A DNA stretch of 64,000 bases, from NCBI GenBank assembly GCA_963847445.1, contig CAWJZV010000002.1:96001-160000 (forward strand), given 5' to 3'. This document shows, piece after piece, positions 1 to 64,000 of the stretch. Made by a program: the position numbers and the translations under genes. Below the pieces are notes generated by a model. That model searched no databases. It was not told the origin of the DNA and saw only the letters and a program-made list of their open reading frames with translations. The stretch is from an uncultured delta proteobacterium (GTDB taxonomy: Bacteria > Desulfobacterota > Binatia > UBA9968). The stretch's first letter is position 1. Each line of letters begins with the position of its first letter.

Positions 1-2594
<2,594 letters not shown>

Positions 2595-2615
2595 GGCTCA
2601 CCTCCGCGCCGAAGT

Positions 2616-2644
2616 AAAAAAAAACCCAGACCTGGGCCTGGGTT
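2616..2644 (-). terminator. Intrinsic terminator in the guaB 5' leader
   Basis: Minus strand AACCCAGGC-CCAG-GTCTGGGTT running into a 9-T tract; the next upstream gene is divergent. Confidence 0.7.
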
Positions 2645-2682
2645 GTGGACGCACACCGATTGTTTCAAAGCAAACATGAAGT

Positions 2683-2711
2683 CTTATACCAAGAAATATT
2701 TTTCACGGCAA
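2683..2711 (-). promoter_or_regulatory. Sigma-70-type promoter for guaBA
   Basis: TTGCCG-N17-TATAAG with extended -10 TG on minus strand. Confidence 0.6.
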
Positions 2712-2764
2712 GAACAGCCAAGATTGAGCCACTGTCATCAATATGGTAGCTAAAGACACCGAAC

Positions 2765-2971
2765 ATGCCGCTTTACGAATACGAATGCACCAAGGGCCAT
2801 CGCTTCGAAGCGATCCAGAAGGTCTCCGACAAGCCGCTCAAGAAGTGCGACAAGTGCCGCGCCGGCGCCAAACGAGCGGTGTCGCAGACCACCTTGCTGC
2901 ACAATCACGGCGTCCATGTCTTCGACCGGGTCACCGGCGACGATGTCCTGCGCGGCCGCCCGTCATCCTGA
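2765..2971 (+). CDS. FmdB-family zinc-ribbon protein
   Basis: MPLYEYECTKGHRFE...CDKC pattern. Confidence 0.8.
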   Translation: MPLYEYECTKGHRFEAIQKVSDKPLKKCDKCRAGAKRAVSQTTLLHNHGVHVFDRVTGDDVLRGRPSS

Positions 2972-3068
2972 AGTCCTTCAAGAAAGACAAGTTCTAGCGC
3001 ACTCGCAAAAGCAGCGGCGCAGCTAACGTGGCCCAATCCGCCATTTTCCGTCTCGTATCAATTATCCG

Positions 3069-3185
3069 ATCAACCGAGCATTTCGCGATCGGGGTATGAA
3101 CTCCGCTCGCGACCAAATGGGATGTTCAACCCCCTTTGGAAACCCCAGCAATTTTGTGCCGCAGCAAGCTGCGGGGAAGATTAGA
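3069..3185. mobile_element. 117-bp palindromic MITE-like element, copy 1
   Basis: Near-identical to 17044..17161 and 24330..24446; starts ATCAACC, ends AGA followed by TTCAA. Confidence 0.85.
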
Positions 3186-3250
3186 TTCAAAAGAATCCGT
3201 TTGTGCTCGAGAGCCGCCTTTGTTAGCGTACGGGCGCTTCTCAACCGGTT

Positions 3251-4775
3251 ATGCTCGCCAAGGTCAACAGCGCCGCTCTTTATGGTATCGATGCACTCCG
3301 CGTCGAAGTCGAGATCGATCTCGCTTCCGGCTTGCCGCAACTGGCAACCGTCGGCTTGCCCGAAGGCGCGGTCAAAGAAAGCAAAGACCGCATCCGCGCC
3401 GCGGTGAAAAATTGCGGCTACACCTTTCCCGCCAAGCGCATCACCATCAACCTCGCGCCCGCCGACATCAAAAAAGAAGGCTCGGCCTACGACCTGCCGA
3501 TGGCCATCGGCATTCTCGCCGCCGAGGGCACTTTCGAGAAAACTCTCCTCGACGACTATTTTCTCATCGGCGAGCTTTCCCTCGACGGCTCGGTCAAACC
3601 GGTGCGCGGCGCGCTGTCGATCGCCATGGCCGCCAAGAAAGAAAAAGTCCGCGGCCTGATACTCGCCCGAGCAAAACGCCTCGGAAGCCGCTGTGGTAAG
3701 CGAAGTCGAAGTGCTGGGCGTGCGCGATCTGCCGCAGGTCGTGGAATTTTTGAACGGCACCCGAACCATCACCCCCACCAGCGCCAACCTCGACGATCTG
3801 TTCAGCCAGCACTCGCAATACAACGCCGACTTCAACGACGTCAAAGGCCAGCAGCATGTCAAACGCGCCCTCGAAGTGGCCGCCGCCGGCGGCCACAACG
3901 TCATCCTCGTCGGCCCGCCCGGCTCGGGCAAAACCATGCTGGCCAAACGGCTGCCGACCATTCTCCCCGATCTGACCTTGGCCGAAGCCCTGGAGACCAC
4001 CAAGATCCACAGCGTCATGGGCACGCTCGGCGGCCAAGCGATCATCGCCACCCGGCCGTTCCGCTCGCCGCACCACACGATCTCCGACGCCGGTCTCGTC
4101 GGCGGCGGCACGGTGCCGAAGCCGGGAGAAGTCTCGCTCGCGCACAACGGCGTCTTGTTCCTCGACGAGCTGCCGGAGTTTCGCCGCAATGTTCTTAGAA
4201 GTCATGCGCCAGCCTTTGGAAGACGGCAACATCACCGTCTCCCGCGCCATGGGCTCGATCAACTACCCGGCGAGCTTCATGCTGGTCGCCGCGATGAACC
4301 CCTGCGTCTGCGGATTTTTTACCGATCCCCAGAAGGAATGCACCTGCACGCCGCTGCAGATCCAACGCTACCGCTCGAAAGTCTCCGGCCCGCTCTTGGA
4401 CCGCATCGACATCCAAGTCGAAGTCCCCGGCCTGCGCTATCAAGAGCTCGCCAGCAAAGATGCCGGCGAACGTCGAACGTCATTCGCCAGCGCGTCAACG
4501 ACGCGCGCAAGATACAACTGCAACGCTTCGAGAAAACCAAGCTCCACGCCAACGCCCAGATGGGCGCCAAAGAGATCAAGCGCTACTGCGCGGTGAAAGA
4601 AGATGCCGAGAAGCTGCTGGAGACCGCGATCAACAAACTCGGCTTGAGCGCGCGCGCCTACAGTCGAGTCTTAAAAGTCGGACGAACCATTGCCGACCTC
4701 GCCGGCGCGGAAAGTATCGAATCGTCGCACATCGCCGAGGCGATTCAGTATCGGAGTTTGGATCGGAGCATGTAA
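3251..4775 (+). CDS. comM: YifB/ComM Mg-chelatase-like AAA+ ATPase, about three frameshifts (probable errors)
   Basis: ORF pieces 3251, 3693 and 4189 give [54 protein letters not shown]. Confidence 0.92.
4715..4775 (+). repeat. Left direct repeat (attL-like), the yifB/comM 3' end
   Basis: 60/61 nt identical to 10017..10077. Confidence 0.9.
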
Positions 4776-5224
4776 AGATCACCCTCGACACCTGTTTATC
4801 CTTGGCGCCGCACCCACTTTCAGTTCGCTCCTCGTCGGGAACGACTCTGCAACCAAAAAATCGCAACATGATCCGCGCGACCTTATACCCGGCCAGCCTG
4901 TGGTGATGTCGTCGAACCAATGGTGGATCGATCCGACGCGGACAAGTCGCGCCAAGAGATTGCATCAGGGGGAGGCCTAACCAAGTTGTTTTCCTTAGTG
5001 TAGACCGGCGTCTTCTCCGACCCTTCCGGCACGAACGGCTGAGACAGCGCCGCGCAGGGACAGACTTTGCGCAGCTCACGACTCTCCGGCTCTCGGAATT
5101 CGCGTGAGAGACAATCTGCCGAAAAGTGCTGAGGCTGCGCAGCGTTTAGTTTTGAGCATTTCAAAGCCGCGCAACCGTACTCGTATTATTGCCATTTTTG
5201 TGGTTACAGTTGCTTCAATCAATT

Positions 5225-6610
5225 CTAATTTCTCTTAGTTTGTTGTAATGCCTGTGTTATGTCTCGAATCGAGGAGAGTTTTTGGATTGCCTGTACAGAT
5301 TCGATGATTGTGCATTGTTGAACATCAGTGAGTAGTGTACCTACGGAATCTCTGAACTTCGTGACTGTTTGATCCCAGCCTTTCAAATCGCTGGGGACCA
5401 GAAGTGGTTCATCGAGTCGCGAGCCGTTTCTGAGTACCACGATTAGCGAAGGTGCATCGGCGATATGCCGACAACGATCGATTAACCCGACGATTGCCGG
5501 CTCTTGCAAACGTCGGTCGCTGAAGTCGTTAGGTCGGAGACGTCTATAAACAAGAGCGTTAGCAAGGCAAAACGGCATACTGAAGCGTCCTTCAAAACCT
5601 CGTTTAGGGTTCTGCCGAACCAGTGGGTATGGCTTCAAGTCAGCTTCGATTAGTTCAACATCGGCCGCACTCACGGCATGCTTCTCGACGAGTCTGAGCA
5701 TCGCCTCGACGGATGCATGGCTAGCGGTGCATGACGCGAACGGTTTAATTTTAATATCGCGCTCCAGTTCAAACTTGTCGCCAAGATGTTCTCCGAGGCC
5801 CATCAACACTTCTTCAGGAATAGGTCCGAGCGCTTCGAGAAGACCATATCGTCCTTCTAGAGCAGTCTCGTCTGACGTGAATCCTTCTGCTGCGAGAAGC
5901 GCGCAAGTAATTCCAGTCGCAGCGGCATGGCCGACACGAAACGGCTTGGCCATCGTTCCGCCGTCTCTGGTGAGTGCGCCGCACGATCCCGCGGCTAAGC
6001 CGATCGCTGCTGAAGTCTGGTCCACGTCCAGACCCAATACCTTACTTGCGGCACATGTCGAAGCTATCGGCCCCAAGATGCCATTCGAATGCCAACCTTT
6101 CGCGCCCGGACCAATGCCGCTCGAGCGCTTCGAGAATAGCCCGTCGAGCGCCGCGCGAACTTCTCGGCCGACAACAAAAGCCTCTAGTGCTTTAGCGCCG
6201 GATGAATCGAATTCCTCGGCCGCAGCGATCGAGACCGCCAGAGTATAAGTCGAGGCGTGATTTCTGTCATCATAGTCCAGGGCGTGCGCCAGCGTTCCGT
6301 TCAACAGTACGGCATCGCGCATATTCGAACGAAGCGGAGTACCCCAGATTGTACAAGAACCGGGTGCGGCATTCTTGCCGGCGAAACGCACTAGCTTCTC
6401 ACCGATCTCCTGCGACGCAGCTAGTACCGCCACCCCGAGACAATCGAGAATCGCTATCTTGGCATTATCCACTGCTTTTTGCGGGACTTTCTGCAAAGTC
6501 AGGCCAGCTGAGAACTTGGCCAACTTAGTGGACAAGCCGCTACGTAAGTCCATACTTTGTTGATCCATCTGTGAATTGCCCCTCGAACTCCAGTCGAATC
6601 CTTCGCTCAT
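5225..6610 (-). CDS. MmgE/PrpD-family protein
   Basis: NGTLAHALDYDD, GWH, K.F..GHAA..G, IKPFASC. Confidence 0.9.
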   Translation of the reverse strand: MSEGFDWSSRGNSQMDQQSMDLRSGLSTKLAKFSAGLTLQKVPQKAVDNAKIAILDCLGVAVLAASQEIGEKLVRFAGKNAAPGSCTIWGTPLRSNMRDAVLLNGTLAHALDYDDRNHASTYTLAVSIAAAEEFDSSGAKALEAFVVGREVRAALDGLFSKRSSGIGPGAKGWHSNGILGPIASTCAASKVLGLDVDQTSAAIGLAAGSCGALTRDGGTMAKPFRVGHAAATGITCALLAAEGFTSDETALEGRYGLLEALGPIPEEVLMGLGEHLGDKFELERDIKIKPFASCTASHASVEAMLRLVEKHAVSAADVELIEADLKPYPLVRQNPKRGFEGRFSMPFCLANALVYRRLRPNDFSDRRLQEPAIVGLIDRCRHIADAPSLIVVLRNGSRLDEPLLVPSDLKGWDQTVTKFRDSVGTLLTDVQQCTIIESVQAIQKLSSIRDITQALQQTKRN

Positions 6611-6623
6611 GAACAGCGCTGGA

Positions 6624-7700
6624 TCAGCTCATGCCTAGAAGTTTTCTTAAGCGCATCTTCGCCTCTTCCGGTACATCCAAGATTTGCTTGACCGTTTGTT
6701 GAACCTTATCGCCGGGCAGCGGCTCGTCGTCCGGGAACCCCGCTTTCTTGGAATCGGCGATATATTCGGCATCGTGAACGGTGTCCCAAAAAGCCTTGCG
6801 CAAAAGTTTGACGATATCATCGGGAAGTCCGGGAGGACCCAGCATCGGGTAAGCGTTCTCATAAGTGAAGCTGATAGTCTCAGCCACGCTGCGCCACGAT
6901 TTGTCCGGTGCAAGCTCGATCAACGTAGAGACATCGGGAAGGTCGCGGATCCGCTTCTCGGCGATCTGAACGATCACGGCCGCAAAAGGTTTGCTGCTGC
7001 CGAATTGTTTAAACCAGGTAGAATGTCTCGCTCTCGCAGAACTCCAGATAAGACCGCACCTCATATCGGCTTCGCCGCGTTCAATGGCGAGGTCGATGGC
7101 CGACCCGCCCGCATAGCCGGACACAACCTGCAGATTTAGGCCAGTGAACTGTTTCACGAGTAAGGCAACCACCGCACCGATGCTGGAGCCACCGGACTCC
7201 GCGTTGCGCAGCAGCGTGCCTGCGGAGCGCTTGATCGCTTCTTGGAGCGTACCGCCGCCTCGATCGATGCGCACGGCACAAACCGCGTCTCCCGTTGTTA
7301 GATTACCAATCCAATGAAACCGATCGGCTTTGTATTTAACGTTTGGATCTCCAATGGCCTCCTGGATCTCCGTTCCCCTAAGAATCTGTGCGATCGTCAG
7401 ACCGTCCGGTTTAACGAGATTATACAAATGGTTTCTCGCTCGAAGACCACCCGCACCGGGCATATTTTCAACGACCACAGTGGGGCTTCCCGGCAGATAT
7501 TTCGGCGCATGCCTAGCAAAAATGCGCGTCTTCAAGTCATTACCGGCGCCCGGTCCGGATCCAACGAGAATCTGCAGCGTTTTGCCTTTATAGAAACCTT
7601 CCTGCTGCGCCGAGGCTGAATGGCCAAAAATAAACACACCGACGACTGCTATCGCGAGGATGTATCCAGACAATCTCATAATAACTCCGGAGATTCGCAC
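6624..7700 (-). CDS. TctC/Bug-family tripartite tricarboxylate transporter substrate-binding protein
   Basis: Signal peptide, FYKGKT..I.VG..PG, VVENMPGAGG, KPDGLT, LAIERGE. Confidence 0.88.
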   Translation of the reverse strand: MRISGVIMRLSGYILAIAVVGVFIFGHSASAQQEGFYKGKTLQILVGSGPGAGNDLKTRIFARHAPKYLPGSPTVVVENMPGAGGLRARNHLYNLVKPDGLTIAQILRGTEIQEAIGDPNVKYKADRFHWIGNLTTGDAVCAVRIDRGGGTLQEAIKRSAGTLLRNAESGGSSIGAVVALLVKQFTGLNLQVVSGYAGGSAIDLAIERGEADMRCGLIWSSARARHSTWFKQFGSSKPFAAVIVQIAEKRIRDLPDVSTLIELAPDKSWRSVAETISFTYENAYPMLGPPGLPDDIVKLLRKAFWDTVHDAEYIADSKKAGFPDDEPLPGDKVQQTVKQILDVPEEAKMRLRKLLGMS

Positions 7701-8846
7701 TCATTCAACGCCGTAAAACTTTGCAGCGTTCTTCCAGGTTAAGTTTCGCCTTATCTCATCGGACACACCCTGGAACTGAGCCTTAATGATATCTTTGGAG
7801 TGCGGCCAAGTCGCGCCGCCGTGCGGGTAGTCGCTCGCCCACATCACGTTATCAACTAGATTGAGGGCTTGTGAACCGAGAACACCGACGCGATCGTCCT
7901 GAAATGTAATGAAAACCTGCCGTCTGATACACTCGGTCGGTAGCGCTTCGATGGTCGGTGATTCGGGCGCCTCTGAACGCGCTCGGGCGACGGACCCATC
8001 CATTTTGGCAAAAAATGGGTACAACCAGGACAATTCGTACTCGGCAAAAACGAACCGAAGCTTCGGAAATCGATTGAGTACGCCACCAAACACAAGGTCC
8101 GTGAGCAGGGCCAGAGGCTCCAGGATTGCGCGCCTGACTGCATTGCGGCCCTGCTGTAACTGAGTGATAACTTTCATACGAGCGGCCATTCGATCTCTGC
8201 CCTGCAATATATTCACGTGAAAATGGATGGGATAATCTAAATCTTGGGCGACTGCCCACAACCGATCGAATTCCGGATCAGCGTAACTCATGCCATCCGG
8301 AAGGCCTGACGGTAGCACGACACCCTTATGCCCGAGCTTCACGCAACGTTTCATTTCGTCAATCGACCATGCGAGATCGAGAGCAGACAAGAGACCAAGA
8401 CCGAGGAGCCGATCCGGCGCCGCCTCGCAGTAGTCGCATAACCAATCGTTGTACGATCTGAGCCCGGCTTGCTGGAGCGGAACCTCTTCGCCTTTCAAGC
8501 TATAAAAATTGCGCGCCATGCTCGGATAAAGAACCTCCATTTTGACTCCATCGAGATCCATATCGCTCAATCGCGCCAACGGATCCCAGGGCCCGCGCCA
8601 GTTCTCCCACTTAAAATTCTCAATTACTTTGCGAACCCCGCCGCCCTCTTTCTCAACTCCTGCCGTAAACGTCATACCCACGGGATCAGGCTCATGGCCG
8701 TCGAACACCATGTATAGACCTTTACGGCCGGGCGGATCTTGAACGAAATGAGGACCGTGAGCGCGCAACTGTTTAGGGATACGCTCCCATGCTGCGGGTG
8801 GTTCGTTAACGTGTGAATCAGCCGAGAAATTTGTCGCCTCGTCCAT
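7701..8846 (-). CDS. Amidohydrolase_2-family metallo-hydrolase/decarboxylase
   Basis: SADSHVNEP, DMDLDGV..EVLYPS, YNDWL, MWASDYPH; likely start ATG 8846. Confidence 0.88.
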   Translation of the reverse strand: MDEATNFSADSHVNEPPAAWERIPKQLRAHGPHFVQDPPGRKGLYMVFDGHEPDPVGMTFTAGVEKEGGGVRKVIENFKWENWRGPWDPLARLSDMDLDGVKMEVLYPSMARNFYSLKGEEVPLQQAGLRSYNDWLCDYCEAAPDRLLGLGLLSALDLAWSIDEMKRCVKLGHKGVVLPSGLPDGMSYADPEFDRLWAVAQDLDYPIHFHVNILQGRDRMAARMKVITQLQQGRNAVRRAILEPLALLTDLVFGGVLNRFPKLRFVFAEYELSWLYPFFAKMDGSVARARSEAPESPTIEALPTECIRRQVFITFQDDRVGVLGSQALNLVDNVMWASDYPHGGATWPHSKDIIKAQFQGVSDEIRRNLTWKNAAKFYGVE

Positions 8847-8913
8847 GATATGCCTCCTAGTATTCAGCTGCGATATTTTGCTGGACGCTAGATCAGAACC
8901 CTTATCAAGTATT

Positions 8914-8959
8914 TGCAAATATTCTTTCAAATCGGTATCAAAATGAAATAATTCTGTCA
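8914..8959. promoter_or_regulatory. Two candidate RpiR operators in the divergent promoter
   Basis: TGCAAATATTCTTTCA (8914-8929) and TGAAATAATTCTGTCA (8944-8959), 30 bp apart. Confidence 0.45.
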
Positions 8960-9009
8960 ATTGAGAAAACAGGGACGACCCAAACGACGAATCGAAAGAC
9001 ACTATTATC

Positions 9010-9867
9010 GTGGACCTAATCAACCGAGTTCAGCATCGCTATAACACGCTAAGTAAAATCCAACGGAAGATTGCCAACTATCTTGCGAGTGATGGAATTG
9101 CGGCATCGTTTGATTCCATCACGGAGCTGGCTCCGAAAATCGGCGTAAGTGAAGCGTCGTTGGTCAGGTTCGCCAAGCAGCTTGGATACAAAGGCTATCC
9201 GAGTTTTCGCAAGGAACTTCAAGCCGAATTCAGAAAAACAACCGGAAACGTCTCGCGCTTTCGCCACGCGGTCACGAGCGTTTCGGACGAACGCTTTCCG
9301 GAGTCGCTATTTCAAAGCGACATTGAACTGATCGAGGAGACGCGATCGAAGTTGACTGAAGCTGCGTTTACCGAAGCTGTTGACATGGTCGGCCGCGCGA
9401 ATAAAATTTTTATCATCGGGTTTCGCGCGGCTTTTTCACTCGCTTATTTTCTGTATTTTCGTTTTGTCCGGCTTCGAATGGACGTGCGGCTTATCACCGT
9501 AACCGGCGGTACATCTCTAGTTGAGCAGCTCGCGTTACTCGAAAAAGGCGATCTAGTCATTGCCCTCGGGTTTGACGAAATCCCACGGGAAACAAGGGTG
9601 ACCATCGATTTTGCGGTGAAGCATCGAATTCCGGTGCTAGGGGTTAGTCACATTCCGACATCGGAAATCGCGCGAACCTCGACGCTATGCCTAGTGGGTT
9701 GTCGCCGGCCCCACCGAACTCAGTCCCTCGCGCCTTCGATGTCACTGCTGAATGTTTTAGCTATAGCCGTCGCAGCGCGCAACAAGCCCAAGGCGGTTCG
9801 CGCGCTTCGCCGTTTGGACGCGATCGAGCAGCGTTACCTCAAAGCGAAACACGCGCGAGGCTTATAA
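9010..9867 (+). CDS. RpiR/MurR-family transcriptional regulator
   Basis: HTH (VSEASLVRFAKQLGYKGY) plus SIS domain. Confidence 0.92.
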   Translation: MDLINRVQHRYNTLSKIQRKIANYLASDGIAASFDSITELAPKIGVSEASLVRFAKQLGYKGYPSFRKELQAEFRKTTGNVSRFRHAVTSVSDERFPESLFQSDIELIEETRSKLTEAAFTEAVDMVGRANKIFIIGFRAAFSLAYFLYFRFVRLRMDVRLITVTGGTSLVEQLALLEKGDLVIALGFDEIPRETRVTIDFAVKHRIPVLGVSHIPTSEIARTSTLCLVGCRRPHRTQSLAPSMSLLNVLAIAVAARNKPKAVRALRRLDAIEQRYLKAKHARGL

Positions 9868-10016
9868 AGCGAAAAGGTTACTTTCTTTCCGGTCTGCGGG
9901 CGGTCATGCGGGTCGCAATGATCGCTCTGCGCGCCTGGCCCCGGGGGAAAAAACGGGGTGAGCGTCCCTGTTTGAATGAACATGCATCTCGACGACGGAT
10001 CTAGCGGGGCGGAGCA

Positions 10017-10077
10017 TATCGAATCGTCGCACATCGCCGAGGCGATCCAGTATCGGAGTTTGGATCGGAGCATGTAA
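10017..10077 (+). repeat. Right direct repeat (attR-like), duplicated yifB/comM 3' end
   Basis: Encodes [19 protein letters not shown]-stop; weaker homology extends about 20 nt upstream. Confidence 0.9.
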
Positions 10078-10773
10078 TCGGCCCTCGTGCGGTCCCCTGG
10101 CTCGCTAACTATCTGACGCGGAGTCGGCAGCGACCACAAATTTAAACACATCATCAATAGCATTCGCTTCTTTTCGAGTCGTGCGCCGTCAAGCGCAAAC
10201 GATCAGCGTTTACGACTCCGCCATCGCCACAGCGCGAGGCGTATTCCCACGCACAGTTTAATAACGGCTTGACACCCAGTGTTAGGGCCAGTCTAGCGCG
10301 GAACGATGCCGACGTAGCTGTCCGCGGTCGCGCTATCCTATTTTTTTTCGCGCTGATTCGCCGTAGGTATTCAAGCAGACTGAGAATTGAGTGGCCCTAC
10401 AGTTGCTGTAAGAACCTCTCGCGCATGGGACATAGGGGACCGTAGAAATTGTCCAGCCTGCAATTCCGCATTTGTGGCTTAGGAGGGATTAAGGTTTTCT
10501 TGATTGTCCTACGATTACTCACGAGGACAACTTCACGCTCGGATGAGAGGGCGCTGAAGCTGATACAGAGCACAAACCAGAATTGCCCTTTTGTATCGGC
10601 CACCATTGCGGTTCGGGTCATTATGAGGTCACCGACTCCCCAGTCCCTAGCAACGGGTAGGTGCTATTACATTTCGATATTAATAAATCGGTGAAGATCC
10701 CACTGTGCATATGACGGCTGGTAACTGAAGTCGCGTTTCAATCGGATAGAATCCAATCCAATGTTCGGCCCAT

Positions 10774-12345
10774 ATGTATAATCGTCACTTTGGTTTCCTG
10801 GAATCACCTTTTGGCATGGCCCCCGATCCGCGTTTCTTTTACGGCAATCCGGTCTACCTGGAAGCCTATGCCAACCTCCGCTACGGCATCGAGGCAAAAA
10901 AAGGCTTCATCGCCATCACCGGCGAAGTAGGAACAGGAAAAACCATGTTGTTGCGCAAATTAATGCGCAGCTTCGAGGACACGATCGATTTCGTTTTCAT
11001 CTTTAATACCAATCTGACGTTCAACGACCTGCTTCGCGCCATATTGCATGACCTGGGCTTAGATACGCAGGGAAAAGACAAATTGGCGATGTTTGATGCA
11101 CTCAACACCTATTTGGTCGAGCAGGGCAAGAAAGACCATATCGTTTGTGTGCTGATCGATGAAGTCCAGAACTTGAGCGATGAATCGCTCGAAGGATTGA
11201 GGCTCCTCTCTAATCTCGAGACCGATAATGAAAAGCTATTGCAAATCGTGATGATGGGCCAGCCCGAGTTCAAGGCAAAACTAAAGCAGTCTAACCTGCG
11301 CCAGCTTAAGCAGCGAATCGCACTTCAATTCGAGCTTGCTCCTCTTACGGACGAAGAGGTTGGTTCTTATATCAATTTTCGGCTCCAATCCGCCGGTTGT
11401 AAAAGAAAAGACCTGTTCCATCCCGACGCTGTTCAGAAGATCGTACTTTATTCCAAGGGCATCCCACGGCTGATCAATGTCATCTGTGACAATGCGCTGA
11501 TTACGGCCTTTGCAGCCTCCCAAAAAACAGTTTCAGCAACTATGATCCAAGAAGTGGCTGACGATCTCGACTTAGATTCGAAAACCCGGCCTGTCGAAAC
11601 CACCAACGTTTATATTGCACCACCATCCGACACGGAAGCAGCACATCTGATTCGTGAAGCGCCTAACCGTGGGGTTCAGCAAAATCTGAGTCGACCGATA
11701 AATGCTCTGGTCGGAACGTTTTTAGTCATTCTCGTCGTTGTCCTCATATCTGTCGTTACCGACCCGCAAAGCTTTTTTTCACTTACCCGGAAAGCTTTTG
11801 AATCGTCTAAAGATAACTCTATCAAACGGGTTCTGGCCGTTCACCAAGACGCCAGCCCGCAGATGACTAATGCGGAAGCCGATAATGCAGGTGGCCGGAA
11901 CCCATCAACTGAGTTCAAATGGAACCAGCCGGTGATCATTCAATACGGTTCCACCATTTATGAAATCGCGAATCATACCTATGGATCGAATGCGATTCTT
12001 GGTATGGACTTGATCAAAGATTTTAATCCTCAAATCAAAGACCTCAATTGGGTCTCCGCCGGCCACAAGCTCATACTGCCTGCTCTCACGCGGGAAACGT
12101 TGGTACGAAAGCATGGCGATGGTTCGTATCGTTTTATCGTAGCGTCATATATCAAGCGAACGGAAGCCGATGAATTGGCCAGTCGCATAGCCCAGGAAGG
12201 GTATCAAGTTATTATCACACGGAGAAAAGTTTCGAACGATCTGTTGCTCCATCGGCTTGAAATTGACGGTTTAAAAACCCTCGAAGAGGTTACAGAAAGC
12301 CTGAAAACCGGACTAAAGAAAAAATGGTTTACATTGTCTGGCTAG
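10774..12345 (+). CDS. ExeA/GspA-like AAA ATPase with a TM segment and periplasmic C-terminus
   Basis: MYNRHFGFLESPF..PDP, GEVGTGKT, LIDEVQNL, LRQLKQRI, GIPRLINVICDNAL. Confidence 0.88.
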   Translation: MYNRHFGFLESPFGMAPDPRFFYGNPVYLEAYANLRYGIEAKKGFIAITGEVGTGKTMLLRKLMRSFEDTIDFVFIFNTNLTFNDLLRAILHDLGLDTQGKDKLAMFDALNTYLVEQGKKDHIVCVLIDEVQNLSDESLEGLRLLSNLETDNEKLLQIVMMGQPEFKAKLKQSNLRQLKQRIALQFELAPLTDEEVGSYINFRLQSAGCKRKDLFHPDAVQKIVLYSKGIPRLINVICDNALITAFAASQKTVSATMIQEVADDLDLDSKTRPVETTNVYIAPPSDTEAAHLIREAPNRGVQQNLSRPINALVGTFLVILVVVLISVVTDPQSFFSLTRKAFESSKDNSIKRVLAVHQDASPQMTNAEADNAGGRNPSTEFKWNQPVIIQYGSTIYEIANHTYGSNAILGMDLIKDFNPQIKDLNWVSAGHKLILPALTRETLVRKHGDGSYRFIVASYIKRTEADELASRIAQEGYQVIITRRKVSNDLLLHRLEIDGLKTLEEVTESLKTGLKKKWFTLSG

Positions 12346-12512
12346 GCATCGAATACAGAGTGAGCCGTCGACGTAGCAGTGGTTGTAGACAAACGGTCGC
12401 TCATGGGACCTGTTCGTTTACCGCCGAGCGGAACAATCTTAAATTATCCAGCGCTTGATCGCTTGACCGATAAATGGGTTGCTAACAACACCGAAGCTTG
12501 TTCCACGTCGGT

Positions 12513-13892
12513 TCATTCCAACGGCTTCAACTCGCCGAGCATGGTCGGTATCAATTCCGTAACGGTTGGATGAATATGCATGGCGCGCTGGATCACGGTA
12601 TAGGGCGCTTTGGCATACATCACATCCAGGATCGAATGGATCACCTCATCGCACTCAATGCCGAGGAGCGACGCGCCGAGGATTTCTTTGCTCTCAGCGT
12701 CGATAAGAACTTTCATAAATCCTTGGGTCTCGCCTTTCTCCACAGCGCGGCCAACCCGGGTCATCGGGCGTTTCCCAAGTAAAGCTTTGCGCCCGGTTTT
12801 GCGCACTTCCGCCTCGGTCATTCCGGCTCGCCCCAACGGCGGATCGATGTAGAGCGCGTAGGCGGTGATGCGGTCACTCACCCGGCGCGGGTCGCCGTCC
12901 AGGAGATTGGCGGCGACGATTTCGTAGTCGTTGTATGCCGTATGCGTGAATGCTCCTCGCCCATTGCAATCGCCCAGGGCGTAGAGGCCGGAGACGTTGG
13001 TGCGGAGTTGATCGTCCACCTCGATGTAGCCACGCTGATCGATCGTGACCCCCGCGTTTTTCAGTCCGAGGTCGTCGGTGTTCGGCACCCGGCCCATGGC
13101 GAGAAGTAAATGCGAACCGACGACGGTCTTATCGCCGCCGCTGCAATCGACGTTGACGGCCACCTTGTCGCCGCGCTTTTCCAAGGCGATGCATTGGGCG
13201 CTCAGTCGAAGGTTGATGCCTTCGGCTTCAAGGATTGCGCCGATGGCTTGGGAAACGTCCACATCCTCGCGCTGTATCAAGCGCGGCGCCATTTCGACTA
13301 TCGTCACCTCACTGCCAAAGCGGCGGTACATCTGGGCGAACTCCAAACCGATATAGCTGCCGCCGATGACGATCAGATGCTCGGGCACAAAGTCTACATC
13401 CATCATGGTCGAGTTGGTGAAATAGCTGACCTGATCGTGGCCGGGCAACGCGGGAGTTGCGGCGCGCCCGCCAACGTTGATGAAAATTCTCTCGGCTTCG
13501 ATAATCTCATCGCCGACACGCACCTGATGCGCATCTTCAAAGCGCCCGTGGCCTTGGTAGATCGTCACATTCTCAGTGCCTCTCAACCACTGCTCCAGGC
13601 CTTCATTGGAGCGGCGGACCACCGCATCCTTGCGCGCTTTGACTTTCTTCATGTCGACGGTGATCGAACCATCGATCGTCACGCCAAATTCCTCGCCGCG
13701 GCGCGCGACATGCGCCGCGCGCGCGCTGGCGATCAGCGTCTTGGTTGGAATGCAGCCGTTGTTGACACAGGTGCCACCGAAGCGTTTGCGTTCGATGATC
13801 GCCACTTTCATTCCGGCGCCGGCTAATCGCCCGGCAAGCGATGGACCGGCCTGGCCAGTGCCGATAATGATAGCGTCATATTTAGTTGCCAT
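12513..13892 (-). CDS. FAD-dependent pyridine nucleotide-disulfide oxidoreductase (MerA/Lpd-like)
   Basis: GTGQAG, GGTCVNNGCIP, GGSYIGLE, HIHPT; no MerA C-terminal Cys-Cys. Confidence 0.92.
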   Translation of the reverse strand: MATKYDAIIIGTGQAGPSLAGRLAGAGMKVAIIERKRFGGTCVNNGCIPTKTLIASARAAHVARRGEEFGVTIDGSITVDMKKVKARKDAVVRRSNEGLEQWLRGTENVTIYQGHGRFEDAHQVRVGDEIIEAERIFINVGGRAATPALPGHDQVSYFTNSTMMDVDFVPEHLIVIGGSYIGLEFAQMYRRFGSEVTIVEMAPRLIQREDVDVSQAIGAILEAEGINLRLSAQCIALEKRGDKVAVNVDCSGGDKTVVGSHLLLAMGRVPNTDDLGLKNAGVTIDQRGYIEVDDQLRTNVSGLYALGDCNGRGAFTHTAYNDYEIVAANLLDGDPRRVSDRITAYALYIDPPLGRAGMTEAEVRKTGRKALLGKRPMTRVGRAVEKGETQGFMKVLIDAESKEILGASLLGIECDEVIHSILDVMYAKAPYTVIQRAMHIHPTVTELIPTMLGELKPLE

Positions 13893-14082
13893 TGTATTGG
13901 ACCTCCAAATCGTCGAACCGAGTCAATATCTCTACGATATGCTTAGCAGCTGCTGAAAAAAAAGTTCGGAATGCTTCGACGGCCTCGGCCTGAACGGAAA
14001 GTCTTCAATGAGATCGATGCCTCTCCGTTCGTCCACTCTGCCTGTCGCCGTGATGGCATCCAGCTTGGCCTGGTCGGTGTGG

Positions 14083-14205
14083 TTATTTTGCATCGTGAAA
14101 AATAATTCCCAAAGTGTATCGCTCGCCGGAACGCACGGTGCTGACGCCGTGACGAAGGTTGGCCCGGTAGTAGCCGCGCGCGCCAATGGTCGATGGCATT
14201 GTCAT
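14083..14205 (-). pseudogene. Internally deleted 2OG-Fe(II) oxygenase (DUF2086-like) remnant
   Basis: Manual translation MTMPSTI-GARGYYRANLRHGVSTVRSGERYTLGIIFHDAK*, resembling the C-terminus of the oxygenase seen in ada/alkB clusters. Confidence 0.7.
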
Positions 14206-14229
14206 CGGAAATTTCTCGCAGCAATTTAT

Positions 14230-14727
14230 TTATACAACAGTGGAACGGGTTTCGAGAGCCAGAAGCGCGGCTTTCGTGGCGATCCCGCCGGCAAAGCCGG
14301 TAAGCGATCCGTCCGCGCCGACGACCCGGTGACAGGGCACGATGATCGACAAAGGATTCTTGCTGTTGGCGGCGCCGACGGCGCGAGCGGCTTTGGCAGA
14401 ACCGATCGCCTTGGCCAGATCGAGATAGCTCCTGGTTTGACCGAACGGTATCTCTCTCAAGGCGCGCCAGACCTTCTTCTGAAACTCGCTGCCGCCGGGC
14501 TGAAGCGGAAGATCGAAGCAGGTTCTTGCGCCGGAGAAATATTCCCTAAGCTGGCGCTCTGCCTCCAACAAGATGGGCTGCTGCGGCGCCAACGTTGCGA
14601 TATCAAGCTTTACTCGGTTTGGCTGCTCGCGTTCCCAGAGAACCGCCACCAAAGCGTTGGAGTTTGCGACCAGTTTGAGCTTGCCGACGGGGGATTCGAA
14701 CTCTTTGTAAAGTAGCGTCATGGTCAT
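14230..14727 (-). CDS. ogt: Methylated-DNA--protein-cysteine S-methyltransferase
   Basis: FQKKVW..L..IPFG, ARAVGAA, NP...VPCHRV. Confidence 0.93.
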   Translation of the reverse strand: MTMTLLYKEFESPVGKLKLVANSNALVAVLWEREQPNRVKLDIATLAPQQPILLEAERQLREYFSGARTCFDLPLQPGGSEFQKKVWRALREIPFGQTRSYLDLAKAIGSAKAARAVGAANSKNPLSIIVPCHRVVGADGSLTGFAGGIATKAALLALETRSTVV

Positions 14728-15656
14728 TCTCCTTTTTGCTTTTCGACAGGCTTCGAGCGAATTCCTGCCACAGATACGTCGCCGCGTAGGCTCGCCAGGG
14801 TTTGATCAGTGCCAAATCCAGCTCAGGATGAAGCAAAAGCGCGCGCTTAAGAATCAAATCCGTCTTGGGAAACGCGTCCGTGTCACCGATGGCCCGCAGG
14901 CTGATATATTCAGCCGACCAGGGGCCGAGACCTTTGGTGTCGAGCAGCGCCTTGCGGAACGCTGCGCGATCTTGAGTTTCGCCAAGAGAAATAGCGCCGC
15001 TCAGCACGCGCCGGCTGAAGTCGCGTATCGCCTCCCGGCGCGCGATCGTGGTTCTCACCGCGCTCAGATCGGCGTTCGCCAAGACTGCGGCTTCGGGAAA
15101 CAAGCGGATATTTTCTCCCGACGAAGGATGCGCGATCGCCGCTCCATAATTGAGCACGAGTTGGCCGATCAGATTCGCCCTTTGCTGTGCTGAAACCAAT
15201 TGCCCCAGGATCGAGCAGATCGCCGTTTCGAACGGATCCCACCCTCGCGGCAGTCGCAAACCCGGAGAGCGCTGGCAAAGCGCTGCGAGCAGAGGAATTC
15301 GCCTAAAGCTTTTCCTCAATCACCATGGGATCACAGTCCAAATCGAACATTTTTCTTACTCTCTCGACGACATCTGCTCTTATCTCGGGCTGGTCGGGTG
15401 CAATGCGAACTTTGAGCTGCGCCACGCCGACCACTGATTCTATGCGAACAATTCCGGTTCGGCCTGCTATGTGAAACACTCGCTCGAAGGAGTTTGCCGT
15501 GACCCGTTCCAGCCCTGGAATCAGATGCGATTGGTAAAATCGCATGATCGCCTGCCAATCGTAGGGTGATTTAAACGGCAGATCGATCTCGATGTCGTCC
15601 GTGTCACCAGCCTTGGAGCGCTTCGCCCGTCCTGTCCGTTGGAGTCTCAAGGTCAA
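14603..15656 (-). CDS. alkA: DNA-3-methyladenine glycosylase II, frameshift near 15310; true end probably near 14720
   Basis: AlkA N-domain (LPFKSPYDW), PGLRLP..WDPFE, ILGQ.VS, KGLGPWSAEY..LR, PWRAYA. Confidence 0.85.
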
Positions 15657-15659
15657 TCT

Positions 15660-16475
15660 CTAATCCGGCTGACAGATTTTGCACGCGCGCATGCCGGCTC
15701 GTTTCGCCTCTCTAGCATCGGCGAAATACAAGATGCGCGCTCGGTCGACGCGCGCGGCGGTCCGGCAATTGACCCGGCAGTAGATTTTGCTTCCTTGGTG
15801 GCCCCAGACGACGTTGTCGGGAAGGCGCACAGCCGCCTGCGCCAGCGCAAAACCCTCGCTGCGCAGTAGTTGCAACTTACGCGGGATGCCCCCGCCATAG
15901 CCGCCGATCCCGCCGTCCGAGGCGATCACGCGGTGGCATGGAACATAGATCGGCACCGGATTATTGTGCATTGCATTACCGACCGCTCTCGCTCCCTTGG
16001 GCGCCCCGGCGGCGGCGCCCAAAGCCTGGTAGCTGACCACAGCGCCGCGCGGGACTTCCTGGAGCTTATGCAAAATATTCTTTTGGAACGTAGTGGCCAC
16101 CAGTGTCAAGTCGACTTTTTGGCGCAGCGCTTTTGCCTCTCCGGCGAGATAACGACGAATCTCTTCGCCGACCTCGCTAATCGTCCGTCGATCGTCGACG
16201 AGATCGAGTTCGCATCGAAGTTTTGCCATCGTAACCGCCAGGTCGTCACCGTCGAGCAAGTAATGATTGAGCGCGATGCCTCGGCCAGTCATGGCCACGA
16301 GCAGATCACCCAACGGTGATTTCACGATGCCCACCGCCGCGTCCGGGCGCCGAATCTGTTTCAGCGCATGATCGACCCGGCTGCGGGATTGACGCAACAA
16401 TGCATCGATTCCATGTTCTTCTTGGTTTCTGCCGATTGACCCGATGAGCTTTTCGATTTTCATAAACATCACCAC
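15660..16475 (-). CDS. Ogt-type methyltransferase fused to a C-terminal Ada Zn-binding domain
   Basis: VPCHRV followed by KIYCRVNC...AGMRACKICQP. Confidence 0.88.
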   Translation of the reverse strand: MVMFMKIEKLIGSIGRNQEEHGIDALLRQSRSRVDHALKQIRRPDAAVGIVKSPLGDLLVAMTGRGIALNHYLLDGDDLAVTMAKLRCELDLVDDRRTISEVGEEIRRYLAGEAKALRQKVDLTLVATTFQKNILHKLQEVPRGAVVSYQALGAAAGAPKGARAVGNAMHNNPVPIYVPCHRVIASDGGIGGYGGGIPRKLQLLRSEGFALAQAAVRLPDNVVWGHQGSKIYCRVNCRTAARVDRARILYFADAREAKRAGMRACKICQPD

Positions 16476-16990
16476 ATCGACTTGATTTTTCTGATCGCCT
16501 GGGAAACATTCGCGCGCGCGCCCTGGGCCGAGCAGTCCATCGCGGCAGCTATCTCCGCGTAGTCCAGACCGGCGAAGCAGCGCAGCTGCAGCGCTTCGCG
16601 TTGTTTCGGCGGCAGTGAGCCAATCAGCTCGCGCATGCGCACAACCGCGTAACCGTCGTTTTCACTAAACCCACGATGATGAGCTTTGCCGAGCCGATCC
16701 GGCTGCGGATTTTTCTTTTCGACAACAACGATCACCCGCGCTCGGCGCGCACGGTCACGCGCCCGATTACGACACAGGTTGATAGCGATGGCGTATAGCC
16801 ACGGCCTGACGTCGCTCTCCGGCTCAAGCCGCGGATAGGCGCGATAGGCGCGCAGCCAGGTTTCCTGAAACAAGTCCGCGGCGTCGGCGCCGTTGCCCGA
16901 CAAGCGCAGCAGATAGCGCAGGATCTCCCGTTGGTGGCGTTGCATGATCTGCTCGAAGGGAAGCGGTATTGGTAATTTCTCGCGCGCCAT
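16469..16990 (-). CDS. ECF sigma factor
   Basis: DAADLFQETWLRAY, WLYAIA.NLCRN, LP.KQREAL, YAEIAA. Confidence 0.92.
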   Translation of the reverse strand: MAREKLPIPLPFEQIMQRHQREILRYLLRLSGNGADAADLFQETWLRAYRAYPRLEPESDVRPWLYAIAINLCRNRARDRARRARVIVVVEKKNPQPDRLGKAHHRGFSENDGYAVVRMRELIGSLPPKQREALQLRCFAGLDYAEIAAAMDCSAQGARANVSQAIRKIKSMW

Positions 16991-17043
16991 ATGTCTCTTT
17001 AAACCCCGCAAACGGGCAAATGTGAAAAATCTCCGTCCAAATA

Positions 17044-17161
17044 ATCAACCGGGCATTTCGCGATCGGGGTATGAACCCCGCTCGCGACCAAAGGGGATGT
17101 TCAACCCCCTTTGGAAACCCCAGCAATTTTGTGCCCGCAGCAAGCTGCGGGGAATATTGGA
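17044..17161. mobile_element. Palindromic MITE-like element, copy 2 (118 bp)
   Basis: Near-identical to copy 1, followed by TTGAA; about 50 bp upstream of the ECF start. Confidence 0.85.
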
Positions 17162-17182
17162 TTGAAAGTTGAACCGTCCGCA

Positions 17183-17881
17183 TCAGTTTAGATCGAACAG
17201 GATAATCTCAGCGTCTTCGACGGCCGTGAATTCCAATAGCTCTTCCTGACTGACGGCGGCGCCGTCGCCCGCCCGCAAAAGCGTGCCGTTGAGCGTGCCG
17301 GCGCCCCGCGCGATATGCGTCCAGGCGCGGCGGCTCGGCTTTAGGCGAAAACTTGCCTGCGCGCCGGAGGCAAAGCGCGCCGCCCAGATCTCGACATTCT
17401 GATGCACTGTGACCGATTCATCGCGTCCTGCTTCCGAACCGATGAGAATCCACTTGTTGCGCTGCTCAGCGAGCGGGAATGGCCGTTGCTCGTAAGCCGG
17501 CGCCAGCCCCGTCTTGTTTGGCATGATCCAGATTTGCAGGAAGTGCACCGGCTCGGTTGGCGACGCGTTGTATTCGCTGTGACTGATGCCGGTTCCCGCG
17601 CTCATCCGTTGGACATCGCCGACGTGAATGACCGAGCTCGTCCCCGTGCTGTCTTTATGCGCCAGCGCTCCTTCGAGCACGTAGGTGACGATATCCATGT
17701 CGCGGTGCGAGTGGGTCGGAAACCCGGCGCCGGCAGCGACGCGGTCCTCATTGATCACTCTGAGATCGCTGAAGCTCATGTGTTGCGGGTCGTGATAGTC
17801 ACCGAACGAGAAGGTGTGACGGCTGTCGAGCCAGTTCAGTTTAGTTCGTCCCCGATCATTACTGCGGCGCAGTTGGATCAT
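17183..17881 (-). CDS. Pirin-family protein (YhhW-like)
   Basis: WLDSRHTFSF, LRVINED, H.HRDM, MSAGTGISHSE, FLQIW. Confidence 0.93.
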   Translation of the reverse strand: MIQLRRSNDRGRTKLNWLDSRHTFSFGDYHDPQHMSFSDLRVINEDRVAAGAGFPTHSHRDMDIVTYVLEGALAHKDSTGTSSVIHVGDVQRMSAGTGISHSEYNASPTEPVHFLQIWIMPNKTGLAPAYEQRPFPLAEQRNKWILIGSEAGRDESVTVHQNVEIWAARFASGAQASFRLKPSRRAWTHIARGAGTLNGTLLRAGDGAAVSQEELLEFTAVEDAEIILFDLN

Positions 17882-17990
17882 GTGAGCCTCCCGATGGAAT
17901 GATTTCGTTTATGTTCTTGTCAGGCAGCAGCGCCGCTCAGGACAATGCAAGTGAATAAGTTGCTACGCATAATATCCACCGGTGCTCGAG

Positions 17991-18510
17991 TTAGTGAAGC
18001 CATGAATGACAAAGCTGCACTAACGCCGGCATGACGATCCAAGTAAGACAGAGAACAATTGCCGCGGCGACGAGGGCAGAGCTCACGGGGTACGGAAGAC
18101 CGGAGAGATACGGTACGAGTACAACCGCGATAAGCGCACTGGTCGGCCAGACACCGACCCAGGTCAAAAGCGCCATCTTCCATCGCGGCGGCGAATCCGT
18201 GGTGTGAAACCAAGCCTCGAGACCATGCAGTTCTCGATAAGTCCGTTCTCCTTCGGTCAATGTGGCTACCTGCTTCTGCCATTGTCCGAACCGGTCCGAG
18301 CTATAGAACTCGTCTCGCTCATGCTCGTTGGTGAAAGTTCGCAGAACACCGTACTCGCGAGTGTTCGAGCCCTGCGGGCGGAGATATGAGATGCACCCCC
18401 AAGACTCCGTCACGGGCGAGCGAATCCTTGAACAATTCTCGCAGACTTTCCTCGAAGGCGCGCTCGCAACCGGGTTTTACTTTACGGGTGATCGCCACAT
18501 GGATTGGCAT
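17991..18510 (-). CDS. ABM-domain membrane protein, frameshift near 18390
   Basis: MPIHVAITRKVKPGCE joined to GLEAWF..PPRWKMALLTW. Confidence 0.75.
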
Positions 18511-18547
18511 AGTCGTCCTCGTATATGACCGTTGTGTTTCAATCGCG

Positions 18548-18815
18548 TCAGACAAAGCATCCACAGCCGAACCACCAGGGGCTCGCCATGGCGCGGCGCG
18601 TGCCACAACTTCCCTCGGCGGCAAGTTTGGCCGAGGCGATCATATGACTCGTTCGCGCCGCTGCCGTGGTTGGAGAACCCGATCGCCAATGGCCGCCGTA
18701 ATTCTTAACCGGAGACCAGTCCGGCGACACGGGCAACGGCGGCGGCGCGAGCCGGTCGAACGGCGCCGCCGCGTACACGACTTTGCCGCCGACCATCGTC
18801 AACAAAACCGCAGCA
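18548..18815 (-). pseudogene. C-terminal remnant of a YtcJ-like amidohydrolase
   Basis: VLLTMVGGKVVYAAAPF..LAPPPLPVSPDWSPV...GCGCFV only. Confidence 0.7.
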
Positions 18816-18875
18816 TGCCGCATTGGAGATTATTAATGTTGCTTGCCCGGCGCGACCCTTGCCTCAACGCTTCCG

Positions 18876-19901
18876 TTAGTGATCCATTGTCAGCACGGCG
18901 CGAAAACGCGCCTTGCCGCTCATCATGTGTTCGTAGGCTTCGGCGGCACGCTCCAGCGGAAAGATTTCATTCATCGCCCGCACGCCGGTGAGCACGCTGA
19001 AGGCGAGCGTATCCTGCGAATCGATGGAGCTGCCGGAGGGCCAGCCGATGATCGAGCGTCTTCCCAGCAGCAGCGGAATCGCCGGCACTTGCAGCGGCTC
19101 GGCGGCGGCACCGAGGATTATCAGTTTCCCGTTGACGCCGAGACCGCCCAACGACCGCGCTCATCGCTTCGCCGCTCGTCACGGTCGCGAGGATGACCTT
19201 CGCGCCGCCGAGCTTCAGCAACTCCGCGGCCGGATCTTGGGCTTGACTATCGATGTAGATGAGCCGCACCGAGCTTCCGCGCCAGCGGTTCCTTGTCCAT
19301 CCCTCGCGCGATGGCAACGGTTCTAAAACCCATCTTCGCGGCGAACTGAATCCCCAAATGGCCAAGGCCGCCGATTCCAAGTATGGCGACGAGATCGCCG
19401 GGCCGCGCGCCGCTGTTGCGCAGCGAGTTGAAAGTGGTGACGCCCGCGCACATCAGCGGCGCGGCCTCGACGGCTGAAAGTTCGTCCGGAATCAGCGCCA
19501 ACGCACCGGCCGGAGCGATCATGTATTCGGCGTAGCCGCCGTCGTAGGCGATGCCGGGCACTTGGAAGGCGATTTGGCAGGTAACAAAATCACCGCGCCG
19601 GCAGGAATCGCAGTAACCGCAGTTGCCACCGTGCCAACCGACTCCGACCCGTTGGCCCACTGTCCAGCCAACGACGCCTGTCCCCAGCGCATCGACAATT
19701 CCGGCGATCTCATGTCCAGGCACCCGCGGGTATTGAATACCCGGCCAGGCTGCCTTCCTTGGTAAAAGAATCGCTGTGGCAAACGCCGCAAGCTTCAACC
19801 TTGACGCGCACCGAACCGGCGCCGGGTTCCGGGATTTCGCGTTCAACAATTTCAAAGGGTCCATTCGGACGAGTGACTTGCGCTACACGCATCTTTGCCA
19901 T
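18876..19901 (-). CDS. Zn-dependent alcohol dehydrogenase, about three frameshifts
   Basis: CGVCHSD, PGHE, CGYCDSC, PLMCAGVT, GIGGLG across ORF pieces. Confidence 0.88.
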
Positions 19902-19926
19902 AATTCCTCCTCGATTTATGCCAACC

Positions 19927-20985
19927 TCAAGCGATCGGGACCTTCGGCGGTTCCAACTGCTCGGGCTGGTTTCCTGAAATTGCGGCTCGAGAACCCTGGG
20001 TCTGCTCGTGCGGTGTGCCGAGCGCAACCTGACTGGTCTCATTGAGTCGCGCGAGCTGATTTTCCGCGAGTTGTAGGTTAAGGGCGCTTAGCGTCCCCGC
20101 GAGTTGTTCGGGCGTGCGCGGACCGAGGATTGGAATCAGCGCCGTCGTCGATTCTCGCGCCTTGTGCAGCAGCCAGGCGATGGCGACCTCCGTCGGCGAC
20201 GCTCCACCATCCTTCGCCACCGCCATCACCGCATCGAGGATCGCGCTCTCGCGCGCCGTCTTCTCGGTGTGGACCAATCTGGCAAGCACCGAGTTGATGC
20301 GCCCCGCGTCGCTCTGGCGATATTTGCCGGTGAGAAATCCGCCGCCGAGGGGCGACCATAGCGCGACTCCCAAGCCGAGCGCTTCGGCCATCGGCAATAG
20401 CTCGCGATCCGCCGTGCGCTCGGCAAGGCTATACTCGATCTGAATGCCGGCGAGCGGCGACCAGCCGCGCAATTCCGCCAAGAGATCGCCGCGGGCAACA
20501 CGCCAGGCGGGAAAGTTGGACAGACCGGCGTAGAGAATCTTGCCGGCGCGCACCAGGTCGTCGAAGCCGCGCAAGATTTCTTCCATCGGCGTCGTGCCGT
20601 CGGCGAAGTGCGCCCAGTAAAGATCGATGCGATCGGTCTTGAGCCGTTTAAGGCTGCCCTCGACGGAACGCACCATGTTCTTGCGGCTGTTGCCGGTGCG
20701 TGAAATGCCCTCACTGGCGGTGGTTCCCAAGGTATATTTCGTGGCGACGACGAAATAATCGCGATCCGACGCGATAAAATCACCGACCAACTCCTCGGAC
20801 TCGCCGAACTGGTAGCTATCGGCGGTGTCGATAAAGTTGCCGCCGGCTTCGACGTAGCCATCGAAGACTTTTTTCGCTTCCGCGCGCTCGGCGCCATGGC
20901 CCCAGCGGGTGCCGAAGTTGCCGGCGCCCAAGGCAAGCTCGGATACGCGCAAGCCGGTTCGGCGTCCAAAGATTTTGTATCGCAT
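19927..20985 (-). CDS. Aldo/keto reductase
   Basis: GGNFIDTADSY, ATKY, SLKRLKTDRIDLY, WSPLGGG. Confidence 0.93.
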   Translation of the reverse strand: MRYKIFGRRTGLRVSELALGAGNFGTRWGHGAERAEAKKVFDGYVEAGGNFIDTADSYQFGESEELVGDFIASDRDYFVVATKYTLGTTASEGISRTGNSRKNMVRSVEGSLKRLKTDRIDLYWAHFADGTTPMEEILRGFDDLVRAGKILYAGLSNFPAWRVARGDLLAELRGWSPLAGIQIEYSLAERTADRELLPMAEALGLGVALWSPLGGGFLTGKYRQSDAGRINSVLARLVHTEKTARESAILDAVMAVAKDGGASPTEVAIAWLLHKARESTTALIPILGPRTPEQLAGTLSALNLQLAENQLARLNETSQVALGTPHEQTQGSRAAISGNQPEQLEPPKVPIA

Positions 20986-21093
20986 TGCACTACTCCTCAA
21001 TTTCAATCAAGCGTATCGCTGAAATCTTTTCGGCCAGTTGAACCAATTGATCTTGATCGACGGCTAGGATCCCTTCGCCAGCTAACTCCCGCA

Positions 21094-21225
21094 TCATGCG
21101 GCAAACCCGTCGTCGATTTTTAGACTGGCGCCGGTGACGAAAGCCGCTTCCGGACTCGCGATATAGGCAACCATGGCAGCGACTTCGTCCCCCTGGCCGT
21201 AGCGCCCCAGCGCGATCAAAATCAT
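21094..21225 (-). pseudogene. Internally deleted SDR oxidoreductase remnant
   Basis: RBS and ATG joined in frame to IALGRYGQGDEVAAMVAYIASPEAAFVTGASLKIDDGFAA*. Confidence 0.75.
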
Positions 21226-21245
21226 TGAACTGCTCCTCGTTGATT

Positions 21246-21261
21246 TGCAACTATGCTGCCC
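21246..21261 (-). promoter_or_regulatory. Candidate sigma-54 promoter
   Basis: GGGCAGCATAGTTGCA (GG-N10-GC); very close to the RBS, so uncertain. Confidence 0.4.
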
Positions 21262-21456
21262 GGACAATTTCAACTGTCGCTTGTGATTGATGAAGGCGAT
21301 TAATCTCACGCGCTCTGCGCATTGGACACCTGCGCAAAGTCCGTGGACTGCGCTAGCTTTCGCCACGCGGCGAACTCGCTCGCTACTTCGGCAAGTTTCG
21401 CCTCAACTCTACCTGGCAACCTGCCATTAACGATCATATTCGCCTGAGCGACCCAG

Positions 21457-22290
21457 CTACGCCTTGATGAACGCCAGCAAATCCTCGTTGATCTGATCCT
21501 TATGCGTCGTGCACATGCCATGCGGCAGGCCGGGATAAACTTTCAACGTGGAACCCTTGACGAGTTTGGCCGACAGCATCGCCGAAGCACCGATGGGCAC
21601 GATCTGGTCGTCGTCGCCGTGCATGATCAGGGTCGGCACGTCGATTTTTTTGAGATCTTCGGTGAGATCGGTTTCGGAGAAAGCCTTGATGCAAAAGTAG
21701 GCCGCCGGAAATCCGGCCATCATCCCCTGCAACCAGAACGAGTTTCGAACCCCTTCGGAAACCTTCGCTGCCGGCCGGTTGTAGCCGTAGAATGGCAACG
21801 TCAGCTCTTTGAAGAATTGCGAGCGGTCGGCGACGACGCCGGCGCGGATGCCATCGAAGACTTCCATAGGTAAGCCGCCGGGATTGGCCGCCGTCTTGAG
21901 CATCAGCGGCGGCACCGCGCCGATCAACACGGCTTTGGCCACGCGCTTGGTGCCGTGCCGGCCGATATAGCGGGTGACTTCACCGCCGCCGGTCGAGTGG
22001 CCGACGTGGATCGCGTTCTTCAAGTCGAGCGCTTCGACCAGCTTCGCCAGGTCGTCGGCGTAGGTGTCCATGTCGTTGCCGCTCCACGGCTGGCTCGATC
22101 GGCCGTGGCCGCGCCGGTCATGGGCGATGCAGCGAAAACCGCGCGATGCCAGATAGAACATCTGGTCTTCCCACGCATCCGCGCTCAGCGGCCAGCCGTG
22201 ACTGAAGACGACGGGCTGGCCGCTGCCCCAGTCGTTATAGTAGAGTTCGATGTCTTTAGAATGTTCTTTGCCGATGGTGATGTAGGGCAT
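21457..22290 (-). CDS. cpo: Non-heme chloroperoxidase/perhydrolase (alpha/beta hydrolase)
   Basis: [35 protein letters not shown]. Confidence 0.9.
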
Positions 22291-22346
22291 TAGCAATTCT
22301 CCTCTATATGATTAAATTAATGTCGATTTTAATAGCCAATCATTGT

Positions 22347-22604
22347 TTATTGGTGCTCCCGCATCATCCATTCCCGTATGTAGGGCGAGCAGTGCAGCAG
22401 TTCGACGTTGTGCTCTTCGCAGCCATTGAGAAACCGAACGACCTCGACGTCCACCAGCGTCACGCCGTCGAGGTCCAATCCAATGCCGTCCCAATCACCT
22501 GCCAATTGTGCTTTGAGTTCATCCAGATGCTCTGCTTGCAGCCGACCGCTCAGGTGGATGATCGTCTTTGGCCCGGCGGAAACTTTTTCAATTTTCAATG
22601 TCAT
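22347..22604 (-). CDS. Small STAS-like protein
   Basis: MTLKIEK...LSGRL...LDLDGVTLVD...CSPYIREW. Confidence 0.75.
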   Translation of the reverse strand: MTLKIEKVSAGPKTIIHLSGRLQAEHLDELKAQLAGDWDGIGLDLDGVTLVDVEVVRFLNGCEEHNVELLHCSPYIREWMMREHQ

Positions 22605-22638
22605 TGCGATTTCTGTGACGGTAGCGACAAAACAGAAA

Positions 22639-22734
22639 TGCAATGAAGAGACCGCATGTAAGCTTCTGAAATATTTAGACTCAGAGATGAAGAGACTGCC
22701 GAACTTTCAGCATTTGCCGAATAATCGGCAAATG
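22639..22734 (-). promoter_or_regulatory. Sigma-54 promoter with tandem upstream activator sites
   Basis: CGGTCTCTTCATTGCA at 22639-22654; TGCCGAACTTTCAGCA-tt-TGCCGAATAATCGGCA at 22697-22730, the second within the perfect IR 22711-22734. Confidence 0.65.
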
Positions 22735-22804
22735 ATCAGGTCTGTCGACGCAGCGCTAAGGCACCAGAGCATTTAAGCGATCGGCGTCGAGCCGCCCTTT
22801 GTGG

Positions 22805-23476
22805 TCAATCATGTGAAGGCCCGGTTAGTTTCTCAAGCCGTTGCTGAAAATAGCTCTTCCAGCTTTGCGGAAGCGCCGCGACTTCAATGGCCTGGCGAAG
22901 CAATCCGATGTTGTGCTTTTCGTGCGTATAGAGGGCGGTGATATCGCTGAGCTTGAACCTGTCTTTGCTTGTTTCGATCAGTTCGATCGCGTCACCGCCG
23001 CCGACTTCACCCTCTTGCAGCACGGAAAAATAAAAACCCGTGCGCGCGCTCGCCATGAACCTCTTAACCATGTCAGAGCGGCCGAACTTGATGCCGAGCT
23101 TATAACAAGGCATACGGGGCTCGGTTACCATCACGGTGGCAGAGCCGACGCGAAACTTGTCGCCGATGTTTAGATCGGCTTCCAACACTCCCTTGGTCGT
23201 GAAGTTCTCACCGAACATGCCCCAGGGTAGTCTCATCTCAGGCAATTCGCGCTTCCAGTATTGGTAGTGCTCGGAGGGGTAAGCGTAGACCGCCTTGCTC
23301 GGTCCGCCGTGAACCGAGAGATCGGCCTGACGGTCGCCGTCGAGATTGAGGGTTCTCAGCACGACCCGGCCGGCCACCGGCTCTTTGAAAATTCCCGTTG
23401 ATATTGGATCGCCATTGCTCGTAACCACCCGGGGAAGACCAACATTAACGGAGACGAGCTTCATATCGGATTTCAT
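22805..23476 (-). CDS. MOSC-domain protein (YiiM-like)
   Basis: TGIFKEP, GDRQAD..HGG..KAVY, FGENFT, PRMPCYK, RTGFY. Confidence 0.9.
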   Translation of the reverse strand: MKSDMKLVSVNVGLPRVVTSNGDPISTGIFKEPVAGRVVLRTLNLDGDRQADLSVHGGPSKAVYAYPSEHYQYWKRELPEMRLPWGMFGENFTTKGVLEADLNIGDKFRVGSATVMVTEPRMPCYKLGIKFGRSDMVKRFMASARTGFYFSVLQEGEVGGGDAIELIETSKDRFKLSDITALYTHEKHNIGLLRQAIEVAALPQSWKSYFQQRLEKLTGPSHD

Positions 23477-23769
23477 AAACACCTCTTGTCCTGGTGACCA
23501 TCGTGTCGGCTTGTCTTGGTACGACTCGACGGCAAAATTCAACACCGTTGCCTCCACCCATGTATGTGCTGGAGTCCCATGACGATGAGCTAATAAATAC
23601 CGTGTTTCTTGAGCTGTAAATCCATATCTTTATTGGCGAAACCTTTGGAACCCTAATGCTCCTAGGCAACGATTTCGCCCGGTTGAGGCGCGAACTTATG
23701 TCACTCTCGCCATGGCTTCTGTCTAACGATCGTATGCAGGTGGCACCCTACGACTCTAGGTAGCACGAC

Positions 23770-24216
23770 CTATCTCTGAACGGGTGGCTCCACGAACGTC
23801 GCGATCGGCTGGCCTGTTTCGACGATATACGTCGACAGCATCTTCCCGGTTTCCGGGCCGATGTCTCGCGCATTATGAGGGGTCCGAGGGGGGATCAGAA
23901 ATCCATCCCCCGCATTCAGCACTACGGTGGCACGCCCCTGTACCATCATCTCTACCTGGCCTGCAATGATGTAGCCAACCTCTTCTCCTGGATGAACGTG
24001 CCATCCGGACTCGACTCCCGCCGGAATCAACGTCTCCACCTGCACCATCTCGCGGCTTGGAATCGATAACGGCGAGCGTTGGACCTCGCGCCGAGCAAGC
24101 TTGCCCGCCAGGTCGTCCCGTGTTCCCTTATCGGCCTGTCCAGATGCGGGGGCCATATAGGCGATCATGCCGGCCAGCGCCACAACCGCAACCAGCACGA
24201 AAACAATCCGTCTCAT
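23770..24216 (-). CDS. Secreted cupin-domain protein
   Basis: Signal peptide, WHVHPGEE, PHNA. Confidence 0.85.
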   Translation of the reverse strand: MRRIVFVLVAVVALAGMIAYMAPASGQADKGTRDDLAGKLARREVQRSPLSIPSREMVQVETLIPAGVESGWHVHPGEEVGYIIAGQVEMMVQGRATVVLNAGDGFLIPPRTPHNARDIGPETGKMLSTYIVETGQPIATFVEPPVQR

Positions 24217-24242
24217 AGCGTGCCTCCTAAACTCCGTCCGCG

Positions 24243-24671
24243 TTAGTGATGTTTTTCGGATGCGATCTTTTCGGGAATGACAAATGTGACCATGCCTTTG
24301 TCGAGTGGCTGATGGTTCGCGTCAACCAAATCAACCGGCCATTTCGCGATCGGGGTATGAACCCAGCTCGCGACCGAAGGGATGTTCAACCCCCTTTGGA
24401 AACCCCAGCAATTTTGTGCCCGCAGCAAGCTGCGGAGAATATCAGATTCAATCAGCACTTTGTGCGGACCGTGGAGAAGACCCTGCAGGATGATTGGCAG
24501 ACCACTCGCATCCGCCCACACCCATGAGGCATCGTCGACTCTCACATGAATGTGTCCGGCGCGCGGCGAGACCGTCAGAGCATTAGCGCCGAACACCGGC
24601 ACAATGTGCAGGTTCTCACTACAATATTGGATACCCACCACGCCGCGGGAGTCAAGCGGTTCGGCCAGCAC
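24243..24671 (-). pseudogene. DUF6130-like protein, 5'-truncated, carrying an in-frame 117-bp element
   Basis: VSPRAGHIHVRVDD..W.WADASG.P....L..GPHKVLIE[39-aa insert]LVDANH; family name from memory. Confidence 0.65.
24330..24446. mobile_element. 117-bp palindromic MITE-like element, copy 3 (intragenic, in frame)
   Basis: Removing it restores ATT GAA TTG GTT (IELV) on the minus strand. Confidence 0.88.
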
Positions 24672-24740
24672 TGGCCAGGGCCAGGCAGAGCGACGTCAGC
24701 ATGACCGGACGAAAAACAAAAGATTCGTCGATCGCCTGTT

Positions 24741-25592
24741 TCAAAGCGATCCGCACCGACGCGACAGCAACATCTGCAGCTGTTCGGTGCGATTTATTCC
24801 CGCGGCTTGGAGGCTGGCGGCAAACGCCGAATTCGCGCCAACGAGTGGCGCGACGTCGCATTCGAGAAAACGCAAGCGGTCGGTTTCCACTTCGTGGATC
24901 AGGTCAATGCGTGCCGCCCAGTCAACCTCGAAGGTCCTGGCGATCTCCAATGCCGTACGGCGCACCCGCTCGGCGAGGCCGATGTCAGCAAGTGGCGCGC
25001 GGGGCGTTGGCCGCAGATACTTGCGGACGAAAGAATAAGGCGTTGCCTCGGGTAGGAAAATGCGTAGCGGCATTCCGGCCCGGCCGCGGAGTACGGCGAC
25101 CGTCAGCTCCACCCCGTGCACGTATTGCTGCGTGATGTAGCCGTCGGTTCGAGCATGCGCGGGAATCCGACCGTCCTTGAGGAGCCGCACGCCGATCGAA
25201 TCGGATCCGCGCCGCGGTTTGAGTATCATCGGAATCGACGTCATGCTCGACTCGCTGGCGAGCGCGGTTGCCGGGCAATCCACGCCGTGTGCAGTCGCGA
25301 TACGGTATGCCTCGTACTTATCGTAACAGCGTTCCATCACTGCGGCGCTGGGCCCGAGAAATTGCAACCCGGCGCGCGTGAGCGTCTGCACGGCGGTGAG
25401 CATGACCGGGTCGGAAACGCGCAGCACAAGCAGCCCGGAAGGCAGGTCGGAGACCGAGTCATCGCGGAATTGGACGAGTCGCACCGCGTACCCCGCGCGT
25501 CGCAATTCCTCGGCGAAGTAGCGCGCTTCGGCACGATGGATCCAGGCGAGCGGATGGGGCTGCCAGGATTCGCGAAGGACGGTGACGTTCAT
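24741..25592 (-). CDS. ATP-grasp protein, D-Ala-D-Ala-ligase-like
   Basis: FLGP, DKY, ILKP..GSDSIGV, GVELTVAV, ARIDL, FLE. Confidence 0.75.
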   Translation of the reverse strand: MNVTVLRESWQPHPLAWIHRAEARYFAEELRRAGYAVRLVQFRDDSVSDLPSGLLVLRVSDPVMLTAVQTLTRAGLQFLGPSAAVMERCYDKYEAYRIATAHGVDCPATALASESSMTSIPMILKPRRGSDSIGVRLLKDGRIPAHARTDGYITQQYVHGVELTVAVLRGRAGMPLRIFLPEATPYSFVRKYLRPTPRAPLADIGLAERVRRTALEIARTFEVDWAARIDLIHEVETDRLRFLECDVAPLVGANSAFAASLQAAGINRTEQLQMLLSRRCGSL

Positions 25593-25595
25593 CGA

Positions 25596-26003
25596 TTACC
25601 TCTTCTCGATCACCATAAACGCCACCACAGCACTGGTCAGCGTCGCAAGCACCAGCCGATGGCTGAAACCTAAACTGGACGATTCGATCAGGCCATTAAC
25701 GAGCGTGCCCAAGCCCTGCGTCGCCAGGGCGGCGCCGGGCCAATCCAGAGTGGTATCTACGTCGTCATCCCTGATTTCGGGCACGTGCAGCAAAGCAATC
25801 ACCAGGACGAGCACCGTCGCGTTGAGGTTTTTTTGCAACGCCGGCAGCGCGACGTTGACCGCCGTGCCATCGATAAAGGCCATGCTCGCCTCCAAAATGA
25901 TCGCCGCCAGAATCCACGGCTCGGACACGCGCGCGCATGGAACGATGGAATGGAGCGCTCGAATGACGCCTTCATCGCATGGCTGTGGAAAAAAATTCGT
26001 CAT
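25596..26003 (-). pseudogene. Remnant of a DHA2-type MFS transporter with internal deletions
   Basis: SMAFIDGTAVNVALPALQ joined directly to a VPE..LDWPGAALA segment; only 135 aa. Confidence 0.75.
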
Positions 26004-26196
26004 CGCCTAAATTGCGCTCCGGTCAGTCAAGAACTTAGAATTATTTAAATAGTTCCAGACGTTCAAGGTGCCTGCTCGCACGAGCTCCGTAGCGGGGGGT
26101 TTTACCGAACCCGCGCTTAAGTTTCTTGCCACGGGCTGCTACGCTGCTGGCACCACTTCAGAGTTAGCTGACTCTGAGATTTCGAAGTAAACGATT

Positions 26197-26460
26197 ATGT
26201 GTCGAAGCATCAAAACGCTCTTCAACTTCCAACCGCCGGTGACGGAAGGAGAGATTCGCGCGGCCTCGTTACAATTTGTCAGAAAAGTGAGCGGCTTCAA
26301 CAAGCCATCGAAAGCCAACGAAGCGGCGTTCCTCGCTGCCGTTGACGAAATAGCGACGAGCTCCGCTAACCTTCTCGGTACGCTCGAGACGAACGCACCG
26401 CCGAGGAACCGCGCAGAAGAAACTGCCAAGGCAAGTACTCGCGGCTCAGAGGTTGCCTAG
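26197..26460 (+). CDS. DUF2277-family protein
   Basis: MCRSIKTLFNFQPPVT..EIRAASLQFVRKVSGF.KPSKANE. Confidence 0.88.
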   Translation: MCRSIKTLFNFQPPVTEGEIRAASLQFVRKVSGFNKPSKANEAAFLAAVDEIATSSANLLGTLETNAPPRNRAEETAKASTRGSEVA

Positions 26461-26467
26461 TTAATTG

Positions 26468-26494
26468 GCGCCACAACGTTGGACGTTGTGGCGC
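26468..26494 (+). terminator. 12-bp perfect hairpin after DUF2277 (possible terminator)
   Basis: GCGCCACAACGT-TGG-ACGTTGTGGCGC; no clear U tract. Confidence 0.45.
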
Positions 26495-26751
26495 TATGTG
26501 TCGTTGCATGCTCTGGCTCTGGCTGTTTGATAATAAACTAAGACTCAGGACAGACTCCCAATTCGTCTTTTATTGTCAGGGTTGTCATCCTTCCACCCTG
26601 ACATAATTACGTTGCCGTTAGACCCTGTCATAATCACTTTGCTACAACACCGCGAATTATAATGGTTGACAAGACTCGGTTAGCTAATCGATATTGAACA
26701 AATCCAACGAAGACTACTGCCACCCGTCACCGACCAAAGGGGGAATATGAC

Positions 26752-27384
26752 ATGGATACGATAGACCGGAACGATGCCTACACCGTTACTTCGCTGGACG
26801 ATCTCGCGAAGATTTATGCCAAGCCGTTGCCCCACGTCGCCACCAAGGAAACCGACCACATCACCGAGGTCGGGCGCGCCTTCATCGCGGCATCGCCGTT
26901 CCTGGTGCTCGCCAGCTCGAACGGGACCAGCATCGACTGTTCGCCCAAGGGCGATGCGCCGGGCTTCGTGCAGCTGCTCGACGACCGCACACTGCTGATC
27001 CCCGACCGGCCAGGCAACAACCGCATCGACGGGATGAAGAACCTGCTCGTCAACCCGAAGGTCGGTATCATTTTCATGGTCCCGGGATCGAACGAAACCT
27101 ATCGCGTGACTGGCAGTGCGACGATCAGCACGGACCCGGAGTTGCTGAAGCGATTCGAGGTGCGCGGCAAGCCGCCGCGCGTGGTCATGGTCGTCGCTGT
27201 CGACGAAGCCTTCAATCACTGTCCCAAAGCCTTCGTGCGGGCGAAGCTGTGGGATGCGACGGCGCGGCCGAGCGGCGCGCCGAGCCACGGCGACTTCGCC
27301 GCCGCCCGCGACGGCAAGGACGCTGCCTACGCCAGGGATTATAACGAGAAATATGCCGAGCGCCTGAAGACCGAGCTTTACTGA
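26752..27384 (+). CDS. Pyridoxamine 5'-phosphate oxidase-related FMN-binding protein
   Basis: FIAASPF..LAS, DCSPKGD.PGFV, IPDRPGNNR.D, HCPKA. Confidence 0.88.
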   Translation: MDTIDRNDAYTVTSLDDLAKIYAKPLPHVATKETDHITEVGRAFIAASPFLVLASSNGTSIDCSPKGDAPGFVQLLDDRTLLIPDRPGNNRIDGMKNLLVNPKVGIIFMVPGSNETYRVTGSATISTDPELLKRFEVRGKPPRVVMVVAVDEAFNHCPKAFVRAKLWDATARPSGAPSHGDFAAARDGKDAAYARDYNEKYAERLKTELY

Positions 27385-27703
27385 CCAGGCTGCGAAACGA
27401 GAGGCGGCGACCAGAAATCCGGGCCTTTGTGCGTGACTATATCGCTGCGCGTGTCGATGAATTCACTGTGATCACGCCAGAAGCACTGGACAACTTTGAA
27501 CTCGCCTTACGTGATATTGCTGATTCTGACATGGCCGCACTTCCCATGCGGACATTGCCGGGATCCGCGACTGAATTAATTACCACGAGAGTTTGCTGGC
27601 CACACTCTTAAAGCGCATTTGGAGTTCGATGCTTCCGACGCTAATGGAACTGCCGTTTAACAGCACGGCCCAGCCGTCGCCCTGCCCCTAAGTTCTACGC
27701 GTC

Positions 27704-28069
27704 ATGGCTTTCCGCATCCTCGCCGACCTCACAGTCGTCGTCCATCTGGGCTTCGTTCTGTTCGTCGTCCTCGGGGGCGTGCTGGTCGCGCGCTGGCCAC
27801 GGATCGCTTGGTTGCATCTTCCCGCGGCCGCTTGGGGCGCATGGGTCGAGTTCGCGGGCTGGTTATGCCCGCTCACACCGCTCGAGAACTGGTTTCGGCA
27901 GCAAGGCGGCGAGGCTGCCTACAGCGTCAGCTTCATCGAGCACTACCTCGTTCCCATCCTTTATCCGTCCTGGCTCCCGCGCGAGCTTCAGTGGGGACTG
28001 GGTGGCCTAGTGCTCTTGGTCAACCTGACCGTGTATCTGCTGGTCTTTCACCGTCGCGCTCGGCTGTAG
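27704..28069 (+). CDS. DUF2784-family membrane protein
   Basis: H..F.LFVV.GG, LHLPA..WG, CPLTPLEN, FIEHYL...LYP. Confidence 0.88.
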   Translation: MAFRILADLTVVVHLGFVLFVVLGGVLVARWPRIAWLHLPAAAWGAWVEFAGWLCPLTPLENWFRQQGGEAAYSVSFIEHYLVPILYPSWLPRELQWGLGGLVLLVNLTVYLLVFHRRARL

Positions 28070-28219
28070 CTATTTGGTGTGCAACGGTGGAGTTGCCTTT
28101 TCGCTTCAGACCGATCGCTAAGAGCGACGGCTAAGCGTTGTGTTAACCCTGAATTGAACTGATTTCTCCGACGGCTCATTCCTGCGAGATTTGAAATTGA
28201 ACCACAGTGAAGTCGCGGT

Positions 28220-28501
28220 TCATTGGCTAGACTTGTTTTTTGCGTGCTCCGCTATCGAGCCTATTTTCTCATGGCACTCCTCAATAGCTTCGTTTAGAAA
28301 TTGCTCAAGCTCGGCATCGAGAAAGTATTCAGGGATCGTCGTTTTATCTTTCGGGAGCGCAGCGTAAATCTTGCCGATCCATACAGCCCTGACAAAATCT
28401 TGAGCGATCTGCAAAATTTCAACCTCTCTCCCGGCCATTGGAATATCGCCAAAGGCAGCGGCAACTCTAGCGTTAATAGTTTTGTCAACGTCTGATTTCA
28501 T
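28220..28501 (-). CDS. Hypothetical protein
   Basis: 93-aa ORF with protein-like composition; no family recognised. Confidence 0.5.
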   Translation of the reverse strand: MKSDVDKTINARVAAAFGDIPMAGREVEILQIAQDFVRAVWIGKIYAALPKDKTTIPEYFLDAELEQFLNEAIEECHEKIGSIAEHAKNKSSQ

Positions 28502-28621
28502 TTGAACTGTATACTCGCGCCGATCTTCCCTTAGCAGTTCCCTTCTGAAGCATTTTCACAATTAAAAACCGCAGATCGGCGGGTCATAGCGACAGAATCT
28601 CCGTGCCGCTAACGTGGCGAG

Positions 28622-28840
28622 CTACGCCAGATACAGCCAACCAACAAAGTCCCGCACGAATCTCTTCGACGACGGCTGTGGCGGTAGGCGATTCCCGCGA
28701 ATCACTGCCCAGGCTATCCGATAGCGGCACCTAACACACTTACCATTGACTGCTTGCAAGGGAGTGTGTCCAGGTCGTTTAACGATTACCGCCATAGACC
28801 CGTAACAGCGAGGACAACTTCTCGGTAAGTAGCGGTCCAT
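28622..28840 (-). CDS. Small putative Zn-finger protein
   Basis: RSCPRC...CVRC; similar to the adjacent ORF. Confidence 0.7.
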   Translation of the reverse strand: MDRYLPRSCPRCYGSMAVIVKRPGHTPLQAVNGKCVRCRYRIAWAVIRGNRLPPQPSSKRFVRDFVGWLYLA

Positions 28841-29046
28841 TATTTGACGACCTTTAGGAGTCGGTCGAGATGGGCGTTGTCTGATCGCTTATGCCCCACG
28901 ATCAATCGCCAACCGTTCAAGGAATAACCGCATAAATCACAATGTGCGTTGATCGGATACTCTCCGTTGGAACGTGGAATCTGGCTAACTACGACCCAAA
29001 AATCGTCGCTGCATCGGGGACATGATCGAGCGATATACGTGGACAT
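28840..29046 (-). CDS. Small putative Zn-finger protein
   Basis: RSCPRC...CDLC; TAATG coupling to the next ORF. Confidence 0.7.
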   Translation of the reverse strand: MSTYIARSCPRCSDDFWVVVSQIPRSNGEYPINAHCDLCGYSLNGWRLIVGHKRSDNAHLDRLLKVVK

Positions 29047-29111
29047 GGTGGCGGACTCATATATAAAGCACGTTGTCCTGCTCGGGGATGTTTAATTCGA
29101 TTAAGACCCTG

Positions 29112-29127
29112 TGCAAAATCAATGCCT
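29112..29127 (-). promoter_or_regulatory. Sigma-54 promoter
   Basis: AGGCATTGATTTTGCA (GG-N10-GC) with an AT-rich tract upstream. Confidence 0.6.
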
Positions 29128-29655
29128 TATTACTTGTCGAGTTAAAGCGAATGATTTTAGTTATTTAAAATATGCCGTGTGAACGGACTAGATTTTAATG
29201 TGTCAAAAACGGGATTTGTCGCAGTAATGAGACGGTAGAAGATTCTAGATGACCGACAGGAATTAGCGCCATGAAACTGGGAGATAATCGTCGACTGTGT
29301 GAAAGTCTTTTTGCCAGCGCAGGCTAGTTGTGCCGGCTTGCAACTGTTACCTTACCTTGGTGGATTTCCGAACACTCCTGGTAATTCTCTTCGGCATAAT
29401 TCTGCCGGCTCTTTTCATAGTTTTTTACTTGCTCGGCCCGTAGAGCAAGATACGCCGACTTTCGGATTGTTGAAGCGGGTCATTGCTAACTAGATCACGG
29501 CTCATTTTTTCTGGGTGACTTTGTCTTGTACCGTGCGGTATCGCCCATCGAAAAAGATCGTCGGAACACAAGCCCGTAAGTTTTTGGTACACGCAATAAA
29601 TGGTGTACGACATCTGGACCTAGAAGAAATATTTCCGCCGCGTGGCGGAAGCCGT

Positions 29656-30780
29656 CTACTCGGGGATTGTGACCCGAGGCAGACGTACCACGAATCTCGT
29701 TCCGTCTTCCGCGGTGGAGGTTACGCTGATTTTCCCCGTATGCGCTTCGACAATCTCACGAGCAACGAACAGCCCAAGACCGAAATGGCTAGTGTATTTT
29801 TCTTGCTTGGCGGCACTAGAGAAAGGATCGAAAATTGTCTGAAGTTCGGATTGAGGTATCGGCACGCCATTGTTGTGTACTGTGAGGACAATTTCCTTCG
29901 ATTCCCCGTGTGCATCAATGCTCACGGGGGATGTCGGGTCACCATGCTGTATTGCGTTGGAAATAAGATTTGCAAGCATCTGGCTTATGCGAATGTCATC
30001 CAACGCGCCGTAGAGACCCGCGCCGCAATCTGAACGGATGGTACGCTCTGGATAGGCCGCGACAAATTCCGCGACTGTGTGCTGGCAAACTGGGGTAAAG
30101 TCTATTAACTCCCGTTTGACAACCACAGGCAGTCCAAAACGGGCCCGCGTAAAGTCAAGCAAGTTATCAATCAACTTGCTCATACGCATGCCACTATGAA
30201 CCATACTAGTGGCGAGATCCTCGACAACACCCTTATCGAAACCGGCTCTTTGAAGTATCTGCGCCGACGACACGATCGCGTTGAGTGGATTTCGCAGATC
30301 GTGCGCCATGACCGCAAGGGCTAAATCCCGGGAAGCATCTATTTCCTGCATGAATCGAGCAGTCGATTCGCTAAGCGCCTGATCAATCCCTTCGTTGAAC
30401 CTGATTAATTGGTCAATGTTAGAAGTGTCCCCCAAGTCCGGTGAACTGTCGATCCATAGCCGAATCACAGTCGCCCGAAGAGCCCGAAATTCCGACAATA
30501 GTTGGGCGTGGTTGAAGCCCAAGCCGAACCGATCCGCAGCATGGTATTCCGCAGCGCTTTCCTCCTGTGGACGTCGGCCGCGACCTGTGGATTTTTCTGC
30601 CTGCTCCGCTGCAGTTTGCGCAGTCTCCATATCCTTCGCAATCGCCATCAGGATTTTTTGCGCTGAATTCCTTAGTACGATTTTGGTGAATTTTGCGTCA
30701 GCTAAGACGGTGGCGGCAAAGGATTCCCATTGCGTGAGAATGTGCTCGAGGTTTAGGAGAATGAATTCTGACAAACGCAT
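29656..30780 (-). CDS. Cytoplasmic sensor histidine kinase with RsbRD-like N-terminus
   Basis: HDLRNPL, NLISNAIQHG, FDPF, GLGLFVA; N-terminal MRLSEFI..N.E.I...WE.FA. Confidence 0.92.
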   Translation of the reverse strand: MRLSEFILLNLEHILTQWESFAATVLADAKFTKIVLRNSAQKILMAIAKDMETAQTAAEQAEKSTGRGRRPQEESAAEYHAADRFGLGFNHAQLLSEFRALRATVIRLWIDSSPDLGDTSNIDQLIRFNEGIDQALSESTARFMQEIDASRDLALAVMAHDLRNPLNAIVSSAQILQRAGFDKGVVEDLATSMVHSGMRMSKLIDNLLDFTRARFGLPVVVKRELIDFTPVCQHTVAEFVAAYPERTIRSDCGAGLYGALDDIRISQMLANLISNAIQHGDPTSPVSIDAHGESKEIVLTVHNNGVPIPQSELQTIFDPFSSAAKQEKYTSHFGLGLFVAREIVEAHTGKISVTSTAEDGTRFVVRLPRVTIPE

Positions 30781-30856
30781 AACTTTTTGTAGCAGAGGTG
30801 ATGAATGGAATCTTAAAGAAAAATTAGAGGCGAGCGGTTGGTATGGCGCTGTTCAG

Positions 30857-31207
30857 TTACAGCAGCCGCTGAATATTCGATTTTAAATTATCGAATATAA
30901 CCGGCTTGCCCATGATTAAGGATTTCGGCATTTTGGATAGGTCAAGAGCGTCGTCAGGATAAGAGGTTAGAACAATAAAAGGGGTGTCTGCGGCGATAGA
31001 ACGTAGTCGCGTAATGACCGCAATGCCATCAACGCGGGGCAGACGGATATCTGAAATCACCAAATCAAATTGACAATTATTTAGGAGATCGAGAGCTTGA
31101 GCGCCATCTTTCGCTTCCTCGACCTCGTATCCCTCTCGACGCAAAAACATGCTGATAAGTTTTCGGCTGATTGGCTCATCCTCTGCGAAGAGAATTCGTT
31201 GTTGCAT
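30857..31207 (-). CDS. Single-domain response regulator
   Basis: AEDE, DLVISDIRLP..DG, T, KP. Confidence 0.9.
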   Translation of the reverse strand: MQQRILFAEDEPISRKLISMFLRREGYEVEEAKDGAQALDLLNNCQFDLVISDIRLPRVDGIAVITRLRSIAADTPFIVLTSYPDDALDLSKMPKSLIMGKPVIFDNLKSNIQRLL

Positions 31208-31391
31208 ACGCTACTTTTTCCTTTCGAAGCGACGGCTTTCAGCGCTCAAATTCATGCCATAGCTCTCATATTCGTCCACTGATTTTGCAAAACCAGACGC
31301 GGAGTTGCATGTCAATTTTGAACCGAACTCCGCCCAGCCACAATGCCCTCCTGGAAAATAATAGTAATGATGTCGTGCAAACTCGAGACGG

Positions 31392-31778
31392 TTAAGTAGG
31401 CATGCGCACGCCGCCGGTGACCCCTCGATTGCGATTGATAATTTCTAATGCCAGCGCGGCCTGATCGTCGGCTTCGACCAACAGCAGCATCTGCCCGACT
31501 CCGAGTTCCGGAATGCTGGGAATTTCTCCCGCAGGTATCGTGTGCACCTTAGTTTCGGTGATAAAGTCCTGCTGCGCCACGCTGTTTTGCATGGCGACGG
31601 CAATCCGATCGTCGGCAAAGCCGGCGCCTTTTAACTCTTTGACCGCCTTCCTGGCTTGCTCCAACTCACCGAACAACCCTGTAACGCGGGTATCGCCCAC
31701 CGTCGCGCCCTCAGCCATGCTCGTGGCTATCTCAGGACTAGTTGTTTTCGGATAATTGTTAAATTCTCGTAATTGCAT
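31392..31778 (-). CDS. Hypothetical protein (general-stress-protein-like)
   Basis: VTGLF....A..AV.EL..AGF..D.I.V pattern. Confidence 0.6.
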   Translation of the reverse strand: MQLREFNNYPKTTSPEIATSMAEGATVGDTRVTGLFGELEQARKAVKELKGAGFADDRIAVAMQNSVAQQDFITETKVHTIPAGEIPSIPELGVGQMLLLVEADDQAALALEIINRNRGVTGGVRMPT

Positions 31779-31851
31779 GCCTCACCTCGCAAATGAATTA
31801 ATCGACATATGAGTTACTCGCACCTTCCGGCATTCGATTTACCCTCGATAA

Positions 31852-31867
31852 AGCAACGAACGTACCA
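31852..31867 (-). promoter_or_regulatory. Sigma-54 promoter
   Basis: TGGTACGTTCGTTGCT (GG-N10-GC) upstream of 31778. Confidence 0.6.
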
Positions 31868-32078
31868 ACCTATAGGTCCTGGCAGAATGGTGAAGTGTCT
31901 TGGATGTGACCCAAAAACCGATTAAATTTCCCGGAGATGAAACAAAGCACCGCCCTCGCGGACCGCTGAGATAACGAGGGTGAGATGCCGATAAAGCTCA
32001 GCGCCCATCAGGCAAATTGAATAAGAGTCGGGAGTTTCTGTGGATAGGGAATAACTGGCAAGTGAGAAAACGGCGACT

Positions 32079-32333
32079 CTAAACTTCGGGTGCGACACTC
32101 ATCGCGTCTTCGATGAAAGGCACCGCCTCGGGATAGAGCCGCCGCGCAGTTTCAAGGAGCAGCTTCGCCTCATCCATGTCACAGAGGATCTCGACCGTCG
32201 GCTGCTCGTCGCTGCTTTGATGCCTGGCGACTATATTGTTTTTGAGGATCGTATATTCGGGAGAGGTAATTTCGCACGCGGCTACGAACAGGTCATAGTG
32301 CTCAGGCGGTAGTCGGATCAGGAGGGTTGTCAC
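32079..32333 (-). CDS. Hypothetical protein
   Basis: 84-aa ORF; no family recognised. Confidence 0.55.
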   Translation of the reverse strand: MTTLLIRLPPEHYDLFVAACEITSPEYTILKNNIVARHQSSDEQPTVEILCDMDEAKLLLETARRLYPEAVPFIEDAMSVAPEV

Positions 32334-32496
32334 TTGTTAAAGCTAGGCAGTTTTCAGTGGAAGTACAAGTGGCCGTCGTGATCGACGGCGGCACCGGATG
32401 AACAAGCGAAGCGATTTAACCTTGAACCGCGCCCTTGGAACCGTGAACGTGCCCCGCAAACCGCGCTTAGCCCGATAGCAAGCACGGTTCGGCAAT

Positions 32497-32934
32497 TCAA
32501 CGCGGGCCGATGCGCAGGCTCTTGGTCGCCAGATAGATCTCGCGCAGGAACCACAGCAAGCCGAGAAAGAAACACAACATCGCGGCAATGAATAGCAGGG
32601 CCACCGGGATTGACGCATCGAAGCGCAGGAAGGCGCTCAGGAAGAGAACCGCGATCACGGTGCACACGAGCAGCGCCGTCATCGTGCATAGCGTGATGGC
32701 GCGTCCGTTCAGTTTTGCCCGCCGTGACAGCACGGCGAGATCCGCGCGCAGGGTTGCGAGAGATTCCGCGGAAGCCCCCTCCAGCCTATCCTCCAAGACG
32801 CGAGCGCGATCGATGACTCGACCGAGCCGGTTGGTCATGACCGCGAGGATGGCGCCGATGCCCGAGAGAAGAAATACCGGCGCGACCGCCAGTTGGACCG
32901 CATGGGCGACCGCGACGTCCGAAAATTCAAGCAC
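32497..32934 (-). CDS. DUF2721-family membrane protein
   Basis: VQLAVAPVFLLSGIGA.L.V.TNRLGR.IDRAR, FLREI. Confidence 0.88.
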   Translation of the reverse strand: MLEFSDVAVAHAVQLAVAPVFLLSGIGAILAVMTNRLGRVIDRARVLEDRLEGASAESLATLRADLAVLSRRAKLNGRAITLCTMTALLVCTVIAVLFLSAFLRFDASIPVALLFIAAMLCFFLGLLWFLREIYLATKSLRIGPR

Positions 32935-32960
32935 GAAACCTCCAGCAAACGTAAGCCCGC

Positions 32961-33210
32961 CTAACCGACGAGGCAGAATAGGAACGCCAGGTCGCTGGCG
33001 ACGGTGCGTGTCCAGTGAAGATAACCCCAGCGTGTGAGCGCAGCGATTTCCGACGCGGCATCACGATTCCGCAGCAAATCGTCGTTGACTGGTTAATCAC
33101 GATGAGCGTGAACGGAATCACGCTGCCGATGACAACGGCAACGGCGAGCCATAGCGCGCCTGCCCCGCTGAGCCACGCCCAAATCGCGCTTGTGCACCCG
33201 ACCGCTCTTT
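32961..33210 (-). pseudogene. DUF1772 (anthrone oxygenase-like) remnant
   Basis: VIPFTLIVI, then after a frameshift VNDDLL...RWGYLHWTRT. Confidence 0.5.
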
Positions 33211-33336
33211 AGTCGCTATACCCGCGAACCACTGCAACACCGGTTTGCACAACGGTCCGCAGTGCCATGAGCAGTTTTTGGGTCGTGCCTGAGAATTCAC
33301 TTATTCATATTAGCCGGGCGTCTCACGGATGAAGTC

Positions 33337-33624
33337 TTAATTCCTACGTGAAAGTAACGATCTTAAAGTCTGGTAAACGTCACGTCGGTGCCCCACGTGG
33401 TAAATCTCTAGGCAAGATTCTTCTTCATTGACCCGGTAGATAATGCGATAACGCCTCACTCGATAGGAACGGTAACCGTCGAGTTCGCCGGTTAGTTCTG
33501 TGCCCATCTCAGGCTTAGCTAGCAATGCATCTATGGTCGATCGAACAAGCCGTTTGATATCAGGCGGCAACTTGGAAATGAGGCGTGAGCATTCGGGGGT
33601 ATAGCGAGAGGAGAATTTGCTCAA
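33337..33624 (-). CDS. RelE/ParE-family toxin
   Basis: LTGELDGYRSYRVRRYRIIY..VGHRRDVY; TTG start overlapping the antitoxin stop. Confidence 0.88.
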   Translation of the reverse strand: MSKFSSRYTPECSRLISKLPPDIKRLVRSTIDALLAKPEMGTELTGELDGYRSYRVRRYRIIYRVNEEESCLEIYHVGHRRDVYQTLRSLLSRRN

Positions 33625-33890
33625 CGGCGAAATACCTCGTCCGGCCGCAACCACTTGCCCTTACGCGCTTGACGTATGGAGGTTCTCAGGGACTTCGCGG
33701 TATCCTCGTCGCTGAGAATATCGAGTGTTTCAAGCAGGCCGGCATATTTCTCCATACTTAGGATCACCGCGGCGGGAACACCGTTCTTGGTAACGGCTAC
33801 CGACTCATCGACGCTTTCAACTTGACGGATCAGCTCCAACAAGTCGTTTTTTGCTTTGGTGATCGGTACGTATCTGGATATCTCGTTCAT
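33621..33890 (-). CDS. Phd/YefM-family antitoxin
   Basis: ITKAKNDLLELI..V, VTKNGVPAAVILS, ETLDILS. Confidence 0.9.
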   Translation of the reverse strand: MNEISRYVPITKAKNDLLELIRQVESVDESVAVTKNGVPAAVILSMEKYAGLLETLDILSDEDTAKSLRTSIRQARKGKWLRPDEVFRR

Positions 33891-33905
33891 AATGGCCTCA
33901 ATAAC

Positions 33906-33937
33906 GGCTAGTATAATAGCCACTGGGCAAGTGTCAA
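33906..33937 (-). promoter_or_regulatory. TA promoter with overlapping palindromic operator
   Basis: TTGACA-N16-TATACT; IR GGCTA-GTATAA-TAGCC over the -10. Confidence 0.6.
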
Positions 33938-34060
33938 GATTTGCGGTAGAGCGAGGCGTTTCGTCCGCTCTTTCGTGCCGATTCGCAAACGGCGCGCGAA
34001 TTTCATCAACAGCGCGCAGATGAAAGAGCGCGCGGTTGACGCTTGATTGATTATCACTAC

Positions 34061-35077
34061 TTACCGTCCGGTCGACACCGTACCCTGCCGGGCTTTGAAG
34101 CGGTGCTTGTCGATTCTCAGGCTCTTGATTTTCGACTCCAGCGTTTGCCGTGGGATTCCCAGTTTGGCCGCGGCGCCGGTGGAGCCGGCGACCTGGCCGT
34201 GACACTCGGCCAATACCGTTTCGATCATTTCTTTTTCGCGCTCGACCAGAGTGGCGACAAACGGCACCGCCGCCGCCGATCGTTGGCCATCTCGTTTCAA
34301 CCAGGACTCGTCGATGGCAAAGGTTTCGCTGTCGCAGAGCACGACCGCCCGCTCGATGACATTTTGCAGTTCGCGAATGTTGCCGGGCCAATCGTAGGCT
34401 TGAAACAACTCCGAGGTCTGCTTGCGGATATTGCGGATTTTTTTCCCGGCCTTCTTGGCGTAGCGCTCGATGAAATATTCGACGAGCAGCGGGATATCGT
34501 CCACCCGTTCGCGCAAGGAGGGCATCTGGATGGGAAAAACGTTGAGCCGATAAAACAGATCCTGGCGGAAGGTCCCGGCGGCCACGGCAGCCTCCAGGTC
34601 GCGATTGGTAGCACCGAGCACGCGCACATTTACAGAAATCGTTTGGCCGCTGCCGACACGTTCCAATTCCCCTTCCTGGAGCACGCGCAGCAGGGCGATC
34701 TGCGTCTCGGCCGGCAGTTCGCCGATCTCGTCTAAAAAAATCGTCCCGCCGTCGGCCAGCTCAAACCGCCCCAAACGCCGTTGCAGCGCGCCGGTGAATG
34801 CGCCCTTCTCGTGGCCGAACAGTTCGGATGCGATCAGCGATTGCGGGATCGCCGCGCAGTTGACGCGAATAAAGGCGCGCGACGAACGTTTCGAGCGCTT
34901 ATGAATGGCGCGGGCGATCAGCTCCTTGCCGGTGCCGGTTTCGCCGAGAATCAGCACCGTCGAATCCACCGGCGCGACCTTGGCGACTTGCGCCAATACT
35001 TTGCGCAGCGCTGCGGAGGAACCGACGATCTCCTCGCCATTTTTATTTTCCGTAGGTGTGCGTGAGCACATGAACAA
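34061..35077 (-). CDS. Sigma-54 enhancer-binding protein lacking a sensory domain (probably 5'-truncated)
   Basis: GETGTGKE, GAFTGA, FLDEIG, WPGNIREL and HTH; homology starts abruptly at EEIVGS. Confidence 0.85.
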   Translation of the reverse strand: MFMCSRTPTENKNGEEIVGSSAALRKVLAQVAKVAPVDSTVLILGETGTGKELIARAIHKRSKRSSRAFIRVNCAAIPQSLIASELFGHEKGAFTGALQRRLGRFELADGGTIFLDEIGELPAETQIALLRVLQEGELERVGSGQTISVNVRVLGATNRDLEAAVAAGTFRQDLFYRLNVFPIQMPSLRERVDDIPLLVEYFIERYAKKAGKKIRNIRKQTSELFQAYDWPGNIRELQNVIERAVVLCDSETFAIDESWLKRDGQRSAAAVPFVATLVEREKEMIETVLAECHGQVAGSTGAAAKLGIPRQTLESKIKSLRIDKHRFKARQGTVSTGR

Positions 35078-35658
35078 TTGGTGGTGTCTTACTTCCCGGA
35101 CGCAATATCAACGGCGTGAGACACTTCACTAGACTCTGAAACCGATTCGAACTTTCGCCGGGAATTGGCCGATTTAATTCGCCTTCCGATCTCTCTCCCG
35201 CTCAGGTTCTTGGAAGCTGTGCCGCTGCCGCTGAGATCGGCATCCTTCGTATGCGTTGGTGTCGGCTCCATCGACAGCTTTACGCTGTCGTCGGCAACGC
35301 CCAGCGCCCGAGGCAGTTTTTACCCGCGCTAGTTTGGTGGCTCGCGACTTGCCAAAAGAGCTGCCATTTTATTTGCGCTGTCTTCATGGCCGCTCCGTTA
35401 TCGGTAAGATTACTGCCATCGTTCCTGCGCCAGCTCTCTGGCGTATCTGCCGTAGCCATGGCGGAGATAGCGCAGCCGGCGCTGAAACCAGGTGCCCCGG
35501 GGCCATTGCCAATTCTGCGCGGGCAGTATTTCGCCGTCATAGCTGGCGTTATTCACCCTGCTTTGTCGAAAGATTATTTCCCACGAATTCATAGTCTATA
35601 CCCTCTCTTCTCTTACCCCTCTTGATGCCTTCCGCGTCCGAGCAATTCCCGGCGCAGG

Positions 35659-36081
35659 TTAACTGGCCAGCCGTTTTTCATCCCGCGCGCCATTGGGAGA
35701 CGGCTTTTGCCGATTCTTTTCTTTCCAGCGCAATAGCCCGCGGCGCACATACTCGGGATTAAAGCCAAGCGCTTCACAGACATTGTCAAAGGAAAACATC
35801 CAATCGCCGCCCGGCGTTGTGATCCACTGCTCGGCTTCCTCGAACAACCGCCGGTGCTTGCTGTTGTGCGCAAACCGATTGTCCTGGAAGTTCAGGATCG
35901 CATCTTCTAGAAGCGCCAGCATGAGCCGCTTCTCCGGCTCAAGCCGGGTTTTTCTCCGCAGGGTGTCAAAGTATTGGGCCGACAGCAGCGTGTCCGGCTG
36001 AAACAGCGAGGCGAGTTTTTCGTCGCCCCTGAAAGCCGTGGCACTCTCCGTGTTCCCTGAATTTGCCAGCGTCGGTTCCAT
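35659..36081 (-). CDS. Conserved-looking hypothetical protein
   Basis: PEKRLMLALLEDAI...EAEQWI...FSFDNVCEALG; in operon after thioredoxin. Confidence 0.75.
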   Translation of the reverse strand: MEPTLANSGNTESATAFRGDEKLASLFQPDTLLSAQYFDTLRRKTRLEPEKRLMLALLEDAILNFQDNRFAHNSKHRRLFEEAEQWITTPGGDWMFSFDNVCEALGFNPEYVRRGLLRWKEKNRQKPSPNGARDEKRLAS

Positions 36082-36093
36082 AGTCACCTCCTG

Positions 36094-36432
36094 CTAATTG
36101 TTCGCGCTAACCTGAGCATCGATGGCCTGTGTGATCAGTTCCTTGCGCGCGACTCCGACCATGCGCTGTTTTTCTTCGCCGTCGCGAAACAGTATCAGCG
36201 TCGGTATCGCCTGCACCCGATAGCGTTCGACAAGTTGCGGATTATCATCGACGTTGAGTTTCATGAACCGCGCCGTGCCGGCGTACTGTTGGGCGAGCGC
36301 ATCGACGATCGGCGCGAGAGCGCGGCACGGTCCGCACCATTGCGCCCAAAAATCCACCAGGACCGGTGTTTTTGAATTCAACACCGTCTCGGCAAAATTG
36401 CCGTCGTTTACTTCTTGAACAAATTCGCTCAT
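36094..36432 (-). CDS. trxA: Thioredoxin
   Basis: VLVDFWAQWCGPC, IPTL. Confidence 0.95.
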   Translation of the reverse strand: MSEFVQEVNDGNFAETVLNSKTPVLVDFWAQWCGPCRALAPIVDALAQQYAGTARFMKLNVDDNPQLVERYRVQAIPTLILFRDGEEKQRMVGVARKELITQAIDAQVSANN

Positions 36433-36704
36433 GGTTTTTCTCCTCTGATGATCTCTTCGACAATCGCTTTGGTCATGCACCCTTCAGCGGTCAGCCCGGC
36501 TCCCCGTCGCCGCATCTCCGCCAGGAGTTGTCTTCCGGCGGCGTCGATGAACGTCACCTGCTTCAACACCACGCCGATCTGGCGCCCGTCCCGTTCCGCT
36601 CGCTGCCAACTGTCGCGCAATTCCTCGACCCAGGGACCGGCAAGCCGGCCCGCGAGTTCAAGGGTGGCGCGTTTGCCTTCGATATCTACGGTGATTTTAA
36701 GCAT
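36429..36704 (-). CDS. Small STAS-like protein
   Basis: MLKITV...LAGRLAGPWVEEL...VTFIDAAG. Confidence 0.8.
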   Translation of the reverse strand: MLKITVDIEGKRATLELAGRLAGPWVEELRDSWQRAERDGRQIGVVLKQVTFIDAAGRQLLAEMRRRGAGLTAEGCMTKAIVEEIIRGEKP

Positions 36705-36721
36705 AAGCCGGACAGCGCGCT

Positions 36722-37135
36722 TTATATCGCCTCGCCGTTCACCACCGCGACCAACACGCCTGCAAGCTCATCTCCTCCCTCAACCAGCGCCCGGTCGACA
36801 ACCAACCTCTCGATGCCGAATCGATCGAACCAGCTAACCACGACCAGCGCGCCGCCGCTGTCGAACACTTCGAGATAATCCACCGGTCTCGGCGTCGTCG
36901 GATCGTCATAGATCGCGATTGCGCCGACGGTCTGGCCGTGCGCCGTTAGCGGCGAGAGCGAAACCATAGTAAATGCGACCTGCGGCAATCCCGCCGCCGG
37001 CGCCGGGTAGCGTGGCTGGCCATTGCTGTCGGCAGCTTGCGCCCCAGCGACGGCGACCCAAGCGAACAGAATTAATCCGCCGATAGCCAGCGCGGCCCTG
37101 ACGGCGCGCGAATAATTGGTAGGTTTTAATGACAT
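36722..37135 (-). CDS. Exported hypothetical protein
   Basis: Signal peptide; YDDP.T.RPVDYLE, WFDRFGIER. Confidence 0.7.
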   Translation of the reverse strand: MSLKPTNYSRAVRAALAIGGLILFAWVAVAGAQAADSNGQPRYPAPAAGLPQVAFTMVSLSPLTAHGQTVGAIAIYDDPTTPRPVDYLEVFDSGGALVVVSWFDRFGIERLVVDRALVEGGDELAGVLVAVVNGEAI

Positions 37136-37160
37136 CGTCGATCCTCGCTTTACTCGACTC

Positions 37161-37322
37161 TCAGTTCCAGGTCACTTGTCGATGAATGACAATTTCCTCA
37201 CCGAGCTCGTCCGTCTCTAGGATCGGCTCGCACCAACACAAATGTGAATCCAAGTGAATGAGTCCGGCGGGCATCGCCACCGGCGCTGCTGCGGGATAAA
37301 TCCATCTTTTATCAATTTCCAT
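37161..37322 (-). CDS. 53-aa small protein with H..CWCxP..H motif (below ORF-track cutoff)
   Basis: AGGAG RBS; MEIDKRWIYPAAAPVAMPAGLIHLDSHLCWCEPILETDELGEEIVIHRQVTWN*. Confidence 0.6.
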   Translation of the reverse strand: MEIDKRWIYPAAAPVAMPAGLIHLDSHLCWCEPILETDELGEEIVIHRQVTWN

Positions 37323-37362
37323 CACATCGTCTCCTTGCCAGGCGCTTCGACTTGCCGGTCAA

Positions 37363-37423
37363 ATAAACCGGCATTTCGCGTACGGGGTATTACCCCCGCA
37401 GCAAGCTACGGGGAATGTTCAGA
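37363..37423. mobile_element. 61-bp short variant of the MITE-like element, copy 4
   Basis: Same ends (ATAAACCGGCATTTCGCG...GCAGCAAGCTACGGGGAATGTTCAGA then TTTAA); middle ~56 bp absent. Confidence 0.75.
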
Positions 37424-37424
37424 T

Positions 37425-37589
37425 TTAAAGCTGTGAGCGAAGCCGTTTAATCGCCGTTCTGATGCGGCTTGCCGACCAATCGATCAACGTCCCGGCCAGC
37501 GCCGGTTCGACTCCCTGGCTTAGCACCCGGGCAATTAGATTCGCCCCGCCCGCAAACAATACCGCGGCAAAAATACTTTCGATCTTCAT
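37425..37589 (-). CDS. Small hypothetical protein, first gene of the sigma-54 operon
   Basis: 54-aa ORF with hydrophobic N-terminus; stop lies at the element junction. Confidence 0.4.
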   Translation of the reverse strand: MKIESIFAAVLFAGGANLIARVLSQGVEPALAGTLIDWSASRIRTAIKRLRSQL

Positions 37590-37628
37590 CGGCTCGACCG
37601 CCTTCCCTGTTTCGCTGAGTCGAATAAT

Positions 37629-37775
37629 GGCAAGGCGCATGCCAGCAACGCCGAGTGTCGCCTCGACTATGTAAATGTTTAGAACTACGGGAGTTAAGTG
37701 CCCTGCAGGTTTCGGCGTCGCGATTGGCGCCGAAATAAATGTGACGACCTGTCGGCACGCGCCGAAATACCGGCG
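37629..37775 (-). promoter_or_regulatory. Sigma-54 promoter with tandem upstream activator sites
   Basis: CTGGCATGCGCCTTGCC at 37629-37645; TGACGACCTGTCGGCA-cg-CGCCGAAATACCGGCG at 37742-37775. Confidence 0.7.
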
Positions 37776-39899
37776 TCAGATGGGACGAGTGATGCCGAGC
37801 TTTCGCATGCGCGATTGCAGCGTGGTCCGCTTCATGCCCAAGCGATTGGCGGCGCCGGCAGCGCCGCCGATCACCCATTTGCTCTCACCGAGGGCGCGAA
37901 CGATATGCTCCCGCTCGGCATTTTCGAGGGTCGCGAAACCATTCGAAGCAGCGCTCGAGTGGCGGTTGGTTCTTTGTTTCAGTTCGGCAAGCGGAATTTG
38001 CAGCTCAGCACCGCGCGAAAGAATCACCGCGCGTTCGATAAAATTCTCCAGCTCGCGAACGTTGCCGGGCCAGTGATATTCCGACAGTGCGGTCATCGCC
38101 TTGACCGGAACGTTGTCGATCGGTCTTTTCATCCGCCTGGCGTATTTTTGCGCGAAGTAGCGCACCAGCAAGGGAATGTCCTCGCGCCGCTCGCGCAGCG
38201 GTGGAATCGTCACTGGGAAAACATTCAGGCGATAATAAAGGTCGGCGCGAAATTGCCCGTCCGCGACCTTTTGCGCGAGGTCGGCATTGGTCGCGGCCAC
38301 CAGGCGAACATCCACATGGACGGTGCGCGAGCTGCCCAACCGTTCGAATTCTTGCTCCTGCAAAACCCGCAAGAGCTTGGGCTGCAATTCGAGCGGAATA
38401 TCGCCGACCTCGTCTAGAAACAGCGTCCCCCGATGGGCCAGCTCGAAGCGGCCGACGCGTTGCGCAATGGCGCCGGTGAAGGCGCCCTTTTCATGGCCGA
38501 ACAATTCGCTCTCCAGCAGCCCGGTTGGGATGGCGGCGCAGTTGACCTTGACCAGGGTGCGCTCGCTGCGGGCGCTCAGATGATGAATCGCGCGCGCGAT
38601 CAACTCTTTCCCGGTGCCGGTTTCGCCTTGAACCAGGATCGTCGAATCGGTCGGCGCGACGGTCTGGATTTGATCGAGAACCCTTTTCAACGCGGCACTC
38701 TCGCCGATGATCTCTTCGAAGTTGTATTCGGTGCGGATCTCGTCTTGCAAATACAGCTTCTCTTCGCTCAGCTTGTTCGCCCGGTCGACGACCTGGCGAA
38801 ACGCCAGCGAGTTCTCCACGGCGATGGCGATCTGATTGGCGACATGTTGCAGCAGCTGAGCGTCCTTCTCAGGAAAAACTTCATCCGTCAGGCTCGCCAC
38901 CACCAGAGTTCCCAAGGGCCGGTCATGAGAAATCAGCGGCAGGCAGTAGGCCGACTTGAGCCCCTCGGCGAGTATGCGTCGAGCAATGTCCGAACCGAAC
39001 TGCTCGATATCGCTGCGCGCGATGAGCACCGGCTTGCGAGTTTGAATCGCTCGTCCGGTGGGCGATCCCTCGACGGGAATGGAGAGCCCCTCCTGGAGCA
39101 TTCCCTTGCTCACCGGGAAATCCAACGCGTGAATTTGCAGCGTTTGCGATTCCGCGTCGTAGAGCGAGAGGCTGGCATATTCGTGCGGCACCAGGTGGCG
39201 CAGCGAATCGGACACCGCCTTGAGCAGCTCGTGTAAATCGAGCACCGAAACCACCGTGTTGTTGACCTCGAGCAGCAGGCTCAGGCGATCGCGCTCTTCT
39301 TCGAGTTGCTTGTGAACCGATTGGGCTTCGGCGTAATTATGCGCGTTATCTATGGCCACGGCGACCTGCCGGGCCACCTGCTGCAAAAAGACCACATCGG
39401 CTTCGGTGTAGGCGGCCTCATGCCTGCTGCCAAAAGCGAGCGCCCCTAAATTTCTTAACGCCGTGGTCGCCGGGACGACGCAAAGCGATTGCACGCCCCG
39501 GTCGCTGAGCCAGCGCGAGAGTTCGGGAAACTTGCTGTCTTCAGCCAGACGGGAAACGACCCACGGCTGTTGTGTCTGCCAGACCCAGCCGCCTGGAGTC
39601 TCCATCGGACACTCTCCGGGAGCGCACGCGTAAGCCGGATCGGGGGTCTCGAGAACATGGGACTTCAACGCCTTGCGCTCGGGGTCGTAGAGCAGCAAAT
39701 TGGCAAAATCGAACTGCACGACGCGGTGCAGCCGCGGCGCGAGTTCGCTAAAAAGCTGGTCCAGTTCCCGGTGCGACGCGATCGCTTCGGAAATTTCTAG
39801 CAGCGCTTGATACTGGCTGTGCAATCGATCCATCGGCGGCGGTTCCACTGCATCGTCCTCGACATCGGCGAGATTATACGTCGATGGATCGCCAATCAA
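37776..39899 (-). CDS. FhlA-like sigma-54 activator (2xGAF, AAA+, HTH)
   Basis: Two GAF repeats (QVA.QVAVAIDNA), GETGTGKE, GAFTGA, LGMKRTTLQSRM. Confidence 0.93.
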   Translation of the reverse strand: MIGDPSTYNLADVEDDAVEPPPMDRLHSQYQALLEISEAIASHRELDQLFSELAPRLHRVVQFDFANLLLYDPERKALKSHVLETPDPAYACAPGECPMETPGGWVWQTQQPWVVSRLAEDSKFPELSRWLSDRGVQSLCVVPATTALRNLGALAFGSRHEAAYTEADVVFLQQVARQVAVAIDNAHNYAEAQSVHKQLEEERDRLSLLLEVNNTVVSVLDLHELLKAVSDSLRHLVPHEYASLSLYDAESQTLQIHALDFPVSKGMLQEGLSIPVEGSPTGRAIQTRKPVLIARSDIEQFGSDIARRILAEGLKSAYCLPLISHDRPLGTLVVASLTDEVFPEKDAQLLQHVANQIAIAVENSLAFRQVVDRANKLSEEKLYLQDEIRTEYNFEEIIGESAALKRVLDQIQTVAPTDSTILVQGETGTGKELIARAIHHLSARSERTLVKVNCAAIPTGLLESELFGHEKGAFTGAIAQRVGRFELAHRGTLFLDEVGDIPLELQPKLLRVLQEQEFERLGSSRTVHVDVRLVAATNADLAQKVADGQFRADLYYRLNVFPVTIPPLRERREDIPLLVRYFAQKYARRMKRPIDNVPVKAMTALSEYHWPGNVRELENFIERAVILSRGAELQIPLAELKQRTNRHSSAASNGFATLENAEREHIVRALGESKWVIGGAAGAANRLGMKRTTLQSRMRKLGITRPI

Positions 39900-40040
39900 G
39901 ATAAGCAGTCATCAGGTCCTATTCTCGCGGCTTGTCGATTCCCAGGCCTTCGATTTTCGACTCGGCTATTGTTCCGTGTCCATCTTGATCGACAACAGTT
40001 CAGCATGTTCGACAATCGCGGAATAATGCTTGCCCGTGAA

Positions 40041-41923
40041 TCAAGGCAGGCTGTTTGCGTGCTCGATCAGGATGCGCTTCACTTCCTGAATCGTTTCTGG
40101 ATTGCCCTGCATGGAATGCGCCGAATGGACGATCTTTTCCGACGCGACGCCGTCGATATGCGCGCTCGAATATTTTACCACGCCGTCTCCTCCCAGCTGC
40201 CGGCGGGCCGCCGCCTTCGACGCCGACGATGGAATGGGCGATCACTCCATCTGCGATGGGGATTGCCGATAAACCGAGGATGAAGCGATTGGTCGGGTTC
40301 ATGTTATCGATACTGGTTGGGATGCCGGTCATGGAACCGAGGAGCAATCCCTTGCTCTGTAGCGTCAATAGGTCGAGACCCAACTTGGTAAAACGGCCCG
40401 GCAGAGTCACCAGCCAGGAGCCGATGCGTCCCAGCACGCCGAGAGCCTGATAACTGCCGCGATGCGGGGTCGCGATAAATATCACCCGGCGGACAAACGG
40501 CAAAGGCTTGATCAACAGCGCGTTGGTCAGAAGGTCGCGCGTTTCAACATCGATGTCCAACTCATCCGGCGGCACGCTGAAAGGCCAGAGGTGCATGCCG
40601 CTATCGATCACCGTCATCTTCGTCAATAATCCGCCCTGACTGTGGCCCATGACGACCATCCGCTTGAGACCCGGCTCGTTCCCGTCGGGATCCAACTCTT
40701 TCACGACTTTGACCAAAGCATCGCGCAGGAGCATCGCCGAATAGGCGACGGGATTTCCCGTATTGTACATGAACAGCCAGATCTCATAATTTTCCCAAAA
40801 CCTTGGATCGTTCGCCAATTCATTGACAAGCTCGGCCCAGCGCGCCGGGCTCGAGGCGGTGCCGTGCACCAGCACGACCGGAATACGGCCGGGCTTGTGC
40901 GGTTGCATCATGAACAAACCTTCCTGCAAATTCGCGCCGCCGATGGCGAAGTCGCCGGAGCGAAAACCGGCGATCTCGAAATCCCAAACCGGCGCGCCTT
41001 CCAGAGTCATGGCAAGGGCGGAGGTTGTCTCGTATTCGATCGGCACGTCCACGCCTGCGATCTTGAGCGTTCTGGCGGAGTCCGGAGTGTAGAATTCCAC
41101 CTCGCCGCGCAACTTTCCGGAAGCCAATGCCGCGCGTGGATCGTCGAGCCGCAGAAACGCCGTGACCGGAATCTTCAGCCGCGGTGGAATACGCATGGAC
41201 TGTTTGCCCGCCTCACCCTCGAGCGGCTCGATCGACGCCATGAGAGCCGCGCCGATCCCCGGGGTGCGGTAGCGATTGCGCAAACCGCGCACCTCAACGT
41301 CGGCGGCGGGAACAAAATCCTTCATGCGGAAGCCGCCCCATATGAGATCGCGTTCATTGAATGTGACCGTAAGCTCGCCGAAGGGCAGCTTGAACACGCC
41401 GCCCATGGGGATGGCGTACGCGCCTTCGTCTGACTTGGCCGCTTGCGTCAGCGATTGATTGTAGAGATCCGCCGCCCAGCGCAGTCGCGGGTCGATTCCC
41501 CGGGGCTGCGTGCCGCGCTGCCCGGGAAGAAGAAATGCGTAAGCATACACGGCAGCCGCCAGATAATAGGAGCGCTCGCCGCTGTTCTGGCCGTGAAGAA
41601 AAGAAAGCTCGGCCAAGGCGAAGATGCGATCCTCGTCGCCTTTGGGCGCCAAACCCGCGTGCAGATCGGCCAACGCCTTTTGCGGATTGTCTTCGAATTC
41701 CTGGTAAAGGTTAAAATTGATCAGCTCTCGCGACGAAAAAGAGCTTGCCCGCTCGGCCGATATCGCATTGGCGGTAAGCGAATGATATGCGACCGCGGCG
41801 ATCCACGTGGTTTACGCCGATCGGCGTCGCGCACCCGGCTAAAAACCCTGCAAGCAAGTAAAGCGCGGTGAATCTAACGATTATTCCCTGGCTCAATTGT
41901 GTGAATTTCCCGAACCGACTCAT
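40041..41923 (-). CDS. Lipoprotein alpha/beta hydrolase (esterase/lipase), frameshifted
   Basis: LAGC lipobox, IPVVLVHGTASS, GHSQGG, IATPHRGS, DGVV.YSSAH. Confidence 0.85.
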
Positions 41924-42057
41924 GTCATCTCCCCTTCCACGTAAAGGTTTATTCTGCGGCCGCCAATGAAACTACTCGACGGCGATAGATTGTCTCAGTG
42001 TAACGCATCCCGACATCGACGATATTTACCGTGCAAATTTCCCATTCTGTCTCATTT

Positions 42058-45000
42058 TTATTCCGTCGCCGGCTTACTTGGAGTAAAAATTTGTAACGCC
42101 CCCAACGGCAACTTTAAGATACGCAACGGTATGTTGACAATCTCGCCACCGAGAGCCGCCGGTGATAAGTATGAAACCTGGGGCTGGTCAAAAGTACCGC
42201 TAACTTCCAGCGGAATTCCGACCATCGAGGCGCTCACGATCGAGCCGACCAGAGGAATATTTTTTATGATCTGTTCGCCGGCAGAAGGACGGTGACGAGG
42301 CCCTTGGCGTCGATGGTCTTTTGCTCCAGATCGGCGTTTGCCTGCGCCGCGATGGCGTAGGGCGATGCCTCGACAATGATCTCCTTGGCGAAAATGCTTT
42401 GGCCTGCAACCGTTCCTTTGGCGCTGATCAAGCGGTAAGGATACGCTTCACGATTCAAATCGGGAAATGCCACACTGAAGTCGCCGGTTTGGTTCAAGTA
42501 ATCAAAAGTAGCATCCACTCCCACCGAACGTATGAACTTGCCGTCACGGGCGACAAAGTCAAATTCACCCGATAGGGTCCGTGCGAGCTGATCGCGGTTA
42601 CCGCCGCCGGTCAAACGCGCATCCAGGGAGTAGGTGCCGCTGATGTCGGACTTTTCAGATGAGAGGCAGCGGCTGGTAGCGTCAAGGTCGCCATCTTGCA
42701 CCGAAAGCCTGATGTCAAGTTTGATCTGATCGTTTTTCTGAACGGCGAAGGGTCCCGCCGTGCGGATGCCGCAGACAACGCTATTCTCGACTTCTCCGCT
42801 GATTCCGTTTGGCGTGAAATCCGCCGTAAGCTGGAGCGGCTTCCAGGACAAGCCACCGACGGCGAAGTCGTTCGTCTTCAATCGGATTACGCCCGCCAGC
42901 GGCGGCAGTCCAACTACCGCCTTGCCTCTATCTTTTTGACCATCGCCTGTGCCAAAAACCTCGCTCAACTCATCCCATACGAGGCGGTCGGCGGAAAGAT
43001 CCATATCGACATTCACGGCATCCTTTGGCGCTGTCAGCTTACCCGAAGCTGAAATACGGCTGCGGCGCCACCGTAGGTCGGCAGATCGAATATTTAAACC
43101 GGCCGGATCGCCGTGCAAGACAAATTGTTCGATGAGCGCATCCTCGCCCTTCAAGGGCGGGACGATGTCCTTACCTGCCAGTGTTCCACGCGCCGACAAT
43201 CGATAGGGCGGCTTGGCAAAAACATTCACGGCAAAATCACCTTGCAGCAGGCCGAGGGGCACCGGCGCGGTCAAAAACATTCTGTCCAAGGTCCGCTTAT
43301 TCAGCGCGCCGGAGAAGCTAGCCCCCCACTTGTCTTGTTCCAACGCAAACATCCCGCGCGCAGATTGCCCGCCATCATCGATCGACAGCTCTTTGATCGT
43401 GAAGCTGCGGCCATTGCGCTCCATGTCAATGGAAAGTCGCGGCCCCTGGGCAACGGTCAGCTTGCCGGTGAATGAAAAATTGCCATCGTCGCGCCAAGCC
43501 ACACGGCTGGAAGAAAACTCCAACGGTGATCGCAACATATAATCCGCCGGAATTTCGCTTTGAGCCCTGGCCCACTCCATTACCCGTTCGCCGGCTACCC
43601 CACTTGCCGTTGCTTCCACAAGGAATGGTGCTTTGCGCCAGTTCTCGACAACCCCGCCAACCATCATGGATGCGTCGAGGAGATCCACCTTGGCTTTAGC
43701 AAACGCGACTTTATCATGCGATGCAACAAAACTGCCTTGGGATACGGCAACAGGCGCGGGGAGCCCCGCATGCTTGAGCCGCAACCCCTCGACTTCCCCC
43801 GTGCCGGTAAAACTCCACTGACTTGGATCACTGAGCGGACCGCTAAGCGCGATCGAAGCAAAGTCTATTTTCCCTGTTGCCGAACTCCCTGGGCCGAGCT
43901 TCGCATGAAGAGTTTCAACCTTGCGGATCAAGAGTTCGGTCTGGGCCAAATCCAACTGCAAACTTGCCGACTTGATATTTACTTGCCCGGTCCCGTCAAC
44001 CCGTACAGAACCGGTGAGTCCAGCGAAAGAGGAGCGGCCGACCGCGCCTGCCAGGGTCTGAGCCTCGATCCTGCCGCTGTCATAGGTGAGACGACCGGCG
44101 CTTAACGAAATCGGATAAGGCACCGGCTCATAGGAGGCGGTCAGTGCAGCCGGCACGGCCGAAACTTTCGCTGAAATCGTCTCAAGGGTTTCGCCGAGAA
44201 CCAGTCTCCCCGAAAGTGCACCGTCGATCTGGTGAATCCGAGAGATTTCCCTGCGAAAAACCTCGTCTTTGACATGAGACATGAGCAACGACTGCAGCTC
44301 CCGAGCCTCCGTCTCGACCATGATGTCAAGATGAAATGGTCGGTTAGCGCCGGTTAGACCTACACGCAGCATCCCGTCCCGCCCCTTTGCTTTACCCAGG
44401 GTTGCGGAACACTTCTTACACTCGAGAACTCCGGCAGAGACAATCATCGCTCCGGCCACATTTGCCAGATCGAGATCGCGGCCAGGGATATAAATCTTCA
44501 CGCCGCGCAAGTCTGCCGTCATCACAGATTGCTTGCTCGCGAGCGCCTCGGCAATCGACCGGCCGCGCGCTTCGACACGGACCTCGGCGATGGCGCCGCC
44601 TTGAAGATAGAGGAATACGTCATGCACACCGGTGAAGTCATCGGCCAACAGCAGCGCCGATTTTCTGATCATACCGACGTCAATATCGCGCCCGGTGAGC
44701 ATTGCCGAGAACAAGGACGAGGATCGATGGAAGATCAGTTCACCGGCGAGCTTGACAGGTGGCGACACCAGCGGCAAAGCCTCGATGGTAACGCGAAACA
44801 CTTTCTCATCGCCGCTAACGATAGCTTTGAAATCCTTTGCCGCAATCAGCGCTTTTCGCGCTCCCCGGGCCAAAGTGAGCGATGGTAGCGATCCAGCGAT
44901 TTCAGCGCGAAAAGTTTTAAATCCTTCGCCTCTAAGTTTAACACTCAGCGTTAGCGCGCCGTCGTCAACCCATCCGACCGAACCCGGAGAAAAAAACTCA

Positions 45001-45678
45001 AATGCCTTGCGCAGGCCGAGGTTTTCCACCGAGAGCCGCGCCTCTGACGCCAGCGTATCGGTCGCCACCTCACCCGTGAAACGAATTCCGTCGGCGACAT
45101 TCGCGCCGGCGGAGATTGTCAAAGCCAATTTCTCCAGGGTGAAACCGAAGTTGGCATCGATATCGGCAATTTTTAGAGTAGGTCCGCCGGCGCGGCTAAT
45201 ATCCGCCGTGCCGCGGCGCACTCGCAAATTCATTCCCGGAAACACTAAGCCGAGATGTTTAACCAAGGCGCGGACTTTTTCCTCGTAATTCATCGAGATT
45301 GAACGGTGCGTCATCACGCGCCGGCAGGCGCACGATCCAAGCGGCGCCATCCGCCGTCACGCTGGAGAACGCTAAGCGCCCAGTCAGCATGTGACGAAGC
45401 GATAGATAGAGCGTCAGTTGCTCAATCTTGCCGCCGATCTGCTGGTCGAACGAGATGGCCGTATCCTGAAACACCACGCCGGGTCGGGGAAACCATAAGA
45501 GCTCGATTTTTTCAAAACTCGCCAAGCTGCTGGTTTTTTCGGCGACGAAGGCGCGCGCTTTTGCTTTGACGGCTTCGCTGTCGACGATCATTGGCAGCAG
45601 CAGCACCAGGGCAAACAACGCCACCAGGAAGGTTCCCGCAAGGAGCGCAACCCATGTGATGACGCGCGGCTTGTTCAT
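42058..45678 (-). CDS. AsmA/YhdP-like protein, frameshifts near 45300 and 42290
   Basis: N-terminal anchor, long beta-rich body, C-terminal IIKNIPLVG..P.VSY. Confidence 0.75.
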
Positions 45679-46761
45679 TGATCGTAAGAAATCAGGAGAA
45701 GGTTTAAAGATTCCGCTAGCCGTGCTACTTGCCCTTGGTCACTTCGCTGTGAAATGGACGCAGGCATAGGCAATCCTTGTCGAATCCGCTGCGAAAACGT
45801 CGCATCCTTGCCGGCGGCGTGAGCGCGCGCGTTCACATGTGAAAGTTTTTCCAGCTCGGCGAAGGGCCGTGACGTGTCGATCCGGCCAAGGTCATAAAGA
45901 TAATCGGGCACATAGCCGCTGAACAGGACTTTCCAGGACATCGGCGGCGACTCCGGGTTCATCCGCGTGTGAAATAAAATACTGGTCGTGCAGTTGGTCG
46001 TCAGCGTGTTGTAATAGCTCGGTCGCTCGCGCAGCTCATTAATCGATTTTATGTAATCGAGAAAAATTCGCCGGACGTTGTGCAGCGGCCCCCTGGCGCG
46101 GTAAATATAAACGTCCTCCTGCGGTTGCCGGTAGGTGGTGCGCACGCCCACCACGTCGCGCTCGTCGGCGACGACGTAGTACAATTCGTACTGCCGAAAA
46201 AACCCGGCGAGGGTAGAATAACTCTCGTCTTTCTCCTTGCGAGTCTCGATCGACACCGCAAGATAATCTTTGCCGGCGAAACCGAAGCTCACCATGACGT
46301 GGGCGATCGCCTTGCCGGCCCAGTACACCGCGATGATATCCGCGGAATCGAGCTTACTGAGATCGTAAGTTCGGCTTTCCCAGCGCGGTGTCAAAGTCGG
46401 TTTCGGTGCGATAGTCGAAGTTGCGCACGTTGTGAATCGTGATCAGGTCGCCGTTGATCGTCGCATAAGGCAGATTCGCGACTTCCGGTTGCCAATCACG
46501 AACATTCGACGCAGGAATTCGCAAGAACAAAACCACGAGAATTCCGCAGACGGCGAGCGCTGCCACCGCGGTTCGGCCACGGCGCGGCAGAAAGATAAAA
46601 GCCAGCAGCGTGAGCAACGCAAAGGTGCCGCTGCCATAGGAGCGCCAAGCCTCGGGCAAGAGCGGCGAGAAATACAACATGCCCGCGCCCCAAAGAGTCG
46701 CGCCCGCAATCACTATTGCCAAAACAACTTTACCTAGTGTTTTCACCACAAGCCCTCGCAT
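45675..46761 (-). CDS. DUF4105-family protein, frameshift near 46390
   Basis: IHNVRNFDYR, AHVMVSFGF, SIETRKE, YNTLTTNCTT. Confidence 0.85.
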
Positions 46762-47103
46762 CTACCGTCCCATGCGCCGGTCGTACGCCCGCGAGACTCG
46801 ACCAGCGAGACCAGGATCGGCGCCCTTCGGACCGCGCTGACTCATTTCCACGCGCACGCTGCCGTCCGCTTGGCCACGCATGTTAATCGTAAGTTCTTGA
46901 TCGCCTCGTATGCCTTTAATGTTGCCACTCGCGCGGTCTTCGCTGAGGACGTGAACGCCTTCGTCGCGCGCCGCGCCGAGGGCGGCGCTCCATGCCCGGT
47001 CGAAACTACTCGGGGCCGGCGCATAGACCGGAACCGGTTCGCTCGCGCAACCCAAAAACAACGTTAAAGAAACAGCCAAAAAAAATATCAGGTTTCGGTA
47101 CAT
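46762..47103 (-). CDS. Small lipoprotein
   Basis: FLGC lipobox; SFDRAWSAALGA..., RAYDRRMGR. Confidence 0.7.
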   Translation of the reverse strand: MYRNLIFFLAVSLTLFLGCASEPVPVYAPAPSSFDRAWSAALGAARDEGVHVLSEDRASGNIKGIRGDQELTINMRGQADGSVRVEMSQRGPKGADPGLAGRVSRAYDRRMGR

Positions 47104-47263
47104 CGCCAGACGATCGGATTCAAGTCTCATGGTCCAATAACTCCTTTTGCCCAGCTTGCGCACTGTCCAGGGGTAAAATTTTACGCATTGGAATATTCCT
47201 CCCGCCAAACCCGTCCTGTGTCCATCGAAGAAGCGCCAAGCTCGGAACGAAGAGACTCGCTGA

Positions 47264-48337
47264 TTAACCGGCCGGGATCGTCACCACCGGCGTTCCTTGC
47301 CTATCCCCCGTCTCGGTGAGAGTGAAAAGAAACATGATAAAAGAAAACAGCCTCTTCGACGCGAAATCTTTGTCGTCGATCCAATACCAGTCTTGACCAT
47401 ACGGCACGGCGGCAAAGGCGTCGTCGGGTTTTTGCGGCGAGCTGAGAATCCGCATGAGTGGCGGCACGGCAGCACCGTTGACGATCTCCGGCGCGGGGGT
47501 GGGAAACGTCCGCTTTTGCTCCACCTTGGCTGCCGGTACATCGATGTAAGAAGATAGATCGGTGATGATTTCGAGCACGGAACGGGTCAGCAGGGCGATC
47601 TCTTTGTCATTGGCGGGCACCGAGCCGTAGACCACGTCAAACTCGTCGGTCTGGGGATCGGCACCGAGGAGTTTGCGTACTTCATCGCGATCCGCCGCTA
47701 TCGCTGGGTCTAACTTCTTACTAAATACCATTGCCGTCACCGTCTGGGCGCCGATTTTTTTCACCCGCAGGCCGATTTGTCCGGATTCCTGAATGGTGCG
47801 CAGCTTCTCGACCAGCGGAAAAAACTCCGGATCGGCCTCGCGCGCGCGTGCACCATAGCCGTAGCGGCTATGAATGCCATTGATGGTGTGCACGGCGAGC
47901 CGCAGCACCATATCGACCGGATAGCCGGCCTGGAGAAAACTTAGAATCGCCGCGGGTGGGATCGGAGTCATGAGACTGCGGGCGAATTTTTCCCCGCTAA
48001 GGGGCGAGTAAGTGACGGTCGGCCTTTCGCCAAAAGTCCCGGTGGCGGTAATACCCGCGGATGAAGTATAGGGAAGTTGCAAGAGATTTTGCCACCAAGA
48101 GCCGGAAACTCCGACAGTGCCCTGGTAGCCAGTCTGGGTGATCACCGAGACGACATCGAGAAACACGGGCGCATCCGCGTAGCGCAGCTTGACCACATTG
48201 AGCAGCATCTGCGCCTTCCAGGAATCAGAGATCGCCGAAATGTAATCAAACCGATCGCGCGCAACAGTCCTCGGGCCGATACTCGCGCAGCCGCTCAGCC
48301 CGGCCAGCAAAAATACACCTACAATTATTGTTTTCAT
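47264..48337 (-). CDS. Conserved lipoprotein of unknown function
   Basis: LSGC lipobox; DRFDY, LLNVVKLRY.D.PVFL, PTVTY.PL.GE.F, WYWIDD.D. Confidence 0.8.
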   Translation of the reverse strand: MKTIIVGVFLLAGLSGCASIGPRTVARDRFDYISAISDSWKAQMLLNVVKLRYADAPVFLDVVSVITQTGYQGTVGVSGSWWQNLLQLPYTSSAGITATGTFGERPTVTYSPLSGEKFARSLMTPIPPAAILSFLQAGYPVDMVLRLAVHTINGIHSRYGYGARAREADPEFFPLVEKLRTIQESGQIGLRVKKIGAQTVTAMVFSKKLDPAIAADRDEVRKLLGADPQTDEFDVVYGSVPANDKEIALLTRSVLEIITDLSSYIDVPAAKVEQKRTFPTPAPEIVNGAAVPPLMRILSSPQKPDDAFAAVPYGQDWYWIDDKDFASKRLFSFIMFLFTLTETGDRQGTPVVTIPAG

Positions 48338-48471
48338 TCGCAGCCTTTCATCCTCCTATTATTTCGCGGCGGCGCGGTCGCGCTCTAGGAATTTTCTTCA
48401 TTGCCACGTCACTAACCCAACAACTGAACTGAAACCTTTTTTCACGATTCACTCATTCCATTCTGATCTCG

Positions 48472-51078
48472 TTATAGAATCGCCTTGCCCAAACGCTTGA
48501 GAAAGTATTTCGCCAGTCGCGTTACTACCTTAGCAAAACGCTGCGGATTTGGAGAACTCTTCTCGCTGGTCTCACTCTTTGCCGGCACATCGTCTTGTGG
48601 CTGCTCAGATGGGGCCAAACCAGCTGCGCGGCCGTCAGGCCCGTAGACGTGCAGATCGCGCTGCGGGAACGGGATCTGAATGTCGGCCTCCTTGAGAGCG
48701 TTATTGACCGCAATGGTCAACTCGCTACGAACGCGAAAGAATTCGTCAATACCGGTCCAGCAAAGCAAGGTAAACTCCAGCGCACTGTCGCCAAAACGAT
48801 TGAACACAGCCATAGGCGGCGGCACCGGCAAAACTTCCGGATGCGTTCGCGCAATATCCACCAGGATACCGATTACCCGGCCGGGATCGGTGCCGAACGC
48901 GACACCAACCGATATCTGAATCCTTCTTTGGCGCCGTGAAAGGGACCAGTTGACAACTCTCGATCCGACGAGCTCGCTGTTGGGAATGATGACGTCGGCG
49001 CCATCGACTGTGCGGACGATACTGGCGCGGAAACCGATGTTGCGAACCTCACCGATAATGGCGTTGACCTCGATGGAATCCCCCACCTGCACCGGGTGCT
49101 CAAAAACCAGGATGATACCCGACACGAAGTTGTTTACAATGCTTTGCAGACCAAACCCTATCCCCACTCCCAGGGCGCTGAAAACCAGCGTGAGCCGGCT
49201 CAACTCCACGCCGGCTGCCGCCAAAGCGAAGAAAAAGCCCAGGAGCAAAACACCGTAACGGGAGAGCAATTCTAAAACTCCCGGCACTCCTCTGGGCATC
49301 CGGATACGGGGGAATATCTCTTCTGCCATCACGAACCGGAGCATGCGAGAAACCAGGATCGCAACAAAAATGACCAAGAAAAAAGTCACCAGGTCTTGCA
49401 GCGCCAATTCCGTTGCGCCGATTTTCCACCGTACGGTGAGAAAATCTGCTCCTCCACTAAAGACGCCGCCGAGGAGACCGAACACGAAAAGGCTCAGGGC
49501 GACCCAGCCGGCGAACGCCGCCAGTCGGATAAACTTTCCGAAGCGCGCAGCTAACAAGTCGCCGTGTTGGCGAACCGAAAGCGATAAACGAGCCGCCTGG
49601 GTTTGCAGTCCGAGAGTCGTCACGGCCGTCAACTGGTGAGCGGCGATGAATAGGACTAGCGCCGCATATCCACTTCGGAGCGTGGCTGAGGTAAACAATT
49701 CGGCAAGCGAAAGGTTGCCGACAAGATTAGCTCCTATGGACAGCGCCAGCAGCGCCGCCGCAAGGCGCAACAGAATCAGGACCGCACGACCTTTACGCGC
49801 CAAGAGCGCGATTTCGTCCGTCCAAAGGCGAGACAGCCAGACAATGCCGCCAAGGGCCGCTACAGTAATCGCCAAAAGTAGAAACCGCCTGAGCAGCCAA
49901 TCCTCCGGCAATACTCCCCGCAAAAACTCCACCAAGTGGAAGGCAACCATCAAGTAGGTTCCACCACGCCACCTAATCGGCGTCACGGTTGAAACCAGGC
50001 GGAGGACCGGAAAAACCGTCAGAATCGCCGCAGCTTGCAAAATAAAGGCTGCAGCTTTGGGATAGAGCCAAGGTGTCAAGAGAAGCACGAAAAGAAGCGC
50101 CGAGGAGATCGGACGCGCCAGGATCTGGAAAGCTGAGGAGATTTCTTTGCTTGCGATGATCTCCGGTGTCAGCACTCCTCGCAGGAGATACAGAACGGCT
50201 AGCGCCGCGAGAAATAGGATCCCATGGAAAAAGAGATGTTTTCTGTAATCCTTAAAAAATTCCTTGGCGCCGTCGAAAATTCTCGAACCGCTCTCCCTGA
50301 GTCCCGTGGCCCACGAAGTCGGGGAGCCGGCGCTGAACAGCGCCACCCAAAGGGGCGGACTATCCAAACCGAACAGGTCGTGCCCGAACTCCGCGCGCGC
50401 TTGCTCGATGCGCTTGCGAATATCGGCGAATACCTTGCGCCTTGCCGATACCTGATTCTGCAGTTTCAAGAGCCCTGTCGTCTGGTTGCGAATCAATCCG
50501 TCTACATCGGTCACTTCTTTTAAAACCTCTGCCACCTTCTGAAGCACCGCTTGAGGCAGGACCTTGTTTTTCCCGGCGGCTTGGGTTTCCTTCCAGGTGG
50601 CCAGGCTTTGTTCAACTTCTCTCTGCAAGACGGAAAGCTCTTGCCACTTTCCGGCGATCTCTTCCTCCCATTGATCGATTTGCCTCTGCCCGTTCGCCCA
50701 TTCGTTCAGAGCGCTGTGGAGCTCCCGGACGGAGTGTGTCTGAGCGATCGTCCCCGCTGTAGATTCCCACCACCGGTCGGATCTTTCGATCAATGAGAGC
50801 AAATCTTCCTGGATCGCCTTGATGGCATTATCCGCCTGGATTTGAGCGCGAATTTCCTGAAGCCTAGTAAGGGCCTGCTGAGCGCGTGGACCGATCTCAG
50901 CGGCTGGTATGGCAACCGGGACCGCAGCGCTCTTTTGCTCTGGCGCCGGCGTGGCGGCGGGCTTCGCCGCGCTCCACGCTGGCATGGCAGAAAACCATAA
51001 CAAGACGAGGACTAGCGATCCGCGTTCTAGAAGTTCTTGCCGCATGGGCCAACTCCCGCTTTGATCCCTGTTTTGCAT
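48472..51078 (-). CDS. Large MscS-family (MscK-like) mechanosensitive channel
   Basis: Periplasmic coiled coil, multiple TMs, GVGIGFGLQ..NNFVSG, IPNS, IPFPQRD. Confidence 0.92.
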   Translation of the reverse strand: MQNRDQSGSWPMRQELLERGSLVLVLLWFSAMPAWSAAKPAATPAPEQKSAAVPVAIPAAEIGPRAQQALTRLQEIRAQIQADNAIKAIQEDLLSLIERSDRWWESTAGTIAQTHSVRELHSALNEWANGQRQIDQWEEEIAGKWQELSVLQREVEQSLATWKETQAAGKNKVLPQAVLQKVAEVLKEVTDVDGLIRNQTTGLLKLQNQVSARRKVFADIRKRIEQARAEFGHDLFGLDSPPLWVALFSAGSPTSWATGLRESGSRIFDGAKEFFKDYRKHLFFHGILFLAALAVLYLLRGVLTPEIIASKEISSAFQILARPISSALLFVLLLTPWLYPKAAAFILQAAAILTVFPVLRLVSTVTPIRWRGGTYLMVAFHLVEFLRGVLPEDWLLRRFLLLAITVAALGGIVWLSRLWTDEIALLARKGRAVLILLRLAAALLALSIGANLVGNLSLAELFTSATLRSGYAALVLFIAAHQLTAVTTLGLQTQAARLSLSVRQHGDLLAARFGKFIRLAAFAGWVALSLFVFGLLGGVFSGGADFLTVRWKIGATELALQDLVTFFLVIFVAILVSRMLRFVMAEEIFPRIRMPRGVPGVLELLSRYGVLLLGFFFALAAAGVELSRLTLVFSALGVGIGFGLQSIVNNFVSGIILVFEHPVQVGDSIEVNAIIGEVRNIGFRASIVRTVDGADVIIPNSELVGSRVVNWSLSRRQRRIQISVGVAFGTDPGRVIGILVDIARTHPEVLPVPPPMAVFNRFGDSALEFTLLCWTGIDEFFRVRSELTIAVNNALKEADIQIPFPQRDLHVYGPDGRAAGLAPSEQPQDDVPAKSETSEKSSPNPQRFAKVVTRLAKYFLKRLGKAIL

Positions 51079-51093
51079 GGGTCAATTTCGCCG

Positions 51094-51212
51094 CGAGTAT
51101 CGAGGGGAAGAGTGTCGAGTGTCGGGGGTCGAGTGTGGAGGGAAAATCCACCGGACCAGCTCCGCGTCCCTTGCTTTTCACTCTTCACTCGCCCTCACCT
51201 CGATCAACACTC
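51094..51212. repeat. Heptamer array (CGAGTGT-like) plus degenerate inverted arm downstream of the four-helix-bundle gene
   Basis: CGAGTAT/CGAGGGG/CGAGTGT/CGGGGGT/CGAGTGT at 51094-51142; TTCACTC-type units at ~51175-51212. Confidence 0.65.
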
Positions 51213-51570
51213 ACTTTCTTCTCATCGTTCCTATCGAACTCGTCAAAATTCCGATGATCTCGTCGACCAGTTCTACTCGTTGCCTGACTATTTCAGAAGC
51301 GAGCCAGTGTCCAAACCGTTCGTATCGGCCTCTTGTTTCACGAGCAGAGCCTCGTGCGAAGTCAAGGAAGCGGACATACTCCGCTCGGCTCACCCTTCCG
51401 TAACCCTCTTCGATGTTGGCACAGATCGAATCAGCGCTGCCTATTTACTGAGAGACCAGCCGGTAACATATTGGATTAGTCTTAAGCGCCTCCATGTCTG
51501 TCACTACCAGATCGAACAATTGCCGCGCTTTTTGATATGCGCCGAAGCTCTCCAGTCCGCTCTGGCTCAT
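51211..51570 (-). pseudogene. Four-helix-bundle (23S rRNA IVP/Avd-like) protein with nonsense codon 42
   Basis: AYQKARQL...LVSQ*IGSADSICANIEEGYGR..EYVRFL..ARGSARE; in-frame TAA at 51445-51447. Confidence 0.85.
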
Positions 51571-51574
51571 TCCT

Positions 51575-51605
51575 CCCCTCGACACTCGTCACTCGTCACT
51601 CGACC
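51575..51605. repeat. Heptamer array upstream of the four-helix-bundle gene
   Basis: CCCCTCG ACACTCG TCACTCG TCACTCG ACC. Confidence 0.75.
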
Positions 51606-51624
51606 TAAAGCCCCATGATTCAAA

Positions 51625-51954
51625 CTAATCCGGCGACAATCCCCGCCGTGGATCTCTGAGTCTGCAACTGACGCCGGTGCTGAACCGTCCATCACCAGCG
51701 CCACGACTCCGATGATAATCAAAAATCATCGAAAACTGGCGCGGCCCTATTACCTGAACAGACGCGAACCCCTTCCCCATGCCCTGCTCCATTTCGAAAA
51801 ATTTGTAAATCGAAAAGCCGAAGGTGATCAAGGACGACGCCGTTCTGACCCGCGCCATCAAAGTCCGTTCGTGGGCAAGAAACGTAGGCGCGTAGGCAAG
51901 CCTGGTGCTCACGCCCATCGGAGGCTTGGGCTGGTCCAGGGCCGAAACCGTCAT
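51625..51954 (-). pseudogene. DUF202/YidH-family membrane protein, degraded or frameshifted
   Basis: TRLAY..TFLAHERTLMA.VRTA.SLITFGFSIYKFF. Confidence 0.75.
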
Positions 51955-52091
51955 TCCAAATCATAGACGAATCCGATCAAGCAATGACTGACCACGCACC
52001 TAACATTGCTAATGTGCGATCTGGATCTACAACATTCTTTATTTCTGGTTTAAGCCTTGAATCATCTCTATCGAAGAGAACAGACCCCGTA

Positions 52092-52111
52092 TATTGGACC
52101 TTGGTCCAATA
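52092..52111. promoter_or_regulatory. Palindromic operator
   Basis: TATTGGACC-TT-GGTCCAATA; related site at 63974-63995. Confidence 0.6.
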
Positions 52112-52635
52112 ACTAACCAGCGCTAAGACAATCGAGTCGCCTGCCGTCAACGACCCGAAGAAAGCTAGACAGGCGCTAGGAGACTCACAACCGAACTAAT
52201 CCGTGCGGAGAATCCAATCCGCACGACCGAACTTTCACCTGCGCGTCAGACCCAAGCCATTCGCTTCAATATTTCAACGGTAAGAATCGACGAATTTTCG
52301 CCATCAAGGGCGACTATCCGCACGGCGAGAACCCAATGATCCGGGTAGAAAAATGACACTGCCGGGCGGCGCGAGGCTCGTCCGGCAGGTTGAGGGCAGG
52401 CGGAATTTGATTTACTTGGCGGCCAGGGCTACGAATCCAGTATTAAGTCGGCTTTGCGCAGTAGCTACAGGAGCGGCTTTTCAGCTTGCGCTTGGTCATT
52501 TTTGACCTGGAGGGCGCACTCGCGCTTCGTCACCGGACACTTTGCCGCCGACCCTTCCTAGCCCATCGTCCCTTGGTTTCCTCGTGTTCGTCTACTTGTG
52601 ATATTTCGATGATGGCTCGCTGGTCGAACGGCAGT

Positions 52636-53755
52636 CTAATTTACATCCTTACCGGTTTCGTCATTAACCGGCGCGGCAGTGGCCTCGCCCCCGACCACCG
52701 TCTCGGGAGGGCCGCCCGCGATCCAAGCATTCAATAAGGTATAGGCCACCGCGAGCACTACCGGACCGACGAACAACCCAATCACGCCGAAGGCAAACAA
52801 GCCGCCGATCACGCCGGCGAAGATGAGCAAGAGCGGCAGATCGGCGCCGCGCCGAATCAGTATGGGGCGCAAAAAATTATCCATCGTGCCGACCACCGCG
52901 GTCCACACCAAAAGCACCGTGCCCAAGCCGGCATGGCCAGCCCAGTACAACCAGATCACCGCTGGAACCAGCACCGGCATCGGTCCGATCTGCGCGATCC
53001 CCGATAACAGCATGACTGCGGTCAGGATCGCCGCGTAAGGAATGCCGACCAGCGCCAGGCCGATGCCCGCAAGGACCGACTGGGTCACCGCCGTTACCAC
53101 GACGCCGAGTGCCACGCCGCGAATCGCTTGGCCGGCGAGACGAATCGCGTTCTCGCCCTGCGGCGCCGCCAAGGCGCGCGGCGAATCGACGCACGGAATT
53201 GGCCGCTACCTCGCCGTTAAAATATAGAATCCCAGAAATCAGCAGCGTCAATGCGAAATGGAAAAGCATCAGTCCCAATCCGCCAACCTGGCTGATGAAC
53301 CAGCGGAGGATATTGTCGACATACGGCAGTCCGTGGTCCGCCAACCCCGCGGCGCCGCCGGCCGCAAGCCGGCGCCACTCTGATGCGATCTTGGCACCGA
53401 CTACGGGCAGACGCTCGACCCAATCAGGAGGCGGAGCTTTGGCGAAGGACACCAGCGACTTTGATCCAGCAACGATATCCAACGAGTGATCGACGACGGT
53501 GACGACCGCAAGGGTGATCGGCGCGATCAGAATCATCATCGCGGCGGCGATCATGACCGTTACGGCGAGCCACCGATGGCCGCCTAGCCGGGACTGAACC
53601 CCAAGCAACAGCGGCCAGGTCGCCACGACGATCATAATTGCCCAGATCAGCGCCAATAGAAACGGCTTGAGAATCCAGAAGGTGCCGCCCATGAGCAAGC
53701 CGATAAACAGTAACAGCAAAGTGGTGTGAGTCAGGTCGCGCGAAGAATGATTCAT
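52636..53755 (-). CDS. ydiK: AI-2E-family transporter (YdiK-like), frameshift near 53170
   Basis: LIWA.MIVVATWP, LAGQAIRGVALGVVVTA, DNFLRPILIRRGADLP. Confidence 0.88.
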
Positions 53756-53865
53756 TCAGCCCCTCCGGTCGGTCGATCTATTTTTTGATCGAACCCGCTA
53801 CCGGGTTCTTAACCGATGATCACGTCGGTGCTTGCCGGTTTACTGTGAAAATGTCTGCACCACGC

Positions 53866-53930
53866 TTCAACAGAAGCAAACAGAGTTCTTGGTTTTATCC
53901 ATTGCTGTCGCTCCGTTACCTCCTGTTAAA
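53866..53930. repeat. REP-like AACAG(A/G)AG...CTCCTGTT stem-loop, copy 1
   Basis: Inverted arms AACAGAAGCAAACAGAG and CTCCGTTACCTCCTGTT. Confidence 0.6.
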
Positions 53931-54039
53931 AATGTCCTCGCCTAATTTTCTTCTGTCAAAAAGTTTCAACCTCATCGTCTCGCGCCGCTCCACAAACACC
54001 CGGCCACGCTCCGCCTTGGGGCACCAATGAGCTGCTCTT

Positions 54040-55155
54040 TCAGCTCTGAATCGACCGTCGCGTCCAGATGCGCCCATCGAGCCAATAATGACAGAAGAGT
54101 CCTCCCGTCCCCAGTGGCGCGAGCCATTCGAGTTTAGACCAACTACCGACAATTGCGCCGATAAATCCGACAACCGGCCAGACAAGAAAAGAGCCGGCTT
54201 GCTCGATCTCACTGCGAAACCTGTCTCCCGCCCCAATTGCTGGCGGCGAATCGGAACCGTTCAGCGCCGGGTTAATCCCAGTCCGGCTCATAGCATGAAA
54301 ACTGGCCGGGCGCCGTCTCATCGCGTAGGCGAAGTAAAGATATTGCACTTCATGATGCACCGCGAGAACCAACAAAAACGACGCATTCGATGCTCCGAGG
54401 GCGTAACCGCTGCCAAAGGCGACGGCATGCGCGAGCACCACCCACCACTCGCCTGGATGAACCCGACCCGTGGTATTGACCGAGGCGAACGTCACGCGCT
54501 CGCCGCCGGCTCCTAAGAGCGTCCAGCTAAGATAGGCCGTCACCCAGGCCGCCGCGGTAAAACCGATGATCGAAGTAATATCCGCGCCGAGGTTCAAGGC
54601 AAAATACGGTTTTCCTTCGTAATCTGCCGGAGCCAAATGGCTGTAGGCAAGCACGGCAGCGAGCATCGGTAGATAGATGGCGCCGCGGAACAAAACATCG
54701 TGCGCGCGCGACACCGGCCCTCCTACTCCGCGCTGATAAAAACGCGCCACGCCGAGACTCTGACGCCCTCTGTGCCATACGGCGGCGTACATAGCGATTG
54801 ACGTGAGCAAGATCGTTTGGCCGCTCATGGAAAGCGCGTAAGTCAGCACCAGGATGACCAGCGGAATCAGCAGCACGTCAACGCGGCGATGATGCCAGAG
54901 ACGCCGGCGTATGATGGCATCGTAGGTCGCTCCTAGATGGAACTCCGACAGCACGAAGTCAATGGTATCGAGCTCACGGTCGCCGCGCAGGAGTATCAGA
55001 AGAATTGCCGCCAACAGCCCGACCGAAGCTCCGCCGCACGCCAGCCAGAAATCCGCGCGGCGGGAAAAAAGCCAGAGGCTCTGCTTTGGGTTTTTGTCTC
55101 TCGCAGGGGGTCGTGCTGAGACGGTCACCCTACTGGTCTCGGTGGACTCACTCAT
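54040..55155 (-). CDS. Multi-pass membrane protein with His motifs
   Basis: Start MSEST at 55155; HLGATY, WHRGRQ, HHEVQY, HYWLDGRIW. Confidence 0.7.
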   Translation of the reverse strand: MSESTETSRVTVSARPPARDKNPKQSLWLFSRRADFWLACGGASVGLLAAILLILLRGDRELDTIDFVLSEFHLGATYDAIIRRRLWHHRRVDVLLIPLVILVLTYALSMSGQTILLTSIAMYAAVWHRGRQSLGVARFYQRGVGGPVSRAHDVLFRGAIYLPMLAAVLAYSHLAPADYEGKPYFALNLGADITSIIGFTAAAWVTAYLSWTLLGAGGERVTFASVNTTGRVHPGEWWVVLAHAVAFGSGYALGASNASFLLVLAVHHEVQYLYFAYAMRRRPASFHAMSRTGINPALNGSDSPPAIGAGDRFRSEIEQAGSFLVWPVVGFIGAIVGSWSKLEWLAPLGTGGLFCHYWLDGRIWTRRSIQS

Positions 55156-56847
55156 GGTTTGCGCCCCGCGTTGCCCGGCGAATCGGTTGGTTTGGCCGGC
55201 GCCTGGAACCATTCCTCCTTGGGAACGACCTTGGGCGTTGGCGGATCGCCCTCGTAGGCCGGTGTCATGATCTGCACGCCGTGCTCGTTGAAAACGTCGA
55301 GGATATTCTGGTGCATCGCCGTGTAGAGCCGCCCCATGGCCTGAGGGTCGTCGCAGTAAGCGTTCAGCTCGTAAGTCACGGCGAAGTCGCCCAGGGACTT
55401 CTGCAACACGAATGGCGCGGGTTCCTTCAGGAGCCCAGCAGTACGCTCGCGCAGCCATGAGCAGCATCGCCTCCACCTGCCGCCAGGGCGTTTCGTAACC
55501 GATCCCGACGGTGGTGTGCAGAATCAGTCCGCGGCTGGCAGCCAGCGTGCTGTAGTTGATCACATGGCCGTTAATGATAGTTGAGTTCGGCACGACGATC
55601 TCCTCGTTCTTGACCGTGCGCAGGTGCGTCACCATGAGCCGCCTCTCGGTCACGTCACCGGTGAGATTGTCGATGCTGATGCGATCGCCGACCTTGAAGG
55701 CGCGCCGGTAGATCATGGTATAGCCCGCCATCAGGTTGCCGATGACCGACGAGGAGCCCAACGAAACGACCACGCCAAGAAAGATCGAGACGCCCTTGAA
55801 CGCTTCCGAGTTCGAACCGGGGATATAAGGATAGGCCACCACAACCGCAAAGGCGATGATGAGCAGACGCGCGATTTTATACGTCGGCAAGGCCCATTCG
55901 CGGTCAAAGCGGGCAAGCGTGACGGTGCCGCGATCGATGCTCTCGAAGTACAGCCGCGTCAGCCTCAGGACATAGCGCGTGACGATCACCACGACCGCGA
56001 CAAACGCGAGACCCGGCAGGCTGTCGATCAATCCCAGGCCCATGGCCTGCAGCGGATCCAAAAGGATCGCCAAGAGCCGCGCCGCAAGCGGCCGCGTCCA
56101 CGGATAAAGACTAAGCACAAAGTGGAGATAGAGATAGCCGAGCACCAAGAGCGCCAAGACATACAGCCCTTTGAGAATGCCGCACAGCGCTTTACTCAGT
56201 TGCCGCGCCTGAACGAGTTGGTGCGACTGGGCTTCCAAAGCTTCGATCCGGGCCTTGAAGCGCCGCTCGGCGAGCAGCATCCAGCTTGCGAAATGCGCGG
56301 CGAATCACGAGCAGCCCTAGCGCCAATAAGCGCCGTCGCGCCGAGCGCGTATAACGTGTTGATCAGCAGGACACGCGGGCTGCGGTCATTGCGGTAAGCA
56401 GCGATCGCCGCCGTGATTTTTATCAGCGCCCTTTCCGCCAATAACTGTCGGGAGAACACCTTCGGCCGCGGCATCGGCATCGATAAAGCCCGCCACCAGG
56501 ATTGCGCCGGCCATAATTCTGGTTCGGTCTTCCATCTCGACCACGCGCAGCGACCCGGCAGCCACGGATTGATCGGCGGCGATCGCTTCAATGCGCTTAC
56601 TGATCGCCTGTGCGCGTTCTTTGGCCGGGTAGACCGGGAAACCGCGCACTTAAAATAGCACCTCGCCGTCCAGCGTGACCGCCGCGCGCTCATAGTCGCC
56701 CGCGAAATCGACGCCAGACGGGTCGGTCGCCGCGACATTTCTAGCTCCAGGGGTAGTTGCTGCACCAGCGTCGCAGACAACCAACCCCGTGGGCGCCCAG
56801 ACCGATGTGGCAAAAATCACCACCATCATTAAAATAAATCGCTGCAT
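55152..56847 (-). CDS. MscS-family mechanosensitive channel, several frameshifts
   Basis: YPYIPGS.SEAFKGVS, RRAFKVGDR, VPNS, IGYETPWRQV, IQIMTPAYE-like C-terminus. Confidence 0.88.
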
Positions 56848-56877
56848 GATAATAAATCCCGCAAAATTTGCCTGACA

Positions 56878-56926
56878 CCCTTTGTGGTTCGACTATGCTG
56901 CTCACCACCCTGAGTGCATCGACGGG
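56878..56926. repeat. REP-like palindrome (GTGGTTCGAC...CTCACCAC...CCTGAG...TCGA type)
   Basis: CCCTTTGTGGTTCGACTATGCTGCTCACCACCCTGAGTGCATCGACGGG in an intergenic gap; single copy here. Confidence 0.45.
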
Positions 56927-56958
56927 CGCTTTTCGCGCCAGATTAGTTTGCTTCCATC

Positions 56959-58172
56959 CTAGAACAATATGCCGAACAGCTTTTTCAACAGCTCTTCGAG
57001 CGGCATCAGGGTGAGTAACAACGGCACGATCGGCACCAATGTCGCGGCCGCGAGTCGGAGAATGGCATCTCTTGTTATCGGCGCGATTTGCATGGTCCGC
57101 ACCACTTCGAAACTATTGCCCAGATCGGCGAGGGACTGGATGTCGCCGCTACCCACGAAAGGCTCATCGGCAGGCGCGCCGCCGCGCAGCCACTTGGCAT
57201 CGAACTCGCGGACGTAACGCTCGGCCAGCGTGCCATATTCGCGATTGCCCGTCCGCTTCGCCTGCAGCCAGCTGCGGCGCGAACACCAAGAGCGGGCCGA
57301 GCACCATGCACAGTAAAAAGACCACGAGGACGGCGATCTCGACCTTGAAGTCAGGCAGCGCGGCGCCGAGATAGAAAATGCGATTGGCAATCATTCCGGC
57401 TAGCACTGCGCCATGCGCCACCGCCAGCGGCGTGAAGGCGTAGACCGTGTTGGCAAGAAATCCCAGGCCGCCGACCCGGTCCGGATGGGTGGGGACCAGG
57501 CTCAAGTCGATGCGCGACACCTGGCAGAGAAAGCGCATCCAGATGAACATCCGAAAGTACCAGCGCAGCATCAGGAACTGGAAGATCGGCAGGCTCACGT
57601 AGCCAAACCACATACCGCTGAGCGAGAGCTGCAAGCCCGCGGCGGTCGGCACCGCGTACCACGTAGCCGTGGCGAGCGCCGTGTAGTGGCGCCAGACAAT
57701 CAGGACACCGACGCCATAGACGAAAGCGATCAGCAACACCTCGGCGAGGACTGAGTTGCGCAGCCGGAACGCCGATGCGATGACGGCATCGAACCGCGGC
57801 AAGGCGCTCTCGGGAATCAAATTGCGGTCGAGGAATTGCCGCACCACGAAACGCATGCGCTGGTGCACCACAAGCTCGGCAATGATAAACAGCGGCACCA
57901 CCACCAGAAAGCGGACATGCACCTCCATGTCCATCAGGAAGGGTACGGCCGCCTTCCCGCCCAGCGCCTGTCCTTCCAGAGCCGAGAGCACCAAGCAGCG
58001 GCAGCCAGGCGAACAGCGAGATGACGATGATGCGTTGGCGCACTAGCTCCAGCGCGTCGCCGGACAGATGCGACCGACGGAAGAGCTGGTACAGCGGCCC
58101 ACCCAGGACGAGGGAGAAGTCCGCCGGATGCCGGAGCAAATCGTCACTGGACTCTAATGTCGGGGATTTCAT
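56959..58172 (-). CDS. Conserved integral membrane protein, two frameshifts
   Basis: DFSLVLGGPLYQL, HVRFL, PTHPDRVGGLGFL, DIQSLADLGNSF. Confidence 0.8.
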
Positions 58173-58198
58173 TTGCAATCTCGCCTCCTCGTCGATTC

Positions 58199-58293
58199 TT
58201 TACAGGAGGCAACAGAGATTTTTTAAAAACACCTCCGTTAACTCAGTTCGCTCCTGTTAAATTGAATTTTCCTTCACTCGACCCTCGACACTC
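58199..58293. repeat. REP-like AACAG stem-loop copy 2 followed by a heptamer half-array
   Basis: ACAGGAGGCAACAGAG...CTCAGTTCGCTCCTGT, then TCACTCG ACCCTCG ACACTC. Confidence 0.65.
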
Positions 58294-58308
58294 ATTGCCT
58301 CTTCCCCC

Positions 58309-58419
58309 CTACTGCCGCGCCATGATCACGCGCAGGAGTTCCTCGTGATCGATGAAGTGGTCGGCGTCCCTGGCGTCCGCGCCCAGATCGATCTGCACCC
58401 AATTAATCTTGCCGTTGAA
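58309..58419 (-). pseudogene. C-terminal remnant of an arylsulfatase
   Basis: FNGKINWVQIDLGADARDADHFIDHEELLRVIMARQ*; resemblance recognised from memory. Confidence 0.6.
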
Positions 58420-58445
58420 TATCCTGCGTGGGCGCCACAAGCGGA

Positions 58446-59871
58446 CTAGGATTCAACGACCGCTTTGACCCGTCCGTCTCTGATCGCTTTGACGAACGCC
58501 TTGTGAGTCGCGCTCGGCCTGATCGGCATAGTCGACGGCAAAGTCGCAGATCGCCTCGTCAAAGGTGCGGCTCGAACCCATATAGCCCGCGATCATGGCA
58601 GCGTCGCCCGAGCGCGCGTGGGCTCGGGCCAGCGCCCACCCGCACGCTTCCGCGTATCGCTCGCAATGCATCATCGTCAAAGCCGTCAATGACCGCGGAC
58701 AGTTTCATGTCGCGAAGCTGGCGCACGTAGAAGTGGCGCCCTGCTTGTCCCGCGTCCATCCCAGGAAGCTGTCACTCGCCGCCTGCATCAGACGCTGGCC
58801 AACGACGACGCGCTGACCATGGTTCTCGTGCAGACTCTTCCCGGCATAGGGTTCGAGCACCGACGCATTCGCCTGCTTGATCTGCAGGAACAGCGGGTCG
58901 TCGTCCGCGGCCATGAACAGGGCGATCACGCACATCGTACCGACGCTGCCTACGCCGACGACCTTCACCGCCATGTCGCACAGATGAAAGCGGTCAAAGA
59001 GCACGCGGATGTGCTCGGGCAGGGAGTCGTGGTAGAGCGCCCATGCTGCCTTGATGTCCCCGCTGCTCCACGTCTTCTGCAACTCTCGGGATGAAAGATC
59101 AGCGGAGGGTTGTCCTTGATGCGCGGCGTCGCGCCAACGTGCTCGGCGAGTTTCGGGAAATCATGTTCGGCAACACTGCGCCCGCGCGCCTGCTCGATTC
59201 TTTCTCAGATGCGCGCGCGCTCCTCTTCGTCGGGCACGCATCGAATCAGCCGCTTAACGTCGATCCTGTCGTACCAGATGTCCAGCGCCGTCATGAAGGC
59301 GTACTCCGCCATGTGTTCCCGGTAGGAGCGCACGGCGGCGCGGGCGGCGCGCGCCGGATCGCTCTGTTTGAGCTGGATATGACGCCCGGCCAGGACCACG
59401 CTGGCGGTCAAGCGCTTGACGTCCCATTCCCATGGCGCGGGAAGCGTTTCATCCAGGTCATTGAGGTCGAAGATCACGCTGCGCTCGGGCGTGGCAAAGC
59501 CGCCGAAGTTCGAGAGGTGGGCGTCACCACAGGCCTGCACCCTGAGGCCGGAGCTTGGCGTGTGGGCCAGGTCGGCGGCCATGATCGCGGCGGTGCCGCG
59601 ATAAAAGGCGAAGGGCGACTGTGACATCCGGCCGTGGCGAATCGGCACCAGGTCCAGCACCCTGCCCTCGTTTTGACGCAAGCACCACTTCGACCGGATC
59701 AGGTCGCTCCTTGGGCGGGTTCCATCCGCTATGCTCCGCGCGGGGCACGGCGTCGCGCAGCCTCTTGCCTTCAGCCCGGCGCTCGGCCTGAGAACGATAC
59801 GGCGCTTCGTCGGGCCCGTTGGCGCGACCACGCTTGCCAACTATGTGCAATCGCTTAGCTTCGCTCTTCAT
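58446..59871 (-). CDS. DUF2252-family protein, several frameshifts
   Basis: PIRHGRM..SPFAFYRG, CGDAHLSNFG, DLNDLDET..PWEWD.KRL, KVVGVGSVGT, YVRQLRDMK, LARAHARSGD. Confidence 0.9.
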
Positions 59872-60059
59872 TTATTGCCCTCATGTACTTTCTGTTCGCT
59901 ATTTCAAAATCCGGAAGAATCCATTTCCCGTCGAAGTGCGCTTTATATGCGACCGACGCAAAAAATGATAGGGCGGCACACCCAGGACGAGCGAGAACTC
60001 CGTAGGCTTATCGAAGTTGATCGTCTTGTTCGAAGTAGTCACGAGAACTGCGTCACGGT

Positions 60060-60414
60060 AAAGGCATCGCAATCCGAAAACAATCCAGAAAACTCAAAAT
60101 CCCAGAAATCCTGGAATCCAAATCGAAACCAAGCTTGTTTGGCGGTTTGTGTTTTTTGTTTATGATCGTTGAGAATTGTTTCGATCCACGGGCCGCTTTG
60201 GATTTAGAATTTCGTGCTTTCTTTGTGTTTGGGATCTAACAGGAGCCAACAGAGAAAACAGAGTTTCTTTGTAACTTCATCTCCGTTCGCTCCGTTGTCT
60301 CCGGTAAACAGAATCCGTGAGTGTTCGAGGGTCGGGTGTCAGGGGACGACCGCTCATCAACCGCCACTCGGCACCGCAGTTTCCCTCGACACTCGTCACT
60401 CGACACTCGTCACT
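60060..60414. repeat. Composite intergenic repeat cluster of three element types
   Basis: AATCC/GATTT low-complexity inverted element ~60070-60220; AACAG stem-loop 60237-60308; empty heptamer element 60319-60414. Confidence 0.6.
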
Positions 60415-60419
60415 TCTTT

Positions 60420-60865
60420 TTACTTCATCTTGATCGTCAGTCCACTGGCGACCTAATTGGAGCTTGGCGCCTTTAGAAACCGAACGAATGTGCAGAACCA
60501 CCCCATCCTGATTGCGCAGCACCATACCGCCCACGCCTCCGGCCAGGGTAATCCCTGCTTCAGCCGCCACATAAGTTCCCGCCAACTTCGCGCTGTCCGT
60601 CAAATTGTAGTACGTCCCCAGTAGCGCTCGCTTTGCTGATGCCGAAATCTACCAGCGTCAAACCGTCGATGGAGAACGGATAATCTTTCCCTTTGAAGGT
60701 CAGTTTGCCATCGCCCCAGGTGATTCCAACGCCGGCAGCAATCGACTTGCTCTCCATCGTTAGCTTTCCCGAAGGTGTCGCCTTTTCCGCGGCGACGCCG
60801 TTGCTTGCTAGCGCCAGGACGACAAAGAATAGAGCGAGCCGGGAAACTGTTAGAACCTTTGACAT
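60420..60865 (-). CDS. Exported DUF1134/EipA-like protein, frameshifted
   Basis: AAGVG.TWG.G.L.FKGK.YPFSI.GL, AGTY, L.NQ.GV. Confidence 0.7.
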
Positions 60866-61364
60866 ATAAATTTCTCCTTGTTTTCTGACATTTGTTCTAA
60901 GACCCTACAGCACAAATTCACAGTCCGATTTCATTTTCACATGGCGCCCTCCTTTTGTTGCGGCAGTTGACTGCTCACTTCCGCTCAGCCCGCCGGAATG
61001 GCGAAGAGCGTCCTCAACGCGAGTACCGCGCCAACAGACTCATTGCCACCTAGATTCAGACCGTCATTCTCTGGCTTTGATCCGCAAATTGTTGCCATTT
61101 CGCTCTCGGCGAACTTTGTCCTTCGACGTGCCACACAGGATTGAGCAATGAGATCCATCATCGCCGGCACAAGCTCTGGCGTGCGCGTCGCTCGGCCGAG
61201 AAAATGCTCATTTCTTATTCTAGCCGTCCGTTCAACATAGTTTTCCACGACGATGGATCGTCTCACGGCAGTTTTTCCAGCCTGAACACTTGTAGCGCCA
61301 AGACGCGATAGCCAGACAAACGCCGCGTGATTCGAGGTCGCTTCCATCCCGATCGTATTGCGCG

Positions 61365-62846
61365 TTACACTTTCGTCAGCGCAAAAACCCGCGCGCTCCA
61401 GGCGCGCTCATCGAGATATAAACCGCGCCCTTGCAAATCGTTGCCATGCCAATCGTACGTCGCATCACCGAGCAAGTCCTGCAGCCGCCACTGGCTGGTG
61501 CCGAGATCGGCAAACGGCAGGCGCACATGGCATTGGCTCTGGTTCGGCGCATAGTTGACCGTCACCAGCAGCCGCTCGTCACCGGAGCCTTGCCAGGCAA
61601 AAGCGACGAAGCAATCGGAGGTCCAGTTGCCATCCCAGGCGGGAACGCATTCGAGCAGTTGCCAGTGACCGTCGCGTACGACGTCGTGGCGCAGCACGGC
61701 CAGCAGCCGGTCGTAGAATGTCTTCACCCGCTCATCGACCGGCTCTTCCGGCGCGCGCACCAGATGCGGTGAGATCCGCTTCTTTCGCGCCTCGAATTGT
61801 CCCTGATGAAAGAATCGTAGCCCAGGCGACAGGAACGTAATGACGGCCGCGGCTTCATGAATTTCCGGTGAAAAAGTCGCGGCCGCCCGCGGCTCGTCGT
61901 GGTTTTCCAGGAAGCGCGCCAGTTTGTTCTGGTAATCGAGTCCAGCGTGGAAATGCTCGCGCACCGGCCGGGCATGACCCTCGCGCAAACGGTCGTACAG
62001 CCGCTTGTCGTAGGCGTAATCGAATCCCTGCTGCTGCATCGTCCATTCCATGTCCCAGTAGACTTCGGCCATGAACTGGAAACTCTGGATGTTTCCGGCG
62101 CGCGGCATCGGTCGCCTTCGGCCAGAAGAGCTCAGCGCGGATGCCCCACGTGCGTTCGAACACCTCGGGCAAGACCAGCATCGCCATGTCGCAGCGCACG
62201 CCGTCGCACTGTCCGGCGATTCTCTCCAGTTCGCCGATCATCGCTTGCTGCAATTCCGGGTTGCCGTAGTTGAGCTGCAGCGTATCGGGCCAGCCGTCGA
62301 AGTACGGGTCGCGGCCGTAGGCGAGCACCGCTGACCCGTTTTTGGTCAGCGCCCGGCAGTAGTTCTGCGGTGCGCGTGCCAAATCACTCTCACTGCCGTG
62401 GACAAAGTAGTCCGGATGCGTGTCGACCCAGGGATGATCCGGCGCCATGTGGTTGGGGACAAAGTCGAGCATCAGCTTTAGTCCGCGTTGCTGCAGCCGC
62501 TGGCGCAAACGCGCCAGCGCCGCGCGCCGCCGAGATCGCGATGCACGGTGTAGTTTTGGATGGCGAATCCGGAGCCGGCGATGTCTGCTTCTTTGAGATC
62601 CGCCAGCGTTTCCTGAAACTCCTTGCGCCATCCGGCGTTGCTGCGCGACACCGCCTGCGCCGCCGGGCCGGTCTGCCAAACGCTTAGGAACCAGATCCAG
62701 TCAAAGCCCATTGCGGCCAAGCGGTCCAGTTCGGCGTCGGGAATATCGTCCAGAGTCGCTGCCCGGCGCAACTTGCGCGACAATTCCGTCAGCCAGATGC
62801 GGGTGTTGATCTGATAAAGGGAAGCGTAGCGGGGACTGTTGGTCAT
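61365..62846 (-). CDS. GH13 alpha-amylase-family protein, two frameshifts
   Basis: LYQINTR, LMLDFVPNH, DGVRCDMAM, FMAEVYW, RFLENHDEPR. Confidence 0.9.
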
Positions 62847-62973
62847 AGAATTTTACCGACTGGAATTTTGCAAATAGGATTCTAACACTCCGATTTCGCC
62901 AAGATCATCTGGCGGTCATGACCGGGCCACCTCGATGCTGCAGAGAGAACCAAGCGAAGCACCATACGCGCCT

Positions 62974-63897
62974 TTACTTCCGGGTTATTTTGTAACCCCG
63001 GCTGTCGAGAAAATTGAAAGTCTGGATAACCTGATTGGTCGGCTCGTACCCGCGGTAGGGAAAATAGCTTTGGATGATCGAGCTTTTCCACTTGGGATGG
63101 CCAGTGGCTCTAAGCTGATCGGCCGAGTTTAGGATGGCCAGAACCAGATGTTGCATCTGCGCCGCGGAGTTTGCATCCCGCTTGTCCAACCCCATAATCG
63201 ACGCCGGCACGGCATAGGTTTCGGTATCGGTTGCAGACCAAGGATATTGAGATTTCCCCAGACTCGTTCGTGCATAGATTTGCTCGAGTCCCGGGTTGGC
63301 CGGCAGCCGGACAAAATGAACCTTGCCGTCCAACTTGCCGATAAAGGGGACCGGCGCCCCGCCGACAAACATCACGGCATCGAGATTGCCCTGCTCCAGC
63401 TTTTTCATGGCATCGTCGAAGCTGTCGAAGGAAACCGTGGCCTTGATATCGTAGACGGACAAGAGCACCGCGGCGGTAATCGCGGTCCCGCCTCCCTCGG
63501 TGCCCACCGACACGCGCTTGCCTTCGAGCTGATAGAAAGTCTGGATGTCGCTCTTGTTGCTGAGCACATGTATTTCTTCGGGGTAAAGATTCAATACAAC
63601 CTTGATGCTGTCGAAAAGATCCAAATTCTGCTGTTGTTTGAGCACTTCGGAGACAAACCGCAGAGCGTCCAGCTGAACGATCGCCAGGTCTACCTTGCCG
63701 GTGCCGAGCAGCTGGATGTTTTCGAGGGAGCCTTTGGTAGGTATCACTTGAATCTCCATGCCCTCCTTGCCCGCCACATTCTTGATGTCCTGGGCAATCT
63801 GAAAATAGCTGCCATCCTTCGGGCCTGTGGCTATCGTCGCCGCCGACGCCGCCGACGCAACCAAGCTCAGAACTAGCGCTAAAAATATTTTCTTCAT
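62974..63897 (-). CDS. TAXI-family TRAP transporter solute-binding protein
   Basis: IATG..GSY, T.GS.ENI, DLAIVQ.D, LYPEEIHV, L.GKRVSVG. Confidence 0.88.
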   Translation of the reverse strand: MKKIFLALVLSLVASAASAATIATGPKDGSYFQIAQDIKNVAGKEGMEIQVIPTKGSLENIQLLGTGKVDLAIVQLDALRFVSEVLKQQQNLDLFDSIKVVLNLYPEEIHVLSNKSDIQTFYQLEGKRVSVGTEGGGTAITAAVLLSVYDIKATVSFDSFDDAMKKLEQGNLDAVMFVGGAPVPFIGKLDGKVHFVRLPANPGLEQIYARTSLGKSQYPWSATDTETYAVPASIMGLDKRDANSAAQMQHLVLAILNSADQLRATGHPKWKSSIIQSYFPYRGYEPTNQVIQTFNFLDSRGYKITRK

Positions 63898-63973
63898 AAG
63901 CCATCCCTCCTTAACAATAATAACGGTTATTGGGGTCTGCCCGGCAAATCCTATAAAAAGGAGGCGAACTTTT

Positions 63974-63995
63974 GTATTGGACTTTAGTCCAACAC
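63974..63995. promoter_or_regulatory. Palindromic operator upstream of the TAXI gene
   Basis: GTATTGGACT-TT-AGTCCAACAC. Confidence 0.6.
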
Positions 63996-64000
63996 TGATT

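Follow-up and report, generated by a model that had tools for sequence, protein, structure and literature searches.

A family of short palindrome-associated elements adjoining TTNAA in an uncultured Syntrophobacteraceae-like bacterium

Introduction

Classical bacterial MITEs of the Correia or ERIC type have terminal inverted repeats and are accompanied by target duplications. Short elements of another kind, the palindrome-associated transposable elements (PATEs), a non-autonomous form of IS200/IS605, are defined by the lack of terminal inverted repeats, palindromes near both termini, no target duplication and a length too short for a transposase gene; in the archaeon Haloquadratum walsbyi their ends are reported to be related to those of resident IS605/IS1341-type transposons (PMC3119063). 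For PATE-like elements of Geobacillus stearothermophilus, mobilisation in trans by a single TnpA is described (PMC10055086). In IS608, according to PMC3201880, the target lies 5′ of the left end, and cleavage at the right end takes place 10 nt beyond the foot of the right palindrome, on its 3′ side. In the IS200/IS605 family, guide tetranucleotides 5′ of each hairpin pair with the cleavage sites, in part non-canonically (PMC3201880). The TnpAY1 subclass 2.1 proteins are listed in PMC6006769 as having no known REP partner.

A first-pass annotation of a 64,000-nt stretch of contig CAWJZV010000002.1 (assembly GCA_963847445.1), hereafter the window, from an uncultured Syntrophobacteraceae-like deltaproteobacterium, described a dispersed element with three hairpins that is always followed by TTNAA, and proposed that it is non-autonomous and that an HUH (Y1) transposase mobilises it in trans. 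We followed the element through the whole genome (G000, 7.19 Mb; other G numbers denote genomes of relatives), related genomes and metagenomes, and conclude that it represents a new family of a known kind of mobile element.

Results

The four copies in the window (Table 1) lie, to the base, where the first-pass annotation had placed them; three start with ATCAACC and one with ATAAACC, the pentamers that follow are as it had read them, and all four, as written there, are on the plus strand. The strand given in Table 1 is the inferred active "top" strand, which for these copies is the minus strand. Copy 1 is located between divergent guaB-like and ComM/YifB-like genes, copy 2 has an ECF sigma-factor gene on one side and a pirin-like gene on the other, and copy 3 sits in frame inside an ORF of the DUF6130 family, which upstream of the insertion matches positions 52–124 of the PF19625 profile. 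Copy 4 gives two partial HMM matches (model positions 2–38 and 90–123); both of its ends are intact, but the stretch from one CCCGCA word, located in the 3′ arm of hairpin 1, to a second, located in the 5′ arm of hairpin 3, has been lost, which makes it an internal-deletion derivative. When contigs from three metagenomes that carry other copies were compared with copy 2, their matches started at 17042–17045 and ended at 17163–17167. No empty allele of copy 2 was present among the metagenome contigs (three runs) and no contig spans the element, which is of little information because contigs break at repeats.

Table 1. Element copies and associated features in the window
Feature	Position	Strand	Remarks
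Copy 1 (subfamily A)	3069..3185	− (inferred top strand)	117 nt
TTCAA flank motif of copy 1 (TTGAA on inferred top strand)	3186..3190	.	flank logo
Copy 2 (subfamily A)	17044..17161	− (inferred top strand)	118 nt
Copy 2, hairpin 1	17058–17087		
Copy 2, hairpin 2	17088–17114		
Copy 2, hairpin 3	17134–17151		
TTGAA flank motif of copy 2	17162..17166	.	sequence, flank logo, metagenome contigs
Copy 3 (subfamily A)	24330..24446	− (inferred top strand)	117 nt = 39 codons
DUF6130-family ORF interrupted by copy 3	24243..24671	−	Pfam PF19625, E 1.3e-24
TTCAA flank motif of copy 3	24447..24451	.	unduplicated in G045 element-free allele
Copy 4, 61-nt form	37363..37423	− (inferred top strand)	internal-deletion derivative with both termini
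TTTAA after copy 4	37424–37428		

The expectation of many copies genome-wide was borne out: nhmmer returned 52 matches in G000, 49 of which cover at least 95 of the 123 model positions, so that the family numbers about 50 copies, on both strands and far beyond chance expectation. Subfamily A (28 copies) has a mean pairwise identity of 92.8% and subfamily B (12 copies) one of 87.7%, with 73.8% between the two. Elements are 114–123 nt long, which is too short for a transposase gene; 47/49 are intergenic, and the gene contexts of the 49 copies are −− (17), ++ (10), +− (10), and −+ (9). With a covariance model the family was found in 38 of the 123 genomes, and 12 of the 27 genera, of the order, and in none of the 28 genomes of family f3. 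G068 holds 79 copies, and the 31 full ones that were compared are 94.3% alike. A search of the window against Rfam gave no match at gathering thresholds and, at E up to 10, mir-H7 alone (E 1.5); identity with a catalogued ncRNA, which the first-pass annotation named as a possible refutation, was thus not found among the Rfam families. The core pattern had no matches in viral contigs. One contig from an RNA library holds a full copy, with strand and ends not visible and DNA carry-over possible.

All three stems that had been described are present (TCGCGATCGGGGT/ACCCCGCTCGCGA, CCAAAGGGG/CCCCTTTGG, and CCCGCAGC/GCTGCGGG). Folded as ssDNA, copy 2 gave z-scores of −5.4 and −5.8 on the two strands, with 0/200 shuffles as good, and folding z-scores overall span −5.4 to −7.6. 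In the hairpin alignment 91.8% of cells are paired, and changes on both sides of a pair occupy 86 cells, as against 20.1 ± 3.4 in shuffles (0/500 reach 86) and 9–20 in slid controls. The hairpins are maintained by compensatory changes. Covariation is found in hairpins 1 and 3, whereas the central hairpin 2 is nearly invariant; the core, comprising hairpin 2 plus GGAAACCCCA, is near-constant in two bacterial families, the termini vary by subfamily, and some subfamilies tolerate a lengthened central stem. Together, the covariation and the tolerated longer stem point to a folded single strand, and not to a duplex binding site. Hairpin 1 is separated from one terminus by 14 nt and hairpin 3 from the opposite one by 10 nt; these two end hairpins are unlike in sequence. 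As the first-pass annotation had stated, there are no terminal inverted repeats: the termini of copies 1 and 2 lack complementarity, and the inverted repeats that recur in both are all internal. Wobble asymmetry was considered as a guide to the functional strand and none was seen, since stem mismatches (35 G–T, 46 A–C) show a G–T excess on neither strand. An integron attC site was set aside by inspection, given the three separate hairpins, the absence of an R″/R′ core pair and the dispersed, not arrayed, copies.

The boundary was read from a flank logo of 40 non-redundant copies in which, after ..TTAGA, come T (39), T (40), N, A (39), and A (36), and then random bases. N is C in 18, T in 13, A in seven, and G in two copies, whereas the opposite end (ATCAA or ATAAA) is invariable inside each subfamily. 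Because N is near random among copies that are ~93% alike and ATCAA/ATAAA is constant per subfamily, we assign TTNAA to the flank and not to the element. In the other flank, A stands at −1 in 31/40 and 42/52 copies. We also considered the mirror model, in which ATCAA on the plus strand is the target and TTNAA is the end of the element. At most junctions this model does nearly as well, since the element terminates in a sequence similar to the target; it was rejected on the same near-random N and constant ATCAA/ATAAA, and on pentamer mismatches at three informative empty sites (1, 1, and 3, versus 0, 0, and 1 for the preferred model).

Empty orthologous sites do exist in relatives, and five of them hold a single pentamer without repeat, which upholds the earlier claims of a pre-existing TTNAA and of no target-site duplication. 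The element-free site is exact for copy 3 in G045 (..CCAA|TTCAA|TGAGCAC..) and, with one pentamer, for C45:207475 in G004; for G022 copy L055 the site in G000 differs only at N, and for C14:273135 the empty sites in G003 and G004 have the same length, with TCAAA against TTAAA. The flanks of G003 copy L090 are 95.7% identical to G000, with ATCAA on either side of the element and a single ATTAA in the empty site. At copy 1 the orthologous site of G003 lacks the element and the junction is blurred by AATTATC repeats. A recognisable pentamer was missing at two element-free sites (C14:1936 versus G003/G004, and G004 copy L096 versus G000), several further sites were too diverged to read, and for copy 2, C45:127936, and C15:37926 a search of five relatives gave no match that runs colinearly through the insertion site. 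Copies 1 and 2 have no common flanking direct repeat, and target duplication was also rejected on the left and right pentamers, which do not covary. The element thus adjoins a pre-existing TTNAA, without duplication or terminal inverted repeats, and it is or was mobile.

Orientation is biased relative to replication. The inferred top strand is the G-rich strand (lagging-strand template) in 33/48 copies (p = 0.013); among those whose gene neighbours indicate no direction the ratio is 14 to 7, and with copies from three relatives, which are not fully independent, it is 47/70 (p = 0.0056). The direction is that reported for IS200/IS605, towards the lagging-strand template (PMC5027513). The replication-strand bias suggested by the shared orientation in the window therefore stands as a 2:1 bias, and not as a strict rule.

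In the search for a mobilising gene we used the domains Y1_Tnp, REP_Tyr_transpos, and TnpB (PF07282, PF01385). No tnpA, tnpB, or RAYT gene sharing the element's ends, as the first-pass proposal would predict, was found in G000 or the relatives examined, and nhmmer over the whole of G000 gave short elements only, with no longer element sharing even one end. G000 and five copy-rich relatives have 30 Y1 matches, 24 of which have assigned loci that were scanned; one of the 24 is close to a copy, and is truncated by it. In family f2 a copy is near 2/11 Y1 loci, about chance level. There was no coding insert between the ends at any of 80 metagenome loci. None of the 31 genomes of the genus has TnpB PF01385; PF07282 is absent from G000 and gave nothing above the curated cut-off in five relatives, with one sub-threshold match in G007 (22 bits). 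G068 (95% completeness) has no Y1_Tnp or REP_Tyr_transpos match despite its 79 copies.

Three candidates for a master or autonomous unit were rejected. Next to single-copy relic loci in 10 relatives, the ORFs have Pfam domains of housekeeping proteins and none of a transposase; solo right-end fragments in G002 and G022, considered as ends of a full-length IS, have ordinary genes as neighbours; and between G068 copy pairs 1.0–1.5 kb apart lie ORFs that, named by eye from sequence, are KdsA-like, flavoprotein, and universal-stress-protein-like.

G000 itself has no intact IS200-type tnpA. It has two strong RAYT matches (C26:64332–64766, 195 bits; C39:631–1071, 191 bits) and encodes two long Y1 proteins: a 307-aa protein that has a DnaA-C-like tail (88.3 bits, cut-off 80) and a 275-aa protein with HTH_23. 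Four Y1_Tnp matches were scanned in G000, namely the genes of these two proteins, the C39 RAYT, and a C1 fragment, and none of them has a copy within 1.5 kb. On either side of the C26 RAYT stand GTAG-type repeated palindromes of its own (..CGTAGGATGGGTGGAGC..), unrelated to the element, whose nearest copies are tens of kb away. REP_Tyr_transpos matches occur in 107/123 genomes of the order, including 24/28 of family f3, and are absent from element-rich G068, G076, and G027; no phyletic correlation of the element with Y1 or RAYT genes was seen.

Discussion

With its ~120 nt, many copies, intergenic positions and occasional in-frame insertion, the element is like classical MITEs; unlike them, it has neither terminal inverted repeats nor target duplication, both of which were tested. 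By the definition in PMC3119063 it is a PATE. As described there for H. walsbyi, an oligonucleotide conserved at the terminus proves to lie outside the element and to serve in targeting; unlike the elements in that account, ours has no related transposon that we could find, TnpB is absent from the genus, and there is a third, central, nearly invariant hairpin. The elements of G. stearothermophilus, as presented in PMC10055086, are likewise gene-less, number dozens, and have conserved ends with transposon-adjacent and transposon-encoded motifs, but that system comprises a tnpA with matching ends, TnpB/IscB relatives, and elements often encoding omega RNAs, none of which was found here in searches that covered Y1 and TnpB domains and Rfam families.

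On the top strand the order is TTNAA (mostly TTRAA), a linker of ~10 nt, hairpin 3, hairpin 2, hairpin 1, a 9-nt linker, and the end TTGAT (TTTAT in subfamily B). A 4–5-nt target directly 5′ of the left end and outside the element, as in IS200/IS605, is present in strict form at 34/40 copies in G000 and at 67/80 metagenome loci. Set beside the descriptions of IS608 and ISDra2 in PMC3201880 and PMC5027513, the element similarly inserts 3′ of a 4–5-nt motif on one strand with no DNA gained or lost, and has subterminal hairpins and an orientation bias towards the lagging-strand template. As in IS608, the right end finishes in a target-like motif (TTGAT versus TTNAA), here 9 nt beyond the hairpin foot and 10 nt in IS608, but the left linker of ~10 nt compares with 19 nt in IS608 (PMC3201880). 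Other differences from IS608/ISDra2 as described in these sources are the lack of tnpA and tnpB, the dissimilar end hairpins and a bias of only 2:1.

On balance, we believe that this is probably a non-autonomous element of the PATE kind, most likely moving as ssDNA by IS200/IS605 "peel-and-paste." A Y1 HUH enzyme supplied in trans would nick the top strand 3′ of TTNAA and 3′ of TTGAT, the cut-out single strand would circularise, and the circle would enter the lagging-strand template 3′ of a further TTNAA exposed there. The geometry fits the movement in trans that was originally proposed. Ends in common with an autonomous Y1 TnpA IS were, however, not found in G000, at 24 Y1 loci of the genus and 11 of f2, at relic loci in 10 relatives, or at 80 metagenome loci, and neither was a companion TnpB in G000 or the relatives. 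We infer the Y1 enzyme, and with it the single-strand mechanism, from geometry. Counting against this reading are the missing Y1 gene with these ends, the chance-level proximity of copies to Y1 loci in f2, the 79 copies of G068 alongside no detectable Y1 gene, the dissimilar end hairpins, the −1 A in the other flank, the empty sites that have no pentamer or are too diverged, and the bias of only 2:1. An IS608-type model also leaves unexplained why conservation is highest in the central hairpin.

The same chemistry (Y1, ssDNA hairpins) would operate if resident domesticated Y1 proteins, and not an IS200-type TnpA, spread or maintained the element in a REP/RAYT-like system, with canonical RAYTs or long Y1+HTH proteins (TnpAY1 subclass 2.1, "TIRYT"-like) as candidates. 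G000 does encode both sorts and lacks an intact IS200-type tnpA, and the long proteins belong to a subclass for which PMC6006769 lists no REP partner. As in the REP/REPIN–RAYT systems treated there, the repeats are intergenic, hairpin-forming, and high in copy number in a RAYT-encoding genome. They are, however, not the 20–40-nt GTAG palindrome or inverted pair of that source, but three different hairpins with no GTAG; nor, unlike in a REPtron (PMC6006769), do they flank the RAYT gene, which has its own REPs. Given also the distance of copies from the Y1 and RAYT genes and the wide occurrence of REP_Tyr_transpos in element-free f3 as against its absence from three element-rich genomes, we regard this explanation as unlikely. 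Just as improbable, in our estimation, is descent from another duplication-free, site-specific family, such as IS110/IS1111 (DEDD), IS91 (Y2), or IS607 (serine), acting on dsDNA or by rolling circle. Such an origin would suit the lack of a Y1 partner, the 79 copies of G068 with no Y1 match, and the sequence information to either side of where the element inserts (about YMA^TTYAA), as in site-specific recombination; but nothing longer in G000 has even a single end in common with it, the hairpin covariation and lengthened central stem suggest a folded single strand, and the strand bias fits ssDNA targeting.

That the element is foremost a structured small RNA or regulatory module, whose function explains its conservation and whose spread is secondary, we consider very unlikely. 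The near-invariant core in two bacterial families with variable termini, the intergenic location of 47/49 copies, and the full copy on an RNA-library contig would agree with such a role, although that contig shows neither strand nor ends and may reflect DNA carry-over. Against it stand the Rfam result, the occupation of all four gene contexts, the mismatch counts with no G–T excess, the copy within a coding frame, and the presence or absence at orthologous sites with bursts of near-identical copies, which is the behaviour of mobile DNA. A tentative idea, rather doubtful but worth stating, is that the element serves as DNA partner to some enzyme other than a recognisable IS200-type TnpA, with the central hairpin as its putative recognition site; the enzyme could be a long Y1+HTH protein (subclass 2.1, "TIRYT"-like) or one not yet linked to hairpin elements. 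If true, this would be a new element–enzyme system and would account for bursts such as the 79 copies without a detectable Y1 gene.

Whichever enzyme moves it, the element gives the poorly studied, uncultured Syntrophobacteraceae-like bacteria of soil and sediment a well-delimited, palindrome-associated, duplication-free family. Its copies break short-read assemblies at copy boundaries and are able to sit in frame within genes, as copy 3 does. The element also marks the recent divergence of close species, any given insertion being either shared or private. If the mobilising enzyme is not an IS200-type TnpA, the element would offer a concrete substrate on which to test orphan Y1 proteins.

Copies of the element in the window

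The first-pass annotation had placed four copies of a 117-nt, three-hairpin repeat (hereafter, the element) in the window, and all four were confirmed to the base, together with their starts (ATCAACC or ATAAACC) and the bases that follow them. The three stems described for it are present in the inverted-repeat listing, and when copy 2 was folded as single-stranded DNA, z was -5.4 for the + strand and -5.8 for the - strand, with none of 200 shuffles as good. Complementarity was looked for between the termini of copies 1 and 2, and a common direct repeat in their flanks; neither was found. Copy 4 retains both ends and is missing what lies between two CCCGCA words, one within the 3′ arm of hairpin 1 and the other within the 5′ arm of hairpin 3 (hairpins being numbered in the first-pass orientation); judged from its sequence, it is an internal-deletion derivative. 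Copy 3, at 39 codons, lies in frame inside a DUF6130 ORF.

Copies of the element in the window, with the bases that follow each
Copy	Positions	Strand (first-pass orientation)	Form	Following bases
1	3069-3185	+		TTCAA
2	17044-17161	+		TTGAA
3	24330-24446	+	117 nt	TTCAA
4	37363-37423	+	61 nt	TTTAA

Two other genes of the window are split. A guaB-like gene (1130-2594) is read as two overlapping ORFs (1130-2221 and 2214-2594), and a ComM/YifB-like gene (3251-4775) is broken across two frames (3251-4198 and 3693-4775). These breaks are probably assembly indel errors, or the genes are pseudogenes.

Census and spread

The expected genome-wide multiplicity was borne out. The window is C2:96001-160000 of the assembly studied, G000 (7.19 Mb, 48 contigs, 91.8% complete), which gave 50 matches by blastn and 52 by HMM, on both strands, 49 of which span at least 95 of the 123 model positions. 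Elements are 114-123 nt long, and most belong to subfamily A (28 copies, mean pairwise identity 92.8%) or subfamily B (12 copies, 87.7%), which are 73.8% identical to each other. One copy occurs with identical flanks on two contigs (C29:21693-21815 and C8:150092-150215), C29 being largely a duplicate of a stretch of C8; either strain heterogeneity or duplication in the assembly may account for it, and the estimated contamination of 6.9% agrees with this. A different dispersed repeat, about 160 nt long and present at L055:1172-1334 (G022:C583), has over 30 matches in G000 at 72-83% identity, among them C14:155138-154974 and C2:65159-64998.

A DNA search found matches in 16 of 41 genomes including G000, divided as 12 of 24 other genus genomes, 3 of 5 in family f2 and 0 of 11 in family f3. 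The covariance model placed the element family in 38 of 123 genomes and 12 of the 27 genera of the order (f1, 34/89; f2, 3/5; f3, 0/28), several genomes holding one diverged relic copy only. An unpublished genome, G005, enters some genome tallies (the RAYT tally also includes G082, G085 and G093), and none of these carries a claim alone. Public contigs with matches are titled as Syntrophobacter-like, 'delta proteobacterium' or Thermodesulfobacteriota MAGs. Very many copies were present in three metagenomes (soil, sediment, biofilter), where summed contig depth at the copy 2 site rises from ~6 to 400-580 over the element only; there, matches to contigs carrying other copies begin at 17042-17045 and end at 17163-17167.

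Structure, boundaries and target motif

The alignment comprised 82 distinct copies, taken from G000, nine genus relatives, one f2 genome (G033) and public contigs. Across the three helices 91.8% of cells are paired, and both-side changes occupy 86 cells, as against 20.1 +/- 3.4 in shuffles (0/500 reach 86) and 9-20 in slid controls. Covariation falls at pairs 19-45, 20-44, 21-42 and 22-41 of hairpin 1 and at pairs 115-123 and 116-121 of hairpin 3. Hairpin 2 and the GGAAACCCCA that follows it are nearly invariant, the hairpin 2 stem being longer in the G033, G068 and G103 types. The covariation and the lengthened stem are better explained by a strand folded on itself than by a binding site in duplex DNA. 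The functional strand is not picked out by G-T versus A-C mismatches (35 vs 46). No Rfam family matches the element. A complete copy, flanked by different sequence, is present in a single 306-nt contig from RNA library X15; the contig reveals nothing of strand or ends, and may derive from carried-over DNA.

The flanks of 40 non-redundant G000 copies read, after ..TTAGA, T (39), T (40), N (C18 T13 A7 G2), A (39) and A (36), and are random thereafter. Strict TTNAA follows 34 of these copies and 67 of 80 metagenome loci (chosen by a 30-nt left-end word). On the opposite flank, A occupies -1 in 31 of the 40 copies (42/52 in the metagenome loci), and in the 40 copies G seldom occurs at -2 or -3. 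The N of TTNAA is near random across copies ~93% alike, and the ATCAA (subfamily A) or ATAAA (subfamily B) end is fixed within each subfamily; we therefore assign TTNAA to the flank and ATCAA to the element. Termini vary between subfamilies, while ..ATCAA persists widely at one of them, and in G068, a relative rich in copies, the flank motif is itself ATCAA-like (A28, T26, C20, A25, A18; n=32). Some insertion sites adjoin arrays of words with GTTCAA in them (e.g. GGTTCAAAGGTTCAA..), after which come inverse TTGAAC words, as in the flank of the G000 copy at C45:207475-207597 and at relatives' loci L116, L117 and L183. TTCAA targets abound in such arrays, and the arrays make up large, imperfect palindromes.

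Element-free sites in relatives

Ten G000 insertion sites were queried against five close relatives, and seven had an element-free orthologous site, the clean ones carrying no duplication, as the first-pass annotation had proposed. Copy 3 has a clean, exact empty site in G045 (..CCAA-TTCAA-TGAGCAC..); the site of C45:207475 in G004 is exactly left flank, TTCAA and right flank; and that of C14:273135 in G003 and G004 is clean and of equal length, with TCAAA versus TTAAA in G000. For copy 1, C14:260093 and C14:1618, divergence or indels obscure the empty site. Copy 2, C45:127936 and C15:37926 gave no colinear match across the site in the five relatives. The reverse comparison, of 32 loci (27 distinct) around relatives' copies with G000, yielded five candidate sites empty in G000. 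At L090 (G003, flanks 95.7% identical) ATCAA stands on both sides of the element, against a single ATTAA in G000, and at L055 (G022) the filled site has TTTAA versus TTAAA in the empty one; L040 and L042 are too diverged to read. The empty alleles matching L096 (at G000 C24:131263) and C14:1936 (in L116 and L117) have no recognisable pentamer, and at both sites the filled and empty alleles seem to differ by the 122 nt of element and pentamer together, which does not agree with a simple target model. Four G003 copies (L083, L085, L088, L091) are orthologous to G000 copies, and hence some insertions predate the species split and others are younger.

These comparisons show that the element has moved, lands beside a pre-existing pentamer and duplicates nothing, the two pentamer-less sites departing from this. 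Since the element ends in a sequence similar to its target, a mirror model with ATCAA on the + strand as target comes close to fitting equally well; at the three clean sites it costs 1, 1 and 3 pentamer mismatches versus 0, 0 and 1 for TTNAA as target, and it is also contradicted by the variability of N.

Two solo fragments of 40-44 nt, at L056:838-881 (G002:C463) and L057:1710-1750 (G022:C692), comprise hairpin 1 and the ATCAACC end only, with the same next four bases, TGCT, on the inferred top strand (the complement of the first-pass orientation). They could have originated by truncation or by a one-ended event.

Genomic context and strand bias

Gene prediction was rough and home-made (6513 genes, 75% coding); on that basis 47 of the 49 copies lie between genes, with neighbouring genes oriented -- at 17, ++ at 10, +- at 10 and -+ at 9, the remaining 3 being at contig ends. 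GC skew is steady along the G000 contigs. The uniform orientation seen in the window does not extend to the genome, where copies lie on both strands; the suggested replication-strand bias is supported but weak, about 2:1, the first-pass orientation being on the C-rich strand for 33 of 48 copies (p=0.013, one duplicated locus dropped), and in a ratio of 14 to 7 where the genes on either side do not run in tandem. Some 60% of G000 genes are on the G-rich strand. G003, G004 and G014 add 22 copies (14 to 8), giving a pooled 47/70 (p=0.0056) that is not independent, since some added copies are orthologous. The complementary strand, with TTNAA 5′ of the element, therefore lies mostly on the lagging-strand template, the direction of bias reported for IS200/IS605 (PMC5027513).

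Search for the mobilising enzyme

The first-pass annotation had suggested a search for genes such as tnpA, tnpB or a RAYT with the element's ends, and no tnpA, tnpB or RAYT gene of this kind was found among the loci and genomes scanned. Of the four Y1_Tnp matches in G000, two are weak. The other two are long: a 307-aa protein with a DnaA-C-like tail (REP_Tyr_transpos 88.3 bits, against a cut-off of 80) and a 275-aa protein carrying HTH_23 (64.8 bits). With the RAYT model, canonical RAYTs scored strongly at two loci, C26:64332-64766 and C39:631-1071. No element copy lies within 1.5 kb of the scanned G000 Y1 loci. G000 and five copy-rich relatives have 30 Y1 matches, and among the 24 loci scanned one has a copy (L070:1037-1157, G023:C41), at the 3′ end of a long RAYT-like Y1 ORF that stops at 254 aa, versus about 300-320 aa in relatives; this gene appears to have been truncated by the element. 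Element copies occur at 2 of 11 Y1 loci in f2, about chance level. The IS200-type tnpA genes, three in G014 and one in G023, are without the element's ends. Of the TnpB domains, PF07282 was not matched in G000, and in five relatives nothing reached its curated cut-off (G007 gave one sub-threshold match of 22 bits); PF01385 was matched in none of the 31 genus genomes.

Nor do Y1/RAYT genes track the element: they occur in 107 of 123 genomes, f3 included, and G068, G076 and G027, all rich in the element, lack them. G068 (95% complete, 230 contigs) has 79 element matches, the 31 full copies compared being 94.3% alike, and neither Y1_Tnp nor the RAYT model gave a match there. Since multi-copy IS are often dropped from MAG bins, this negative result is weak evidence of absence. 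Pairs of G068 copies 1.0-1.5 kb apart were considered as a unit and rejected, as ordinary genes lie between them. None of the 80 metagenome loci has a coding insert; a simple motif test found both other hairpin regions in 64, and most of the remaining 16 are complete copies whose hairpin-1 word is a variant, the others being truncated, contig-edge and deletion forms. In the 10 genomes scanned around a single relic copy, the neighbouring genes have housekeeping functions.

Outside the window, at C26:64150-65090, the canonical RAYT gene (REP_Tyr_transpos, 195 bits) lies between repeated GTAG-type palindromes (..CGTAGGATGGGTGGAGC.. and its inverse) with 8-17 BLAST matches each elsewhere in G000. 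It is, with its palindromes, a classical REPtron unrelated to the element.

Comparison with known systems

The definition in PMC3119063 gives palindrome-associated transposable elements (PATEs), non-autonomous forms of IS200/IS605, four features, all of which the element has: no terminal inverted repeats, near-terminal palindromes, no target duplication, and a length too short to code. Where PMC3201880 describes IS608, the target is 5′ of the left end and outside the element, the right cleavage site is 10 nt beyond the right palindrome, and no DNA is gained or lost on insertion; the element's layout agrees, with a corresponding distance of 9 nt. By the scheme of PMC10055086, TTNAA and TTGAT (the complement of the ATCAA end) correspond to transposon-adjacent and transposon-encoded motifs, respectively. 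The long Y1+HTH proteins of G000 agree, by domain make-up and not tree placement, with TnpAY1 subclass 2.1, for which no REP partner is known (PMC6006769). No link to an autonomous IS200/IS605 element was found in the loci and genomes scanned. The element is unusual in its invariant central hairpin, in end hairpins that do not resemble one another and in having sequence information to either side of the insertion point. A limited literature search found no such repeats in Syntrophobacter, which does not show them to be unpublished.

We conclude that the element is real, non-autonomous and mobile or recently mobile, and that it is a new family of the PATE kind; as to how it moves, we lean slightly towards a single-strand Y1 mechanism.
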